In this document: in pieces, positions 1 through 64,000 of the stretch | How the letters are laid out: each line of letters starts with the position of its first letter | Position numbering within the stretch: the first letter of the stretch is position 1 | Source of the DNA: Spirochaetia bacterium | GTDB taxonomy: Bacteria; Spirochaetota; Spirochaetia; DSM-2461 | Reading direction: 5' to 3' | Assembly: GCA_963666985.2 (NCBI GenBank) | Contig: CAXXIA010000002.1 | Location: 1,888,001 to 1,952,000, forward strand | Length of the DNA stretch: 64,000 bases | The notes under the pieces: generated by a model | Database searches by the model: none | The model's input: the letters and a program-made list of their open reading frames with translations, nothing else | What the model was told of the DNA's origin: nothing | Program-made: the position numbers and the translations under genes

Positions 1-2
1 AT

Positions 3-446
3 AGGCCTGTACCATCGTTAGAATATGCAGCAGAAGATTTCTTCCAGAGATGGGCCCGCGAAGGGTGTGAAGCTAGAGGATATACGATTCACCATTTCCC
101 CGATCTTGATAGAATTCGTGTTAAGACCACAATGGACTCATATCCAGAACTACAAGATGTAAATGGTGCAGTAACACTAACTGAATCCACTTATTATCAC
201 TGCACGGGAGTTTTTGTCTCAAAATCAATAGTTTTACGTGAAGGATATGATGTTGCTTTATGGTGGCAAAAAGACTTCGACAAATGGCTTCGAGAAGAAT
301 ACAAACTAGGCGAAGAAGTATGGTTGTATTGTACTTTCTTTACACTAGATCATGAGAATCAAGAATTAGTTGTATTTGTTAGGGATTTTGTTTTTGAAGA
401 TCAAATTGAAGTAGCAAAAGACCGAATAAAAAATCTAATTCAGTAG
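3..446 (+). CDS. Hypothetical protein, 5' end outside window (cassette gene)
   Basis: Frame of ORF 132..446 is open back to base 3; stop lies 30 bp before repeat 1. Confidence 0.7.
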   Translation, partial: RPVPSLEYAAEDFFQRWAREGCEARGYTIHHFPDLDRIRVKTTMDSYPELQDVNGAVTLTESTYYHCTGVFVSKSIVLREGYDVALWWQKDFDKWLREEYKLGEEVWLYCTFFTLDHENQELVVFVRDFVFEDQIEVAKDRIKNLIQ

Positions 447-475
447 ATGTGGTTTCTAAAGAAATGTTTTCATTT

Positions 476-678
476 AACAGCTGTTGATGCGCTCCGGCCG
501 CTAAAAGTGTTTAGCGGCCTTCGGGGCTTCGCCCAAATTTCGCTTTGTCATGGCTCTTGCAGATGCGTTTCTGAAAGTGGTGTGATAAGCTGAAGAGCGA
601 ACGTGCTTTCTGCTAAAAGCAAGAGCGCATGCCAACCGGCTGCGCCGGCCGCGAAACTTCGCATACCAGCGGGCCGTT
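476..678 (+). repeat. attC-like repeat 1 (203 bp)
   Basis: AACAGCTGTTGATGCG...CGCATACCAGCGGGCCGTT. Confidence 0.9.
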
Positions 679-739
679 TTGTGCACTTATTCAGAAATTC
701 GGTGAATGAAAACCATTCTTATTTGTAACGTCTTTTCAA

Positions 740-1603
740 TCAAAGATGTAAGGCCTTCTTCCAATCAGTGTTATTAAAAAGCGATACATGCAAGATATAG
801 AAGAGAACACCAACCGTGCCGAGAATAAGGGCTGTAACTGAGGACCATCCGATTTTTCCAGATATGGCGTAGTCCAGGGCCGCAAGCATCACTGCTAGGT
901 CGAAGCAAAGGAATCCCGCTAGGTTTATTCCCTTACGCCGTACTCGATCCAAGTAGAAGAAGAAAAAGGATACAGGGAGCGTTGCTGCCGCTGCTATAAA
1001 GGACCAATCCGGCCAGCCAGTGGCAATAATGTCCACTACAATGGTAAGTCCTGTGCCCAGGATTAGGAGAGCGACAACGAGTCTAAGCCAAGGCGGTCGG
1101 CGAAAGACAATGTAGGCAAGTGCCGACTCTAGGGCAAGGAACACTGCACTATAATAAGGTAGCAGGTATCGTCCAAGGCGCTGGCCGGGCAAAGCTCTTG
1201 CTATTAGTAAAAGTGAAATAGATCCCACAAGGATAAGGGCCACTGTCACTGCAATAAAAGGGTGATGGCCAAGGCGCATGAATACCAGGCTTAGAAGTGC
1301 AGCACCCACCACCGGGATCGCTACAAAAAACGACCAGCTTATATGACCGTTCCGTATGAGGTCTACGCCTAAGGTATAAGCTATGGGGAACAATCCAAGG
1401 AAGCATACCATCAGTGTCGCAAAGAGCCGTTTTTGCCGTTGGTCCAGTGTCTTATACATCCGTTGTGGTGGAATTACATCTTCAGGATATTCCGCAGGTT
1501 CCGGTGGGCCATTCCGAACTTCTCCGGGAATAGCCGTCCCACAGAGAGGACAGGCCTCTAAGCGCATTTCTATTTCAACTCCACATCGTGGGCAGTATGG
1601 CAT
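740..1603 (-). CDS. Zinc-ribbon N-terminal multi-pass membrane protein (DUF6320-like)
   Basis: MPYCPRCG...CPLCG zinc ribbon followed by several hydrophobic helices; 4 bp downstream of the acyltransferase gene. Confidence 0.7.
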   Translation of the reverse strand: MPYCPRCGVEIEMRLEACPLCGTAIPGEVRNGPPEPAEYPEDVIPPQRMYKTLDQRQKRLFATLMVCFLGLFPIAYTLGVDLIRNGHISWSFFVAIPVVGAALLSLVFMRLGHHPFIAVTVALILVGSISLLLIARALPGQRLGRYLLPYYSAVFLALESALAYIVFRRPPWLRLVVALLILGTGLTIVVDIIATGWPDWSFIAAAATLPVSFFFFYLDRVRRKGINLAGFLCFDLAVMLAALDYAISGKIGWSSVTALILGTVGVLFYILHVSLFNNTDWKKALHL

Positions 1604-1607
1604 CCGA

Positions 1608-2888
1608 TTACCTCCTGTTGGTCCTGATAGCGACGGGAATCCCGTTGCGTCTCATACCGGCGAAAAAACGACGTTCGATGTCCGTCTCTGCATAATGGCT
1701 GCACAAAAACACCCGACTGATCCCCCCGTAAGCAATAGCTGCTGCATTGATTTGCTGTGGAATAGATGGCGGTATAAATTGGTAGGCTTGTACAAAACGG
1801 GCCATATCGTTGGGGATGGTAATACGACCTAAATTTGAAAAGCTCACGGTAAAACTCCGGCTTCCAAAGGCCGAATAAAAGAATTTTAAGAGGGGGTCTT
1901 TGAGGAATAGCGGGAGAATGCGGATAAGGGAATTTTTTTCTCCGGTGACATTGCGACTGATCTGCCGGGCAATATATCGACCGTCAATTTCCAACCGCAT
2001 GAAATGATGCACCTTAGATACGATATCTTCGAAGTTAAAGTCTCCCAATCTTGGGTCGATTCCCGGTTCCACCGTGAGGGAGAAATTGCGCATGGTGGAT
2101 GATTTGAAGATCCGTCGAAGGTTTACGGGGACACTCACTCTGATTGGCCGAGGTTTCCAGTTTTTCGCTTTCATTTCTTCATAACAGGCATTCACTAAGG
2201 CTGCTGTAAGATACTCACCGACTGTAACTTTGTATTTATCGGCTGCTTGTTTAAGGATTTCTTCCTTGATGAGGCCTTCTGTGACGAAGAAAGTTGGAGG
2301 TCTGATCGGCTTCCCGGGTATCTTTAAAGCACGTTGTGCCATATGGGCGGGAGGCACATGCGGGTCATGATGAACCAAATAGCCATCTTCGTATTCCTCG
2401 ATACTCATAGGCGATCTGGCGTCTATAGGTAGAGTGCCTACGGCTATCGCTTCACCTTGAATGCGAAGATATTCAGCTACCAGGCCATTGAGAAAATTCA
2501 ATGCACCCGTACCGTCGGTGACAAAATGTCCTGCCTCCACAGCTACTCGATTACGATATGCAATAACCCTCAATGGCAACACGCCCGGACTCTTGAATGG
2601 AACATAGAGGCAGGGATAGCGGCTTTCGGGCTCAACATGGAGTTCTGTATCAGTTGGCTCCAGATAATACCAGAAGAGTCCTCGACGAAGGTGAACATGA
2701 AAATATGGGCATCGGGACATCATAGCCCGGCAAGCTTGTTCTAGGGGTTCTACGGATATCGGTTGGTTCAGAACAGCCGCCAATCTAAAGACCGTAGGCC
2801 TCCACGGAGAGAGTTGAGAAGCAAAGATTTTAGCAGCATTGTCTAGCCGGGACTCAAACTGGTCGGGCCCGGCCCCGGTGGCGGGCAT
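1608..2888 (-). CDS. Alcohol acetyltransferase / condensation-domain acyltransferase
   Basis: HFVTDG (HxxxDG) motif, VPVNLR and FSNLG motifs. Confidence 0.75.
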   Translation of the reverse strand: MPATGAGPDQFESRLDNAAKIFASQLSPWRPTVFRLAAVLNQPISVEPLEQACRAMMSRCPYFHVHLRRGLFWYYLEPTDTELHVEPESRYPCLYVPFKSPGVLPLRVIAYRNRVAVEAGHFVTDGTGALNFLNGLVAEYLRIQGEAIAVGTLPIDARSPMSIEEYEDGYLVHHDPHVPPAHMAQRALKIPGKPIRPPTFFVTEGLIKEEILKQAADKYKVTVGEYLTAALVNACYEEMKAKNWKPRPIRVSVPVNLRRIFKSSTMRNFSLTVEPGIDPRLGDFNFEDIVSKVHHFMRLEIDGRYIARQISRNVTGEKNSLIRILPLFLKDPLLKFFYSAFGSRSFTVSFSNLGRITIPNDMARFVQAYQFIPPSIPQQINAAAIAYGGISRVFLCSHYAETDIERRFFAGMRRNGIPVAIRTNRR

Positions 2889-3062
2889 CCTTTAATCATA
2901 ACAGAAAAGATGAGCTTCGACACTGGAGTGAAATATCAGGTTTATGTGATGCGAGCCGTTGTATTGTCACCCCAATTGGGACAGGCTTTTCAGAAATTGA
3001 GATACAAGAGATGGCATGAATCAAAATGAGTGATTAGCGGCAATACAGGAATAAGTGCACAA

Positions 3063-3269
3063 AACAGCTGTTGATGCGCTCCGGCCGCTAAAAGTGTTTA
3101 GCGGCCTCCGGGGCTCCGCCCAAATTTCGTTTTGGCCATGGCTCTTGCAGATGCAGTTCCAGAAGTGATGTGATACAGTCAAAGGCGAACAAGGTATTGC
3201 TGTAAAAGAGCAAGAGCGCATGCCAACCGGCTATGCCGGACGCGAAACTTCGCATACCAGCGGACCGTT
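3063..3269 (+). repeat. attC-like repeat 2 (207 bp)
   Basis: Same conserved ends as repeat 1. Confidence 0.9.
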
Positions 3270-3282
3270 AGTCGCAAATACA

Positions 3283-4296
3283 ATGATATACATTTCTAGC
3301 ATGGTCGTACCACACAATATCTCGAGGATTGCAGATATCGATGAATGTCATTTCGAGAATCCTCCAATGATTGTTTTCGACACAAACATTTGCATAGATT
3401 TATACAAACTGTGGTGCAACCCAAGGCTAATGCGCAATGAACAGCACAAACAGTTTATGGAATTGGTCGATCTGTGCACAAAAATATACAAGAATGGTTG
3501 GCTATTTTTTCCCCATTTTGGAATAGAAGAAGCTTCTTTCAGTGAATTTTCAAATCGAGGAGAGTCTGACAAAGAGCAGCATATGCACATGGCCTTATTG
3601 AACTTGCTAGGTAGTGATCTGCAAAGCTTTCTAGCACATATCAATTCAACTTTCAGTAGCATTGAGCACTATACTCGTCGTGTAGATTCAAAATCATATA
3701 TACGGCGAATAAGGAATGATATTATTTTTAGTGATCTTTTACCTTTGAAATACTGCTCAATGATGAAATTGTTTATTCTTTGTAACGACATAGATAGTTA
3801 CAAAGAGCGTTTGTTTGAATTCTTTAATTATCTACTGAATAACATAAATTGTGTTGACGTAGGATCAATCATCACAGCGACATTTCTTACTAGCAGAAAG
3901 AAGATGAAAATGCTTTTCCATCGGCTACAAAACAGCTCGAGCGCAGGTTTAAGGAGTATTTTAAATTCTGCGATTGATCTTACGTTTATTGAGCTCTCAA
4001 GTCGTATTTACCTTGAGGGCCTAACACCAATATTTTGCTCACAGGATAAACTTCTTATCGAAATAGAGAATGCTACAAAAGTGCAATTTTTTCAAAATGG
4101 TATTCCTGCAAAAGGTATTTATGCAGATCGGCTTCCGGAAAACGAGGTCGTTATGGAGTTTATAGAGTTTATGAAAAAGTCGCTAGAAAAAAGGGATTCG
4201 TATATAAAACACTTCAATAAGCATCATGTTTGGGCAGAAATAGCTAATCTAGAAAAGGAAATAGTCAAACGTGTATCTGCGACTAACAGCTGTTGA
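3283..4296 (+). CDS. Hypothetical protein, possible PIN-like nuclease; stop codon lies inside repeat 3
   Basis: IVFDTNI N-terminal motif and later acidic residues; start moved to ATG 3283 by comparison with the copy at 40308. Confidence 0.6.
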   Translation: MIYISSMVVPHNISRIADIDECHFENPPMIVFDTNICIDLYKLWCNPRLMRNEQHKQFMELVDLCTKIYKNGWLFFPHFGIEEASFSEFSNRGESDKEQHMHMALLNLLGSDLQSFLAHINSTFSSIEHYTRRVDSKSYIRRIRNDIIFSDLLPLKYCSMMKLFILCNDIDSYKERLFEFFNYLLNNINCVDVGSIITATFLTSRKKMKMLFHRLQNSSSAGLRSILNSAIDLTFIELSSRIYLEGLTPIFCSQDKLLIEIENATKVQFFQNGIPAKGIYADRLPENEVVMEFIEFMKKSLEKRDSYIKHFNKHHVWAEIANLEKEIVKRVSATNSC

Positions 4297-4490
4297 TGCG
4301 CTCCGGCGTCAACTAGCGTTGCCGCCTCCGGGCCTACGGCCAAATTTCGCTTTGGACATGGCTCTTGCAGATGCAGACTCAGAAGTGATGTGATACAGTC
4401 AAAGGCGAACAAAGCATTGCTGAAGCCGTTGCAAGAGCGCATGCCAACCGGCTTTGCCGGACGCGAAACTTCGCATAACAGCAGAACGTT
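4285..4490 (+). repeat. attC-like repeat 3 (206 bp)
   Basis: Conserved ends; near-identical to repeat 28. Confidence 0.9.
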
Positions 4491-4503
4491 AAACAAACTT
4501 TCG

Positions 4504-4690
4504 ATGAAAAGAATTATTTCTATTTTTATATCGATTACATTATCTCTTCTTGGATCATGTAATACAAACCCCAACTATGTATTGTCTTCACAAATGAATG
4601 GATTACATCCGATTGAATTAATATACTTTGATTCAATTTCAGAAGAGAAATTAGGCTCTTTTCCAATTGATAGAGGATACTATGCTGAAT
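4504..4690 (+). pseudogene. 5' fragment of CHASE2-like lipoprotein gene, truncated by IS3
   Basis: Matches the start of 7469..8332 up to the IS end at 4691. Confidence 0.85.
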
Positions 4691-4718
4691 TGGAATTCCC
4701 AGACTTCTATAGACACCT

Positions 4719-5537
4719 CTAGCTTGCAATAGAACCCTTTTCAAATTCAACCGGAGAGATCCCGCCAAGATGCTTGTGGCGACGCTTCCGGTTGTAAAAT
4801 GCTTCAATATAATCGAACACATCAGACCGTGCTTCATCCCTTGTTCGATATGTCTTCCGGCGAATCCGTTCCTTCTTCAAACTACCAAAGAATGATTCCA
4901 TGGCTGCATTGTCCCAGCAGTTTCCACGACGGCTCATACTTCTCTTCAGTCCGTTGTCACGACAGAATCTAATCCAGTCACCGCTGTCAAATTGGCCGCC
5001 CTGATCGGAATGGATAAGGACTTTGTTTTTCGGGCGTCTCTTCCAAACAGCTGTCAGTAAGGCCTGGATAACCAGATCACGATGAAGCGTGTTCTGCATG
5101 GACCAGCCGATGATTCTCCTGGAATAAAGATCCATGACAACTGCGAGATACAGCCAACCTTCATGAGTTCGAATATAGGTAATATCCGTTGTCCACGCAG
5201 TATCGGGTTCTTCTACATTAAAGTCCTGCTGGAGATGGTTCGGGGCAGCCTGGGACGGTTTTCCATACTTGAATCGACGCATCTTGAAGCCGACCATCGC
5301 CCTGATACCATGCTCTCGCATGATTCTGGCTACTCGATGGACGCTGCAGGATTCTCCGTCTTCCATCAAATCCTCATGGATTCGTGGACTTCCGTAGACC
5401 TGATCGCTTTCTTCGTAGAAGTGGCGAATCTTCTTCAACAACCGAATGTCTTCAATCTTTCTCTCTGATTGAGGTTTTCTCAACCATGCATAGAATCCGC
5501 TTCGATTGACATCGAGAACCCGGCACATAGTCTTCAC
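4719..5537 (-). CDS. IS3 transposase OrfB (DDE)
   Basis: WTTDITY, HSDQG, GNCWDNAAMESFF motifs. Confidence 0.95.
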   Translation of the reverse strand: MKTMCRVLDVNRSGFYAWLRKPQSERKIEDIRLLKKIRHFYEESDQVYGSPRIHEDLMEDGESCSVHRVARIMREHGIRAMVGFKMRRFKYGKPSQAAPNHLQQDFNVEEPDTAWTTDITYIRTHEGWLYLAVVMDLYSRRIIGWSMQNTLHRDLVIQALLTAVWKRRPKNKVLIHSDQGGQFDSGDWIRFCRDNGLKRSMSRRGNCWDNAAMESFFGSLKKERIRRKTYRTRDEARSDVFDYIEAFYNRKRRHKHLGGISPVEFEKGSIAS

Positions 5538-5575
5538 TCTGAATTCAGCCCTGTAGTTTTTGATGAAGGCATATC

Positions 5576-5872
5576 TTACTCGGACTGACTCGCGAAGTAT
5601 GCCGCGGCTTTTTTTAAGATATCTCGCTCTTCCTGCACCCGCCGCAGCTCTGCTTTCAGCCTGGCATTCTCGACTTCAAGCTCCTTATTTGCTTTTGCCG
5701 ATTCTGGTGCTTTTGGATTTCGAGAATCGGCCTTCAGCCACTTATAGAGGCTATGGGTTGAGACTCCTATACGCTCAGAGACTTCCTTGATGGAGTAGCC
5801 CCGCTCAACAACCTGGCCGACTGCTTCTGCCTTGAATTCGTCCGAATATCGCGGACTTCCCATGATGTACAC
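5576..5872 (-). CDS. IS3 transposase OrfA (HTH)
   Basis: YSDEFKAEAV...LKKAAAYF; A7G slippery site near its end. Confidence 0.92.
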   Translation of the reverse strand: MYIMGSPRYSDEFKAEAVGQVVERGYSIKEVSERIGVSTHSLYKWLKADSRNPKAPESAKANKELEVENARLKAELRRVQEERDILKKAAAYFASQSE

Positions 5873-5922
5873 TCCTTCCTCATTTTGAGTTTAGCAGTGT
5901 CTATCAAAAGCTGGGAATTCCA

Positions 5923-6637
5923 CTACAATGCGCGCTGGTACGATGCCACGCTTGGTCGATTCGTTACTGAAGACCCTGCTCGGGATGGCCTCAATTGGTT
6001 CATCTACGTCAGTAATAATCCGCTCAGGTGGGTGGATCCGACGGGTTTATTCGAGCTGGCGGCAGAAGACGGTAAAGCAATAATCAACGTAGAAGAAGAC
6101 GATACTTTGTGGGATATCATTGCCAAGCAAAACCCGGATTCTTCAGATGCAGAAATACTCGGAAAGATCGATGAAATCGCCGAGACTAATGATCTAGAGG
6201 ATCCAGACAAGATTTATCCTGGTCAAAAGCTTGAGGCTCCTGACTCCGTTGTACCGGACATTACAGACGACTTGATGGATCGAATGGAGACGAACGCTGA
6301 AGACAAGAATACCAGAAATCCTTTTTATTTCAGGGAAAAAGTCGAAGCTGGCGGAGATTGGGATCTCAAGGCTCAGGATGATACCGTGTATGATACGACT
6401 CCATTGCAATATGCTGAGTACCTTTTTAATGGTGAGATCGTTCGTTACGACGCACCCGGCAATATTCACTATGGTTATGTTGGCCGGTCTACATGGTATG
6501 GATCGCGTCGAAGACTCCTGAGCCAGGCTGGTGCAGCTCAAATCGAAGACAATCCCAACGGCGGCTGGGAAGGGGATGATCCCTCTGACGCAATGTACAT
6601 CATTATGGGAATGGATTTATATGACAATCAGGAGTAG
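5923..6637 (+). pseudogene. RHS core C-terminal fragment with LysM and Ntox44-like toxin domain; 5' part lost at the IS3 junction
   Basis: YNARWYD..LGRF..EDP, Y..NNP..WVDPTG RHS signature; DTLWDI...DPDKIYPGQKL LysM; WDLK...GNIHYGYVG. Confidence 0.8.
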
Positions 6638-7013
6638 ATACGTCTTCCTTACCCGTATAGGGCTGGTCGGATGTTGTGTCGCCATATTTCTTTATAGCTG
6701 CGATAGCGCAGATCGCTTTGCCAAAATGGAAATTGTTAATGAGATATCTCTAGAAAACGGTGAAAAGAAAGCCGTTATGTACGTATTGGATTACGGTGCT
6801 ACGGCTTCAAGTCGGTTGAACGTGTCCATTTTGCCATCTGAGGCCAAAATAAGGGCAGCAAAAGGTGTCGTTTACTCCGCTCTTTTTACGGATCATCTAG
6901 ATTACGATTTGCTTAAGATAGATGAACAAACTATTAAAGTCGTACATGAATATCGTCCCCAGGATCCATTTGTGAGCTACGATGAGTATGAAGGTATCAA
7001 GATCAAGTATTGA
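6621..7013 (+). CDS. Putative immunity lipoprotein for the RHS toxin
   Basis: Overlaps the toxin stop; signal peptide with FLYSC lipobox-like motif. Confidence 0.55.
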   Translation: MTIRSRYVFLTRIGLVGCCVAIFLYSCDSADRFAKMEIVNEISLENGEKKAVMYVLDYGATASSRLNVSILPSEAKIRAAKGVVYSALFTDHLDYDLLKIDEQTIKVVHEYRPQDPFVSYDEYEGIKIKY

Positions 7014-7250
7014 CTTGTCGTCTTAGTGGTCGAAAAATCAACAGGTCCGCCCCTCCGCCATCGTGGCTTCGGGGCTGCACAGAATACTCGTTATCGTCAG
7101 CCGATATCCGTGTCAGCGGTCCGCTTCGCCTTTGGCTCCGCCCAATAACGGATACTCTGTGCACCTGCCAGAAATTAATCAGGGCCATCTGAAATACATC
7201 GTGTATTTCAGATGTATTTTTTTGGGGTTCTTTTCTGGATTTTATCGTTA

Positions 7251-7455
7251 AACAGCTGTTGATGCGCTCCGGCCGCTAAAAGTGTTTAGCGGCCTTCGGG
7301 GCTTCGCCCAAATTTCGCTTTGGCGATGGTTCTTGCAGATGCGTTCCTGAGAGTTGTGTGATAGGCTCAAATGCGAACAGGCTTTCTGCTGAAGTGCAAG
7401 AACGCATGCCAACCGGCTTCGCCGGCCGCGAAACTTCGCATACCAGCGGACCGTT
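7251..7455 (+). repeat. attC-like repeat 4 (205 bp)
   Basis: Conserved ends. Confidence 0.9.
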
Positions 7456-7468
7456 AAACAAACTTTCG

Positions 7469-8332
7469 ATGAAAAGAATTATTTCTATTTTTATATCGAT
7501 TACATTATCTCTTCTTGGATCATGTAATACAAACCCCAACTATGTATTGTCTTCACAAATGAATGGATTACATCCGATTGAATTAATATACTTTGATTCA
7601 ATTTCAGAAGAGAAATTAGGCTCTTTTCCAATTGATAGAGGATACTATGCTGAATTAATAGAAACAGTCGAAGAAACAGAGCCCTTTCTTGTAATCCTAA
7701 AGTTTTTCTTTGATTCAGAAACCGATTCTGATAAAGCCTCGGCAGATAAAATTTCTCAATATGGAAATGTTCTTACACAAGCAACAACATATATAAAACC
7801 TGGCGAAGAACCTTCAGAGGATTATATAAACCATATATCTATTCAAATTGATAGGAAAGGTCTTCTTAAGCAAGAGTATCTTTTACTTCCCAATAGAACA
7901 CTTTTTACTGCTTTCAGCAGTATTGGACTTGTCGATTTTCAATTTGAGAAAAAAGAATATTTCAATTGTCCTTTGGCCATTGAATACAAAGAAAAAGTAA
8001 TTCCTTCCTTAGCCTTAGTCGTCGGATCAATTTGTAGCAAATCGAAACCAGAAAGAGAGAATGGTCAAATCAGTTTGAGCGGTAAACTTTTATCAGATAA
8101 AGAAGGGAATCTGAAACTCAACTTATCGGAGCCAAGAGAGCTATATCCAACGCATTCATTTGTAGATGTTTTAGAGGCCGATTCTGAATTCTTTGATTTT
8201 ACAGATAAGATAGTAATCATTTTTATTGATAATGCAGAAATAAGATCTGTAAGAACTGAATATGAGGAAACTCACAATCCTGCAGAAATTGTTGCCGATA
8301 GTATAAACACTGTTCTACAAAAGCTTGAATGA
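7469..8332 (+). CDS. Lipoprotein with CHASE2-like extracellular sensor domain
   Basis: MKR..LLGSC lipoprotein signal; FPIDRGYYAELIE...KFFFD and final HNPAEIVA resemble CHASE2. Confidence 0.55.
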   Translation: MKRIISIFISITLSLLGSCNTNPNYVLSSQMNGLHPIELIYFDSISEEKLGSFPIDRGYYAELIETVEETEPFLVILKFFFDSETDSDKASADKISQYGNVLTQATTYIKPGEEPSEDYINHISIQIDRKGLLKQEYLLLPNRTLFTAFSSIGLVDFQFEKKEYFNCPLAIEYKEKVIPSLALVVGSICSKSKPERENGQISLSGKLLSDKEGNLKLNLSEPRELYPTHSFVDVLEADSEFFDFTDKIVIIFIDNAEIRSVRTEYEETHNPAEIVADSINTVLQKLE

Positions 8333-8349
8333 GAATCGAAAGTTCGTTT

Positions 8350-8549
8350 AACAGCTGTTGATGCGCTCCGGCCGCTAAAAGTGTTTAGCAGCCTTCGGGG
8401 CTTCGCCCAAATTTGCCTCTGTCATAGATTTTGCGAAAGGCTAGGGCTGTGGTAAAATGTGTCGCAGTTAGCGGTTGAGGTTGTGAAGAATCGCAAAATC
8501 TCCGCCAGTCGCTTTGCGAACGGCAAACTTCGCATACCAGCGGAACGTT
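8350..8549 (+). repeat. attC-like repeat 5 (200 bp)
   Basis: Conserved ends; AGATTTTGCG/CGCAAAATCT inner arm subtype. Confidence 0.9.
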
Positions 8550-8789
8550 TGATGACAGAATTAATTTAGGAAATAGTTTTTCTCATTTTTTAAAAAAGAG
8601 AAGGCAATTCCCCTCACAAATATCAATTTAAATTCGTGAAAAGCTCTGAAAGTTTTTGAGAAAAAATCAAAGTGTTCCAGTTGTCGAGGTTGTTTCTCCT
8701 GATATGAGTCTTGTTCAGTTGAATAAGAACAAGAGAGCCTTTTCACGGTGTTTGATCTTTATGGGCTTTGCTTAATTCCGTCATCAAAC
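8547..8789. other. ORF-less cassette, copy 1 of 4
   Basis: Ends GTTTGATGACAGAATTAA / TTAATTCCGTCATCAAAC; no convincing ORF. Confidence 0.8.
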
Positions 8790-9048
8790 AGCTGTTGATA
8801 CGCTCCGGCCGCTAAATCTCTTTAGCTGCCTTCGGGCCGAGAAGATGGTTATTAGTTGAGTGTTATGATATTTGCAAAGAGGAAATGGGATTGAAACGGC
8901 TCGGCCAAATTTCGCTTTGGCTGCTTTTGTTGAGATGTTTTGGTTCGTAATCTGTGGTAATGTTAAAAGCGAGCGGAGGTTCTGGTAATTTCGTGGGGCA
9001 GCCAACCGGCTCCGCCGGACGCGAAACTTCGTATACCAGCGGAACGTT
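8787..9048 (+). repeat. attC-like repeat 6 (262 bp, long subtype)
   Basis: GATACG/CGTATAC variant with extra GGCCGAG...CTCGGCC arm. Confidence 0.9.
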
Positions 9049-9437
9049 AAAGGAAATTGGCAAAAAATGCGATCAAGCCTCGCCCTCGTGGCTCGGCCAG
9101 AGGGCCAAGAGAATCTAGTAGAAAGATACTGTCTCGGCTTTTTTGATAAAACAATCAAACCTTTTTGAGTGAATTTCTATATATTAAAAATGCAGATAAG
9201 GCAATCTAGTTTTTTTACTTACAAGGATTCACTTAACATAAAGAAAATACAACCAATCAGAAAAACAAGACTCCCAATAGATCCTATATAATTATGGAGT
9301 CGAATATTATCAATTAAAAAAGTAAGGCTTCCTACAGAAAATAGAATCCAACCAATTGACTCCAGTTTCTTCTTGTTTTTCAACTAACACCTCGAGTATT
9401 CGCTTCAGTAGATTTCACAAATTAATAGAGGGCTCGG

Positions 9438-9773
9438 TTATTGAGCCAGAACCTTTTGATTTTCGTCCTCTATGGCTTTCTCTACATATTTATTAAGAGA
9501 AAGGCCCATCCGTGTTGCTGCAAGAGATGCTTTACTATGGACTTCAGGATCAGTACGAACAAGAAATCTTCCCGAAAATGGCTTTTCCGGATTCTTTCCC
9601 CTCTCAGCACACCAATCCAGATAGAAATCAACTGATTCAGCCATTGCCGTTTCCAACGCAGAAACAGATTCACCTTGGAATGTAATGATGTCTTTTAGTC
9701 CAACGACTTCACCGTGGAAAATCCTAGCTTCATCATCGTATTCCACAACACCGGTATATCCTTTGTAGGTCAT
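9438..9773 (-). CDS. hicB: HicB antitoxin
   Basis: MTYKGY..VEYD...FHGEV...P.KPFSGRF.VR. Confidence 0.9.
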   Translation of the reverse strand: MTYKGYTGVVEYDDEARIFHGEVVGLKDIITFQGESVSALETAMAESVDFYLDWCAERGKNPEKPFSGRFLVRTDPEVHSKASLAATRMGLSLNKYVEKAIEDENQKVLAQ

Positions 9774-10024
9774 GGCTTCACTCCCGCATTCATCAGAAAC
9801 TTACGAATAGATTTCACAGCACCTTTATCCGTTTCCTTTCTCGGATGAGGTCGATGAACGATGATATCAACATCATTCAACGAGAAACCGACTCTTGAAC
9901 CCGAACCTTCTTTCTTTTCAGCTCCTAAATGAATTAGTAATGCTTCAATATCTCTCCAAGCAATGGATGAAAGTACAGGATCGGTGAAAATTGCTTGAAG
10001 GACTTTTCGATGCTTACTGTTCAC
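9770..10024 (-). CDS. hicA: HicA toxin
   Basis: EGSGSRV...HRPHP motif; 4-bp overlap with hicB. Confidence 0.9.
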   Translation of the reverse strand: MNSKHRKVLQAIFTDPVLSSIAWRDIEALLIHLGAEKKEGSGSRVGFSLNDVDIIVHRPHPRKETDKGAVKSIRKFLMNAGVKP

Positions 10025-10162
10025 AAAATAAAGATATCACAATTTGATATCAGAATCAAGATTGGTAAATATTGCAACTGCTGTTTGAGATATCTTCCAC
10101 TGGACATCCGTGTCCAGTGGAAGGATGGGGGATTGCTTTCGGAATCTCTGCCAACTTCCTTT

Positions 10163-10362
10163 AACAGCTGTTGATGCGCTCCGGCTGATAACGGGGTTAT
10201 CAGCCTTCGGGGCTTCGCCCAAATTCGTCTTTGTCAGAGATTTTGCTTGTGTCTCACGTTGTGGTAAGATGAGTAGCAGTTAGCGGTTGGGTTTGTGAAG
10301 AATCGCAAAATCTCCGCCAACCGCTGGCGCGGACGACGAACTTCGCATACCAGCGGAACGTT
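10163..10362 (+). repeat. attC-like repeat 7 (200 bp)
   Basis: Conserved ends; matches repeat 8. Confidence 0.9.
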
Positions 10363-10751
10363 AAAGGAAATTGGCAAAAAATGCGATCAAGCCTCGCCCT
10401 CGTGGCTCGGCCAGAGGGCCAAGAGAATCTAGTAGAAAGATACTATCTCGGCTTTTTTGATAAAACAATCAAACCTTTTTGAGTGAATTTCTATATATTA
10501 AAAATGCAGATAAGGCAATCTAGTTTTTTTACTTACAAGGATTCACTTAACATAAAGAAAATACAACCAATCAGAAAAACAAGACTCCCAATAGATCCTA
10601 TATAATTATGGAGTCGAATATTATCAATTAAAAAAGTAAGGCTTCCTACAGAAAATAGAATCCAACCAATTGACTCCAGTTTCTTCTTGTTTTTCAACTA
10701 ACACCTCGAGTATTCGCTTCAGTAGATTTCACAAATTAATAGAGGGCTCGG

Positions 10752-11087
10752 TTATTGAGCCAGAACCTTTTGATTTTCGTCCTCTATGGCTTTCTCTACA
10801 TATTTATTAAGAGAAAGGCCCATCCGTGTTGCTGCAAGAGATGCTTTACTATGGACTTCAGGATCAGTACGAACAAGAAATCTTCCCGAAAATGGCTTTT
10901 CCGGATTCTTTCCCCTCTCAGCACACCAATCCAGATAGAAATCAACTGATTCAGCCATTGCCGTTTCCAACGCAGAAACAGATTCACCTTGGAATGTAAT
11001 GATGTCTTTTAGTCCAACGACTTCACCGTGGAAAATCCTAGCTTCATCATCGTATTCCACAACACCGGTATATCCTTTGTAGGTCAT
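10752..11087 (-). CDS. hicB: HicB antitoxin (tandem duplicate)
   Basis: Identical protein to 9438..9773, offset 1314 bp. Confidence 0.9.
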   Translation of the reverse strand: MTYKGYTGVVEYDDEARIFHGEVVGLKDIITFQGESVSALETAMAESVDFYLDWCAERGKNPEKPFSGRFLVRTDPEVHSKASLAATRMGLSLNKYVEKAIEDENQKVLAQ

Positions 11088-11338
11088 GGCTTCACTCCCG
11101 CATTCATCAGAAACTTACGAATAGATTTCACAGCACCTTTATCCGTTTCCTTTCTCGGATGAGGTCGATGAACGATGATATCAACATCATTCAACGAGAA
11201 ACCGACTCTTGAACCCGAACCTTCTTTCTTTTCAGCTCCTAAATGAATTAGTAATGCTTCAATATCTCTCCAAGCAATGGATGAAAGTACAGGATCGGTG
11301 AAAATTGCTTGAAGGACTTTTCGATGCTTACTGTTCAC
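11084..11338 (-). CDS. hicA: HicA toxin (tandem duplicate)
   Basis: Identical protein to 9770..10024. Confidence 0.9.
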   Translation of the reverse strand: MNSKHRKVLQAIFTDPVLSSIAWRDIEALLIHLGAEKKEGSGSRVGFSLNDVDIIVHRPHPRKETDKGAVKSIRKFLMNAGVKP

Positions 11339-11476
11339 AAAATAAAGATATCACAATTTGATATCAGAATCAAGATTGGTAAATATTGCAACTGCTGTTT
11401 GAGATATCTTCCACTGGACATCCGTGTCCAGTGGAAGGATGGGGGATTGCTTTCGGAATCTCTGCCAACTTCCTTT

Positions 11477-11676
11477 AACAGCTGTTGATGCGCTCCGGCT
11501 GATAACGGGGTTATCAGCCTTCGGGGCTTCGCCCAAATTCGTCTTTGTCAGAGATTTTGCTTGTGTCTCACGTTGTGGTAAGATGAGTAGCAGTTAGCGG
11601 TTGGGTTTGTGAAGAATCGCAAAATCTCCGCCAACCGCTGGCGCGGACGACGAACTTCGCATACCAGCGGAACGTT
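11477..11676 (+). repeat. attC-like repeat 8 (200 bp)
   Basis: Conserved ends. Confidence 0.9.
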
Positions 11677-11730
11677 ATGTGCTTTTTCGTTTTTCCAGTT
11701 AATAACATTAATTGCCATAAGGAGGGAGAA

Positions 11731-12183
11731 ATGGGCATCAATTATCAATTAAAAGCAGAAAAAGGCAAAATCGAAGATGAATTAAATTCCGCAATTAACA
11801 GGCTTATTTCTGGCTGCGAAAAGCTTGATATGGCTTTAGCCTTCGAAATCTTCTCAGATTCATCTGAGTTCTTGATGATGGGAACGGATGGAAGCCTTTG
11901 TGATTATCAGACTTACTTGAAAAACAATATCGACTATTTATCCGGTTGTGAAAGTTTTAAGTTGATAACGTTTGATCGAAAAATACGAATCATAAACAGT
12001 GAGGTAGCTATCTTCTCATGGGCTTATGGGGTTGAGGCAAAATTAAGAACGGGAGATATTGATATTATTGATAATGCAGGAGCTTCTTTTGTCTTCCGAA
12101 AAATAGAGAATACATGGAAGGTTGTATATTATCATGAGTCATCAGTACCTCCGAAAAGAAACTCTCCACCAAGAGAATCATGA
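11731..12183 (+). CDS. NTF2/SnoaL-like (DUF4440-type) protein
   Basis: GGAGGGAG RBS before ATG 11731; C-terminal FVFRKIENTWKVVYYHES. Confidence 0.75.
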   Translation: MGINYQLKAEKGKIEDELNSAINRLISGCEKLDMALAFEIFSDSSEFLMMGTDGSLCDYQTYLKNNIDYLSGCESFKLITFDRKIRIINSEVAIFSWAYGVEAKLRTGDIDIIDNAGASFVFRKIENTWKVVYYHESSVPPKRNSPPRES

Positions 12184-12277
12184 CGATTGAAATCCAAGTG
12201 TAAATAAGGGATTACACAGAACGTCTCGCAAGTATCGCTTTCTGTTGCTGTTTATAGTGATGTCGGAATCAGAATAT

Positions 12278-12682
12278 ATGGAAAATGAAATAGTAATAGA
12301 TAAAAAATCCAGCCGGGCGATTTGGGCTCTATAGTGGAATTGCATGGCAACTATTACAGCAAGCATTTTGGCTATAACATAACCTTTGAACCATATGTTG
12401 CTTTACCTCTTGCTAAGAAGAAAGCAAAAACTGCGCAGTTGAGATGGTTTATCCTTGATGGAAGTCTCCAAGGAAAAGGCATTGGAAATCAACTAATGAG
12501 ATTTTCTATTGATTTTGCAAGAGAAAAAGGATTTTACAAGCTGATTCTCTGGACGGTAAGGGATCTAAAAAGTGCGATTCATCTGTACGAAAAGAATCTT
12601 TTTTTTGCTTAAGAAAGAAGTTTCCCACAAGATTTGGGGGGTGGAATTGACGGAACAACACTATGAATTGAAGTTGAAATAG
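12278..12682 (+). pseudogene. GNAT acetyltransferase, frameshifted and apparently internally deleted
   Basis: PGDLG.IVELHG and AQLRWF...QGKGIG...SAIHLYEK motifs split across frames (homopolymer runs near 12301 and 12599). Confidence 0.7.
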
Positions 12683-12752
12683 GGTTAATTCCGAATACTC
12701 TGTTTAAGAAGATGAACTCTCAATAAAGACAAATATGAGGGAAAAAGCACAT

Positions 12753-12952
12753 AACAGCTGTTGATGCGCTCCGGCCGCTAAAAGTGTTTAGCGGCCTCCG
12801 GGGCTTCGCCCAAATTTGCCTCTGTCATAGATTTTGCGTAAGTCTGTCTCTGTGGTATTATAAGTTGCAGTTAGCGATTGAGATTGTAAAATTTCGCAAA
12901 ATCTCCGCCAGTCGCTACGCGAACGGCAAACTTCGCATAACAGCGGGCCGTT
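12753..12952 (+). repeat. attC-like repeat 9 (200 bp)
   Basis: Conserved ends. Confidence 0.9.
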
Positions 12953-13072
12953 TTACGAAAAAATCCAGAAGGCCTTTTACCGTGGCGGCGTTCGAACCGC
13001 CACGAACAGAATCATCTTATTGATATAGGATCTATTTATGAAGATAAGAAAACCTTAAAGCAGGTGTGAATA

Positions 13073-13909
13073 TTAGACTGATATTTCATCAAAGAAATCT
13101 TTCCAACGATACTTTGGTTTCCAATCAAGAAGTTGTTTAATATTTGTACAATTAACCAAAGATTTATAAGGTGTTTCTATATATTCTTTACCGCCCCTCC
13201 AGTCTGCAAAAGGGCATATTTTGTTTACCAGATCAATACTACTCAATCCGGAGGTAGTAATATCATCGGAAGAGATTCCATAACAATGGTATCCAGAAAA
13301 ATTAGTTGTACTTGCCGTAAGAATTACTTCTGAAAGATCTCGAATATCAATAAATGCACCATATTCCCAATATGGAGACCATTCATATTCAGGATTCGCC
13401 CTTCTCTTTTCCACTATGAAATTATAAGTACATTCGTTCCAAATCCCTGGAGCACGAATACATAAAACAGTTATTCCTTTTGATAGAGAATATTCTTTGC
13501 ATGCCTCTTCAGCCAGTTTCTTTGAGATTGAATAACTCCTTATCGGGTTACATGGATAGTTATCATCAATTGGTAAATATTCCGGTTGCCCTTCTCCTTG
13601 GAAAATTCCAAGAGCATCAACGCTACTCATAAATATTAGCTTTTTAATCTTGCAATAGACCATTGCATTGAGAATATTGTATGTTCCAATTAGATTGGTT
13701 CTCAAAGTATCAAGAGGTGAATCATTCTCAATTGCAGCTAAGTGAATAACTACATCGCATCCATTCATATTTTGCACAAGTAATTCAAAATTATGGATGT
13801 CTTGATTATTACTTAAATCATATCCAATTACATTATGTCTATTAGCTTTAAACTTCGCTGATACTTCACAACCAAGAAACCCAGCATTGCCAGTAATAAA
13901 AGCCTTCAT
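13073..13909 (-). CDS. NAD-dependent epimerase/dehydratase (extended SDR)
   Basis: ITGNAGFLG, IHLAA, YSISK motifs. Confidence 0.85.
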   Translation of the reverse strand: MKAFITGNAGFLGCEVSAKFKANRHNVIGYDLSNNQDIHNFELLVQNMNGCDVVIHLAAIENDSPLDTLRTNLIGTYNILNAMVYCKIKKLIFMSSVDALGIFQGEGQPEYLPIDDNYPCNPIRSYSISKKLAEEACKEYSLSKGITVLCIRAPGIWNECTYNFIVEKRRANPEYEWSPYWEYGAFIDIRDLSEVILTASTTNFSGYHCYGISSDDITTSGLSSIDLVNKICPFADWRGGKEYIETPYKSLVNCTNIKQLLDWKPKYRWKDFFDEISV

Positions 13910-14159
13910 GTTTACATTTCTGCAACAGCAGATCCTCACAAATAGTATTCGTTTATTGTATTATCGATTAGCAAAAGCCAAAAAAAATCGCGAAAAGGTA
14001 CTCTAAGAAGAATAACACGTCTCATCTATATGAAATATAGAAATGAGAAATACCTTAGTTCTTTTATAGGCCTTCTATTATTTAGTTATAGAAATCTGAA
14101 TCATTTCCTGTGATTCAGATAAAATACTTCTTGGCTCTCCTAGCTGAATTTCTTCGTAA

Positions 14160-14363
14160 AACAGCTGTTGATGCGCTCCGGCGTCAACTGGCGTTGCCGC
14201 CTCCGGGGCTTCGCCCAAATTTCGCTTTGGCCATGGCTCTTGCAGATGCAGCTCGGTAAGTGATGTGATACCATCAAAGGCGAACATGGTATTGCTGAAA
14301 CAAGCAAGAGCACATGCCAACCGGCTTCGCCGGCCGCGAAACTTCGCATACCAGCGGGCCGTT
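14160..14363 (+). repeat. attC-like repeat 10 (204 bp)
   Basis: Conserved ends. Confidence 0.9.
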
Positions 14364-14436
14364 TAGTGAAATAATCGAAATTGTATTCTAGCGCCTCGGC
14401 ATCCGTGCCTCGGCGATTAGTAATAGGAGGTTCCCA

Positions 14437-14847
14437 GTGGCAGATCCAAGAGCGTTCATTAGTTTTGATTTTGATCATAACGAGACAGAAAAGAATCTTT
14501 TCGTTGGACAATCAAAAAACTCAAAAACACCATTCAGCATAGAAGATTGGTCGTCAAAATCATCCCTACCACAAGACCAATGGCAAAAACTAATTAAGGA
14601 TAAGATTAACAGATGCAATATGGTAATAGTTCTTGTTGGTAGGTATATGGCATCAGCAACAGGTGTGGGTAAAGAAATTAAGTTTGCTAAAGATTTAGAT
14701 GTCCCAGTCTTTGGTGTTTATGTTGATGGTGCAAATACTTCTAGCAATTTGCCTGGTGGACTGCCTCGCAATCGGACAATAGTCTGGAACTGGCCCAATA
14801 TCGCAGCAGCTGTCAATCAAATGATGGGTGAAGGGAAGAACCGATGA
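14437..14847 (+). CDS. thsB: TIR-domain protein (ThsB/DUF1863-like)
   Basis: RAFISFDFD...IVLVG....GVGKEI TIR motifs; GGAGG RBS before GTG start. Confidence 0.8.
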   Translation: MADPRAFISFDFDHNETEKNLFVGQSKNSKTPFSIEDWSSKSSLPQDQWQKLIKDKINRCNMVIVLVGRYMASATGVGKEIKFAKDLDVPVFGVYVDGANTSSNLPGGLPRNRTIVWNWPNIAAAVNQMMGEGKNR

Positions 14848-15809
14848 GGAAAGCGTTGTGTGTCGGCATTAACGATTATGGCAAAAACTCGTTAAAAGGA
14901 TGTATCGCCGATGCGTCTGCAATAGCTACGCTCCTAGAAACGCACGGAGATGGTTCTCCAAACTTTGATATTCGCCTAGAAACGGATGTAGCAAAGAAAG
15001 CATCTTTGAAGGGTATGATTTCAGAACTCTTTTCTGGCGATTGTGAAACAGCATTGTTCTACTTTTCTGGTCATGGTTTTCTAAATGAGCTTGGTGGCTA
15101 CATTGTCACGCCTGATTATTCAAAATACGACGAGGGCGTTTCGATGGACGATATTTTGAAGTATGCCAATGATTCTAAGATCAAGGATAAAATTGTAATT
15201 CTAGATTGCTGTCATTCGGGAGCAATGGGTTCTCCTGCAATTACCGGTAATACCTCACTGCTTAATGAAGGTGTTTCGATTCTTACTGCTAGTCGTGACG
15301 ACGAATCTTCGATAGAGATTAATGGTCATGGTGTATTTACGAATTTGCTCCTTGATGCTCTTCAAGGTGGAGCTGGCGATTTGAGAGGTCATATTTCACC
15401 AGGTGGCATTTATGCTTTCGTGGATCAGGCTCTTGGAGCATGGGATCAACGACCAGTTTTTAAAACAAATGTATCGCGTTTTACTTCACTACGGAAAGTC
15501 ATACCTCAAGTACCTGCTGCTATACTGCGAAAACTAGTTGATTTCTTTCCCAATCCACAGGATGAGTTCAAACTCGATCCGTCATTTGAAGATACAAATT
15601 CGACAGACATCAAGCATAAGTTAATAGAGCCATATGCAAATCCTGATCACGTTGAGGTTTTTAAGAAGTTGCAGAGCCTACAAAGTGTAGGCCTGGTGGT
15701 TCCTGTAGATGCCGACTATATGTATTTTGCTGCTATGGAATCTAAATCATGTAAACTAACATCACTTGGTTCCCATTATTGGCGTCTGGTTAAAGACAAG
15801 AGAATTTAA
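14844..15809 (+). CDS. Caspase-like (peptidase C14) effector; with upstream TIR resembles type IV Thoeris
   Basis: RKALCVGINDY, FYFSGHG, ILDCCHSG His/Cys dyad; ATGA overlap with the TIR gene. Confidence 0.88.
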   Translation: MRKALCVGINDYGKNSLKGCIADASAIATLLETHGDGSPNFDIRLETDVAKKASLKGMISELFSGDCETALFYFSGHGFLNELGGYIVTPDYSKYDEGVSMDDILKYANDSKIKDKIVILDCCHSGAMGSPAITGNTSLLNEGVSILTASRDDESSIEINGHGVFTNLLLDALQGGAGDLRGHISPGGIYAFVDQALGAWDQRPVFKTNVSRFTSLRKVIPQVPAAILRKLVDFFPNPQDEFKLDPSFEDTNSTDIKHKLIEPYANPDHVEVFKKLQSLQSVGLVVPVDADYMYFAAMESKSCKLTSLGSHYWRLVKDKRI

Positions 15810-15927
15810 AGTTTTCTCTTCATTCCTTGATTTTGGTGTATGAAAAGATGAAAACTAAAACGTCAGAAGCACATCGTGTGCTTCTGACGGATATTTTTGT
15901 TTTTTTTAAATATCGATTACTTCACTA

Positions 15928-16192
15928 AACAGCTGTTGATGCGCGGCGGCCGCTAAAGGTGTTTAGCGGCCTTGGGCCGAGCGATGGGAAACTATGAGTT
16001 TTATGATTTCTGTAAACGGGAAGAATCAAACTGGTTCGGCTCGGCCAAATTTCGTTTTGGCCATGGTTCTTGCAGATGCGTTCCTGGAAGTTGTGTGATA
16101 GGCTCAAATGCAAACAGGCTTTCTGTTAAAGAGCAAGAACGCATGCCAACCGGCTTCGCCGGACACGAAACTTCGCATACCAGCGGGCCGTT
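15928..16192 (+). repeat. attC-like repeat 11 (265 bp, long subtype)
   Basis: Conserved ends plus extra arm. Confidence 0.9.
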
Positions 16193-17034
16193 AAAGGAAA
16201 TTCGGACGACGGAATAAAATGGGTCTCTTTTTTGAAGTGTTTTTCTATGGCAGGCCTTTCCCCTTCATTTGAACAAGTAACAGAAACAGAATCCCTTTGA
16301 GTGGTCAGATCTTTTTAACAGGCCTTCCTTCTCTTTGAACAAAACAGGTCGTTTTGATACGGCTTTCTCCTCACCCCCCTGCGCCTTTGAGATCATCTTC
16401 AAGAAAAAAACCAAAAGCATCGGAATAAAACTCGCTTCGGGATCAGAAGCACTTAGTGATAAGGCGGTCGGTTCGGGAGAACATGTGTCGTGAAGGTTTA
16501 TGGTTTTTAACGATAATGGGAATCGCTCATGAGAAAATCCTTATCCGTTGATGGTTATCGCTTCGGGAAATGAGGCGCTTCCGGTTTGATCGGTTCGCGA
16601 GAAAAGGGGTGGTAGCCTGAGAAGAATGAAGGGATGGAGATGAGAAGAATGGAGATTGTTTTCTCCGTGGTTTTGCCTTTGAGAATAAGGCTGAATGCTT
16701 CGGGGAATACCGGTGTAGAAGGAGAAGACGAACATTCGGATTTATAGAATCAGTCCTGATTGAAGAATGGCGGGAAAGGCGAATTGCATCGGATGATGGC
16801 CTGAGTAAAGTGATGAGGCGATGAAAGGGAGAATCGGGGTTAGTATGAGAGAATGGATAGCCATTTCGATGAATGAGTAGAAAGCGGAAGAGGGAAGTCT
16901 GTAAAAGGATGAATGAAGAAAAGATGAGAAGGAGAAGGGCAAGAGGAATCGAAACAAAGGGTCCGGTAAAACGGCGAGGAGGGGTGAGGAGAAGGAGAGG
17001 TTTTTATAGATGCGTCGTCCGAACTTCCTTTAAC
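16190..17034. other. Purine-skewed, apparently non-coding cassette, copy 1
   Basis: Ends GTTAAAGGAAATTCGGACGACG / CGTCGTCCGAACTTCCTTTAAC; only short low-complexity ORFs. Confidence 0.7.
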
Positions 17035-17296
17035 AGCTGTTGATGCGCGTCGGCCGCTAAAAGTGTTTAGCGGCCTTGGGCCGAGCGATGATAGTCATAT
17101 GAGAGTAGTTGGTTTTCGAAAAGAGAAAATCAGCATGAATCGGCTCGGCCAAATTTCGCTTTGGCAATGGTTCTTGCAGATGCGTTTCTGAAAGTTGTGT
17201 GATAGGCTCAAATAAGAACAGGCTTTCTGCTGAAGTGCAAGAACACATGCCAACCGGCTGCGCCGGCCGCGAAACTTCGCATACCAGCGGACCGTT
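17032..17296 (+). repeat. attC-like repeat 12 (265 bp, long subtype)
   Basis: Conserved ends plus extra arm. Confidence 0.9.
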
Positions 17297-17537
17297 TGAT
17301 GACAGAATTAATTTAGGAAATAGTTTTTCTCATTTTTTTAAAAAAGAGGAGGCAATTCCCCGCACAAATATCAATTTAAATTCGTGAAAAGCTCTGAAAG
17401 TTTTTGAGAAAAAATCAAAGTGTTCCATTTGTCGTGGTTGATTCTCCTGATATGAGTCTTCTTCAGTTGAATACGAACAAGAGAGCCTTTTCACGGTGTT
17501 TGATCTTTATGGGCTTTGCTTAATTCCGTCATCAAAC
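17294..17537. other. ORF-less cassette, copy 2 of 4
   Basis: Near-identical to 8547..8789. Confidence 0.8.
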
Positions 17538-17796
17538 AGCTGTTGATACGCTCCGGCCGCTAAATCTCTTTAGCTGCCTTCGGGCCGAGAAGATGGTTAT
17601 TAGTTGAGTGTTATGATATTTGCAAAGAGGAAATGGGATTGAAACGGCTCGGCCAAATTTCGCTTTGGCTGCTTTTGTTGAGATGTTTTGGTTCGTAATC
17701 TGTGGTAATGTTAAAAGCGAGCGGAGGTTCTGGTAATTTCGTGGGGCAGCCAACCGGCTCCGCCGGACGCGAAACTTCGTATACCAGCGGGCCGTT
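17535..17796 (+). repeat. attC-like repeat 13 (262 bp)
   Basis: Near-identical to repeat 6. Confidence 0.9.
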
Positions 17797-18038
17797 TGAT
17801 GACAGAATTAATTTAGGAAATAGTTTTTCTCATTTTTTTAAAAAAGAGGAGGCAATTCCCCGCACAAATATCAATTTAAATTCGTGAAAAGCTCTGAAAG
17901 TTTTTGAGAAAAAATCAAAGTGTTCCATTTGTCGTGGTTGATTCTCCTGATATGAGTCTTCTTCAGTTGAATACGAACAAGAGAGCCTTTTCACGGTGTT
18001 TGATCTTTAAGGGGCTTTGCTTAATTCCGTCATCAAAC
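17794..18038. other. ORF-less cassette, copy 3 of 4
   Basis: Tandem near-identical copy. Confidence 0.8.
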
Positions 18039-18297
18039 AGCTGTTGATACGCTCCGGCCGCTAAATCTCTTTAGCGGCCTTCGGGCCGAGAAGATGGTTG
18101 TTAGTTGAGTGTTATGAGATTTGCCAAGAGGAAATGAGATTGAAACGGCTCGGCCAAATTTCGCTTTGGCTGTTTTTGTTGAGATGTTTTGGTTCGTAAT
18201 CTGTGGTAATGTTAAAAGCGAGCGGAGGTTCTGGTAGTTTCGTGGGGCAGCCAACCGGCTCCGCCGGACGCGAAACTTCGTATACCAGCGGGCCGTT
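18036..18297 (+). repeat. attC-like repeat 14 (262 bp)
   Basis: Close variant of repeat 6. Confidence 0.9.
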
Positions 18298-18412
18298 TGG
18301 TGCAATATTAGAAAATGTCATAAATTATATCTTTCGGGGATATTGGTACAAGTTTCATTATGTCGGCAAAGTCGTATTGAATTATAGTTATACTTAAGTT
18401 ATACTTGGCGGT

Positions 18413-18655
18413 ATGAAAACGGCAATCTCAATTCCAGATCAATTGTTCAATGACGCTGAGATAACAGCAAAACAATTAGGACTGGCAAGAAGTCAGTTAT
18501 ATGTTAAGGCAATAAAAGAATATATAGACAATCATAATAAAGACAAAATACGAGAGAAACTTAACTCAATTTATTCCACAAACACTAACATCACCGAAAT
18601 TGATAATATCGGAGTTGATTCACTTCGCCAGGCAACATTAAATGATACGTGGTGA
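18413..18655 (+). CDS. RHH antitoxin (ChpI-like) of the MazF pair
   Basis: MKTAISIPD.LF..AE..A..LG..RSQLY; overlaps the toxin gene. Confidence 0.8.
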   Translation: MKTAISIPDQLFNDAEITAKQLGLARSQLYVKAIKEYIDNHNKDKIREKLNSIYSTNTNITEIDNIGVDSLRQATLNDTW

Positions 18656-18983
18656 AATTTGGTGGGCTGATTTAGGGCTTCCATTCGGAAGTGAGCCTGG
18701 ATTTAAGCGGCCAGTCGTTATAATACAAGACGATTCGTTCAACAAAAGTAAAATTCAAACGGTAATTGTCGCGTCAATAACAACAAATTTAAATTTAGCC
18801 GATGCCCCTGGAAATGTTTACATAGAATCAGAAGAATCTGGATTATCCAAAGTTGGAGTAATAAACATTTCACAGATATCAACTATAGATAAAAGGCGAT
18901 TAATAGAAAGGGTAAAGATACTACCGTCTAGTATCATGGAAGAGCTAGATTTTGGAATAAAAATTATTTTGAATATCAGATAG
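18642..18983 (+). CDS. mazF: MazF/PemK family endoribonuclease toxin
   Basis: RGEIWWADL..PFGSEPGFKRPVVIIQ. Confidence 0.92.
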   Translation: MIRGEIWWADLGLPFGSEPGFKRPVVIIQDDSFNKSKIQTVIVASITTNLNLADAPGNVYIESEESGLSKVGVINISQISTIDKRRLIERVKILPSSIMEELDFGIKIILNIR

Positions 18984-19002
18984 ATTTTCTGATACTGCAC
19001 CA

Positions 19003-19207
19003 AACAGCTGTTGATGCGCTCCGAATACATTTGCAAGCAAATGTATTCTCCGGGGCTCCGCCCAAATTTCGCTTTGTCATGGCTCTTGCAGATGCGTTTC
19101 TGTAAGTTGTGTGATAATCTGAAGAGCGAACGGGCTTTCTGCTAAAGGCAAGAGCACATGCCAACCGGCTGCGCCGGCCGCGAAACTTCGCATACCAGCG
19201 GGCCGTT
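19003..19207 (+). repeat. attC-like repeat 15 (205 bp)
   Basis: Conserved ends; first arm replaced by GAATACATTTGC-AA-GCAAATGTATTC. Confidence 0.9.
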
Positions 19208-19263
19208 ATATGCAGTGCTTTGAAAAAGCTTAAAATATACCACTTGTTGAAGGGCTAAATTAA

Positions 19264-19860
19264 TTGATTGATATAAATATAGTAGCAAGAAATAATTTTG
19301 AATTTGCCCAGAAAATAATTGAAGAATTGAAAATTGAGACAATTTGGAAAAAGTATAATTCTACAGCAAATTTAGTTGGTTCAATGAAAACAGGTCTTCT
19401 GATGAATCATCTTGATATTGATTATCATATCTATTCAGAAGATTTTAGCATTAAGACAAGTTTTTCTGCGGTTGCTGAAATTGCACAAAATCCTCGAGTA
19501 AAACAGATACATTTCAAAAATAATCTCGAAGAAGAAGATAGATGTCTTGAGTGGCATTTAGAGTATTTAGATAAACAAGTCCGTATTTGGCAGATTGATC
19601 TCATCCATATTATGAATGATTCTCCATATGTCGGAACATTTGAACGAGTTGCAGAAAAGATAAATCTGGTCTTAACAGATGAATTGAGATCAAAAATTCT
19701 AAATATCAAGTGGAATCTTTCAAAAGGCAATAATAAAGCAATGGGTATTGAAGTCTGTAAGGCTGTAATTGATGATAACGTTTCAACATACCCAGAATTT
19801 TTAAAATGGAAAGAAAATAACTCCAATGAAGGTATTATGATCTGGGAGCCTAAAGCTTGA
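19264..19860 (+). CDS. Nucleotidyltransferase-fold hypothetical protein
   Basis: LVGSMKTGL....DIDYHI and WQIDLIHI (GS-DxD-D pattern). Confidence 0.6.
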   Translation: MIDINIVARNNFEFAQKIIEELKIETIWKKYNSTANLVGSMKTGLLMNHLDIDYHIYSEDFSIKTSFSAVAEIAQNPRVKQIHFKNNLEEEDRCLEWHLEYLDKQVRIWQIDLIHIMNDSPYVGTFERVAEKINLVLTDELRSKILNIKWNLSKGNNKAMGIEVCKAVIDDNVSTYPEFLKWKENNSNEGIMIWEPKA

Positions 19861-19904
19861 AACTGTGTATTGACAATAGGCACACATTTTTAGTATTTTA
19901 AACC

Positions 19905-20198
19905 ATGATATTTGACTGGAATGAAGAAAAGAATACTCAATTAAAGAAAGAACGAAATATCAGTTTTGAACGAGTTGTTGTTGCAATTGAGGAAGATGGT
20001 ATTCTTGATATTCTGGAGCACCCCAATCAACAGAAATATAAGAATCAGTATCTTATAATTTTAGAAATCGATTTGTATGCATACGTAGTTCCGGCAGTAG
20101 TTAATGAAGAATGTTGGTTCTTAAAAACTATTTTTCCAAGTAGAAAATATACGAAGATATATTTAAAGGCTGAAAAAGGAGAGAATCATGGGAAATGA
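19905..20198 (+). CDS. brnT: BrnT-like toxin
   Basis: FDWNEEKN..LK.ER.ISFE...LKTIFPSRK. Confidence 0.8.
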   Translation: MIFDWNEEKNTQLKKERNISFERVVVAIEEDGILDILEHPNQQKYKNQYLIILEIDLYAYVVPAVVNEECWFLKTIFPSRKYTKIYLKAEKGENHGK

Positions 20199-20454
20199 AG
20201 AAAAGATATTAGAACAGTCTATTGAGAATGATGAATGGATTTCTGTCAAAAATAAAAATGAAATGATTAGTAATTTAAAGGAAACAGCCAGAAATACAAT
20301 GCTGAAAGATCAGCGTATGAATGTTCGAATCAGCAAGAGAGATCTTGTACAACTTAAAGCTCGGGCATTAGAAGAAGGCATTCCATATCAGACGCTCGTA
20401 ACAAGTATTATACATAAATACATTTCAGGCAGTTTCCAAGAAGTTGTACGTTAA
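20188..20454 (+). CDS. BrnA/CopG-like antitoxin
   Basis: KD.RMNVRIS..DL..LK.RA.EEGIPYQTL. Confidence 0.8.
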   Translation: MGNEEKILEQSIENDEWISVKNKNEMISNLKETARNTMLKDQRMNVRISKRDLVQLKARALEEGIPYQTLVTSIIHKYISGSFQEVVR

Positions 20455-20477
20455 AGAAAAGAAGGTGCACTGCATAT

Positions 20478-20677
20478 AACAGCTGTTGATGCGCTCCGGC
20501 CGCTAAAAGTGTTTAGCAGCCTCCGGGGCTTCGCCCAAATTTGCCTCTGTCATAGATTTTGCGAGAGGCTGAAGTCGTGGTAAGATGAGTTGCAGTTAGC
20601 GGTTGATGTTGTGAAGAATCGCAAAATCTCCGCCAGTCGCTGCGCGAACGGCAAACTTCGCATACCAGCGGACCGTT
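20478..20677 (+). repeat. attC-like repeat 16 (200 bp)
   Basis: Conserved ends. Confidence 0.9.
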
Positions 20678-20934
20678 TTACGAAAAAATCTAAATGGCCT
20701 TCTACCGTGGCGCCGTCCATGGCGCCACGAATAGTTACATTGCAAAGCCTAAAACTTAATAAAAATTCCAGAAAATACGGCGAAAGCGAATCAATAGTCA
20801 ACCTCAAAGCGAGAAGAAACATATAATATATCGTCAAAAACAACAGAATTTTTACCTTATAGGTCCTGCGGACAATTTGCAATTTTAAATCTATCTACTA
20901 ATAAAGTTTTAGCTACATTTAATTGTTAGATAGA

Positions 20935-21906
20935 TCATTCTGCTATTTCTATGGGACTTCTTACTAAATCTGTATTTTTGAAGCCTTTATTTTCTAAGAA
21001 AGATCTTAAACTTTGTTCTGTCCTTTTGGGATCAAGTGAATTTCCATAAGAAATTTTGCTAATAGGAATTTGAATAATTTCTGCATTCTTCTCATCATTA
21101 CTTATTTTTTTGTAAAAGCCCAACTCATGATATGGTATTAACAGATTATTTCTTTCCCGGAAATTTATACTTACATTATTCTGAGAGGGGTAGGACACAA
21201 TTCTCCATTCTTTTTCTTCATTAAATTCTTTTCTTTTGATGTATGGGATAATATATATTATTATGTCTTTCAAAAATTCTATTATCAATCTAAAACGGAT
21301 ATCTTCTTTTTTTGCATCATTTTTTATATTCTTTATCCTATCATATAATTCAACAACAGTATTATTTGTAATAGATAATATAAAATTTTTTTGTTCCTCA
21401 AATTCATATAATACTGGTTTGGGACTTAAACATGGTAAAAAATTCTTTCTTGTAATAGAATCATGATGTGGTCCTATAACAATACCATCTATATTGTTTA
21501 AGCAAAAACAATATCCTCTTCCGTTTTGCCCATATTCCCTCCATTGGCCTAGTAAATCGTCTTTTTCACAAAACGACGCTATATAGATTTCTGTATCTAA
21601 AATTTTGTAACTATTGATTCCCTTTTCAAGAGGAATTAGAATAACCTCCAATGCTAACTTTATGATTTCTTTATCACCAATATTATTTTCAATCACCTCT
21701 CTTACAACTTGTATCCCATATTCAATTTCATTTGGATCATTCAGAAAGCTATAGTGAGTAGCCCATAAACTATTAGTATCAACAATATTCTTTAGGCCGC
21801 TAGCTGTTGTATAGTGGTATAGCTTATTAATGTCTTTATTCTGAAAATATTTATCAACCTCATCAGAGATTTTATCAAGAAAATATAGATATTTCTCTTC
21901 AGCCAT
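20935..21906 (-). CDS. DUF2971 domain protein
   Basis: LYHYT...LWAT....LNDPNE, SFCE..DLLGQWREYG, K...F.EEKEWR. Confidence 0.85.
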   Translation of the reverse strand: MAEEKYLYFLDKISDEVDKYFQNKDINKLYHYTTASGLKNIVDTNSLWATHYSFLNDPNEIEYGIQVVREVIENNIGDKEIIKLALEVILIPLEKGINSYKILDTEIYIASFCEKDDLLGQWREYGQNGRGYCFCLNNIDGIVIGPHHDSITRKNFLPCLSPKPVLYEFEEQKNFILSITNNTVVELYDRIKNIKNDAKKEDIRFRLIIEFLKDIIIYIIPYIKRKEFNEEKEWRIVSYPSQNNVSINFRERNNLLIPYHELGFYKKISNDEKNAEIIQIPISKISYGNSLDPKRTEQSLRSFLENKGFKNTDLVRSPIEIAE

Positions 21907-22036
21907 TTTTCATACCTTAATTCCAAGATATACTACTTTTTCATCACTTTCCCGATAAGTAATATATATATCGTAAAATACTGTAGTGGAATTCCCAGCT
22001 TTTGATAGACACTGCTAAACTCAAAATGAGGAAGGA

Positions 22037-22333
22037 GTGTACATCATGGGAAGTCCGCGATATTCGGACGAATTCAAGGCAGAAGCAGTCGGCCAGGTTG
22101 TTGAGCGGGGCTACTCCATCAAGGAAGTCTCTGAGCGTATAGGAGTCTCAACCCATAGCCTCTATAAGTGGCTGAAGGCCGATTCTCGAAATCCAAAAGC
22201 ACCAGAATCGGCAAAAGCAAATAAGGAGCTTGAAGTCGAGAATGCCAGGCTGAAAGCAGAGCTGCGGCGGGTGCAGGAAGAGCGAGATATCTTAAAAAAA
22301 GCCGCGGCATACTTCGCGAGTCAGTCCGAGTAA
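22037..22333 (+). CDS. IS3 transposase OrfA
   Basis: Identical to 5576..5872. Confidence 0.92.
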   Translation: MYIMGSPRYSDEFKAEAVGQVVERGYSIKEVSERIGVSTHSLYKWLKADSRNPKAPESAKANKELEVENARLKAELRRVQEERDILKKAAAYFASQSE

Positions 22334-22371
22334 GATATGCCTTCATCAAAAACTACAGGGCTGAATTCAGA

Positions 22372-23190
22372 GTGAAGACTATGTGCCGGGTTCTCGATGT
22401 CAATCGAAGCGGATTCTATGCATGGTTGAGAAAACCTCAATCAGAGAGAAAGATTGAAGACATTCGGTTGTTGAAGAAGATTCGCCACTTCTACGAAGAA
22501 AGCGATCAGGTCTACGGAAGTCCACGAATCCATGAGGATTTGATGGAAGACGGAGAATCCTGCAGCGTCCATCGAGTAGCCAGAATCATGCGAGAGCATG
22601 GTATCAGGGCGATGGTCGGCTTCAAGATGCGTCGATTCAAGTATGGAAAACCGTCCCAGGCTGCCCCGAACCATCTCCAGCAGGACTTTAATGTAGAAGA
22701 ACCCGATACTGCGTGGACAACGGATATTACCTATATTCGAACTCATGAAGGTTGGCTGTATCTCGCAGTTGTCATGGATCTTTATTCCAGGAGAATCATC
22801 GGCTGGTCCATGCAGAACACGCTTCATCGTGATCTGGTTATCCAGGCCTTACTGACAGCTGTTTGGAAGAGACGCCCGAAAAACAAAGTCCTTATCCATT
22901 CCGATCAGGGCGGCCAATTTGACAGCGGTGACTGGATTAGATTCTGTCGTGACAACGGACTGAAGAGAAGTATGAGCCGTCGTGGAAACTGCTGGGACAA
23001 TGCAGCCATGGAATCATTCTTTGGTAGTTTGAAGAAGGAACGGATTCGCCGGAAGACATATCGAACAAGGGATGAAGCACGGTCTGATGTGTTCGATTAT
23101 ATTGAAGCATTTTACAACCGGAAGCGTCGCCACAAGCATCTTGGCGGGATCTCTCCGGTTGAATTTGAAAAGGGTTCTATTGCAAGCTAG
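22372..23190 (+). CDS. IS3 transposase OrfB
   Basis: Identical to 4719..5537. Confidence 0.95.
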   Translation: MKTMCRVLDVNRSGFYAWLRKPQSERKIEDIRLLKKIRHFYEESDQVYGSPRIHEDLMEDGESCSVHRVARIMREHGIRAMVGFKMRRFKYGKPSQAAPNHLQQDFNVEEPDTAWTTDITYIRTHEGWLYLAVVMDLYSRRIIGWSMQNTLHRDLVIQALLTAVWKRRPKNKVLIHSDQGGQFDSGDWIRFCRDNGLKRSMSRRGNCWDNAAMESFFGSLKKERIRRKTYRTRDEARSDVFDYIEAFYNRKRRHKHLGGISPVEFEKGSIAS

Positions 23191-23385
23191 AGGTGTCTAT
23201 AGAAGTCTGGGAATTCCATAGAACCGTATTAAGCAGTATAACACGGTTCATTCTTGGAAAGTATAATATTGGGAAAGAAACTTGTTGCCCGATATGGCCT
23301 ACTTTTATCCGTCCATAGTCCTCTGAATCACGTCCTGTGATTCAGAGGAAATATTTATTGGTCCTATTGCCAGATTTCGTCGTAA

Positions 23386-23591
23386 AACAGCTGTTGATGC
23401 GCTCCGGCCGATAAAGGTGTTTACCGGCCTTCGGGGCTTCGCCCAAATTTCGTTTTGGCGATGGCTCTTGCAAATGTGTCTCCAGAAGTGATGTGATAAG
23501 CTGAAGAGCGAACGGGCTTTCTGTTAAAGTGCAAGAGCACATGCCAACCGGCTTCGCCGGACACGAAACGTTCGCATAACAGCGAGCCGTT
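23386..23591 (+). repeat. attC-like repeat 17 (206 bp)
   Basis: Conserved ends. Confidence 0.9.
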
Positions 23592-23694
23592 TGATGAACT
23601 TTTCGTTTTGAAGTCGTTTTATCTTGTTTGAATCATTGGGAATGATTTTCTTATTGTGAAAATGATATTTTTTATGCCAGCGAATTTATGCAAA

Positions 23695-23845
23695 TTATAC
23701 GGTAATCAAATTTTGATTCTTTTTAAGAATCTTCGTTAAGGATCTCCCCAGTATTTTACTTCAATTCCAATATCTTCAAGAAGAGCCGTAACTCCAAGTT
23801 GATCGGCGCAAGTCTTACACGCAGAAACCTTTGCACCATTTTTGC
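23695..23845 (-). pseudogene. C-terminal fragment of a DsrE-like protein, frameshifted
   Basis: Manual translation: GAKVSACKTCADQLGVTALLEDIGIEVKYWGDP, frameshift, TKILKKNQNLITV*. Confidence 0.5.
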
Positions 23846-24226
23846 TTAATTTCTACCCAATTGAATCATCTTAATAATTTCTTCTTCCGTTACCGGTATA
23901 TCATAATCTCCTGTAAGTTTCCCAGGATAGTGATACGCAATCCCCTCTTTCTCATTTCTTTCGAGACAATCTAAAAGCTGTTCAGTGCTATTATTCTTAA
24001 TAAATCTGGCAAATGCTCTTATTCGTATTTTATCCAGCATACTTCCATTACATGGAAATTCATCGCATTCCCAACAACCATTGAGTTCTCTTTCTTTGCA
24101 ACAGCGAAGATTTTTACACCATTCCTTATTTGCACAACCATCATTACGGCAACCAAGACAATCTGCATTCTCACTGCAAACAGCACAACCAAGACCGCAA
24201 TATGCAATGCCTTTTTGTCTATCCAT
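23846..24226 (-). CDS. DUF3795 Cys-rich protein
   Basis: IAYCGLGC..C....C.GC...CC.ER.L.GCWEC.EFPC. Confidence 0.8.
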   Translation of the reverse strand: MDRQKGIAYCGLGCAVCSENADCLGCRNDGCANKEWCKNLRCCKERELNGCWECDEFPCNGSMLDKIRIRAFARFIKNNSTEQLLDCLERNEKEGIAYHYPGKLTGDYDIPVTEEEIIKMIQLGRN

Positions 24227-24254
24227 ACACTTTATCTCTTTTAAGAAATCTGGA

Positions 24255-24581
24255 TTATCGTAATTGACGATTCAACAAAATATCTTCAACATTTCTGCGT
24301 CCGTCCATGACGGCCATAATAAAAATCTTTTGTTGTTCTATCCGGTAAATCACTCGCCATGGAGAGATAATAATCTCACGATATCGATAAACATTCAGAT
24401 CCTTCAATTCGGGAACAACGCGCCCGTGCTGTGGGAAGTCCGCCAGTCTGGATACTTCGGATTCGATTTTATCAAGAATCTTGAAAGCAATGGTACTTGA
24501 GTCTATTTTGATATACTCAATGATTTCAAAGAGATCTTCACGGGCAGTTTTTGTCCAGAAAATCCGAAACGGTTTAGGCAT
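24255..24581 (-). CDS. RelE/ParE family toxin
   Basis: A..DL.EI.EYI...FP..GRVVPE...WRVIYR...DGRR. Confidence 0.88.
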   Translation of the reverse strand: MPKPFRIFWTKTAREDLFEIIEYIKIDSSTIAFKILDKIESEVSRLADFPQHGRVVPELKDLNVYRYREIIISPWRVIYRIEQQKIFIMAVMDGRRNVEDILLNRQLR

Positions 24582-24849
24582 TTTCTAAAAGGTTCCGAGC
24601 GTCTTGAAAGACTGAGGCATGTTCTACAAGTTCGTTGTTTTCGATATCTCTTTCGCCTGTAGCCATAAGTTTAAGAATCCCAAGGCTATTTCTCATATCT
24701 TGATAAGACTTTGTATCCATAAGGACAGCTTTCGCTTCACCATTTTGAGTTATCACAATAGGGCTATGAGTTTCATTAACGCGTTTGAGCATATCGGCGG
24801 CATTCGTCTTGATATATGAAATTGGCTTAATATCTTCCGAAACATTCAT
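24574..24849 (-). CDS. Phd/YefM family antitoxin
   Basis: DIKPISY.K......VNET.SPIVITQNGEAKAVL. Confidence 0.88.
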   Translation of the reverse strand: MNVSEDIKPISYIKTNAADMLKRVNETHSPIVITQNGEAKAVLMDTKSYQDMRNSLGILKLMATGERDIENNELVEHASVFQDARNLLENA

Positions 24850-24937
24850 AGTGTTCTCCTAACCTATCTAGTCTTTATATGTTACTCCAAAAAGACTGGC
24901 GAGGCAATGTGAGAGTGTGAGTAGGAAAAGTTCATCA

Positions 24938-25137
24938 AACAGCTGTTGATGCGCTCCGGCCGCTAAAGGTGTTTAGCGGCCTTCGGGGCTTCGCCCAAAT
25001 TTGCCTCTATCACAGATTTTGCGTAAGACTTTCGCTGTGGTAAGATGAGTTGTAGTTAGCGGATGAGATTGTGAAGATTCGCAAAATCTCCGCCAGTCGC
25101 TTCGCGAACGGCAAACTTCGCATACCAGCAGAACGTT
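24938..25137 (+). repeat. attC-like repeat 18 (200 bp)
   Basis: Conserved ends. Confidence 0.9.
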
Positions 25138-25349
25138 ATAAGCCATTTTTCTGTATAGATTTATATGTAACAAATAAGAATAACAAATAGCGCCAGATGG
25201 ATTATTCGCAAAAGGAGAACGCGCGATAGCTATAAGGCGGTCCTTGAAGTATACTAAGTATACAGAAATTGCTTCTCTTCACACTTCATTTGGCATTTAC
25301 TCTCTTCTGAGTTGAGGAGATTACGATTTTGAACAAAGGAGGAGTGAAA

Positions 25350-26243
25350 ATGAGGATCGGGACGTTCAATGTAGAGAATCTATTTGCGAGGTATAGATTT
25401 AACAGCAACTTTGATCCGATTAATAGCGATGGATTTTCAATAAATAATCTTGCTTTTAGCATTAACGATGAAACTGCAAAACAAATAACCGCAAAGGCAA
25501 TACGAGAAGTAGATGCTGATATCTTAGCATTACAGGAAGTTGATAATCTAAAAGTTCTTGATCGATTTGTTTCAAGCTATCTTGCAAAAGAAAAGTATAA
25601 GCATCGGATATTGATTGATGCATTTGATCCAAGAAATATCGATGTTGCACTCATTTCTAGATATCCAATTAAGAATGTAAAAACTTATAGGTCTGAAAGA
25701 AATAGATCAAATACTGCGAGTCTTTTCTCAAGAGATTGTCTTGAGGTTGTGATTGATGCTGAAGGAAAAGAATTGACGGTATATGTTAATCATTTCAAAT
25801 CAATGTTAGGTGGTCGTGATAATACTTTTACTAGGAGAAAAGAACAAGTTGAAAAAGTTGCTGAAATTATAAAGGAAGCATGGCAGATAAAGAACTACGA
25901 AGGCAACTATGCAGTAGTCGGTGATTTTAATGATTATTTAGAAGGCCGGACCTCGCTGACTGATTTGATTACACATCCAGGATTGAAGAATGTCAGTGAA
26001 CGTATTTTAGAATCAGAAAGATGGACTCACTTTTGGGCCGGTGGCAATGAATATAGACAATTAGATTTCATACTACTATCCCCTCAGTTGGCCGAAATAA
26101 ATAATAATGCTCCAGACATAATGAGAATGGGGCTTCCTTATCGAGCCGAAAAATATTCTGGAGATCGGTTTGATTTCGTTGGAGAAAACACTCCAAAGGC
26201 GTCTGATCATTGTCCTATTGTCATGGATATAGAATTAGTTTAG
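25350..26243 (+). CDS. Endonuclease/exonuclease/phosphatase (EEP) family protein
   Basis: GTFNVENLF, LALQEV, NHFKS, GDFND, SDHCP; GGAGG RBS. Confidence 0.9.
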   Translation: MRIGTFNVENLFARYRFNSNFDPINSDGFSINNLAFSINDETAKQITAKAIREVDADILALQEVDNLKVLDRFVSSYLAKEKYKHRILIDAFDPRNIDVALISRYPIKNVKTYRSERNRSNTASLFSRDCLEVVIDAEGKELTVYVNHFKSMLGGRDNTFTRRKEQVEKVAEIIKEAWQIKNYEGNYAVVGDFNDYLEGRTSLTDLITHPGLKNVSERILESERWTHFWAGGNEYRQLDFILLSPQLAEINNNAPDIMRMGLPYRAEKYSGDRFDFVGENTPKASDHCPIVMDIELV

Positions 26244-26293
26244 ATCGTAAAAGGAATTAGGATAGGTAATACTACTCAGACAAAATGGCTTAT

Positions 26294-26503
26294 AACAGCT
26301 GTTGATGCGCTCCGGCCGCTAAAAGTGTTTAGCGGCCTCCGGGGCTTCGCCCAAATTTCGTTTTGGCATGGCGTCTTGCAGATGCAGATCCAGAAGTGAT
26401 GTGATACAGTCAAAGGCGAACATGGTGTTGCTGTAGAAGAGCAAGAGCACATGCCAACCGGCTTTCAGCCGGACACGAAACGTTCGCATAACAGCGGGCC
26501 GTT
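26294..26503 (+). repeat. attC-like repeat 19 (210 bp)
   Basis: Conserved ends. Confidence 0.9.
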
Positions 26504-26742
26504 TGATGACAGAATTAATTTAGGAAATAGTTTTTCTCATTTTTAAAAAAAGAGAAGGCAATTCCCCGTACAAATATCAATTTAAATTCGTGAAAAGCTC
26601 TGAAAGTTTTTGAGAAAAATCAAAGTGTTCCAGTTGTCGAGGTTGTTTCTCCTGATATGAGTCTTGTTCAGTTGAATAAGAACAAGAGAGCCTTTTCACG
26701 GTGTTTGATCTTTATGGGCTTTGCTTAATTCCGTCATCAAAC
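26501..26742. other. ORF-less cassette, copy 4 of 4
   Basis: Near-identical to 8547..8789. Confidence 0.8.
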
Positions 26743-26810
26743 AGCTGTTGATGTCAACACCGACGAAACATTTCCGGATTTCACCGATTTAGTTTTTCCG
26801 GTTTTGGGCG

Positions 26811-27575
26811 TCAAAGGAAGTCAACGACTCCCGCTTTCAACCGATCCTTCATTCGGTACGAGTCTCCTTGAAGACTCAGGATATGAGCATGGTGAAGCAG
26901 ACGGTCCAGGGTTGCACTGGCAACAGCCTCATCACTCATTATCTCCGCCCATCTGCCAAATGGCTTGTTCGTCGTAATGATCATACTCCCCTGTTCATAC
27001 CGGGCATTCACAACCTGGAAGAAAAGATTAGCCTGTTCGGGTGTCAGCTTCTCGTAACCGACTTCATCGATGAGAAGCAGGTGCGGTTTTCGGAGCCATA
27101 CCAGCCGACGCTTGAGCCGGTTGTTCTCTCGGGCAAGAACCAGGTTCTCAATGAGGTCGATGCAGGTGGTATGGTAGGTGGTGAATCCCTCCATGCAGGC
27201 CTTGTGCCCCAGGGCCAGCATCAGATGAGATTTTCCCAGGCCGCTGGGACCCATGAGAATGACGTTCTCCTTTCGCTCGATGAAGGCCAGAGAGGAGAGC
27301 TCGTCAAACTGGCGGTTGGTGATACCACCTTTGAGCCACCCCCTGTCGAAGTCTTCCAGCCTTTTCACTGCCGGCATTCCTGAAAGCTTCAAGCGGCTCT
27401 TGGCGCTCCGTTCTTTACGGGGGATGTATTCAAGTTCCATCAAGTCGGCAACGATATCCAGTACCGTCTGTTCCTGCCGGCGGGGTTCTGCCAGGAAGGA
27501 TTCCAGTCCTGCGGACATGAAACTCATACCCAGCGAATTCATTCTCTCGGTGACGGTCTCAAGTTTGATATTCAT
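26811..27575 (-). CDS. istB: IS21 helper ATPase IstB
   Basis: GPSGLGKS Walker A, LLLIDEVGY, LDRLLHH, GDSYR. Confidence 0.95.
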   Translation of the reverse strand: MNIKLETVTERMNSLGMSFMSAGLESFLAEPRRQEQTVLDIVADLMELEYIPRKERSAKSRLKLSGMPAVKRLEDFDRGWLKGGITNRQFDELSSLAFIERKENVILMGPSGLGKSHLMLALGHKACMEGFTTYHTTCIDLIENLVLARENNRLKRRLVWLRKPHLLLIDEVGYEKLTPEQANLFFQVVNARYEQGSMIITTNKPFGRWAEIMSDEAVASATLDRLLHHAHILSLQGDSYRMKDRLKAGVVDFL

Positions 27576-28825
27576 ACCGAGACTCCCACAGCGACAAAGC
27601 GCTCATAGTAGGCAGGATTTCTGATATCGACGATGGTCTGCTCATCTTGTTGCTTCCGGACTGGTTTTTTCGCCGACTTCTTACGCTGCTTCTCCCACAG
27701 GGTAAAGAGTGCTTCCCGATCTTCATTGCGGATATCCTTCTGCCGGGAGCCAGCTGGAAGGAGATTGAATAGCCGTATGGAAACCTTCCCATTGAGGATT
27801 TCCCCCTGCATGGAAAGCGCATCGATTTTCAGCGTCAGCTTCTTACCAACCAATACAGGCGGCACGCTGTACTTGTTAGTCTTGTAGGTGACTGAGCCTT
27901 CTCGACTGACAATGAGCTGAATGCTGTCACGGTAGTCAAAAGCTCCCTCTGGCGGTGCCGGTTGCAGGAAGGATTTCTCCACCTCATATCGCTGGGCACG
28001 ACTTTCCTGGTAGTCCCGGAGCTCTTTCTGCTGAACTTCAGTCAGCCAGGGCAGAATGGCGTCATTGAGTTCTTCGATCGTCTTCAGGCCACTACGCCGT
28101 GCCTGAGAAAGGAAGTTACCCGAAAGGTAGTCGATGAACCTCTCTACTTTTCCTTTGGTCTGGGGACGCCTGACGGCGCATCGTCTTGGAGAGAAACCGT
28201 AGGAGGAAGCGAACTCCAGTAACCGGGAGTTGGTCTTCCACTCTTCTCCGTCGTGGACCCATGCTGTTTTCATGTTGTCGTACAATACAGTCTGAGGAAC
28301 ACCGCCAAAATACTCAAAGGCTTTCTGGTGGCAGGCCAGCAGTGTGCCGCTGGTCATATCGGTGGTGAATCTCACATAGGGAGTCCGGCTGTAGCCGAGG
28401 ACCATGACGAAGGCGTAGACGCCTCGCCAGTGTTCCTTCGGCAATATCTTCCAGTCCATCTGTGCCTGGTAGCCGGCCTGGGTTTCGAAGCGGCGAACTA
28501 CTTCTCTCTGAATCTCATCTCGGGTCTCTTTGGCGAAATCACGGAGGATGGTGATTCCTCCGGTGTAACCCATGGCGCAAAGATTCTTATAAAGCACCTC
28601 GCAATTGAAGAGCGGTTCCTCCTCAAGTACACTGCGAATATGGGATTTGAAGTGGTCGAGCTTGCTCTTCCGTTTCTTCCTGGGGCTCATTTTGGGACTG
28701 TGTCCGCTGAGGTAATTTCGAACCGTTCGGTCGGTAACGCCGAGTATTTCGGCGATTCGGTACTGCTTGTACCCTTCCTTGGCCAGCACTTGAGCCTGGT
28801 GCATGCGTTTCTCCTGGAGCTTCAC
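27572..28825 (-). CDS. istA: IS21 transposase IstA
   Basis: RFET..G.QAQMDW, LYDNMKT, PQTKGKVER. Confidence 0.95.
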   Translation of the reverse strand: MKLQEKRMHQAQVLAKEGYKQYRIAEILGVTDRTVRNYLSGHSPKMSPRKKRKSKLDHFKSHIRSVLEEEPLFNCEVLYKNLCAMGYTGGITILRDFAKETRDEIQREVVRRFETQAGYQAQMDWKILPKEHWRGVYAFVMVLGYSRTPYVRFTTDMTSGTLLACHQKAFEYFGGVPQTVLYDNMKTAWVHDGEEWKTNSRLLEFASSYGFSPRRCAVRRPQTKGKVERFIDYLSGNFLSQARRSGLKTIEELNDAILPWLTEVQQKELRDYQESRAQRYEVEKSFLQPAPPEGAFDYRDSIQLIVSREGSVTYKTNKYSVPPVLVGKKLTLKIDALSMQGEILNGKVSIRLFNLLPAGSRQKDIRNEDREALFTLWEKQRKKSAKKPVRKQQDEQTIVDIRNPAYYERFVAVGVSV

Positions 28826-29309
28826 GGGCAGTGTCCTTTTCGATGGGTGTATGGTTACTCCATCTTAGGGATACTCGCCCGTTTTTATTGGCTCAAAACC
28901 GGAAATCTTATTCCGGTGTTTTCAGGAAATTTATCACCGGTGCTGACAGTTGATACGCTCCGGCCGCTAAATCTCTTTAGCGGCCTTCGGGCCGAGAAGA
29001 TGGTTATTAGTTGAGTGTTATGATATTTGCCAAGAGGAAATGAGATTGAAACGGCTCGGCCAAATTTCGCTTTGGCTGCTTTTGTTGAGATGTCTTGGTT
29101 CGTAATCTGTGGTAATGTTAAAAGCGAGCGGAGGTTCTGGTAATACCGTGGGGCAGCCAACCGGCTCCGCCGGACGCGAAACTTCGTATACCAGCAGACC
29201 GTTTTACGAAAAAATCCAAAGGCCTTTTACCGTGGCGGCGTCCGTGCCGCCACGAATAGTTTCATGTAAGGAAATAGGGTTATTTGAAGTTAAGAAGATT
29301 CGTAAAAAT

Positions 29310-29436
29310 AACGCCCGCATCAGCTGCAAGTTCGTCCCGAAGGGTTGGCGCGATTTTTGAGTAAAGGAACGATTAGTTCCGTAACGGCCGAAGGCAAAAA
29401 TCGTGACAAAGAAATTGTCAGTTGCATGCGTTTGTT
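29310..29436 (-). repeat. Second-type, canonical-looking attC (127 bp) on the minus strand, nested inside a cassette
   Basis: Minus strand reads GCATAAC AAACGCATGCAACTGAC...TTGCAGCTGATGCGGGC GTTATTT; lies just downstream of the R-M gene; matching GTTATGCAT start at 31908. Confidence 0.75.
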
Positions 29437-29464
29437 ATGCATTCTTTTCAAAGTCAGACAAATT

Positions 29465-31750
29465 TTACTTATCAACCCATTTTTTCAATTGATTCCAAAT
29501 ATCTCTTGAATACTCTTCCATAAAATTCCAATCCGGTTCACCATCTTGATTAGCGGGAAGGTATATATATTCTTTTTGCAATTTTTTACCAGAAAGCATT
29601 ACTGTATAATCGTATTTTGATAATTTGTTTTTCAATACGCTACAAATGAATAATGCATTGTGTTCATTTAACTTATCATTGTATAAAAGTTTTATTGCAG
29701 AACCAGCACCACCACGACCAATAAAATCTTTTTCCTGATAAAAAGAAAATCCGCCAATTGCCGAGACAGATATACAATTACCTTTATCTAAAATTTCATT
29801 TTCTTTTGTTTCGACATATTTTTCAACACCATTATTAAATGCACCTGATGCAACAAATGGAACATCCCCATCATTAAGATAATCTGTCAGCCTACGTGCA
29901 CTAGGTTGAACAAGTTTAAAATGTCCATCTTTTCCACAGATTTTAAACCTACCCCAATTATTAATATCTATTTCATTTTCATTTTCATCTTTATCTAATG
30001 AAATTTGTTCTCGAAGAATGTCAACTAAATACTTATCTGTATTTAGTTTATCATACAAAATAAAATCAAGAATTTTATCTTTGATCTCTTCTATATTTAT
30101 ATTAGATTTGAAAAATATATAATTCAGTATTGTTTTTCTGAAATCGTATTCTGTGATATGAAATGGCTCTTCATCTACTTGATAGCTAAGATTTTCTGAT
30201 GGATCTATCCACTGAATTGATTCATCTCCACTTTGCCTATATATTACATCAACCCAATAATTTTCAATCCTTTCCCACGCATTTCTAATATCCTGTCTAC
30301 CTTGATTTTTTATTGTTTCAAGACCATCTTCTAAAATTGCACAAGAAAATATTTTTTTATTCTTATGAGGGACTCCACTATTAAAAATAAAAATACTTGT
30401 CGTGGTTCCACTAAAAATTTCTTTGGGCAATTTTATTATTTTTGTAAGTGTATGCTTTCTAAGAATTTTCTCTGTTTTTTTCTCATTTGCTTCAAGCTTT
30501 TTATCAGGCATAATAAAGGCACAAGAAGTTTCTCTTTTAACAGATTCTAAAACATTTGCTACAATATCCAAGCAGCCATATTTATTTTCAAAGGGAGGAT
30601 TCATTAATACCTTTGATATCTCTTTATTTTTAATCCATTTTTTTGCTTCTTCACTTCTACTATCTAATTGCTCTAAATTAGTTTTACCATCTTTATGTAT
30701 AAGCATATTTGCACAAGCAAGAGCATATATTTCTTTGTCAAATTCGATACCAAATAGTTGATTTTGTTTTATTTCTTTAGCCTTTGTTGTTGAGTTGCCA
30801 CCAGCTTCATTGATCATATTGCACATTGCTTTTACTAGAAAGGCACCGCTACCACATGCCGCATCAAGAATTATATCATCTTTATTAACACCGATAAGCT
30901 TATACATCAAACTTGTTATATGGTCTGGTGTAAAAACTTGTCCACTTTCACTTTTTCCTTTATATCGATTAAATTCATTAAAGAAGATGGCCATGACATC
31001 TTCACCGTTCCAGAAATCACTATTTATGTTATCACTAATATCACAAACTGCTTCAATGAAATCATCGATTGCTTCTTGATTTTCGGTAACATTCATCTTT
31101 ATAGATGAATATGCTTCAAGAAGAATATCTAATTTTAAATTTTGTTTACGAGCTTCTTCAAAACTTTTTGCTAAGGTTGTGTGTATTGAAGTATGAAAAG
31201 TAGTATAATTTAAACCTTTCACCAGGACAGAACCATACCGCTTTGCAACTAATGCACAAGCGGTAAATATCATACGGTGATAGAGATTTTTTATCCCAAA
31301 ATTAAAATGAAGGTTGTTATTAATTCTTGCTGTTATCGTATATATTTTATTTGTATCAATTTTATTTTCTGCGAATAGACTTAAGTAATATTCCTTATTT
31401 TTAAGCTCATCCTCATCTTGTAAGAAGACCCCATTCTTATAAATTTTTACTATGAACCCATTATATAAGATTTCAATATTATTTTTATATTTTATTTCAA
31501 CAATTTTAGTATTTTTAAGTAGCTCATCAATATGAATTTGTTTAAGATCGGTTGTTTCACTTTTCGCTTCTAGAATTATTGCTGGAAAGCTTTTTTCATT
31601 TGGTAAATACCAACCATCAGGTCTGTCGTTTATTCCAGAAAATCCTAATTGATTAAATGTCGTAATTTGGCCCACACCACTTATTGCGGACTCTGTGTCT
31701 TTAAAAGCTAGAATTTTTCCTGCTTTATCTCTTACTTTATCTTCAGTCAT
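29465..31750 (-). CDS. Type IIG-like restriction-modification fusion (nuclease + N6-adenine MTase + specificity domain)
   Basis: PDG...ILEAK (PD-ExK), GQVFTP, LDAACGSGAFL, MNPPF, C-terminal TRD-like GDVPFVAS...NNGV...EPDWNFMEEY. Confidence 0.85.
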   Translation of the reverse strand: MTEDKVRDKAGKILAFKDTESAISGVGQITTFNQLGFSGINDRPDGWYLPNEKSFPAIILEAKSETTDLKQIHIDELLKNTKIVEIKYKNNIEILYNGFIVKIYKNGVFLQDEDELKNKEYYLSLFAENKIDTNKIYTITARINNNLHFNFGIKNLYHRMIFTACALVAKRYGSVLVKGLNYTTFHTSIHTTLAKSFEEARKQNLKLDILLEAYSSIKMNVTENQEAIDDFIEAVCDISDNINSDFWNGEDVMAIFFNEFNRYKGKSESGQVFTPDHITSLMYKLIGVNKDDIILDAACGSGAFLVKAMCNMINEAGGNSTTKAKEIKQNQLFGIEFDKEIYALACANMLIHKDGKTNLEQLDSRSEEAKKWIKNKEISKVLMNPPFENKYGCLDIVANVLESVKRETSCAFIMPDKKLEANEKKTEKILRKHTLTKIIKLPKEIFSGTTTSIFIFNSGVPHKNKKIFSCAILEDGLETIKNQGRQDIRNAWERIENYWVDVIYRQSGDESIQWIDPSENLSYQVDEEPFHITEYDFRKTILNYIFFKSNINIEEIKDKILDFILYDKLNTDKYLVDILREQISLDKDENENEIDINNWGRFKICGKDGHFKLVQPSARRLTDYLNDGDVPFVASGAFNNGVEKYVETKENEILDKGNCISVSAIGGFSFYQEKDFIGRGGAGSAIKLLYNDKLNEHNALFICSVLKNKLSKYDYTVMLSGKKLQKEYIYLPANQDGEPDWNFMEEYSRDIWNQLKKWVDK

Positions 31751-32103
31751 AATATTTCATCTCTCATTCTTAAGTCTTTTTCAGGCTCTAAATTTATGTT
31801 TTCTATAGCCAAAATAGAAACTTTTTAATTCATTATTTAATCTCATCCTATCATATTTTTTTAGGATTTTCATTATGTCTATTTTCTGTAAATTTCAATA
31901 TGCATAACATTATATATTATGTACTTTGTCGATAATTCGTAAAAGCTGTATAAAATTGCGCAAAAATGTCATATAAGGAGAATATCAAGTATAAATTATG
32001 TAGTAAACTGTTAAGTGAATTAGAGTTCATATTAAGTCCATTAGAATCACGTCCTGTGATTCTAATGCATTTTTTATTGGCTCTTGGCTGGATTTCATCG
32101 TAA

Positions 32104-32233
32104 AACAGATGTTATGAGGTTCCGGCTGGCTATCGCCAACCTTCACCCAAATTGGCTTTTGTCATGTTGTTTGCGTTGGCAAACAACACGCCAATCCTTC
32201 GGAACAGCCAACTTCTCATAACATCGGGCCGTT
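32104..32233 (+). repeat. attC-like repeat 21, short variant family B (130 bp)
   Basis: AACAGATGTTATGAG...CTCATAACATCGGGCCGTT. Confidence 0.85.
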
Positions 32234-32302
32234 ATTCGAAAAAATCTTTAACGGTAGAAAATCAATAACAGAAAGTAAGAATGCAATCGTATTACACAAG
32301 GC

Positions 32303-33040
32303 TTAAGCGAGAATCCCAGGAATGATTAATATAAAAACAAGAAGATTTCCTATACCGTGGATTATTATCCCAATCCAAGTATTTTGATGCTTCTGTACTA
32401 AATATGGAACTGCTAAGGATACTGGAATCAAAGAGATAAACGACCAAGGCATGAACATATGTACTAATAAATTCCACAATATCCCATTTACAAGCCATGC
32501 CCACTTTCCAAATACTTTTTCCTGTAGTGGTAACGCATATCCTCTCCAAAGGAGTTCTTCCGCCCCGATATTGACTATTAACCATCCCAGCCAAAAGCCG
32601 ACAATCCACCATTGGTCAGCTAAAGGAACCCCGAAAAAAGTTGTAAGTCCATCTGCGATTTGCAGTCCTGGATGGAAAAGTTCTGGTGTGAATTCTGGGA
32701 CATGAAAAAAAGAATAGTTCATTAAGAAATGTCGAGTTGGCGCAAGACCCAGCTCAAGAGTCTGAACGCCAAGAAAACCAATAATAATCCAGAGCCAAGT
32801 TTTACCCGATATCTTTCCAAATCTAAATCTGCTTATGAAATTTATATTTCTTTGTTTGTTGGATACAAAACATGTCAAGATAATAAACAATATCAATAAA
32901 ATCGGAATCCATAGTGATAGGGAATAGCTGATGATTAATGGCCATCCTATTTTTGTAAGGTAGGGAACCAGAACTCTTGCGCCTAGAAACATAAGAATTC
33001 CAGGAATTCCGAAGAACACAAGAGACTGAATCAGATTCAT
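32303..33040 (-). CDS. CPBP (Abi/CAAX) family intramembrane metalloprotease
   Basis: AEELLWRGY, LVH, IIHGIGN motifs; start uncertain. Confidence 0.85.
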   Translation of the reverse strand: MNLIQSLVFFGIPGILMFLGARVLVPYLTKIGWPLIISYSLSLWIPILLILFIILTCFVSNKQRNINFISRFRFGKISGKTWLWIIIGFLGVQTLELGLAPTRHFLMNYSFFHVPEFTPELFHPGLQIADGLTTFFGVPLADQWWIVGFWLGWLIVNIGAEELLWRGYALPLQEKVFGKWAWLVNGILWNLLVHMFMPWSFISLIPVSLAVPYLVQKHQNTWIGIIIHGIGNLLVFILIIPGILA

Positions 33041-33197
33041 TTTTCTTGAATTACAAAAAATAGAAAAGATGTTCATAAGAAGATGGTTACATGATTTAGC
33101 GGTAGAACTCAAGTTTTTAAATATTTTGCATGTGGTATATTTTTAATGTGACATAAGTAAAAGTTGGTTTTGAATAGATTTAACGATTTCTTCGAAT

Positions 33198-33395
33198 AAC
33201 AGCTGTTGATGCGCTCCGGCTGAAAATGAGATTTTCAGCCTTCGGGGCTTCGCCCAAATTTGCCTCTGTCATAGATTTTGCGAAAGGCCCGTGGCTATGA
33301 TACGATATCTTCAGTAAAAGGTTAGTGGTGTTATGATCGCAAAATCTCCGCCAGTCGCTTCGCGAGCGGCAAACTTCGCATACCAGCGGGCCGTT
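33198..33395 (+). repeat. attC-like repeat 22 (198 bp)
   Basis: Conserved ends. Confidence 0.9.
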
Positions 33396-33646
33396 TAGTG
33401 AAAAAACAGGAATATCATACAAGCCTCGCCATCCATGGCTCGGCTCTTGTTTCTTTCAATGAAGAAGGAACGCCGTGTAGTGAAAGAGTTTCTGAATCTA
33501 GAAAGGTTATTCTTAAATTCCCTCGAAGGAGAAAATAGATTAAAAAAAACCCTTAATCTATGCAGCAAGAACGATTGGCAATTTAGGAAATAGAATGTTC
33601 TTCAATATAGTATTAACTAAGAGCTGAAATACTAGTAATAAGGAGA

Positions 33647-34348
33647 ATGGTTATGACCGTTTCAAAAATCAGATACTGGGCTATGAAACGTAAACAAGAG
33701 GATCGAAAAGCAAATTTGCTATCTCGTAAAGCTCTATTTGGTTCCATCGTTTTCGGTATTACAACATTTGGTAGAGACGAACACAAGAGATCAATAAAAA
33801 TATTCAGGCCAAAGAATATTAATCAATTGCTTATAAGTGACATAACGCTCTTTGAACTGTCTTGCTATGCAATGATGCGAATTGAACAGTGGCTAGACAG
33901 GAAGGCAAGTCAGGAAGTGGATCAAACGGAAACCCCCTTAGACCTGCAAAAGACCGATGAAGAGATTACTGACCTTGTTGATGAAATCTATTCCAAATGG
34001 GAAAAGTTAGGAAAAAGTATACACTACGAGTTCATAGAACTGTATACGGATATATTTCAATCAAATCAGATTAAAGATATCTTTCAGGCAAGATTTGAAG
34101 AATATCGAAGAATGGTTGTCGCTTTAGAAATCACAGATACTGAGCAATATCACAAAGCAATCTCAACATTGTCCAGGATGTCAAATCAATACCTTCCAGT
34201 CTCACAGTTCAACTATGAGAAACTGCCTGTAATGCTCGGGTCCGCTTTAGAAGATATGGGATTCCGAGCGGAAATGACAGGATGGGAAATTCACATGATG
34301 CCGGCAATATTGAATACAATAGAAAAAGCTTCTCATTTTCTCATGTAA
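33647..34348 (+). CDS. Hypothetical protein
   Basis: AAGGAG RBS; sole ORF of its cassette; no motif recognised. Confidence 0.7.
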   Translation: MVMTVSKIRYWAMKRKQEDRKANLLSRKALFGSIVFGITTFGRDEHKRSIKIFRPKNINQLLISDITLFELSCYAMMRIEQWLDRKASQEVDQTETPLDLQKTDEEITDLVDEIYSKWEKLGKSIHYEFIELYTDIFQSNQIKDIFQARFEEYRRMVVALEITDTEQYHKAISTLSRMSNQYLPVSQFNYEKLPVMLGSALEDMGFRAEMTGWEIHMMPAILNTIEKASHFLM

Positions 34349-34428
34349 TGAAACCTAGTATCCATTGGTAGCACGTCGTGTGCTACCAATGAAATCGAAA
34401 ATTGATTCAATGACCTGTTTCTTCACTA

Positions 34429-34619
34429 AACAGCTGTTGATGCGCTCCGGCGCCAGGGCGCCTTCGGGGCTTCGCCCAAATTTGCCTCTGTCATAGATTT
34501 TGCGGAAGGCTGGCGACTATGGTAGGATGACTTTCAGTAAATGGCTAGTTTTGTTCTGATAAGCAAAATCTCCGCCAGTCGCTGCGCGAACGGCAAACTT
34601 CGCATACCAGCGGACCGTT
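34429..34619 (+). repeat. attC-like repeat 23 (191 bp)
   Basis: Conserved ends; short GGCGCC-AG-GGCGCC arm. Confidence 0.9.
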
Positions 34620-34696
34620 AATTGAAATGGCGAAAAATCTCACCTCGCCGTCCTGGCTCGGTAGTAGTAAAATGTATAGAAAACGATTGAAAGGAT

Positions 34697-35566
34697 TTGT
34701 ACAATAACGTGAAAATACTCTCTACAAGAAAGACCTCTGCACTAATCGAGGAAATTGTCACAGAGTCAAAAAATTTTGTGCTCATTGTCAGTCCATACTT
34801 AAAAATATCGGACTCGTTGTACGAGCGTCTGGTTAGAAAACTAAATTTAGGAATCAGAGTTGTTTTACTTTTTGGCAAAGTCGACTCCAATTTTAGTCAG
34901 TATCAAAAACTTCGAGACCATAACAAGTCATCAATATTTTTTCTAGACAAACTACATGCAAAGATCTACGCAAACGAGGACATAGTTCTTGTTAGCAGTA
35001 TGAATTTACATTCATATTCAGAAATCAACAACTGGGAAATCGGTTTGCAAGAGGATAGCTCATCTTCTGAATATAAAAATATATTTAATGAAGTACTCTT
35101 GATGCTAAAAGCATCTACGTACAAATTTGGTGATAAAGATTATTCAATCATCGATTTGTCAAATGGGGCTCATGAATTTATAGGGATTCTCCAAGAAACA
35201 ATTAAAACTATTGATTTTCGTGTTATAGAAATACAAACCGGATGGGATGATGAAAAGTCCTACACCTTCAAAGGTACTTACCAACCAAAACAAGAAATTT
35301 CGATGATATTCAATTTCAACCATTTGGCGATTTCTAGTGACAGTGAAGATGACCTGCGGAGTATTTGTGAAACCATTGAGTCAAAGGGCTGCAAATCAGG
35401 TTTGAGATGCTTCCAAAAGAGCTATGAGAGGGAGCTAGCGATTTATCCACCTGATGGATTCAACGCACGTCGTGATAACATGGAGATAAAAGAATATCGC
35501 GCTATGTGGATTTCAATATTGGAAGACATTGAAAAGGTGCTCTGCGACAGCCTACAGGCTTCATAG
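34697..35566 (+). CDS. PLD-superfamily (HKD-like) domain protein
   Basis: IVSPYL, LHAKIYANE...SSMNL...N.EIG. Confidence 0.8.
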   Translation: MYNNVKILSTRKTSALIEEIVTESKNFVLIVSPYLKISDSLYERLVRKLNLGIRVVLLFGKVDSNFSQYQKLRDHNKSSIFFLDKLHAKIYANEDIVLVSSMNLHSYSEINNWEIGLQEDSSSSEYKNIFNEVLLMLKASTYKFGDKDYSIIDLSNGAHEFIGILQETIKTIDFRVIEIQTGWDDEKSYTFKGTYQPKQEISMIFNFNHLAISSDSEDDLRSICETIESKGCKSGLRCFQKSYERELAIYPPDGFNARRDNMEIKEYRAMWISILEDIEKVLCDSLQAS

Positions 35567-35633
35567 ATAGTAGTCTCGCGAACATCGTGTTCGCGAGATA
35601 GGTTTAAGACTTTCGGATCTCGCCACTTCACTT

Positions 35634-35838
35634 AACAGCTGTTGATGCGCTCCGGCCGCTAAAGGTGTTTAGCGGCCTGCGGGGCTCCGCCCAAATTTCG
35701 CTTTGGCCATGGTTCTTGCAGATGCGTTTGTGAAAGTGGTGTGATAAGTTGAAGAGCGTACGGGCTTTCTTTTAAAGTGCAAGAACGCATGCCAACCGGC
35801 TTCGCCGGACGCGAAACTTCGCATACCAGCGGGCCGTT
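35634..35838 (+). repeat. attC-like repeat 24 (205 bp)
   Basis: Conserved ends. Confidence 0.9.
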
Positions 35839-36554
35839 AGGTGAAATCAAAAGATTCATATTTTTAGGATTAACTATAAATGACATCTGAACACAAAGAA
35901 TTTATAAAGCGATCTATAAAAGTATTGCAGCATGATGAACGAATAATGGGTCTTGCTGTTGCCGGTTCTTTCATTACTAATGCAATGGATGAATTTTCTG
36001 ATATCGATTTTGTTATTGCCGTTGATTCAAAATATTACAATGAAATCTTAGATAAGAGAATTGAAATCGCTAAGAGTTTAGGACATTTGCTTTCTGCATT
36101 TACGGGAGAACATGTTGGAGAACCCCGATTGCTTATCTGCCTGTATAACAATCCCTTGATTCATGTTGATTTAAAATTCGTTTCGATTGATGAGATTGCA
36201 TATAGAGTTGAAGATTTCAAAGTATTGTGGGAACGTGACAATTGTATATCCGATAAACTTAAAGAAGAATCAGCACAATTTCCTAATCCAGATCTTCAAT
36301 GGATTGAAGATAGATTTTGGATTTGGATCCATTATGGAGCAGGAAAGATTGGTCGCGGTGAGATTTTTGAGACGATCGAATTTATTTCTTATTTGCGTCA
36401 GAACGTGATAGGCCCGTTAATCTTGATGAAGAAGGGAAAACGCCCCCAAGGTGTACGGAAGATTGAATTCGATGCGCCAGAATATTTGGAACGATTGAAG
36501 TCAACAATAGCGATTCATGAAAAGTGAACCACACCGGGATTCCCGGAGGCTGTT

Positions 36555-37466
36555 TTAGTTGAGTCCGGCAGCTACTGCCGAACATTCTTCCTGTTCATAA
36601 TACATCGATTCAAACTTCGCCGGGGGGATATCTCCAAGCGGCTCCATGATTCGGCGGTTGTTGTACCAGTCCACCCAGTCCAGGGTTTCCAATTCAACCT
36701 GTTCTATTCTCTGCCATGAGCTCCTCCGGTGGATGACTTCGGCTTTGTAGAGACCGTTGATAGTCTCAGCCATTGCGTTATCGTACGAGTCTCCTTTGCT
36801 CCCAACCGAAGGCTCGATACCGGCCTCTGTCAATCGATCCGAATATCGAAACGAAAGATACTGCCTTCCACGATCACTGTGATGAATCAGACCGTCGACT
36901 ACTTCCCTGGCCCAAAGCGCCTGATTGAGCGCATCAAGAGTAAAGTCGGTTTTCATCGACCGGCTAGCTCGCCAACCGACGATCATCCGGGAGAAGACAT
37001 CAATGATGAAGGCAACATAGACGAAGCCCTGCCAGGTGGAAACGTAGGTGAAATCCGCAACCCAAAGCCGATTCGGCTTGGAAGCTGTGAAATCTCTGTT
37101 AACCAGATCCTCGGGTCTTTCATCTTTCGGTGACGGGAAGGTGGTCTTGGTTCCCTTGCCCCGAATGACGCCTCTGAGACCCATAGAACGCATAAGACGT
37201 TCGACGGTACACCTGGCTACATGGAGATGCTTCTCATTTCTAAGAACCTTCCAGACTTTCCTGGCGCCGTAGACTCTACGGTTCTCATCCCATATCTCCT
37301 GAATCTCATTTTTAAGAAACCGGTCTCGACGTGTTCGATCAGGTTCGAGTTCAGGATCAGCTTCTCTTGCTTTTTGTAGATGATAGGTCGACGGAGCAAT
37401 CGGCAGTGATTTGCAGATAGGCTCGACTCCATATTCTTCCCGGTTCTCATTGATAAAACCGACCAT
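36555..37466 (-). CDS. IS3 transposase OrfB
   Basis: LWVADFTYV, HHSDRG, GDSYDNAMAETING. Confidence 0.95.
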   Translation of the reverse strand: MVGFINENREEYGVEPICKSLPIAPSTYHLQKAREADPELEPDRTRRDRFLKNEIQEIWDENRRVYGARKVWKVLRNEKHLHVARCTVERLMRSMGLRGVIRGKGTKTTFPSPKDERPEDLVNRDFTASKPNRLWVADFTYVSTWQGFVYVAFIIDVFSRMIVGWRASRSMKTDFTLDALNQALWAREVVDGLIHHSDRGRQYLSFRYSDRLTEAGIEPSVGSKGDSYDNAMAETINGLYKAEVIHRRSSWQRIEQVELETLDWVDWYNNRRIMEPLGDIPPAKFESMYYEQEECSAVAAGLN

Positions 37467-37786
37467 CAGTTCTTTCGGCGGTCGAGCTCCGCCTGGGCAA
37501 AATACGCTGAGGCCTTTCGAAGAATTTCGTTGGCAGTACGAAGTTCTCGATTCTCCTTTTCCAGCTCTTTAAGACGCTTACGCTCTTCACTGGTTAGACC
37601 ATCCCGCTGCCCTTCATCGATTTCTGCCTGCCGAACCCATTTCCGGAGTGTTTCGGGTGTACAGCCGATCTTAGCGGATATTGAACAAATCGCCGACCAC
37701 TGAGATTCGCTGTCCTTCTGCTTCTCAAACACCATCCGGACAGATTGTTCCCGGACTTCCTTGGGGTACCTTGTTTGCTTTCCCAT
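37466..37786 (-). CDS. IS3 transposase OrfA
   Basis: RYPKEVRE...IGCTPETLRKWV...FAQAELDR. Confidence 0.93.
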   Translation of the reverse strand: MGKQTRYPKEVREQSVRMVFEKQKDSESQWSAICSISAKIGCTPETLRKWVRQAEIDEGQRDGLTSEERKRLKELEKENRELRTANEILRKASAYFAQAELDRRKN

Positions 37787-38017
37787 GACACAATCCTCTC
37801 AAGTAATTGTGCCTCCGGTAAAGCCGGGGTGGTTCAAAGAGATCTTGTTATGAAGTTTTGAAGAATATTGTTTTGCTTTATAGGGAACTACGAGAAGAAC
37901 TCCAAAATCTAGATTTCAATTACAATTCAGAGACAGAAGAAGTAGCCATGGCTTATTTGGATGATATCTATAAGAGGTGTGTATAAGAGAATGAGAAAGT
38001 ATTGCTTGATTTCACCT

Positions 38018-38225
38018 AACAGCTGTTGATGCGCTCCGGCCGCTAAAGGTGTTTAGCGGCCTTCGGGGCTTCGCCCAAATTTCGTTTTGGCATGGCATCT
38101 TGCAGATGTGTTTTCAAAAGTGATGTGATAAGCTAAAAAAACAAACAGGCTTTCTGCTAAAAGCAAGAGCGCATGCCAACCGGCTTTCAGCCGGACACGA
38201 AACATTCGCATAACAGCGGGCCGTT
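38018..38225 (+). repeat. attC-like repeat 25 (208 bp)
   Basis: Conserved ends. Confidence 0.9.
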
Positions 38226-38252
38226 TGGTGAAATTCGTATAAGGAATAAAGA

Positions 38253-38849
38253 ATGATAGCAAGTGTAATATTGTCTCATCCATATCCTAAAAGTTTTAAT
38301 CATGCAATTTTCAAAACAGTGATACGGGCATTAAAAGAGAAACAAGTAAAAGTATATAACCATGATCTTTATGAAGAAGGCTTTAATCCTATTCTCACAA
38401 AAGAAGAATTAGGGTCTGATCAATCAACTGATAAATTAGTCAATCAGTATGCAAAAGAGTTAGTCGAATCAGACTCTTTATTTTTTATACATCCAAATTG
38501 GTGGGGACAACCACCAGCAATTATGAAAGGATATATCGATAGAGTTATTCGTCCTCCTTATGCTTATGATTTCCCAAAAGATGACTCAGGTGGTGGATTA
38601 CCTTTAGAAAAATTGAATGGAAAATATGGAATAGTTTATAATACTGGGAACACCGAGAGCAAACGAGAAAAAAATTACTTTGGTGATCCATTAGAAAATA
38701 TCTGGGAAAAATGTGTTTTTGGTTTTTTAGGAATTAAAAAATATAAAAGAAGACTCTTTTGTGTAATTGCTGATAGCACAGAAGAAGAAAGGCTAGAGTG
38801 GCTAAAGAAAATTGAAGAAGATATAGATCTAGTTTTGGAAGAGAAATAA
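38253..38849 (+). CDS. NAD(P)H dehydrogenase (quinone), flavodoxin-like fold
   Basis: HP.PKSFNHAI, HDLY, HPNWWGQPPAIMKGYIDRV. Confidence 0.9.
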   Translation: MIASVILSHPYPKSFNHAIFKTVIRALKEKQVKVYNHDLYEEGFNPILTKEELGSDQSTDKLVNQYAKELVESDSLFFIHPNWWGQPPAIMKGYIDRVIRPPYAYDFPKDDSGGGLPLEKLNGKYGIVYNTGNTESKREKNYFGDPLENIWEKCVFGFLGIKKYKRRLFCVIADSTEEERLEWLKKIEEDIDLVLEEK

Positions 38850-38865
38850 AAGCCGAACTTCACCA

Positions 38866-39013
38866 AACAGATGTTATGAGGTTCCGGCTGGCTGACGCCA
38901 CCCTTCACCCAAATTAGCCTTTTGAAAAACTTCGGAGAAATTGCAAAGCAATTTTCCTCAGCTTTTCAAGCCCACAAGGGGCTCAGGCTAACTTCTCATA
39001 ACATCGGAACGTT
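38866..39013 (+). repeat. attC-like repeat 26, short variant family B (148 bp)
   Basis: AACAGATGTTATGAG...CTCATAACATCGGAACGTT. Confidence 0.85.
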
Positions 39014-39035
39014 AAACGCCACTCGAACTTTGTCG

Positions 39036-39300
39036 TTGGAGAGACCAGGACATCCTTTACATTTTAGGTACAGGACATCGTTTACACTAAACAAGCTTGA
39101 ACGAAGCATTTGAGCCCATCAACAGAAGGGGTAAAGGCATAGTTTTTCCAGTCAATTTCTCCTAATCTCGAACAGTAAGAAAAATTGCTAGTGTGGTGAA
39201 CTTGAAATAGAAATCACCTTATAAATAGCCCTTCAAAAGGGGCTCATAACCTGTACTGCTATAATTAGGCAAAATTGATTTATGAATCAAATATGATTGT
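39036..39300 (-). mobile_element. Degenerate end remnant of an IS481-like element (right boundary approximate)
   Basis: GACCAGGACATCCTTTACATTTTAGGT.CAGGACATCGTTTACACTAAACAAG matches 45558-45610 and continues into diverged transposase 3' end. Confidence 0.7.
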
Positions 39301-39306
39301 ACGACA

Positions 39307-39993
39307 TTAGGAAATAGGCGTCTTGGAATGATCGGCCACTTTTTCAGCTGTCATGTCAAGAACTCCATAAATTGCCTCTTGCCGATATTCGTCGGTCAAT
39401 ATTTGTTCTTTTTCTTTTGCCTCTTTACCAAAATTCATGAATGGGTATTTCAACTGAACTGTATATGTCTCATAAAGGCTTGCTACCGATTGCCTATTGT
39501 GAACGTCTACTATGTTGCCTCTCGATTTCCCAAACATATTTTCAGGTGTATTATTTCCAATCTTGTTCTGTTCCCAGTATTCTTGAATATATGCTTCACA
39601 AAGGATTACGTAATCAGCAGACAACTTTGAACCTATATCAACCACAATGGCCAATTCATTTTCTTCTAATTGATATGAATTTTCTACATCCGGCATATCT
39701 TCAGTAATGTATATTGGATACTCGTTAATAGTAGACTTAAGTTCTGCATAGCTAATAATTTCTATTAAGGTTGCTTCTGCAATTTTCTCCGCTAGGTATT
39801 TTGCGTTTCTCTCATGATTGCTGTCGTCAAGTGGTGAAACAACAAGCAATCTTTTGCCTGTGAAGTCAATTTCGTCTAAGAATTTCGTTTGATTTCTTAG
39901 TCGACCAACAGCCCCAAGTGTTGAGCAACCAACGAAAATTACAGGTATAATAGCAAAAAAAAGAACAAAGCGCTTTTTCATTTTAGTCTCCAT
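39307..39993 (-). CDS. Hypothetical lipoprotein
   Basis: MKKRFVLFFAIIPVIFVGC signal/lipobox. Confidence 0.7.
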   Translation of the reverse strand: METKMKKRFVLFFAIIPVIFVGCSTLGAVGRLRNQTKFLDEIDFTGKRLLVVSPLDDSNHERNAKYLAEKIAEATLIEIISYAELKSTINEYPIYITEDMPDVENSYQLEENELAIVVDIGSKLSADYVILCEAYIQEYWEQNKIGNNTPENMFGKSRGNIVDVHNRQSVASLYETYTVQLKYPFMNFGKEAKEKEQILTDEYRQEAIYGVLDMTAEKVADHSKTPIS

Positions 39994-40096
39994 AAGATAT
40001 CGAAGATAATAGATATAAACTTATTAAAAACGAATTCATTTGAATGTCAACCACATTTTTCTGTTGGGATAATTTATAGAACTTCGAGCGGCGTTT

Positions 40097-40294
40097 AACA
40101 GCTGTTGATGCGCTCCGGCTGATAACGAGGTTATCAGCCTCCGGGCTCCGCCAAATTCGTCTTTGTCAGAGATTTTGCGTGAGTCTAACGTGTATGGTAA
40201 AATGCTTTTCAGTAAACGGTTGAGTTTGTTCTGAGAGGCAAAATCTCCGCCAACCGCTACGAGGACGACGAACTTCGCATACCAGCGGACCGTT
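40097..40294 (+). repeat. attC-like repeat 27 (198 bp)
   Basis: Conserved ends. Confidence 0.9.
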
Positions 40295-41272
40295 AGTCGC
40301 AAATACAATGATATACATTTCTAGCATGGTCGTACCACACAATATCTCGAGGATTGCAGATATCGATGAATGTCATTTCGAGAATCCTCCAATGATTGTT
40401 TTCGACACAAACATTTGCATAGATTTATACAAACTGTGGTGCAACCCAAGGCTAATGCGCAATGAACAGCACAAACAGTTTATGGAATTGGTCGATCTGT
40501 GCACAAAAATATACAAGAATGGTTGGCTATTTTTTCCCCATTTTGGAATAGAAGAAGCTTCTTTCAGTGAATTTTCAAATCGAGGAGAGTCTGACAAAGA
40601 GCAGCATATGCACATGGCCTTATTGAACTTGCTAGGTAGTGATCTGCAAAGCTTTCTAGCACATATCAATTCAACTTTCAGTAGCATTGAGCACTATACT
40701 CGTCGTGTAGATTCAAAATCATATATACGGCGAATAAGGAATGATATTATTTTTAGTGATCTTTTACCTTTGAAATACTGCTCAATGATGAAATTGTTTA
40801 TTCTTTGTAACGACATAGATAGTTACAAAGAGCGTTTGTTTGAATTCTTTAATTATCTACTGAATAACATAAATTGTGTTGACGTAGGATCAATCATCAC
40901 AGCGACATTTCTTACTAGCAGAAAGAAGATGAAAATGCTTTTCCATCGGCTACAAAACAGCTCGAGCGCAGGTTTAAGGAGTATTTTAAATTCTGCGATT
41001 GATCTTACGTTTATTGAGCTCTCAAGTCGTATTTACCTTGAGGGCCTAACACCAATATTTTGCTCACAGAATAAACTTCTTATCGAAATAGAGAATGCTA
41101 CAAAAGTGCAAATTTTTCAAAATGGTATTCCTGCAAAAGGTATTTATGCAGATCGGCTTCCGGAAAACGAGGTCGTTATGGAGTTTATAGAGTTTATGAA
41201 AAAGTCGCTAGAAAAAAGGGATTCGTATATAAAACACTTCAATAAGCATCATGTTTGGGCAGAAATAGCTAA

Positions 41273-42296
41273 GGCGGATTGAAATTCCTAATGCACGAAA
41301 ATAGAAGTGCAAGGAGTTTCAATGAGTTACCGCAGAATAACATTTCAAGAACGAATGTCTATCTTCCAAATGCGTTATGTTGAGAATCTGAAAATATCAG
41401 AAATCGCATATCGTTCAGGACGCAATCCATCGAGTATTTCAAGAGAATTGCAAAAAGGAGATGATTCAGGAAGTTATAATCCCTTTCTTGCTGAATACTT
41501 GTCTTTAAAGCAACGAAGATATCAATGTCCAAAATTAAAAATTAGTTCAGAAGTCTGGAAAGAAATAAAATCAAAATTGGAACTTCGATGGTCACCTGAT
41601 GAAATTGCTCATTGGTGGAATCAACTATATCCTGAGAAAAGCATGAGTGGAAGAACCATCTATAATTATGTCCATTTCCATATGAGGGGTGAACTAAAGA
41701 AACTGGCGTTAAATGATCTTCGCCGACGTGGAAAGTCTCCCAAAAAGCCAAAGAATGACGGTAGAGGCAAGTTAAAAGACATAACCTTGATCGATGAGAG
41801 ACCGCCGGAAGTAGAAGGCCGAGAAGTTCCAGGCTATTGGGAGGGAGACTTAATCATAGGAAAAGACCATAAGTCGGCTATCTGTGTCATTGTGGAAAGG
41901 CAAACACGATTTATCCAAATGGATCTTCTTCTCAAATACGATGCAGCAACTGTTCGAAAAACAATTGAGAAACGATTTAAGCGGATAGAACCTCATCTAA
42001 GAAAGACGTTGACCTTGGATCAAGGTAAGGAAAATAGTGAGCACAAGCGGTTGGCTGAAAAAGCTGAAATCGATGTTTTCTTTTGTCACCCCCATTCGCC
42101 ATGGGAAAAAGCATCATGCGAAAATACAAATGGTTTGATCCGTGATATGCTTTATGAAATTGATGATTTTCGGAATATCGACCAATATTATGTGGGTCGA
42201 ATAGCCCGATTGTTAAATGAAAGGCCAAGAAAAACTTTGGAGTATAAAACGCCGAAGCAGGCATTGGCTGAATTGCGTTAGGAATCTCAATCCGCC
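41273..42296 (+). mobile_element. IS30-family element (1024 bp), 3-bp target duplication TAA
   Basis: Ends GGCGGATTGAAATTCCTAATGCA / TGCGTTAGGAATCTCAATCCGCC; empty site visible in the copy near 4244. Confidence 0.92.
41307..42281 (+). CDS. IS30 transposase
   Basis: GYWEGDLIIG, TLDQGKE, PHSPWEK..CENTNGLIR, RPRKTL. Confidence 0.95.
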   Translation: MQGVSMSYRRITFQERMSIFQMRYVENLKISEIAYRSGRNPSSISRELQKGDDSGSYNPFLAEYLSLKQRRYQCPKLKISSEVWKEIKSKLELRWSPDEIAHWWNQLYPEKSMSGRTIYNYVHFHMRGELKKLALNDLRRRGKSPKKPKNDGRGKLKDITLIDERPPEVEGREVPGYWEGDLIIGKDHKSAICVIVERQTRFIQMDLLLKYDAATVRKTIEKRFKRIEPHLRKTLTLDQGKENSEHKRLAEKAEIDVFFCHPHSPWEKASCENTNGLIRDMLYEIDDFRNIDQYYVGRIARLLNERPRKTLEYKTPKQALAELR

Positions 42297-42336
42297 TAAT
42301 CTAGAAAAGGAAATAGTCAAACGTGTATCTGCGACT

Positions 42337-42542
42337 AACAGCTGTTGATGCGCTCCGGCGTCAACTAGCGTTGCCGCCTCCGGGCCTACGGCCAAATTTC
42401 GCTTTGGACATGGCTCTTGCAGATGCAGACTCAGAAGTGATGTGATACAGTCAAAGGCGAACAAAGCATTGCTGAAGCCGTTGCAAGAGCGCATGCCAAC
42501 CGGCTTTGCCGGACGCGAAACTTCGCATAACAGCGGGCCGTT
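42337..42542 (+). repeat. attC-like repeat 28 (206 bp)
   Basis: Matches repeat 3 except the 5 nt before GTT. Confidence 0.9.
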
Positions 42543-42682
42543 TTGTGCATTTCGAGAATTCTCATAGACGGAATATTTTAGATTTCTCCAATAAGATCTT
42601 TATTGTTTATCAAATCCCCTCAGCTTGACATTTATAGTATGACGTTTAAATGTAGACGCATTAACAAACACAGGAGAATTCT

Positions 42683-44056
42683 GTGAACGGATTCATCATA
42701 TTATTGATTCTTTACGCAATCTTAGGGACTGTAATCAGTATCTTCGTTATGCGGCGAAAGCCATCTCAAGAAGATTACTTTATTGGGGGACGGGCCGTTG
42801 GATGGATCGTCTCGGCGCTCACCTACGCCGCTACAACATACTCGGCTTTTATGATGGTTGGCCTTGTCGGTCTATCATATAACACAGGCATTGGCGCCTT
42901 CATTTTTGAGACAGTCTATCTTCTTGCCACTTTGATCTTATTGTCAGTTTACGGGCAAAAGATTTGGACGATGGGAAAAGAAAAAGGCATGGTCTCACCG
43001 ATGGAGCTTTTTACAAACCGCTATGGACCTATTACCGGCGGAGTTGGAGCGATAATCGCTTTTATTGCGCTTATTCCTTATACGTCGGTGCAAGTGATAG
43101 GACTTGCCCTTATTCTCCAGAACTATGGCATAACCTTCAATCAAGGAATCATCATTGCCGTCGGCATTATTGCAGTCTGGACATTTCTTGGAGGTCTACG
43201 AGGCGTTGTGTTAACAGATGCTATTCAGGGATTTCTGATGATGGCCATAGCCATTGCAGCGGTTATCTGGACGGGAAGTCGGTATAAAGGGGTTGAACTT
43301 TCGACGTTCCCGAACAATGTTTGGACACCAATATTCTTTATCAATCTGACTCTCCCCTGGGCGTTTTTTGCTCTCACGAATCCGCAAGTGGTTCAAAGGC
43401 TTTTCATCATTAAGGACAAGCGTGACTTTCGGAAGATGCTCATTCTTTTTGGTGTGTTTGGCCTGGTTTTTACTACAATCGTAACGGCAATTGGAGTCTC
43501 GGCGAAGTTTGGTACGCTTCAAGGAATCCTCCCGGTAGTCTCCGATCAAGATGGTGTTATTGTTGCAGTGATGTCGCAAATGAGAAATTGGCTGGCAATT
43601 CCTTTAGCCCTGAGCATTATTTTTGCATCAGTATCAACGGCCAACTCAATAATCCTCACGTTATCCTCAATGATGACAAGGGATGTTTTTCGTCAAAAGA
43701 ACAATGTTTGGCTGGGCCGAGGTATCATCATCGGACTCGCAGTATTGGTAGGTCTTTTTTCCTTAACACGCCCAAACTATCTGGTGCAGCTTTCAGTCGC
43801 ATCGTCACGAATCTTGATGTGCTTTCTTCCCCTTATGTTTTCATTGTTTCACGGAAAGCGAGGAGGAGAGGTTACAGGCATTCTAACTCTTGTTGGTGGA
43901 GCAATATCAGCGATTCTTTTCGGTCTGATTGCATCTTCATACAGCTCGCTTCTTACTCTCGGAGCCGTAGTTTTGCTTTATTTAATCGGACTGGCTATTG
44001 AGAATGGATTCTTCTCTTGCAAGATTTTTCATCGGAAATCAAGAACTGAGACATAA
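42683..44056 (+). CDS. Sodium:solute symporter family transporter
   Basis: DYFIGGR, AATTYSAF..VG..G, GGLRGV..TDAIQG; many TM helices; CAGGAG RBS. Confidence 0.9.
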   Translation: MNGFIILLILYAILGTVISIFVMRRKPSQEDYFIGGRAVGWIVSALTYAATTYSAFMMVGLVGLSYNTGIGAFIFETVYLLATLILLSVYGQKIWTMGKEKGMVSPMELFTNRYGPITGGVGAIIAFIALIPYTSVQVIGLALILQNYGITFNQGIIIAVGIIAVWTFLGGLRGVVLTDAIQGFLMMAIAIAAVIWTGSRYKGVELSTFPNNVWTPIFFINLTLPWAFFALTNPQVVQRLFIIKDKRDFRKMLILFGVFGLVFTTIVTAIGVSAKFGTLQGILPVVSDQDGVIVAVMSQMRNWLAIPLALSIIFASVSTANSIILTLSSMMTRDVFRQKNNVWLGRGIIIGLAVLVGLFSLTRPNYLVQLSVASSRILMCFLPLMFSLFHGKRGGEVTGILTLVGGAISAILFGLIASSYSSLLTLGAVVLLYLIGLAIENGFFSCKIFHRKSRTET

Positions 44057-44116
44057 ACATGTGATTAGTTTGAATGGCCAAGACGGCGAATCATTTTGAA
44101 TAATAGAAATGCACAA

Positions 44117-44313
44117 AACAGCTGTTGATGCGCTTCGGCGGTAACGAGGTTACCGCCTCCGGGGCTTCGCCCAAATTTGCCTCTGTCACAGATTTTGCAT
44201 ATGTCTACCGCTGTGGTAATATAAATTGTAGTTATCGTTTGAGGTTGTGAAGAATCGCAAAATCTTCGCCAGTCGCTTCGCGAATGGCAAACTTCGCATA
44301 CCAGCAGAACGTT
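44117..44313 (+). repeat. attC-like repeat 29 (197 bp)
   Basis: Conserved ends. Confidence 0.9.
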
Positions 44314-44484
44314 TTACGAAAAACCTATAGAAACTTAATGTATAAAAATACCGTCATATACGTGAAATGAAAATTCATTGTCTTATCGGTCAATAACGCA
44401 TTAGATAACAAGTCATAGTAAGCATACTGTTAGTAAATACACATATAAGATTACTGTAAAAATAGAATAGGCAACTATCACCAT

Positions 44485-45198
44485 CTATATGTTTATTTTT
44501 GTTTCTAATATGGTATGGTCACTATAATTTTTAACCTTCCCATAATTCCAAGAAAATGTTTTTTCAACTGCAATTGATAGATCCTTGCTGACAAATATAT
44601 GATCATCTTGATAGTGATTTTCCTCTGACATATTGGCACCAAAAAAAGTCTGTGAATAAACGGGACAACACTCGTGAAAATGTAAACCAATTTTGTCAAA
44701 AATGTCACTAAAGAATCCATTTACCATAACCGTGTCAGCGTTGAAGTCTCCACCAATGATGAACCTACTTTTCGAACTAAGAACCGTTGCATTAAAAATG
44801 CTCTCAATGTGGCTTCTTATTGTATAGATACCGTCAGGAGATGTATTTGTATGTAGACTGCATAAGGTTATAGAAGTGCCATTATTGCTTTCGAATTCAA
44901 CGAAAACTTGTTTCCCTTTGTGTTTTTCAGAATCGATATATTTATCTGTAACATCCGAAATTGAGCCCGTTTTCAATATATTTTCACTAAAATATAAGCA
45001 TGTACCCCATTTTGGTAGCTCAGTTGTTTTGCAAGTCTCACTTTCATGAAAAATCGCCATTTCAGTAAATCTTTCAGGGACTACGGTTTCCTGAAGAAAT
45101 GCGACATCTGGACATACAGATGATGTTAAATAATCCCAAGCCTGGTCATTAGTTCCATTCTGTTGCCAATAGTTCATATTCCATGTGACAAGTTTCAT
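44485..45198 (-). CDS. EEP family nuclease/phosphatase
   Basis: MKLVTWN, FLQET, GGDFN, DHIFVS, SDH. Confidence 0.85.
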   Translation of the reverse strand: MKLVTWNMNYWQQNGTNDQAWDYLTSSVCPDVAFLQETVVPERFTEMAIFHESETCKTTELPKWGTCLYFSENILKTGSISDVTDKYIDSEKHKGKQVFVEFESNNGTSITLCSLHTNTSPDGIYTIRSHIESIFNATVLSSKSRFIIGGDFNADTVMVNGFFSDIFDKIGLHFHECCPVYSQTFFGANMSEENHYQDDHIFVSKDLSIAVEKTFSWNYGKVKNYSDHTILETKINI

Positions 45199-45325
45199 TA
45201 AATACTCCTCTTAAGGAGTTTATCATTGCTCATAGAGATTACGAGAATAAATGAGATGATTGAAGAGAAAGGATAAAGATTAAAATCTTTATTAGGGCAG
45301 ATGCGAGTCAATTAGTTTTTCGTAA

Positions 45326-45530
45326 AACAGCTGTTGATGCGCTCCGGCCGCTAAAAGTGTTTATCGGCCTTCGGGGCTCCGCCCAAATTTCGCTTTGGCC
45401 ATGGTTCTTGCAGATGCGTTCCTGGAAGTTGTGTGATAGGCTCAAATGCGAACAGGTTTTCCGTTGAAGTGCAAGAACGCATGCCAACCGGCTACGCCGG
45501 CCGCGAAACTTCGCATACCAGCGGAACGTT
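45326..45530 (+). repeat. attC-like repeat 30 (205 bp)
   Basis: Conserved ends. Confidence 0.9.
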
Positions 45531-45550
45531 ATATGTAATGCCCGATTTTC

Positions 45551-46891
45551 AGTGAGCGACCAGGACATCCTTTACATTTTAGGTCCAGGACATCGTTTAC
45601 ACTAAACAAGTTTAAACGAAGCATTTGAACCCATCAACAGAGGGTATAAATGCAAATGTTTTCCGATCAATTTCTCCTAATCTTAAATTGTCAAACCAGA
45701 CGGTAAAAGTCTCATCTTCATTTTCTCGAAGACCAACTTGGTATCCAACAAAGACATAACTGACGAAAATCCTGTGCCGGTCTATGGTCACCGCCCCACG
45801 ATTATTAATCATTCTCACCTCATATCCGGGTGGATAAATCACCTGTGGAATCTGAGAAGGGAAGGGCCGTTTGGACTTTGTGTAAACACTTCCGGGAGTC
45901 TGCATTTTAAGAGCTTCATGAGGTCGAACACTGTTGAACTGATTTCTCCAGACATCAAAATGCGCCTGATGTTCAGAGAGGTTACCCTGAATCTGTCCCT
46001 GTAATTCCCGTTTGATATCGGCATGCATTCTCTCATGCCCCCCGTTCTCACAAGGTCGTCCCGGAGTGATGCGATCAAGTTCGATTCCCAAGGCCAACCA
46101 CCAAACACTTAAGCGTGTGAGCCCCAGCAGGCCCTTCATGGAGGCAAAGGGAGGTCCGTTGTCGGACCTCATGACTCTGGGCATTCCATAGATGGAAAAG
46201 AGCTTCTCAAACTCGGTTCTAACTTCTTGTGTGTCAGCCTTTTGGAGTGCTTTGATGGTGAAGATGTATTTGGAAAACTCATCCCGAACGGTCAAAGGTT
46301 CACATCGTTCTCCCTCGGGAGTATACCACCATCCTTTGAAGTCCACGGTCCAGATGTCATTCGGCTGCTTGGCTTGAAGACGGCTCTGGATTCGCTGAGA
46401 TTTATTCTGCCGGCGCTTCTTTCGGTGCACCACCAGACCGGCTTTATCCAGGATGCGTTTCACGGTGGTCAGACTTGGACTCTCCTGGTGGGGATGTGTC
46501 TTCTGGTAGATATCGAGGATTTTCTTTGGCCCCCATTTGGTGTGTCGTGATTTGATTCGGACGATGTCGCAGATGACATTCTCCGGTGTCTGGTTAGGGC
46601 AGATACGAGGTTTCCTGGTTCTTTCATTCAGACCGGCGAGCCCTTCCTGAATAAACCGGTTCTTCCATTTAAGGCCTGTTGGCCGGGAGATCCCGTACTC
46701 GGCACAGAGGTCTTTCATACAGACATGGGGATCCATGGCCTTGAGGGCGAACTCGAATTTGACATCCATAATATTGGTCTCCTTCCACGGCATAACCAGC
46801 ACCTCGATAAGGGAAAGTGCTGATCATTTTAGTCCTTGTCGTGTAAAGGATGTCCTGGTACTCTCGTGTAAACGATGTCGTGGACCCGTAC
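45551..46891 (-). mobile_element. IS481-like element (ends approximate)
   Basis: Paired CAGGACATC(C/G)TTTACA motifs at left, inverted TGTAAA(G/C)GATGTC motifs at right, single DDE ORF. Confidence 0.8.
45612..46793 (-). CDS. IS481-family (rve/DDE) transposase
   Basis: MPWKET, WGPKK, WTVDFKGW, RSDNGPPF, P.ENGGHERMH. Confidence 0.92.
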   Translation of the reverse strand: MPWKETNIMDVKFEFALKAMDPHVCMKDLCAEYGISRPTGLKWKNRFIQEGLAGLNERTRKPRICPNQTPENVICDIVRIKSRHTKWGPKKILDIYQKTHPHQESPSLTTVKRILDKAGLVVHRKKRRQNKSQRIQSRLQAKQPNDIWTVDFKGWWYTPEGERCEPLTVRDEFSKYIFTIKALQKADTQEVRTEFEKLFSIYGMPRVMRSDNGPPFASMKGLLGLTRLSVWWLALGIELDRITPGRPCENGGHERMHADIKRELQGQIQGNLSEHQAHFDVWRNQFNSVRPHEALKMQTPGSVYTKSKRPFPSQIPQVIYPPGYEVRMINNRGAVTIDRHRIFVSYVFVGYQVGLRENEDETFTVWFDNLRLGEIDRKTFAFIPSVDGFKCFV

Positions 46892-47716
46892 CGAATAAAA
46901 AGGGGATTCTTTTTAAGGTGTTTTTTTCTGTGGCAGCCTCATTCCCTTCATTTGAACAAGTAACAGAAACAGAACCCCTTTGAGTGGTCAGATCTTTTTA
47001 ACAGGCCTTCCTTCTCTTTGAACAAAACAGGTCGTTTTGATGCGGCTTTCTCCTCACCCCCTTCGCCTTTGAGATCATCTTCAAGAAAGAAACCAAAAGC
47101 ATCGGAATAAAACTCGCTTCGGGATCAGAAGCACTTAGTGATAAGGCGGTCGGTTCGGGAGAACTTGTGTCGTGAAGGTTTATGGTTTTTAACGATTATG
47201 GGAATCGCTCATGAGAAAATCCTTATCCGTTGATGGTTATCGCTTCGGGAAATGAGGCGCTCATGCTTTGATAGGTTCGCGAGAAAAGGGGTGGTAGCCT
47301 GAGAAGAATGAAGGGATGGAGATGAGAAGAATGGAGATTGTTTTCTCCGTGGTTTTGCCTTTGAGAATAAGGCTGAATGCTTTGGGGAATACCGGTGTAG
47401 AAGGAGAAGACGAACATTCGGATTTACAGAATCCGTCCTGAGAGAAAGAGGTCGGGAAAGGCGAATTGCATCGGATGATGGCCTGAGTAAAGTGATGAGG
47501 CGATGAAAGGGAGAATGGGGGTCAGTATGAGAGAATGGATAGCCATTTCGATGAATGAGTAAAAAGCGGAAGAGGGAAGTCTGTAAAAGGATGAATGAAG
47601 AAAAGATGAGAAGGAGAAGGGCAAGAAGAATCGAAACAAAGGCTCAGGTAAAACGGCGAGGATGGGTGAGGAGAAGGAGATGTCTTTATAGATGCGTCGT
47701 CCGAACTTCCTTTAAC
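46892..47716. other. Purine-skewed non-coding cassette, copy 2; first ~22 bp replaced by IS481
   Basis: Diverged copy of 16212..17034. Confidence 0.75.
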
Positions 47717-47843
47717 AGCTGTTGATGCGCGTCGGCCGCTAAAAGTGTTTAGCGGCCTTGGGCCGAGCGAAGGGAAACTATGAGTTTTATGATTTTTAGT
47801 AAAAGGGAAGAAACAAATTGGTTCGGCTCGGCCAAATTTCGCT
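47714..47843 (+). repeat. attC-like repeat 31, truncated after CCAAATTTCGCT
   Basis: Left half of the long subtype; right half absent from the rest of the window. Confidence 0.85.
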
Positions 47844-47859
47844 GATGGTCGGTTTCGTA

Positions 47860-47888
47860 TTGACGAATATTCGTGCTTTCAGTAACTT
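47860..47888 (+). promoter_or_regulatory. Possible sigma70 promoter for the recombinase
   Basis: TTGACG-N17-TAACTT. Confidence 0.35.
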
Positions 47889-47998
47889 GCCACAAGTCAA
47901 GGATATACGGGGACTTCCCTGCCTTCTCTAAATCTTCATGAACGGGACTGGATGCGGTTGTGCGTGCAATTGGATTCAGTTTCCGGGGAGTTTTAGTG

Positions 47999-49159
47999 AT
48001 GCGATATAGGGAACCTTTTACAGTGTATCCCCGGCGTTTACCGTCGGGTCGAATCGTCTATTACTACCAGACATATGATGATCAGGATCGGCGGACGGCG
48101 CCTCGGAGTACGGGCAAGACTTCGAAGGGTGCGGCGCGGCGGTTTTGCTATGACTTGATGCGCACCGATTCGCTTATTCCGCTGAAAGGGCAGGAGCAGT
48201 TCTTCGCGGATTATGCGAAGGGCTGGTGGGAATGGGATACTTGCGAGTATCTGGCTTATCGGCGAACGCGGCGGCAGATCAGCCGGAGGTCTGCTTATAC
48301 GGCCCGGGGGAATTTGAAGAATCATATTCTTCCATTCTTTGCTAGGAAGCGTTTGAAGGAAATCACCCGGTACTCGATTGAACGCTGGATTGTCACCTTG
48401 CAGGATAAGGGCCTGAAGAACGCAACGATTAATGTGTGTCTGTCGAATCTTAGCGTCATGCTCGGCTTCGCGGTTCAGAAGGATCTTCTGAAAGACAATC
48501 CTGCGAAGAAGGTCACCCAACTGAAGAACACATCCAGGAGACGAGACATTCTTTCAAGCAAAGAGGTGCAGGAGCTCTTCAACGAGAATTCGATTGAGGA
48601 TCTCTGGGGACAGCGGATGTACTATGTCGCGAACCTCCTGGCGGCCTGTACAGGGATGCGTATCGGTGAGATTGTCGGCGTCCGCGGTTCAAGTCTCAAG
48701 GAGGGGTACATTTTGGTGGATAAGCAATACCGACCGCCCTATGGGCTTATCAATACCAAGACGAACGACATTCGGATCATTCCGCTTCCGGACGTACTGA
48801 TGGACGAGCTCCAATTGCTTCGCGAGAGTGCCAAGGTTGGAGACGGTTATCTCTTTTCGATCACTTCGGGGGAGAAGCCGGTGATGGGACAGACGATCAA
48901 TGAGAAGCTGCGCCGGGCTATGGTGAAGATCGGGATATCCGAAGAGCAGCAGGAGGAGCGGTATATTCCCTTCCACTCCTGGCGGCACTACTTCAACACG
49001 ATCTTGCGTAGCAACAACATCTCCGACGGCAAAGTGCAGAGCCTGACCGGTCACAAGAACAAGGTGATGACAGAGCACTATACCCACTTCAAACCGGAGG
49101 ATTACGCGGACGTAAGAGCTGTGCAGAACAAGATTATATCGTTTTCAAGAGCTGCCTAA
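47999..49159 (+). CDS. Tyrosine recombinase, phage/island type (not IntI)
   Basis: TGMRIGE, K in NTKTN, FHSWRH, LTGH, TEHY; N-terminal arm-binding-like extension; no IntI-specific insertion. Confidence 0.92.
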   Translation: MRYREPFTVYPRRLPSGRIVYYYQTYDDQDRRTAPRSTGKTSKGAARRFCYDLMRTDSLIPLKGQEQFFADYAKGWWEWDTCEYLAYRRTRRQISRRSAYTARGNLKNHILPFFARKRLKEITRYSIERWIVTLQDKGLKNATINVCLSNLSVMLGFAVQKDLLKDNPAKKVTQLKNTSRRRDILSSKEVQELFNENSIEDLWGQRMYYVANLLAACTGMRIGEIVGVRGSSLKEGYILVDKQYRPPYGLINTKTNDIRIIPLPDVLMDELQLLRESAKVGDGYLFSITSGEKPVMGQTINEKLRRAMVKIGISEEQQEERYIPFHSWRHYFNTILRSNNISDGKVQSLTGHKNKVMTEHYTHFKPEDYADVRAVQNKIISFSRAA

Positions 49160-49623
49160 AACCGGGTGTCCGCTCTCGACGGATCCCGACCTGACCGGGG
49201 GCCCAAACCGAACCGGGCCGCCTCCCCGGCTGGGCGGGGGGGAATGGATTTACCCGTTACGCCAAATCTCCCGGCGCCGGCTATCCATTGCGATTTCGAC
49301 TTCAAGGAGTTCTTTTCCCGCCGACCGATACCGGGGATGTTCCGGCGGATAGAGTTCCCAGGTTTTCGGATGGCGGAACCCGTTGCACAGGATGAACCGC
49401 TTCCTTGCCCACAACTCATACAAACCTCTCATTTCATACCCTCCGAATGAGTGAAAAAATCTTCCATTGGGAAGAGAGCCGCCCCTTCCAACGGCTTGAC
49501 TGCCAATTCCTGGTCCCGGGAAGGTTCGGTCAAGGCCGCCGAAGGCGCCCGGAGGGCTCGGCCTTGACGGGTTCTTCCCGGGGCAGGACACTGCAAAAAG
49601 CCGGAGGAAGGAGCTACAACTGT

Positions 49624-49917
49624 ATGGGGTATCAGTTCGAAGAGAAGGAAGCCGAACTTTTTCGACGCATCGATGAGGTTTTATTCTATCTCTGGGATCC
49701 CATCGGAGTATCGACAGACATCAGTCCCAGGGACGAATACCGATCTTATCTTCCCAAGGTCTTCAACCTGGCGAATTCGGAAGGCGCCGAACAAGAACTT
49801 TCAGATTACCTCTACTCTGTTGAAACGAGTGACATCGGCGTACGCGGAAGCCGGCAGCGCTGCGATGAAATTGCCTCTTTGGTGACAAAGCCCGCAAGGA
49901 CATATCGAGAGAGTTAG
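49624..49917 (+). CDS. Small hypothetical protein
   Basis: GGAG RBS; WDPIGV...DEY.SY pattern; start reassigned from ORF 49405. Confidence 0.6.
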   Translation: MGYQFEEKEAELFRRIDEVLFYLWDPIGVSTDISPRDEYRSYLPKVFNLANSEGAEQELSDYLYSVETSDIGVRGSRQRCDEIASLVTKPARTYRES

Positions 49918-50051
49918 GGAACTTCCTACCAATACGAAAAACCGATTATCGATACTCTCCCTTCCAAGAGAAGGCAATCCTTGACGTTGCTTTTCGCTTC
50001 GATGCGTCGCCGGAAAGGGCGGACGACTTTCCGGCGGCAAGGAGGTATCCC

Positions 50052-50249
50052 GTGGAAGAACTACTGACAGTGAAAGAGGCGGCGAAGGCCTTGAGACTGA
50101 AGCCGTCGACGATTTATGCGTATGCCGAGAAGGGGATTCTTCCTTGCACGAAGCTGGGGAGTCGGCTGCTGTTCCAGAAGTCGAGGCTTGAGGAATGGGT
50201 GGAGAAGAATTCGCATCCGGGGCAGACGCCGGGACGGTTCGATGGATGA
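50052..50249 (+). CDS. Excisionase-like HTH DNA-binding protein
   Basis: LLTVKEAA..L......IY.....G.LP..KLG....F....LEEW; AAGGAGG RBS. Confidence 0.85.
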   Translation: MEELLTVKEAAKALRLKPSTIYAYAEKGILPCTKLGSRLLFQKSRLEEWVEKNSHPGQTPGRFDG

Positions 50250-50751
50250 GCGGAGGCCGGATGCGGAGTTGGCTTTCATCGAGGAGGAGAGCTGGCTGCG
50301 GCAGCCGGGGGAGACGGGACCAGCGTTTCGTGCCTTCTGTCTGTATCGGGATTTCGGTGGGGACCGGTCGATCAAGAAGGCGATGGAAGCGAACGGGGTT
50401 CCGAGCGGCCGGAGTGGGATTTGGTGCGCGTGGAGCCGGAAGCATCAGTGGGTTCGGAGGTGCGGGGACTACGATCAGCATCTGGAGTATATCCGAAGGC
50501 TCGCGAAGGAGAACGCATTTCGGGAGAGGGAAGAGGCGCATCTGAAGGTCTCGAAGAAGATGCTCGAGATCATCGAATCGCGACTGGACGGGTTCAAGCC
50601 GAAGGATTTGAGCCAGGGGAACTTGGTGGACTGGCTGAAAACGGCCGTGGGCGTGGAGACCGAGACGTTCCTGCGCGAGGTTGAGGACGGGAAGCCGGGT
50701 ACGATGAAGCAACTGGAGATTTCCTTTTTCGAGGACTTCCGGGGGGTATGA
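50242..50751 (+). CDS. Phage-related protein, possibly terminase small subunit
   Basis: W.RQPGET..AF.AFC.YRD.G..RS motif; overlaps the terminase large subunit start. Confidence 0.55.
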   Translation: MDERRPDAELAFIEEESWLRQPGETGPAFRAFCLYRDFGGDRSIKKAMEANGVPSGRSGIWCAWSRKHQWVRRCGDYDQHLEYIRRLAKENAFREREEAHLKVSKKMLEIIESRLDGFKPKDLSQGNLVDWLKTAVGVETETFLREVEDGKPGTMKQLEISFFEDFRGV

Positions 50752-51659
50752 GGTTCAAGCCGACTGAGGCGCAGCGGCGGGCTTTGGATCTGATCAAGTC
50801 AGGAGCGAAGCACGTCCTGATTTTCGGGGGGAGCCGGAGCGGGAAGACGACTCTGCTGGTGATGGTGATTATCTTCCGGTGTTTGGCGTATCCGGGAAGT
50901 CGTCATCTGATCTGCCGGCTGAAGTTGAAGGATGCCAAGAGCTCGGTGCTGCATGAGACCTTGGTGCCGTGGCTGGAGCGGACCTGTGGCCGAGGTCACT
51001 TCAAATACTACCGGCATGAGAACTTCATCAAGCTGGAGAACGGATCGGAGATTTGGATCGGGGGATTGGGCGACCGAGAACAGGTGGAGCGGATCCTGGG
51101 TCATGAGTACAACACGATTTATTTCAATGAGGTGAGCCAGCTTTCCTACCATGCGGTGACCACCGCGTATTCGCGGCTGGCGATGAAGATTCCGGGGTGC
51201 CGGAATCTTTTTTTGTATGACTGCAACCCGGCCTCGCCGCTGCACTGGGCGTATCGGATCTTCGTGCGTAAGGTCAGCTTCCGGATCGACGAACCGCTGG
51301 GCAAGCCCGAGCTCTACGCGTCGATGCTGATGAATCCGGAGGACAACCGGGAGAACCTGGACGAGGACTACATCGAGGGGATTCTGGACGACCTGCCGGA
51401 GAAGCAGAAGGCGCGGTTCCGGTTCGGCCAGTGGGTGAAGGGCGAAGGCTGCATCTATGAGAAGTTCACTGAGGAGATGATACTTGATCCGGAGGATCTG
51501 CCCGAAATGGACTACTACTCCGGCGGCCTGAATTTCGGGATGAATATGGCCGCGGTGAAGGTGGGGCACCACAGTGACGCGGTCAATATCACTGATGATA
51601 ACGACGGCTATAACATCATTGTCAAAATCTTCGACGAGAACCTAAGAGATTCCGGATGA
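50748..51659 (+). pseudogene. terL: Phage terminase large subunit, C-terminally truncated
   Basis: GGSRSGKT Walker A, YFNEVSQ, CNPA; only 303 aa, nuclease domain breaks off near 51570. Confidence 0.75.
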
Positions 51660-51703
51660 CATGAGCACGGTGAAGAAGTCTGTGAGGTTGCATGGGACGG
51701 GTT

Positions 51704-53449
51704 TCACTTCAAGGTTGTTGCACACAAGGAATTGCGGGCGGCTTCTTTAACTATTGGAACCAATGGTGGTGCAACGCTAAGTGTTCTGATCCCACACTGC
51801 AGTAGCTTTGGAATGTATTCAGGTCGTCCTGCAAGTTCACCGCATACGGAAAGTGGTACATCAGGCACATCATTATGAGTTATTTCAATGAGTCTAAATA
51901 TGGCATCGGCGGCATCGTTATAGTAACGCTCTACTGCCGCATTTTCCCTATCAGCAGCAAAAACATATTGTGTAAGGTCGTTGGTCCCGAAACTCAGGAA
52001 GTCACTGTGTTGAACTATCTCTCGCGCTGAAAGAGCTGCTGCCGGTGTTTCTATCATGGCTCCCAGTTTGGGGAGGGTAAATATCTGCAGTTCAGAACCC
52101 ATATTCATAAGTTCCTTTTTTACTGCTGCGACGTCTTCTGCCAGTGTGACCATGGGAACCAGAATACGCACGTCGTATTCCTTGGAGATTTTCAGTATTG
52201 CCCGTAGATTCGTTCGTAACAGTTCGGGATATTTGCGAAGCAACCGGATGCCTCGACGCCCTAAGGAGGGATTTGATTCCGCTAAGAACTTCAGGAAAGG
52301 TAAAGGTTTATCGGTGCCGACATCCAGAAGACGGATATAGACTGTGCGGTCCCTCGCCGCTTCGAGTGTCTGACGCATCTCAGCGAGAAGTTCCTCCGTA
52401 TTGGGAGGTACGGCGCGTCCCAGGTATGCCCGCTCCATACGGTATAACCCGACGCCTTCTGCTCCGTTCAACATGGCCCTTTGGGTATCGTCGCTACATC
52501 CCACGTTGGCAAGTACGGTGATCGTTACATCATCTTTCGTAACTGCAGGGCCCAGAGCAAGCTGTCGTGCCAAGTGTTGAGCATTTTCATTCTTTTCAAC
52601 CTTTCTCTTGAATATAAGTTTTTCTTCTTCCTTGGGATTAATCGTGACTGTTCCTGTGTTTGCATCCACAAGAGCCAGAGCGCCATCGGGAACCGTGATC
52701 AGAAGATTAGAGAGTTCGGAGATGCATGGTAGGCCCATTTCGCGTGCAAACAAAGCAGCATGAGAGCCAATAGTCCCGTATTCCAGGAGAACAGCCGAGG
52801 TGGATCGATCAGCGAGAAAAACAGTATCGGACGGAAGCAAACGCGAAATCGCGAGAACACTGCCATCAGGAATCTTGCTTAGCGGGTGACCCGTGATCCC
52901 CGCAAGGGCATTGGACAGGCGGATAGAAACATCCCGCATATCATCGCTTTTATCTCTGGCTATCTGCGACTCCATCAACAGGAATCGTTTCTCCCAGCGT
53001 AAGAACACGGTCTTTACGGCACTATTGGCAGTTACCAGGTTGTCTAGAATTTCCTTTCTTAATTCCTCTCGTAATGAAGTGTCATTTGCTATGAGTTTAT
53101 GGACCTCGAAAACATTGGCAAGCCTGGAATCGATTTCCCTTTCGACTCGGGTTGCCAGGGTGATGAGATCATCCGAAATCTTCGCGGTAGCGACATCAAG
53201 ACGCGAAAACTCTTCTTCGACGTTGTGATCCCCGTCCATCGGAGCATCTATTGGGCCAAGAATGCTGCGGTGGACATGCACAATCCCTTCCGAAAGCCCA
53301 GGCGAGATCGGAGTCCCTTGGAGAATCAATACCGAATGTTCCTTTGACACGAATTGTCCTCCCGTATGCCACACAATCAAGTATATGAAATCAAATGGGG
53401 AAAAAGCGGCCTCATCATCTTTCAGCATATCCGATACTCCTGCTTTCAT
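51704..53449 (-). CDS. ptsI: PEP-protein phosphotransferase (PTS enzyme I)
   Basis: SHAAL phospho-His, GVGLYRME, RLLDVG.DK, NPSLG.RGIR, MIETPAAA, GTNDLTQY, CGELAG; start uncertain. Confidence 0.9.
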   Translation of the reverse strand: MKAGVSDMLKDDEAAFSPFDFIYLIVWHTGGQFVSKEHSVLILQGTPISPGLSEGIVHVHRSILGPIDAPMDGDHNVEEEFSRLDVATAKISDDLITLATRVEREIDSRLANVFEVHKLIANDTSLREELRKEILDNLVTANSAVKTVFLRWEKRFLLMESQIARDKSDDMRDVSIRLSNALAGITGHPLSKIPDGSVLAISRLLPSDTVFLADRSTSAVLLEYGTIGSHAALFAREMGLPCISELSNLLITVPDGALALVDANTGTVTINPKEEEKLIFKRKVEKNENAQHLARQLALGPAVTKDDVTITVLANVGCSDDTQRAMLNGAEGVGLYRMERAYLGRAVPPNTEELLAEMRQTLEAARDRTVYIRLLDVGTDKPLPFLKFLAESNPSLGRRGIRLLRKYPELLRTNLRAILKISKEYDVRILVPMVTLAEDVAAVKKELMNMGSELQIFTLPKLGAMIETPAAALSAREIVQHSDFLSFGTNDLTQYVFAADRENAAVERYYNDAADAIFRLIEITHNDVPDVPLSVCGELAGRPEYIPKLLQCGIRTLSVAPPLVPIVKEAARNSLCATTLK

Positions 53450-53603
53450 CGGTATACAAAATGGAATATTGAGGTGAGAGCAGCGATTTCACTGTGAATC
53501 AAACAGAACACTTGGGCATTCGGGTTCAATCCGGCTGATTTCTCAAGTTAATTACACTCTATTACAGGTTCTTCATCGAGAATGGCATATTCTTTCCGCA
53601 CTA

Positions 53604-53622
53604 TGTGCGTTGTCGAACAGAC
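53604..53622 (+). promoter_or_regulatory. Candidate Crp/Fnr-type activator box
   Basis: TGTGCGTTGTCGAACAGAC, 18 nt before TACTCT; similar boxes at 53990 and 57738. Confidence 0.45.
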
Positions 53623-53664
53623 CACTAGCCGGCAAAAGCGTACTCTTCATTGACAGGAGAGCAT

Positions 53665-53922
53665 ATGGACAAGATCGATAAAGTTGCAAATCCTTTTGTG
53701 GAAAAAATCATCATGTTCATGGCCAATAAAAAGATGTGGGTGTTCTGGACTCTTTACACCATCGTGAGCGGAGTACTGTTCGGTGTGCTGTATGGAGCTT
53801 TCCGCCTAGTAGCGCAACGATGGTGGATTGCTCCGATCATTATCATCGGGATCGGACTTATCTGGGGCACATCTCAATATTCGGCAATGAAGTCTACATT
53901 GCAGTCGGAAAAGGCAGCATGA
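53665..53922 (+). CDS. Small membrane protein
   Basis: CAGGAG RBS; two hydrophobic segments. Confidence 0.6.
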   Translation: MDKIDKVANPFVEKIIMFMANKKMWVFWTLYTIVSGVLFGVLYGAFRLVAQRWWIAPIIIIGIGLIWGTSQYSAMKSTLQSEKAA

Positions 53923-54059
53923 TCCTGAGCCGGCGAATCCTTAAGCCTGTGGGATAGAAGATGCCTTCATTTTTCAAGATTCAGCCGTGCTTGCGCTAGC
54001 TAACGGACAGTTCTTAAGTTTTGGGATCACCATAAACAGTTTATAAGGAGAGAAAGAGC

Positions 54060-54374
54060 ATGGGAGAAAAACGAGATGCCTACGTGGCGAAAATGGGGAA
54101 TAAGCTGCGCAAGTGGAGCGCCGAGATCGACAAAATGGAAGCCAAGGCTCGGGAGGTAGGAGTCGGAAGCCTACAGGATTTCCAAAAACAGGTTGTAGAC
54201 CTGCAATGCAAGCGGAAGGAAATCAACCATAAGCTCGAAGATCTCCGTCATGTTGGGGAAGCCAAGTGGAGGGATATGAAAACCGACGTTGACTCCGCGT
54301 GGAAAATTTTGGATAAGGCCGTACATTCCGCAATGGCAACTTTTAAGGAATCAAGCCTTCCAGAACAATCATAA
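54060..54374 (+). CDS. Coiled-coil protein (sll1863-like stress family)
   Basis: RDAYV.KM...L.KW.AEIDK.EAKA...W..MK..VD.AW. Confidence 0.65.
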   Translation: MGEKRDAYVAKMGNKLRKWSAEIDKMEAKAREVGVGSLQDFQKQVVDLQCKRKEINHKLEDLRHVGEAKWRDMKTDVDSAWKILDKAVHSAMATFKESSLPEQS

Positions 54375-54586
54375 CGATTCAAACCTATCCATTCACGGCA
54401 GGTTGGCAGGTTCCCGGTGAAGAATATTCTCCCCTCCAATTAGCCGCCATTCAATCGTGGGAGGAGTTGTCCGCCTGAATGACTCGTCAAATTTCGATGG
54501 ACAGACTCAGTGCAAGGAGGCGTAAATCAATCGCTCTGGGTAGTTGAATCGAAACAGCTTTAACCGAAAATAGCAAGGAGTATCAG

Positions 54587-55090
54587 ATGGCTCAGAAAGA
54601 AAAAAAACAAGTGTGGATTAATCGTGTTTTGGCGTTCCTGTTCGGTGGCCTCGTGGTTTTTGCCGTGATGAGCTTGGCTGTGACAGTGCCGGTGAAATCC
54701 CGGAACGCCACTCTGACGAAGCAGATCGACGAAATCCAATATGGCGCGGCTAGGCTGCTCGACGAGGCCAATGCGTTCATCCTGATCGGTTCTTACGAGA
54801 AGGCGAAAAGTTCATTGGAGTCCCTTTTCGAGAAGCATCCGGCTTCCCTCGAAGCGGCTGAGGGCACAGCCCTTTACGTGGAGATTGAAGCAACGTTGCA
54901 CGAAAGCGAAATGAAATGGGACGCCGCTGTCGAAACAGTTAAAACTGCCTGGGAAAGTACGAGAGCCGAGGAGATTAGAGCGGAATTCGAGCAAAAAAGA
55001 GTACTGATGGAGACGACAATGTCAGAAACACTGGCCAAGGAGTGGGAAAAATCGGAAGCCACGGTCCGGGAGGAGTGGGAGAAATTGTAG
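54587..55090 (+). CDS. Hypothetical membrane-anchored helical protein
   Basis: AAGGAG RBS; one N-terminal TM helix then TPR/coiled-coil-like region. Confidence 0.7.
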   Translation: MAQKEKKQVWINRVLAFLFGGLVVFAVMSLAVTVPVKSRNATLTKQIDEIQYGAARLLDEANAFILIGSYEKAKSSLESLFEKHPASLEAAEGTALYVEIEATLHESEMKWDAAVETVKTAWESTRAEEIRAEFEQKRVLMETTMSETLAKEWEKSEATVREEWEKL

Positions 55091-55236
55091 GTGACTCGAC
55101 CGGTATCATCCGGTAAAAGCCCGCTCGCATGAGCGGGCCGATAGCTCGAGTATTATCACGAACGTCGGTTGACTTTCCACGGCGCCTTCTCCTATATTTT
55201 AAACCTTGCTGGAGGTCGCTTATAGCCAAGGCAGCC

Positions 55237-55959
55237 GTGCAATCTGTCCATCCCAATGAACGTCAGAACCATCTGCTCGCGGTACTTCCAGAACCGGAGC
55301 GTATACGGTTGTTTCCTCAGATGGAATTGGTTGATATGCCCCTCGGACATACGCTTTATGAGTCCGGCGACCAACTAGAATACGTGTTTTTTCCTACTAC
55401 CGCCATTGTGTCTCTGCTCTACATCCTGGAAGATGGCGCCTCGGCGGAGATCGCTGTCGTCGGAAACGAAGGAATCGTGGGAGTCGCGCTGTTCATGGGA
55501 GGCGAGACTATGCCGAACCGTGCAGTCGTTCAGAGCGAAGGCCGCGCCTATCGGCTGCCGGGCCGGGTTCTCAAGGAGGAATTCAACCGCGGGGGTGCTC
55601 TGCAGCATTTATTGCTGCGCTATACGCTCGCGATGCTGACCCAGATGGCGCAAACCGCCGTCTGCAATCGTCATCATTCCGTAGACCAACAACTGTGCCG
55701 GTGGTTGCTCCTCAGTCTCGATCGTCTCCCGACGAATGAACTCCGAATGACCCAAGAGCTGATCGCAAATATGCTTGGAGTTCGACGAGAGGGAGTCACC
55801 GAGGCTGCCGGCAAACTCCAAAGGGCGGGACTAATCCACTACCATCGCGGCCGAATCACCGTACTCGACCGACCCGGTCTTGAAGCGCGCGTTTGCGAAT
55901 GCTATGAAGTCGTCAGGCAGGAGTTTTTCCGCTTGCTCCCCGATACCGAAGCTGAATAA
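55237..55959 (+). CDS. Crp/Fnr family transcriptional regulator
   Basis: NHLLA.LP, EIAVVGNEG, CRWLL, TQELIANMLGVRREGVTEAA; start approximate. Confidence 0.92.
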   Translation: MQSVHPNERQNHLLAVLPEPERIRLFPQMELVDMPLGHTLYESGDQLEYVFFPTTAIVSLLYILEDGASAEIAVVGNEGIVGVALFMGGETMPNRAVVQSEGRAYRLPGRVLKEEFNRGGALQHLLLRYTLAMLTQMAQTAVCNRHHSVDQQLCRWLLLSLDRLPTNELRMTQELIANMLGVRREGVTEAAGKLQRAGLIHYHRGRITVLDRPGLEARVCECYEVVRQEFFRLLPDTEAE

Positions 55960-56166
55960 TCGTTTTTCTCGGGACAGAGGCGGGAGTAATTCGAAGGATT
56001 AACGGCCAGGGCATTTTGAGAATCGGCCCTATCTTGATTTCCGATCGAAGGGCCATTCAAGGATTTTCAGTATTTCAATCAGTTAGGCTGAAATGATAAA
56101 TGGCTGAGTATCCGAAGTATCTGGAAACATACAAACCCATAAGCAATTATTGGGATTCCCCGGATC

Positions 56167-57705
56167 TTAACCGGCCCGGATGCCCGAAAGAGTTGCCGGG
56201 GGTTCGGCGATGACCGTGAGTTGTTCGGCCACTTTCCGAAAATGGAAACCATAGACGGACATACGGAGAACCTCGACGATCGCCCTGGGATGTCTCCTCA
56301 ACACGAACAGCATGAGCTTCCAAAAGTAGCGACGGCTACGTCCGACAATGCCGATGCGCCAGAACACACGAAGAAGAGCACCAAGGTTTCTCCGATCGGG
56401 GTTCTTTGGGCCGTATTTTGGCGCACGATACTCCGATAGGAACATCCGAATGCGGTTGAAATACTCCTTGGGCGAATATATGGTGCCGACAATGCGTCGA
56501 TAGCCTCTCCGAAGTACATCCCGATCGAGCAGCGGTCGAAAGTTGAGTTCACCGTCGGAATTGTTCCCGGATGTCTTGTGCTCGATTCGTCCTTCGTTCT
56601 CCAGCCGGCTGTAGAGCTTCGTCCCGGTTTCTGCCGTGAGAAGGCCCACCATGGCGACCACGATGCCGCTTTCCTGGATAAATTCGATCTGTCGGTCGAA
56701 CATTTCGGGAGTATCGTTGTCAAAACCGACGATGAAGCCGGCACTGACTTCCAGACCTTTGCGCTGTAGATACTTGACTGCTTCGATAAGGTTTCGGTCT
56801 ATGTTCTGGATTTTTCCGCACTCGTGGAGATTCGATTCTTCCGGTGTTTCGATGCCGACGAACACAGTGTGAAATCCGGCCTCTACCATGGCCTCTACGA
56901 GTGATTCGTCATCAACTAAGTTGATCGATACCTCAGTTGTGAAGGAATATGGCATTCCGCGCTCTTTTGACCACTGTGTCAGCGCCGGCAGGAGGTCGTT
57001 CTTGAGCTTCTGTCGGTTGCCAATGAAATTATCGTCCACGATAAAGACCGGTCCACGCCAACCGAAGTCATAAAGCGTATCCAGTTCTTTGATGAATTGA
57101 CCGGTTTGCTTGCATCGAGGCTTGCGGCCGAACATCATGGTGATGCTGCAAAACTCGCAGTCGAACGGGCAGCCCCTCGAGTATTGGACATCGATCGAGG
57201 CGTAGGCCGAGAGGTCCAGAAGTCCCCATTCGGGAATCGGCGTAGCGTCGAGATTAGGGAAGCGATTCGAGGAGTGTATCGAGGTATAAATACGGCGAGG
57301 ATGGCCATTGACGACATCGGCAAGGAATTCCGGAAGGGTCATTTCCGCTTCATTCAAGACGAAATGGTCGACATTCTTGATGGTTTCATGATGAAGGGTG
57401 CAGTATGGACCGCCGCCGACGACTTTCACTCCCAGACGGTTACAACGCAATGCGATTTCTTCGAATGATCTCCGGTGAAGATCCATGCCGCTGAGGAACA
57501 CGTAATCGGCCCAGCGAATGTCAACGTCATGGAGGTCGGTGACGTTCGTGTCGACTAAACGTCTGTTCCAATGTCTCGGGAGCATCGCCGCGACCGTTAT
57601 GAGTCCGAGGGGCGGTTCGGCGGCCCGTTTTCCGACAAAATCCACTGCATAAGTCATGCTCCAGAAAGTGACCGGGGTTTTCGGATAGATTAAAAGAATA
57701 TTCAT
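56167..57705 (-). CDS. B12-binding radical SAM protein (DUF4070/HpnP-like)
   Basis: PPLGLITVAAMLP, SRGCPFDCEFC, VDDNFIGN, GFIVGFDND. Confidence 0.9.
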   Translation of the reverse strand: MNILLIYPKTPVTFWSMTYAVDFVGKRAAEPPLGLITVAAMLPRHWNRRLVDTNVTDLHDVDIRWADYVFLSGMDLHRRSFEEIALRCNRLGVKVVGGGPYCTLHHETIKNVDHFVLNEAEMTLPEFLADVVNGHPRRIYTSIHSSNRFPNLDATPIPEWGLLDLSAYASIDVQYSRGCPFDCEFCSITMMFGRKPRCKQTGQFIKELDTLYDFGWRGPVFIVDDNFIGNRQKLKNDLLPALTQWSKERGMPYSFTTEVSINLVDDESLVEAMVEAGFHTVFVGIETPEESNLHECGKIQNIDRNLIEAVKYLQRKGLEVSAGFIVGFDNDTPEMFDRQIEFIQESGIVVAMVGLLTAETGTKLYSRLENEGRIEHKTSGNNSDGELNFRPLLDRDVLRRGYRRIVGTIYSPKEYFNRIRMFLSEYRAPKYGPKNPDRRNLGALLRVFWRIGIVGRSRRYFWKLMLFVLRRHPRAIVEVLRMSVYGFHFRKVAEQLTVIAEPPATLSGIRAG

Positions 57706-57737
57706 CAGTTGCAAGCATAGGATGGTGGAATATGGAT

Positions 57738-57756
57738 GTCTGTGCGGTATCACACA
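57738..57756 (-). promoter_or_regulatory. Candidate Crp/Fnr-type activator box
   Basis: Minus strand TGTGTGATACCGCACAGAC, 18 nt before TATGCT, upstream of the radical SAM gene. Confidence 0.45.
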
Positions 57757-58193
57757 AATTCGGAGGATTGAGTCATATTCTCTCCAATTCGCCTTCGATA
57801 TATTTGAAATGGGAAATTGCGGATAGAGAGTCGAGCGAAATCCATCGTCAGCGGAGGTTGATGTCAAATTATTTTTTGCATGAGTTGAAAAGCCTTAGCT
57901 AGCGGCTAATTCGTGGAGTTCCTTTTATATTGAAACGGTGCCACTGCTTGAAAGATCCGGTGAGTTCCGAACATGGCTACTTTTTGCTCCCGTTCATACA
58001 TTATACTTCAAGAGCTGGTTGATGATGTTCCTATTACAGAAAAATCCGTTCTTTCTCCCGGTAGGGTTGCGTTTGTTTCGGCAATCGCAGGGGTGGTAAT
58101 TCGGTTTAGTGAAGTCATTTGGCGGCTAAAACGGAAATATCAAAACGTTGCCTGAGAATAGATCAGGGCCGACCGGCTCAAAAGGCAGTAAAA

Positions 58194-59660
58194 ATGAATG
58201 TTCCAGTCAGCCGACACGCAATTCGCATGGTTCCGGATTCCACCAGGGTTATTGCCCGTTTTTTCATGCCGGGACAGATTGATCGGGTTGCTTCCATCAT
58301 AGAGAAAGTCGCGGGATTCACCGAAAGCGAAGCGACACGCAGCCTGGAAGACGTCCTCCGCCGCTTCGCGCCGCGGCACAGGAACATCAGCAGTCTCTTT
58401 GAATCTCACTTCGAGAAAGTCAGGGATATGCTGAATGGGCACAATTCGGATACCGAGGGCCTTTCATCCGATAAGAAAATGTTGATAGGTTCGTATTTCA
58501 CGATGGAATATTCGATTGAATCGGCCGCATTCTTCAATCCGTCTATCGTTATCGATCCCTTCCAACCCGATCTTCCTGCGGGCCACACGCGGGTCATCCT
58601 GAGTTTTCGTGCCACCGGCGAGGGGCATCTCTCCTCGATCGCGTTTCGCGGAGGTGTCCTCACCGATACGAATGAAATTACTATCGATCCCCCCGGACGA
58701 TTGGTGGATGTTCCCGAGACCGTGACTCGCCACACATATATTAAATCGGCTTTTCTGGAGAAATTATCGGAGATGAAGATACGTCAGGATATCTCCATCG
58801 AAATCCTGACGCCCTTGGATGAAAACTATCAATACGAGGATTTGCGCGACACCATCGCCGCTCTGGGGACTCGTTCCGCTCTATCGCATTCCCGTAGGAC
58901 GGTGGTGAATGCGATAGAATGGCTGGCAAACTCACATTATGACGTGACCTTCTCCAGGGATACCGGGTTGAGTGAACGGATCATCTTTCCTGTTTCGGCG
59001 ACAGAGAGCAACGGTCTTGAGGATGCCAGATTCGTCCGGTTCACCGAGGGTGATTCGGTCTGCTATTACGCCACATATACGGCCTATAACGGGCATACGA
59101 TCCTGCCGAAGCTTCTTGTCACCGAAGACTTCTATCAATTCAAGGCCGTCCCCCTTCATGGCGAGATGGTGCAGAATAAAGGCATGTCCCTCTTCCCCCG
59201 GAAGCTGAATAACCGGTATGCGATGATCGGACGATGCGACGGCGTCAATCTCTATATCCTTTACTCCGATGACATCCATTACTGGTCCGAGGCCCTTCCC
59301 TTGGCATCCCCGCTCTATCCATGGGAAATCGTGCAGATCGGAAACTCAGGATCCCCGATCGAAACCGACGAGGGGTGGCTTCTCGTGAACCATGGCGTGG
59401 GTCCCATGAGGACGTACTGCCTGAGCGCTCTGCTTCTGGATCTCGATGATCCGACACGGATCATCGGACGACTATCCGAACCGTTATTGATTCCGGATGC
59501 CGAGGAGCGGGAGGGGTATGTCCCCAATGTCGTTTACTCCTGCGGATCGATCATTCACGCCGGAGAATTGGTGATTCCGTACGCTATGGCCGATTCGGCC
59601 AGTTCCCTCGTTACGATACCGCTGGAAACCTTATTGGCCGAGCTCAAGAAATCCGGTTGA
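58194..59660 (+). CDS. Glycoside hydrolase family 130 protein
   Basis: EYSIESAAFFNPS, RATGEGH, EDARFV, NKGMSLFPRK, REGYVPNVVYSCG. Confidence 0.9.
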   Translation: MNVPVSRHAIRMVPDSTRVIARFFMPGQIDRVASIIEKVAGFTESEATRSLEDVLRRFAPRHRNISSLFESHFEKVRDMLNGHNSDTEGLSSDKKMLIGSYFTMEYSIESAAFFNPSIVIDPFQPDLPAGHTRVILSFRATGEGHLSSIAFRGGVLTDTNEITIDPPGRLVDVPETVTRHTYIKSAFLEKLSEMKIRQDISIEILTPLDENYQYEDLRDTIAALGTRSALSHSRRTVVNAIEWLANSHYDVTFSRDTGLSERIIFPVSATESNGLEDARFVRFTEGDSVCYYATYTAYNGHTILPKLLVTEDFYQFKAVPLHGEMVQNKGMSLFPRKLNNRYAMIGRCDGVNLYILYSDDIHYWSEALPLASPLYPWEIVQIGNSGSPIETDEGWLLVNHGVGPMRTYCLSALLLDLDDPTRIIGRLSEPLLIPDAEEREGYVPNVVYSCGSIIHAGELVIPYAMADSASSLVTIPLETLLAELKKSG

Positions 59661-59680
59661 CGGGCCGTCATTGATTCCCC

Positions 59681-61159
59681 TCATCGCATCATGGAACTCA
59701 GGACATCGTCCAATTCCGCAACAGCGAAACGCGTTGACGAATCGCTCATGGCGTAGGGGATGAAGAGGTGCCGTTCATGCAAGAGAGCTCCGCAAGTGTA
59801 TAGGACGTTAGGAACATATCCTTCCCGTTCGGATTCATTCGGTTCCATCAGCGGTTCGCTTAAGCGACCCAGGACATGCGACGGCTCCTTGATGTCCAGG
59901 AGAAAGGCCCCGATGCCGTATTTTCTCATCGGGCCGACGCCGTGGCTTAATACCAACCACCCCTCTTCCGTCTCTAGGGGAGAACTGCAGGTGCCTATCT
60001 TCAGCATTTCCCATGAATTCAGCGGTGCCATGACAACCTGGGGATTCTCCCAGAATTGAATGTCACAGGAACTCATCATCAGAATATTCTGATTATCCTG
60101 CCGTGAAAGCATGACGAAACGTCCGTCAATCTTCCGAGGGAATAGCGACATTCCTTTGTTCCTGACACCGGAACCGACTAGGAAAATAAACCGAAAACGG
60201 CAAAAGTCCGTGGTCGAGAGCAGCCCGGGACGAATGTGCTTCCCATCGAACGCCGTGTATGTCGCATAGAATGTCCTTTCCCCGTTTTCATCGTGAAATT
60301 CCACAAAACGGGCGTCCTCGATGCCGTTTCGCTGATCTGCCGTAAAAGGGAACAGCACGCGCTGCGATAAGCTCGTCAGGGGATCGAACACCACCTCACA
60401 GTCGGATTCGGCCAAGCGCCTTATCTTCTTCGCGAGGCTTTTATCGGCACCAGATCCGGTTAAGGTTCCCAGCTGTTTGTCTTCAACTTGTTCCTGAAGA
60501 TTCTGCAGCAGGAAAACATCAGGCAGCTGCGCCATCAGATTCCGGGACCAATCGTTCAGCAAACCCATTGCGTTGAGCTTATGGGTAAAAACGGTCTTTT
60601 CAATGGGGTCGGGATACGAACGTACCGGCTCTATCAGAGGTTTTTCAGGAGGCGTGATACTGACCTGATTTCCGGCTTCGATGGTGCCGGTGCGGAACGT
60701 AATGGACGAAATATGGCCCTCGCCGGTAGCTCTCAGGCTTAATACGAATCGGAGCGCTCCGGGGTTCAGGTTGCTTTGGTCGGGATGCTTCACGATAGAC
60801 GGATTAAACAGGGCCGCAGCCTCGATGGAGTATTCATGGCAGAAATACGAGCCGATGAGCGCCTTGCGAGCAGTCGTCAACTCTTCCTTGATGCCGGGAG
60901 CCTTGTTCACGCGGGCAAATCGAGCCTGAAAAAATGCTTCCAGGTCCGCATGACGATGACCGAACTCCCCGTTCAGAGTGGATAATTCCCGTTCTACTTC
61001 TTCAGGAGTGAGTGCCATAACATGTTCGGCAACTTTCTTGAGTATCCCTTTTCTGTTTCCGGACCTGAAAGGCCTCAACAGTACCCGGGATGGATCCGGC
61101 GCGAGGGTCGGGCCGATCCGGGAGAGACGGATCCCCCCTCTCGGATTTGCGTCATTCAT
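59681..61159 (-). CDS. Glycoside hydrolase family 130 protein (paralog)
   Basis: Same motif set as 58194..59660. Confidence 0.9.
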   Translation of the reverse strand: MNDANPRGGIRLSRIGPTLAPDPSRVLLRPFRSGNRKGILKKVAEHVMALTPEEVERELSTLNGEFGHRHADLEAFFQARFARVNKAPGIKEELTTARKALIGSYFCHEYSIEAAALFNPSIVKHPDQSNLNPGALRFVLSLRATGEGHISSITFRTGTIEAGNQVSITPPEKPLIEPVRSYPDPIEKTVFTHKLNAMGLLNDWSRNLMAQLPDVFLLQNLQEQVEDKQLGTLTGSGADKSLAKKIRRLAESDCEVVFDPLTSLSQRVLFPFTADQRNGIEDARFVEFHDENGERTFYATYTAFDGKHIRPGLLSTTDFCRFRFIFLVGSGVRNKGMSLFPRKIDGRFVMLSRQDNQNILMMSSCDIQFWENPQVVMAPLNSWEMLKIGTCSSPLETEEGWLVLSHGVGPMRKYGIGAFLLDIKEPSHVLGRLSEPLMEPNESEREGYVPNVLYTCGALLHERHLFIPYAMSDSSTRFAVAELDDVLSSMMR

Positions 61160-63434
61160 CTTTCGCTTTCCTGACGCGCTGAACGGCACTTTGATGCTTC
61201 TGCATCTCGATCAGGGCCAAAAGGAAAGCCAGGGTGGACTCGGCACCCTGATTCTGACTCACCCTGTCGACATGAAGGCCGTCCCGGCAGCCGCCGGTTC
61301 CGGGATCATACAGGCTCAGCCCCAGATCGTTTCTGCCGAGAAACCATTCGAACGCCCGTTCGGCTTCGATTATCCATCGCTCCTGTCCAGTGGCGGCATA
61401 CGCTTCATAGCAGGCCGAAACCGTGGCTTGTGCTTCGATCGGCTGTTGATCGAACGTCGAGCGTTCTTTTCCTCTCGTATAGAAACCGTTCGTGCCGATA
61501 GGCTGGAAATTCCCCTTCGGGGAAGTCTGGACAGCAATGAGCCAATCAAGGGACGTCAATCCGATTTCCAGAACCTCCTCGTCGTCGATATCAAGGGCCG
61601 TGACGATTAATGCATGAGGCAATTTCGCATTCGCATAAGTGACGATATTCTCGAACCACAACCAGTCTCCGGCGGCCGACGACTTATAGCAGTCCACCAA
61701 TTTCTCCGCCAGCGATGTCCGTATCTGGTTGGCTCGTCGATCGCCGCTGAGCCGTGTCAGATAATGGTGGATTCCTATGAGTGAGAAGGCCCATGCCCGC
61801 GGAGACGTGAATCCGGAAACAACGGGCAGGGCCTCCTCGAAGAGCTCGGCGGCCAGGATCTGAAATCCGTTGTGGCCGGCACTTCCCATGCAGACCCCCA
61901 ACGCCCAGAGGGCCTGGCCGTGGCAGTCTTCCGACCCGATTTCCTCTATCCAGTTGCGGTCGAAGGTCATGAAATTGCGGAAACGGTGAGTCTTCCGATC
62001 CAGAGCAAAATTGAGAAACGCGAGATATGTCGCCGCGAGTTCGTTGACCGCCGACGATTTGTTTCCTGCATGCTGGAGATGCTGCGTCAGGAGGAAGCCC
62101 CGGGCATTGTCATCCGTGCAATAACCCTCTTCGAAACGCGGTACGGTAAAGCTGGCGTGCTGGAATAATCCTGTGGAATCACTCAGTCGACTGAGGTGGT
62201 CGAGTTTCAGCGTCGGAAGCAGTCTCGGATGTTTCTCGAGGGTCCTGATCTGTGAGGACTTCCTTCCGGTCAAGCTCTGGCTGATTCCGGCCCTGCGGAA
62301 GGATTCCAGGTAGAGCTGCGCGATGCGGCTCCACACCATGCCCCGACCGATCTGAAAGGCTTTTCGCCGCATCGCATGCCTCACCGGATCGTCGGAGAGC
62401 AGTTCGGTGACGGCAGCGGCAATAGCGTGTTCATCGCGGAACGGGACCAGCCGCCCTCTGCCGTTGGTGAGAAGTTCCGAAGCATGCCAATACGGGGTGG
62501 AGACAACGGCATTGCCGGAACCGAATGCATAGGCGAGGGTTCCCGAGGTGATCTGATTCTCCGTCAGATACGGAGTGATATAGATATCTGTCGTTCCGAT
62601 GAATCGCATCAATTCGTCGATCCCGACGAAGCGATTGAAGAAAATCACGTTCTTCTGGATATTCAGGTCGACAGCCAGTCGTTCCAGCCCCAGGCGGTAG
62701 AGTTCACCTTCCTGCCTCAGGAGATTTGGGTGGGTCTGTCCGACGACGATAAAGACGGTATCGGGGAATTCCTCGATTATGGACGGCATCGCTCTCAGGA
62801 CATATTCGATGCCCTTGTTAGGAGAAAGCAGACCGAAAGTCAGGAGTACGTGCTTGCCCGCGACACCGAACTCTTCCTTGAAGTAATTCGAATCCGAGAA
62901 GGGCTTGTCAGGGATTCCGTGAGGGATGATGTCGATCTTGGTCTCCGGTGCCTTGTAGACTTCGATAAGCAGACGGCGTCCTTTCTCTGTCATGACGATC
63001 AGCCGTGAAGTCAACTCTATCAGTTCCAACATAACCTGCCGCTGTTCCGGATTCGGTTCTTTCAGGATTGTGTGGAGCGTCGTGACGATGGGCATGGTGA
63101 GATCTCGCAGAAGCGGCAGAAGGTGACTCCCGGACGGCCCTCCAAAGATACCAAATTCATGTTCTACGCACAAAACGTCCACGCCGGTGATGTTGAGAAA
63201 ATCCGCCGCTCTATGATAGGACTGCAGATCCTGCTCTTCGATCTCGAAGCGAACCTCCGGCGGATAGTCGTATCTTCCGTCGATATCGTTCACAGGAATG
63301 ACGAGGCATTGGGATTCCGGAGATTCCAGAGCCACCGCTGTCCGTAAATCCGTCGTAAATGTCGCTATGCCGCACTTCCTCGGCAGGTAGTCGCCGAGGA
63401 ACGCGATCTTCGGTATGCCTGATGGATCTTTCAT
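61152..63434 (-). CDS. GT4 glycosyltransferase with C-terminal helical glycosidase-like domain
   Basis: PRKCGIATFT, HEFGIFGG, TFGLLSPNKGIE, SGTLAYA; GYCTDDNAR...FDQQP.EA...NQGAES. Confidence 0.9.
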   Translation of the reverse strand: MKDPSGIPKIAFLGDYLPRKCGIATFTTDLRTAVALESPESQCLVIPVNDIDGRYDYPPEVRFEIEEQDLQSYHRAADFLNITGVDVLCVEHEFGIFGGPSGSHLLPLLRDLTMPIVTTLHTILKEPNPEQRQVMLELIELTSRLIVMTEKGRRLLIEVYKAPETKIDIIPHGIPDKPFSDSNYFKEEFGVAGKHVLLTFGLLSPNKGIEYVLRAMPSIIEEFPDTVFIVVGQTHPNLLRQEGELYRLGLERLAVDLNIQKNVIFFNRFVGIDELMRFIGTTDIYITPYLTENQITSGTLAYAFGSGNAVVSTPYWHASELLTNGRGRLVPFRDEHAIAAAVTELLSDDPVRHAMRRKAFQIGRGMVWSRIAQLYLESFRRAGISQSLTGRKSSQIRTLEKHPRLLPTLKLDHLSRLSDSTGLFQHASFTVPRFEEGYCTDDNARGFLLTQHLQHAGNKSSAVNELAATYLAFLNFALDRKTHRFRNFMTFDRNWIEEIGSEDCHGQALWALGVCMGSAGHNGFQILAAELFEEALPVVSGFTSPRAWAFSLIGIHHYLTRLSGDRRANQIRTSLAEKLVDCYKSSAAGDWLWFENIVTYANAKLPHALIVTALDIDDEEVLEIGLTSLDWLIAVQTSPKGNFQPIGTNGFYTRGKERSTFDQQPIEAQATVSACYEAYAATGQERWIIEAERAFEWFLGRNDLGLSLYDPGTGGCRDGLHVDRVSQNQGAESTLAFLLALIEMQKHQSAVQRVRKAKDE

Positions 63435-64000
63435 TTTTTAACCTGCAGTCCTTGGGTCGGATTGGTGTCGATGTCATTAGTGATCGTTGTGTTGGTGCTG
63501 CGCGAGACGTGAGAATTCGCTATTGTCGAGTCTTGAATGGAAGGAGTCCGCGAGCCATGCAATTTATACGAGAACAGAAGTTGCCGAAATCAATCTGAAC
63601 ACAGTCCGGTAAATGACCTTGAGGATCCAGATTTACTCCTTTCCATTATTGTTGATCACAGGTCTTTTGTCAAAAGAACCGTCAGTTGAATGTAGCCAAC
63701 CAGATAATCTCATTCTTTGTTCTTTCTATGGCCATTGTCCCTGCAACAAGGTCTTGTCCAGTATTAACACAGAGGGTATTCTCGTTTCAGTATCTTGCTT
63801 TGAAGTTCCCTTACTTGGACCATTGACCGAAGTGTGATTCGACCTCTTCCGCTATTTCCAGCCAGATCGGATTCTCACGTACCTTTTGCATTTTGTTCCT
63901 AATATGCTGAAGGAAAATACTGGGTATCAGAAGAGGCCAATCACTCGCGAAATTCCATTCAGACGCGATGCATGCAGGTGCTGGTTCTTCGTGTACAATT

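Follow-up and report, generated by a model that had tools for sequence, protein, structure and literature searches.

The cassettes of this locus raise the question of why the two ends of each should be inverted copies of one another in a sequence peculiar to that cassette, and of what kind of recombination system would make use of such ends. The window, a stretch of 64,000 nucleotides, holds one part of a cassette array (C2:1778054-1935716, ~157 kb; -109946 to 47716 in window numbering) that comprises 88 cassettes with 64 distinct end pairs. The attC-like repeats of the array are ~190-270 nt long and run from AACAGCTGTTGATGCG to CGCATACCAGCGGnCCGTT; their interior is nearly uniform and their arms are cassette-specific. 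They are imperfect palindromes bounded by AAC and GTT, both triplets being present in all 59 distinct stems, and their boundaries would place the crossover, as in integrons, at G|TT; in the copy at 476..678 it would fall between G676 and T677. Most copies (83) measure 191-269 nt, beyond the 57-142 nt described for attC sites (Bouvier 2009, PMC2727003), and three variant copies measure ~127-148 nt. The variant class has an inner stem with compensatory changes relative to the main class. An Rfam search with the repeats gave no match.

As in an integron, the array adjoins a divergent tyrosine recombinase through an attI-type junction, the attI region being taken as C2:1777967-1778060. The recombinase (277 aa; L001:1204-2037, minus strand) is transcribed away from the array, and the first cassette, at C2:1778054, starts 88 bp upstream of its start codon. 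The cassette at window 25135 has an identical start, but the sequence ahead of the first cassette is not attC. The recombinase is IntI-like but lacks the IntI-specific insertion. It scores 220 bits against TIGR02249, where the cut-off is 265, and leaves model positions 178-239 unmatched; no other match above the cut-off was found in the genome (93% complete). Its best solved match, VchIntIA (2a3v), aligns in two stretches, with query residues 179-200 (22 aa) standing where chain residues 181-245 (65 aa) lie, so that the additional domain with the I2 helix is missing. The assumption of the earlier note that this is a classical integron fails on this point. In the tree, the canonical integrases of four integrons of the same phylum (G323, G279, G234 and G303) form a clade of their own (100/100), sister to a clade of short recombinases with weak support (85/79).

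To measure the terminal stems, each cassette start was compared with the reverse complement of its own end, and a stem was counted at a threshold of at least 14 bp with at most one mismatch. Over the whole array, 75 of the 88 cassettes and 53 of the 64 distinct end pairs pass, and 83 of 88 cassettes have at least 14 bp when two mismatches are allowed. The same threshold is passed by 5 of 4016 non-cognate end pairs; when the sequences on either side of an attC copy in the array are compared, it is passed in 3 of 87 cases. Within the window, 25 of the 30 cassettes have at least 14 bp at no more than one mismatch and 28 at no more than two; two cassettes, 4488-7253 and 45528-47716, have non-cognate ends. 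The six end pairs quoted in the earlier note (676/3065, 8547/8789, 14361/15930, 16190/17034, 18295/19005 and 23589/24940) were reproduced (Table 1), and its claim that each cassette has a long terminal match of its own proves to hold more widely than was supposed.

Table 1. Positions, in window numbering, of the array features and of the paired cassette arms
Feature	Position	Strand	Remark
Array part inside the window	1..47843	+	30 whole cassettes, each followed by one attC-like repeat
Example attC copy, main ~200-nt class	476..678	+	AAC 476-478, GTT 676-678
Left arm, cassette 676-3065	676..692	+	Pairs 17/17 with 3049-3065
Right arm, cassette 676-3065	3049..3065	+	
Left arm, 243-bp mini-cassette 8547-8789	8547..8564	+	Position 11 is A8557
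Right arm, cassette 8547-8789	8772..8789	+	C8779 opposite A8557; 17/18
Left arm, cassette 14361-15930	14361..14378	+	Position 11 is A14371
Right arm, cassette 14361-15930	15913..15930	+	Position 11 is C15920; 17/18
Left arm, cassette 16190-17034	16190..16211	+	21/22; A16200
Right arm, cassette 16190-17034	17013..17034	+	C17024
Left arm, cassette 18295-19005	18295..18316	+	20/22
Right arm, cassette 18295-19005	18984..19005	+	
Left arm, cassette 23589-24940	23589..23604	+	16/16; C-G at position 11
Right arm, cassette 23589-24940	24925..24940	+	
Variant short attC class (AACAGATGTTATGAG...CTCATAACATCGG)	32104..32233	+	Upstream of cassette 32231-33200 (A/C at position 11)
Variant attC class, second copy	38866..39013	+	Followed by cassette 39011-40099, A/C at position 11
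Final attC copy, truncated after ~130 nt	47714..47843	+	Array end

The stem connects the start of a cassette with its own end, and so requires the circular form. The assignment of the long stem to the excised circle is borne out by the pairing: over 14 positions the mean match is 13.0 for cognate ends and 7.9 for array neighbours, and the circularised junction folds better by 11.6 kcal/mol on average. Among the 59 distinct stems, each of positions 1-14 is paired in 55-59, after which pairing decays to 50, 42, 30 and 27 of 59 at positions 15, 16, 17 and 18; the longest pairing reaches 29 bp. The uninterrupted run is 10 in stems with the wobble discussed below and 14-21 in the others, and position 8 is an invariant G. 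The pattern is that of a minimum length kept constant while the sequence varies, as would be expected of a footprint. The inverted ends could instead be a by-product of cassette making, arising for example by copy-back synthesis when an attC is attached, and have no later role in recombination. Cassette-specific arms around a near-uniform attC interior would fit an origin of the arms from local sequence at cassette birth, and we know of no established account of cassette genesis. However, positions 4-14 other than 11 have only nine mismatches in 590 cells, where neutral decay would scatter them, the 14-bp minimum is sharp across 59 different sequences, and a position-specific, one-sided mismatch is kept across genera; we therefore regard a mere by-product as quite improbable.

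This mismatch lies at position 11. Of the 59 distinct stems, 33 have A in the left arm opposite C in the right, none has the reverse, and 26 have a Watson-Crick pair, so the mark is not obligatory in this genome. The 33:0 one-sidedness has a binomial p of 2.3e-10 for cassettes that are not fully independent, with 23 distinct contexts at positions 4-10. An A opposite C on the plus strand is a T opposite G on the minus strand, and the mismatch becomes a G.T wobble on the minus strand only. When the right arm is read as its reverse complement, a G at position 11 faces A in 33 of 35 cases, and A is the left-end base in 42 of the 59 stems. In the window the A/C combination occurs in 19 of 30 cassettes: all 12 starts for which it had been listed, two of which (32231 and 39011) follow the divergent attC class, and seven more (10360, 17294, 17794, 20675, 26501, 29201 and 40292). 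The wobble has no clear association with attC length class. A general bias towards bottom-strand wobbles was considered and rejected, since in-stem transition mismatches outside positions 8 and 11 are balanced (~7 vs 6), and in the consensus folds G.T pairs are plentiful on both strands (133 top, 182 bottom). The wobble alters the duplex energy of the outer stem by a mean of only 1.04 kcal/mol, with the bottom strand better in 29 of 33, and stability alone is therefore a weak strand discriminator.

The mark recurs in relatives with different attC sequences. In G022, whose recombinase is 42% identical and whose attC is ~135 nt long, in G017 and at the metagenome locus L128, position 11 is A/C in 15 of 17 cassettes (8/8, 4/5 and 3/4, respectively) and non-Watson-Crick in all 17. 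The mismatch is thus strictly one-sided, at 33:0 here and 15:0 in the relatives, and the statement of the earlier note that it becomes a G.T pair on the bottom strand alone is supported. The other two cases (given as A/T and A/C) are mismatched on both strands, and fit an unpaired position as well as a wobble. The L128 recombinase has an in-frame stop and, on a long branch, falls into a different part of the tree. Relatives were also sought more widely. A contig search for close relatives with a single protein gave 195 pattern matches, none of which was confirmed, and a metagenome scan with the recombinase alignment, which relied on generic tyrosine-recombinase motifs, gave 80 loci, all 33-45% identical to the query; a 12-mer screen of these loci found repeats at two (L091 and L128). 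The short recombinases of G033, G019 and G015 and the second copy in G022 have no repeat array within the 20 kb fetched, so not every member of the recombinase group heads an array.

All 17 cassettes of the relatives have A as the left base at position 11, and so do the cassettes that stand first at the attI junctions of G000, G022, G017 and L128. Together with the left-end preference in the present array, this is what a dual constraint would produce, in which the left end also serves as a double-stranded outer attI arm when its cassette is first, favouring A, while the right end is constrained only in the folded site, favouring C; the wobble would then be a compromise and not a signal. Such a constraint leaves unexplained why the right arm should carry C over the T that would pair with A. 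We consider it very unlikely as an explanation, and since it, too, has to assume a preference acting on the right arm of the folded form, it merges with the recognition of a folded arm that we favour below.

The meaning of the mark depends on which strand is recombined. By analogy with integrons, the minus (bottom) strand is probably the one that folds. It folds better than the plus strand in 79 of 86 sites, by a mean of 4.35 kcal/mol, and has the better consensus fold score (-38.5 vs -27.6); the predicted consensus fold has a 4-nt against a 1-nt spacer, with single-base bulges adjoining the arm. Both dnaA and the GC-skew minimum are found left of the array, which makes the minus strand the leading-strand template, and the same template orientation was described in 25 of 30 sedentary integrons (Loot 2017). 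Gene order (the divergent recombinase and attI junction), folding energy and replication direction thus agree in making the minus strand the bottom strand. Were the plus strand recombined instead, the functional feature would be a true mismatch or flipped base on that strand, with A opposite C acting like the unpaired bases of classical attC sites. That the relatives are without exception non-Watson-Crick at position 11, with A on the left and two cases mismatched on both strands, would suit such a role, as would the small energy gain that the wobble brings to the bottom strand; a G.T on the top strand would do no harm to the pairing, so that the reverse type being seen 0 times would also be explained. 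However, whole-site folding favours the minus strand, the gene order relative to the recombinase and attI fits the canonical top and bottom assignment, the replication orientation is that expected if the bottom strand of a large array is the minus strand, and 48 of the 50 non-Watson-Crick cases in the array and its relatives are of the type that gives a minus-strand wobble. Recombination of the plus strand is thus unlikely.

With moderate confidence, we favour the view that the inverted ends peculiar to each cassette make up the outer part of the R-arm in a folded, integron-like site, and that these ends are likely to be read as a dsDNA-like stretch of at least 14 bp by a recombinase without I2. 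An extended duplex arm with a wobble on the minus strand only could serve both recognition and strand choice; binding, cleavage site and strand are all assigned by analogy. In the circular form, the first 14-22 bases of each cassette find their partners in its own last bases on the other side of the attC repeat. The minus strand would fold, and a single recombinase monomer would cover ~11-13 bp of the arm, starting at the AAC/GTT cleavage triplet and extending outward. Close to the outer limit of this footprint the G.T wobble would be tolerated or recognised, whereas A.C would break the same arm on the top strand. The I2 helix of canonical IntI reads extrahelical bases, and the wobble may help strand choice where this helix is absent. 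Neighbours in the array pair at no more than ~8 of 14 positions, so that a complete arm would be present in the free circle alone; this would favour insertion over excision. The protein-binding or directionality role suggested for the long stem in the earlier note is an inference.

The likeness to canonical attC sites (VCR with VchIntIA, 2a3v; attCaadA7 with IntI1) is considerable. The R box has the same conserved AAC and GTT triplets, the crossover puts TT... at the cassette start, pairing between the two R halves of a cassette is confined to the circle, and the bottom strand is the substrate in the canonical system. The classic complementarity of 7 bp that had been taken as a baseline is too low, since pairing is described as extending to 9-11 nt in most cassettes (Bouvier 2009, PMC2727003) and beyond the 7-nt boxes to this length (also Ghaly 2021, PMC8352920). 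Nevertheless, the arms here go well past a canonical R box of 7 and up to 9-11 consecutive nucleotides, and the sites differ from canonical attC in the one-sided A.C or G.T at base 11, the invariant G at position 8, the length of the attC and the recombinase that lacks the IntI insertion. Comparators were available in the same phylum as 32 cassettes from four (G323, G279, G234 and G303) of six genomes fetched; the flanks of the other two (G249 and G297) gave no usable array in an 11-mer screen and were left out of the count. These four integrons are also chromosomal arrays with homogeneous attC sites and AAC/GTT ends, but their integrases match the whole of TIGR02249 with scores above its cut-off, their attC sites measure ~60-70 nt, and their stems, of 4-12 bp and without the position-11 mark, reach 14 in 0 of 32 cases.

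A further parallel to the proposed mode of reading may be the CTXphi site used by XerCD, which lack I2 and for which the site is described as mimicking dsDNA (Escudero 2016, PMC4792948). In the attP(+)/XerCD system an Xer-like tyrosine recombinase without an I2-type domain acts, as it would at the present locus, on a folded single strand with a dsDNA-like stem. In contrast, CTXphi is a phage that borrows the host XerCD and integrates at dif, whereas here there are a dedicated recombinase, an attI junction and 88 cassettes, and the sites are predicted to have attC-like bulges and an asymmetric spacer, and so would not be plain duplex mimics. A bolder proposal, which we put forward tentatively and think somewhat doubtful, is that of a distinct integron class, whose IntI-like recombinase never had or has lost I2 and in which the reading of extrahelical bases is replaced by a long duplex R-arm that has its G.T wobble at a distance of one helical turn from the cleavage site. 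If true, single-strand cassette recombination would have a second, independent way of choosing its strand. The class possibly resembles the Xer-to-IntI intermediate on which Escudero 2016 (PMC4792948) speculated.

The additional domain defines integron integrases and is described as necessary for their activity (Messier and Roy 2001, cited in PMC8352920), yet an array of 88 cassettes and its relatives are built around recombinases without it, and their sites share a conserved mark that is specific to one strand. A second natural test case is thus gained for how a tyrosine recombinase chooses between folded strands, with position 11 and the arm length as concrete features that could be mutated in a recombination assay. 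Standard integron screens depend on an integrase profile that includes the domain and admit attC sites of up to ~200 nt, and such arrays would probably be classed as integrase-less or missed. Two observations concern gene content. The cassette open reading frames are only weakly co-oriented (38 plus vs 25 minus), which counts against the favoured reading, and a PtsI-like gene has gammaproteobacterial and acidobacterial proteins as its best named matches, which places it in a foreign GC-rich island.

Most cassettes of the array end in a long stem of their own. When each cassette is anchored on the G of GTT and the C of AAC, and its first 30 bases are compared with the reverse complement of its last 30, the two cognate ends form a stem of at least 14 bp with at most one mismatch in 75 of the 88 cassettes of the whole array (53 of the 64 distinct end pairs), and in 83 of the 88 if two mismatches are allowed. 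All six stem ratios quoted in the earlier note are reproduced. The same threshold (at least 14 bp, at most one mismatch) is reached by only 5 of 4016 non-cognate start/end pairs and by 3 of 87 pairs of flanks of one attC copy, three cases that we take to be tandem copies of a single cassette. Thus, pairing is a property of the cassette and not of array position, and the long stem requires the two cassette ends to be joined.

Among 59 distinct stems, arm positions 1-3 are GTT in every case, and position 8 is G in all right arms (read as the reverse complement) and in 57 left arms, the two exceptions being A, which repeats the A/G type of position 11. Although their sequence differs among cassettes, positions 4-7 and 12-14 are paired in 58-59 of the stems; position 10 is paired in 55. 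Pairing then declines, to 50, 42, 30 and 27 stems at positions 15-18 and about 20 by position 20. Neighbours in the array match at 7.9 of 14 positions, chiefly 1-3 and 8-10. A rival reading, to be weighed beside this anatomy, is that the long inverted ends are a by-product of cassette genesis.

The second feature is a mismatch of fixed polarity. The earlier note had listed 12 cassette starts with A in the left arm opposite C in the right arm at base 11; all 12 hold, and seven further cassettes in the window share the mismatch. The bias that it suspected is borne out by tabulation: 33 of the 59 distinct stems are A/C, none is reversed, and the other 26 have a normal pair, with A in 9, C in 8, T in 7 and G in 2. 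Across positions 4-14 other than 11, only 9 of 590 cells are mismatched. Positions 4-10 of the 33 A/C stems provide 23 distinct contexts, and mean stem length is 18.8 bp with the mismatch and 16.7 bp without it. Such one-sidedness might alternatively reflect a left cassette end constrained by both attI and attC.

The window covers C2:1888001-1952000. The repeats of about 190-270 nt that recur on the plus strand of the window (left end AACAGCTGTTGATGCG, right end CGCATACCAGCGGnCCGTT) belong genome-wide to a single block on contig C2, from 1,779,213 to about 1,935,970, in one orientation throughout. The 88 cassettes and 64 end pairs include the junction beside the recombinase gene, and the 83 attC copies measured are 191-269 nt long. 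Two window copies of a shorter class carry compensatory changes (GCTG/CAGC to GATG/CATC and ATGCG/CGCAT to ATGAG/CTCAT), giving direct covariation support for the inner stem.

Features of the array and its surroundings, with related and canonical arrays (window coordinates unless prefixed; negative values lie left of the window on contig C2)
Feature	Location	Strand	Details
Divergent, shorter attC class	32104-32233; 38866-39013; -57056 to -56930		window copies about 130-150 nt; profile search and second look
Truncated last attC copy, array end	47714-47843		profile search and second look
Interrupted attC copy	26740-29203		2.26-kb insertion directly after first 14 bases
ALIL pseudoknot (Rfam RF01497), IS3-family frameshift element	37392-37508	minus	100.6 bits; within cassette 35836-38020
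ORF-less cassette, window copies	8547-8789; 17294-17537; 17794-18038; 26501-26742		242-245 bp
First cassette, attI junction	C2:1778054-1779215 (-109946 to -108785)		duplicate of cassette at 25135-26296
PF03372 ORF	44485-45198
IS481-type transposase ORF	45612-46802	minus	Pfam rve, rve_3, LZ_Tnp_IS481; near start of cassette 45528-47716
Phage-type integrase	47960-49159
Terminase-like ORF	50748-51659
PtsI-like gene	51704-53449
dnaA	C2:1708613-1709947
G022, related array			same family, other genus; recombinase 42% identity to source genome's; attC about 135 nt; A/C in 8/8 cognate cassettes; stems 14-26 bp
G017, related array			recombinase 43% identity; attC of G022's site family; A/C in 4/5 cognate cassettes, fifth A/T
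L128, metagenome locus			recombinase 36% identity; attC about 150 nt; A/C in 3/4 cognate cassettes
G323, canonical IntI array			14 cassettes; perfect stems 5-9 bp
G279, canonical IntI array			4 cassettes; perfect stems 5-8 bp
G234, canonical IntI array			8 cassettes; perfect stems 4-9 bp
G303, canonical IntI array			6 cassettes; perfect stems 11-12 bp

The polarity recurs in three related arrays, where position 11 is A/C in 15 of 17 cassettes, never G left and T right, and non-Watson-Crick in all 17, with identical polarity relative to the recombinase gene. The fourth L128 cassette has the left A in a transversion, with C instead of G on its right arm when this is read as the reverse complement. 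Other mismatches in these stems are mostly of A/G or C/T type, likewise G.T on the minus strand. The short recombinase at L128:9971-10846 carries a single in-frame stop at about residue 41; a pseudogene, recoding or an error in the sequence could each account for it.

The canonical arrays compared from the phylum differ in stem length. An integrase above the TIGR02249 cut-off is present in 29 of 301 sampled genomes; the flanks of six were examined and four gave parsable arrays, in which none of the 32 cassettes has a 14-bp perfect stem. The baseline of 7 bp assumed by the earlier note for classic R'/R'' complementarity is too low, since according to Bouvier 2009 (PMC2727003) most cassettes pair over 9-11 consecutive nt. 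Outer complementarity as long as that seen here is nevertheless not common in the arrays measured or in the literature consulted, and a search of the main texts in one full-text library for attC, wobble and integron jointly returned nothing relevant.

The 277-aa tyrosine recombinase also departs from IntI. NCBIfam NF040815 matches it at 224.6 bits, above the cut-off of 220, whereas the integron integrase model TIGR02249 reaches 220 bits, short of its cut-off of 265, and has its positions 178-239 unmatched. Among solved structures its closest relative is VchIntIA (2a3v, E = 7e-46), to which it aligns in two stretches, with 22 residues in place of 65 chain residues where, presumably, the IntI-specific insertion lies. 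No other protein exceeds the IntI cut-off in the genome (93% complete), and close relatives (60-97% identity, 273-290 aa) are few and mostly from short contigs. A tree of 32 rows combines 7 canonical IntI from the phylum with 13 short forms, 9 short proteins that are more distant, and 3 Xer-like proteins from the source genome. In it, the short recombinases of the source genome, G022 and G017 form one clade (99/96), sister to the IntI clade (100/100), though with weak support (85/79) from a small sample and an assumed root.

Several features are consistent with the minus strand being the recombination substrate. The recombinase gene lies on the minus strand directly left of the array, and the first cassette starts 88 bp from its start codon; this cassette shares its first bases with the cassette at 25135 and is preceded by non-attC sequence, making this an attI-type junction. 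This is the canonical integron layout, making plus the top strand. From the position of dnaA and a cumulative GC-skew minimum at about 1.68-1.76 Mb, forks traverse the array from left to right, which makes the minus strand the template for the leading strand; for 25 of the 30 sedentary integrons, as well as for the large ones, Loot 2017 (PMC5371416) reports bottom strands in this orientation.

Folding with DNA parameters of junctions circularised in silico favours the minus strand at 79 of the 86 sites (mean -57.2 vs -52.9 kcal/mol) and the circular junction over the same site in the array in 80 of 86 (mean difference -11.6). In the consensus fold of 62 distinct sequences (minus -38.5, plus -27.6), the outer arm is followed by a spacer of 4 nt vs 1 nt, then by a short stem with bulges, and finally by branched inner hairpins. 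For the outer arm alone, the bottom strand is better by only 1.04 kcal/mol in mismatch cases (29 of 33), compared with a strand difference of 0.05 kcal/mol where the position-11 pair is normal. If the wobble discriminates between strands, it is likely to act via geometry or protein contact rather than stability. Position 11 might instead be a mismatch signal on the top strand, where A stands opposite C.

The best-supported reading is that the extended R-arm of at least 14 bp would give an Xer/IntI-like recombinase that lacks the insertion a dsDNA-like binding arm. Xer and Cre site arms are 11-13 bp, a comparable length. The arm carries, on the minus strand only, a position-specific G.T pair, which would lie roughly a helical turn away from the cleavage triplet if cleavage falls where we infer. 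The present sites may be intermediate between two known systems contrasted in Escudero 2016 (PMC4792948): IntI, whose I2 helix reads extrahelical bases, and XerCD on CTXphi, which instead uses a dsDNA-mimicking site. Since array neighbours match so incompletely, the full arm would exist only in free circles, which would predict an insertion bias and a stable array.

Individual cassettes show further features. The 242-245-bp cassette, with no ORF of at least 50 aa, is present at least nine times, five copies being upstream in the array; every copy is A/C at position 11, and most are followed by the long (~255-nt) attC class. The first cassette's attI-junction copy has a 304-aa ORF whose translation, in our estimation, resembles the endonuclease/exonuclease/phosphatase family; the clear Pfam match to this family (PF03372) is a different ORF. 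Classical sedentary integrons show stronger ORF co-orientation than this array, in which the longest ORF per distinct cassette is plus in 38, minus in 25 and absent in one.

Mobile elements are also present. Within the 2.26-kb insertion lies a 263-aa frame (26970-27263) whose AAA+ match to DnaA is weak and which has eight copies of equal score in the genome; the insertion is therefore probably an insertion sequence, we assume with an IstB-like helper. The cassette with the IS481-type transposase has non-cognate ends, and so is probably a fusion of two cassettes or a rearrangement. Past the truncated attC, 47844-64000 has the look of a foreign island that was inserted where the array ends, with phage-type integrase and terminase-like genes and a stretch with a GC of 0.48-0.56 vs about 0.29-0.48 within the array; the PtsI-like gene in this GC-rich stretch shares 70-84% identity with proteins named for Thiogranum and Acidobacteria.
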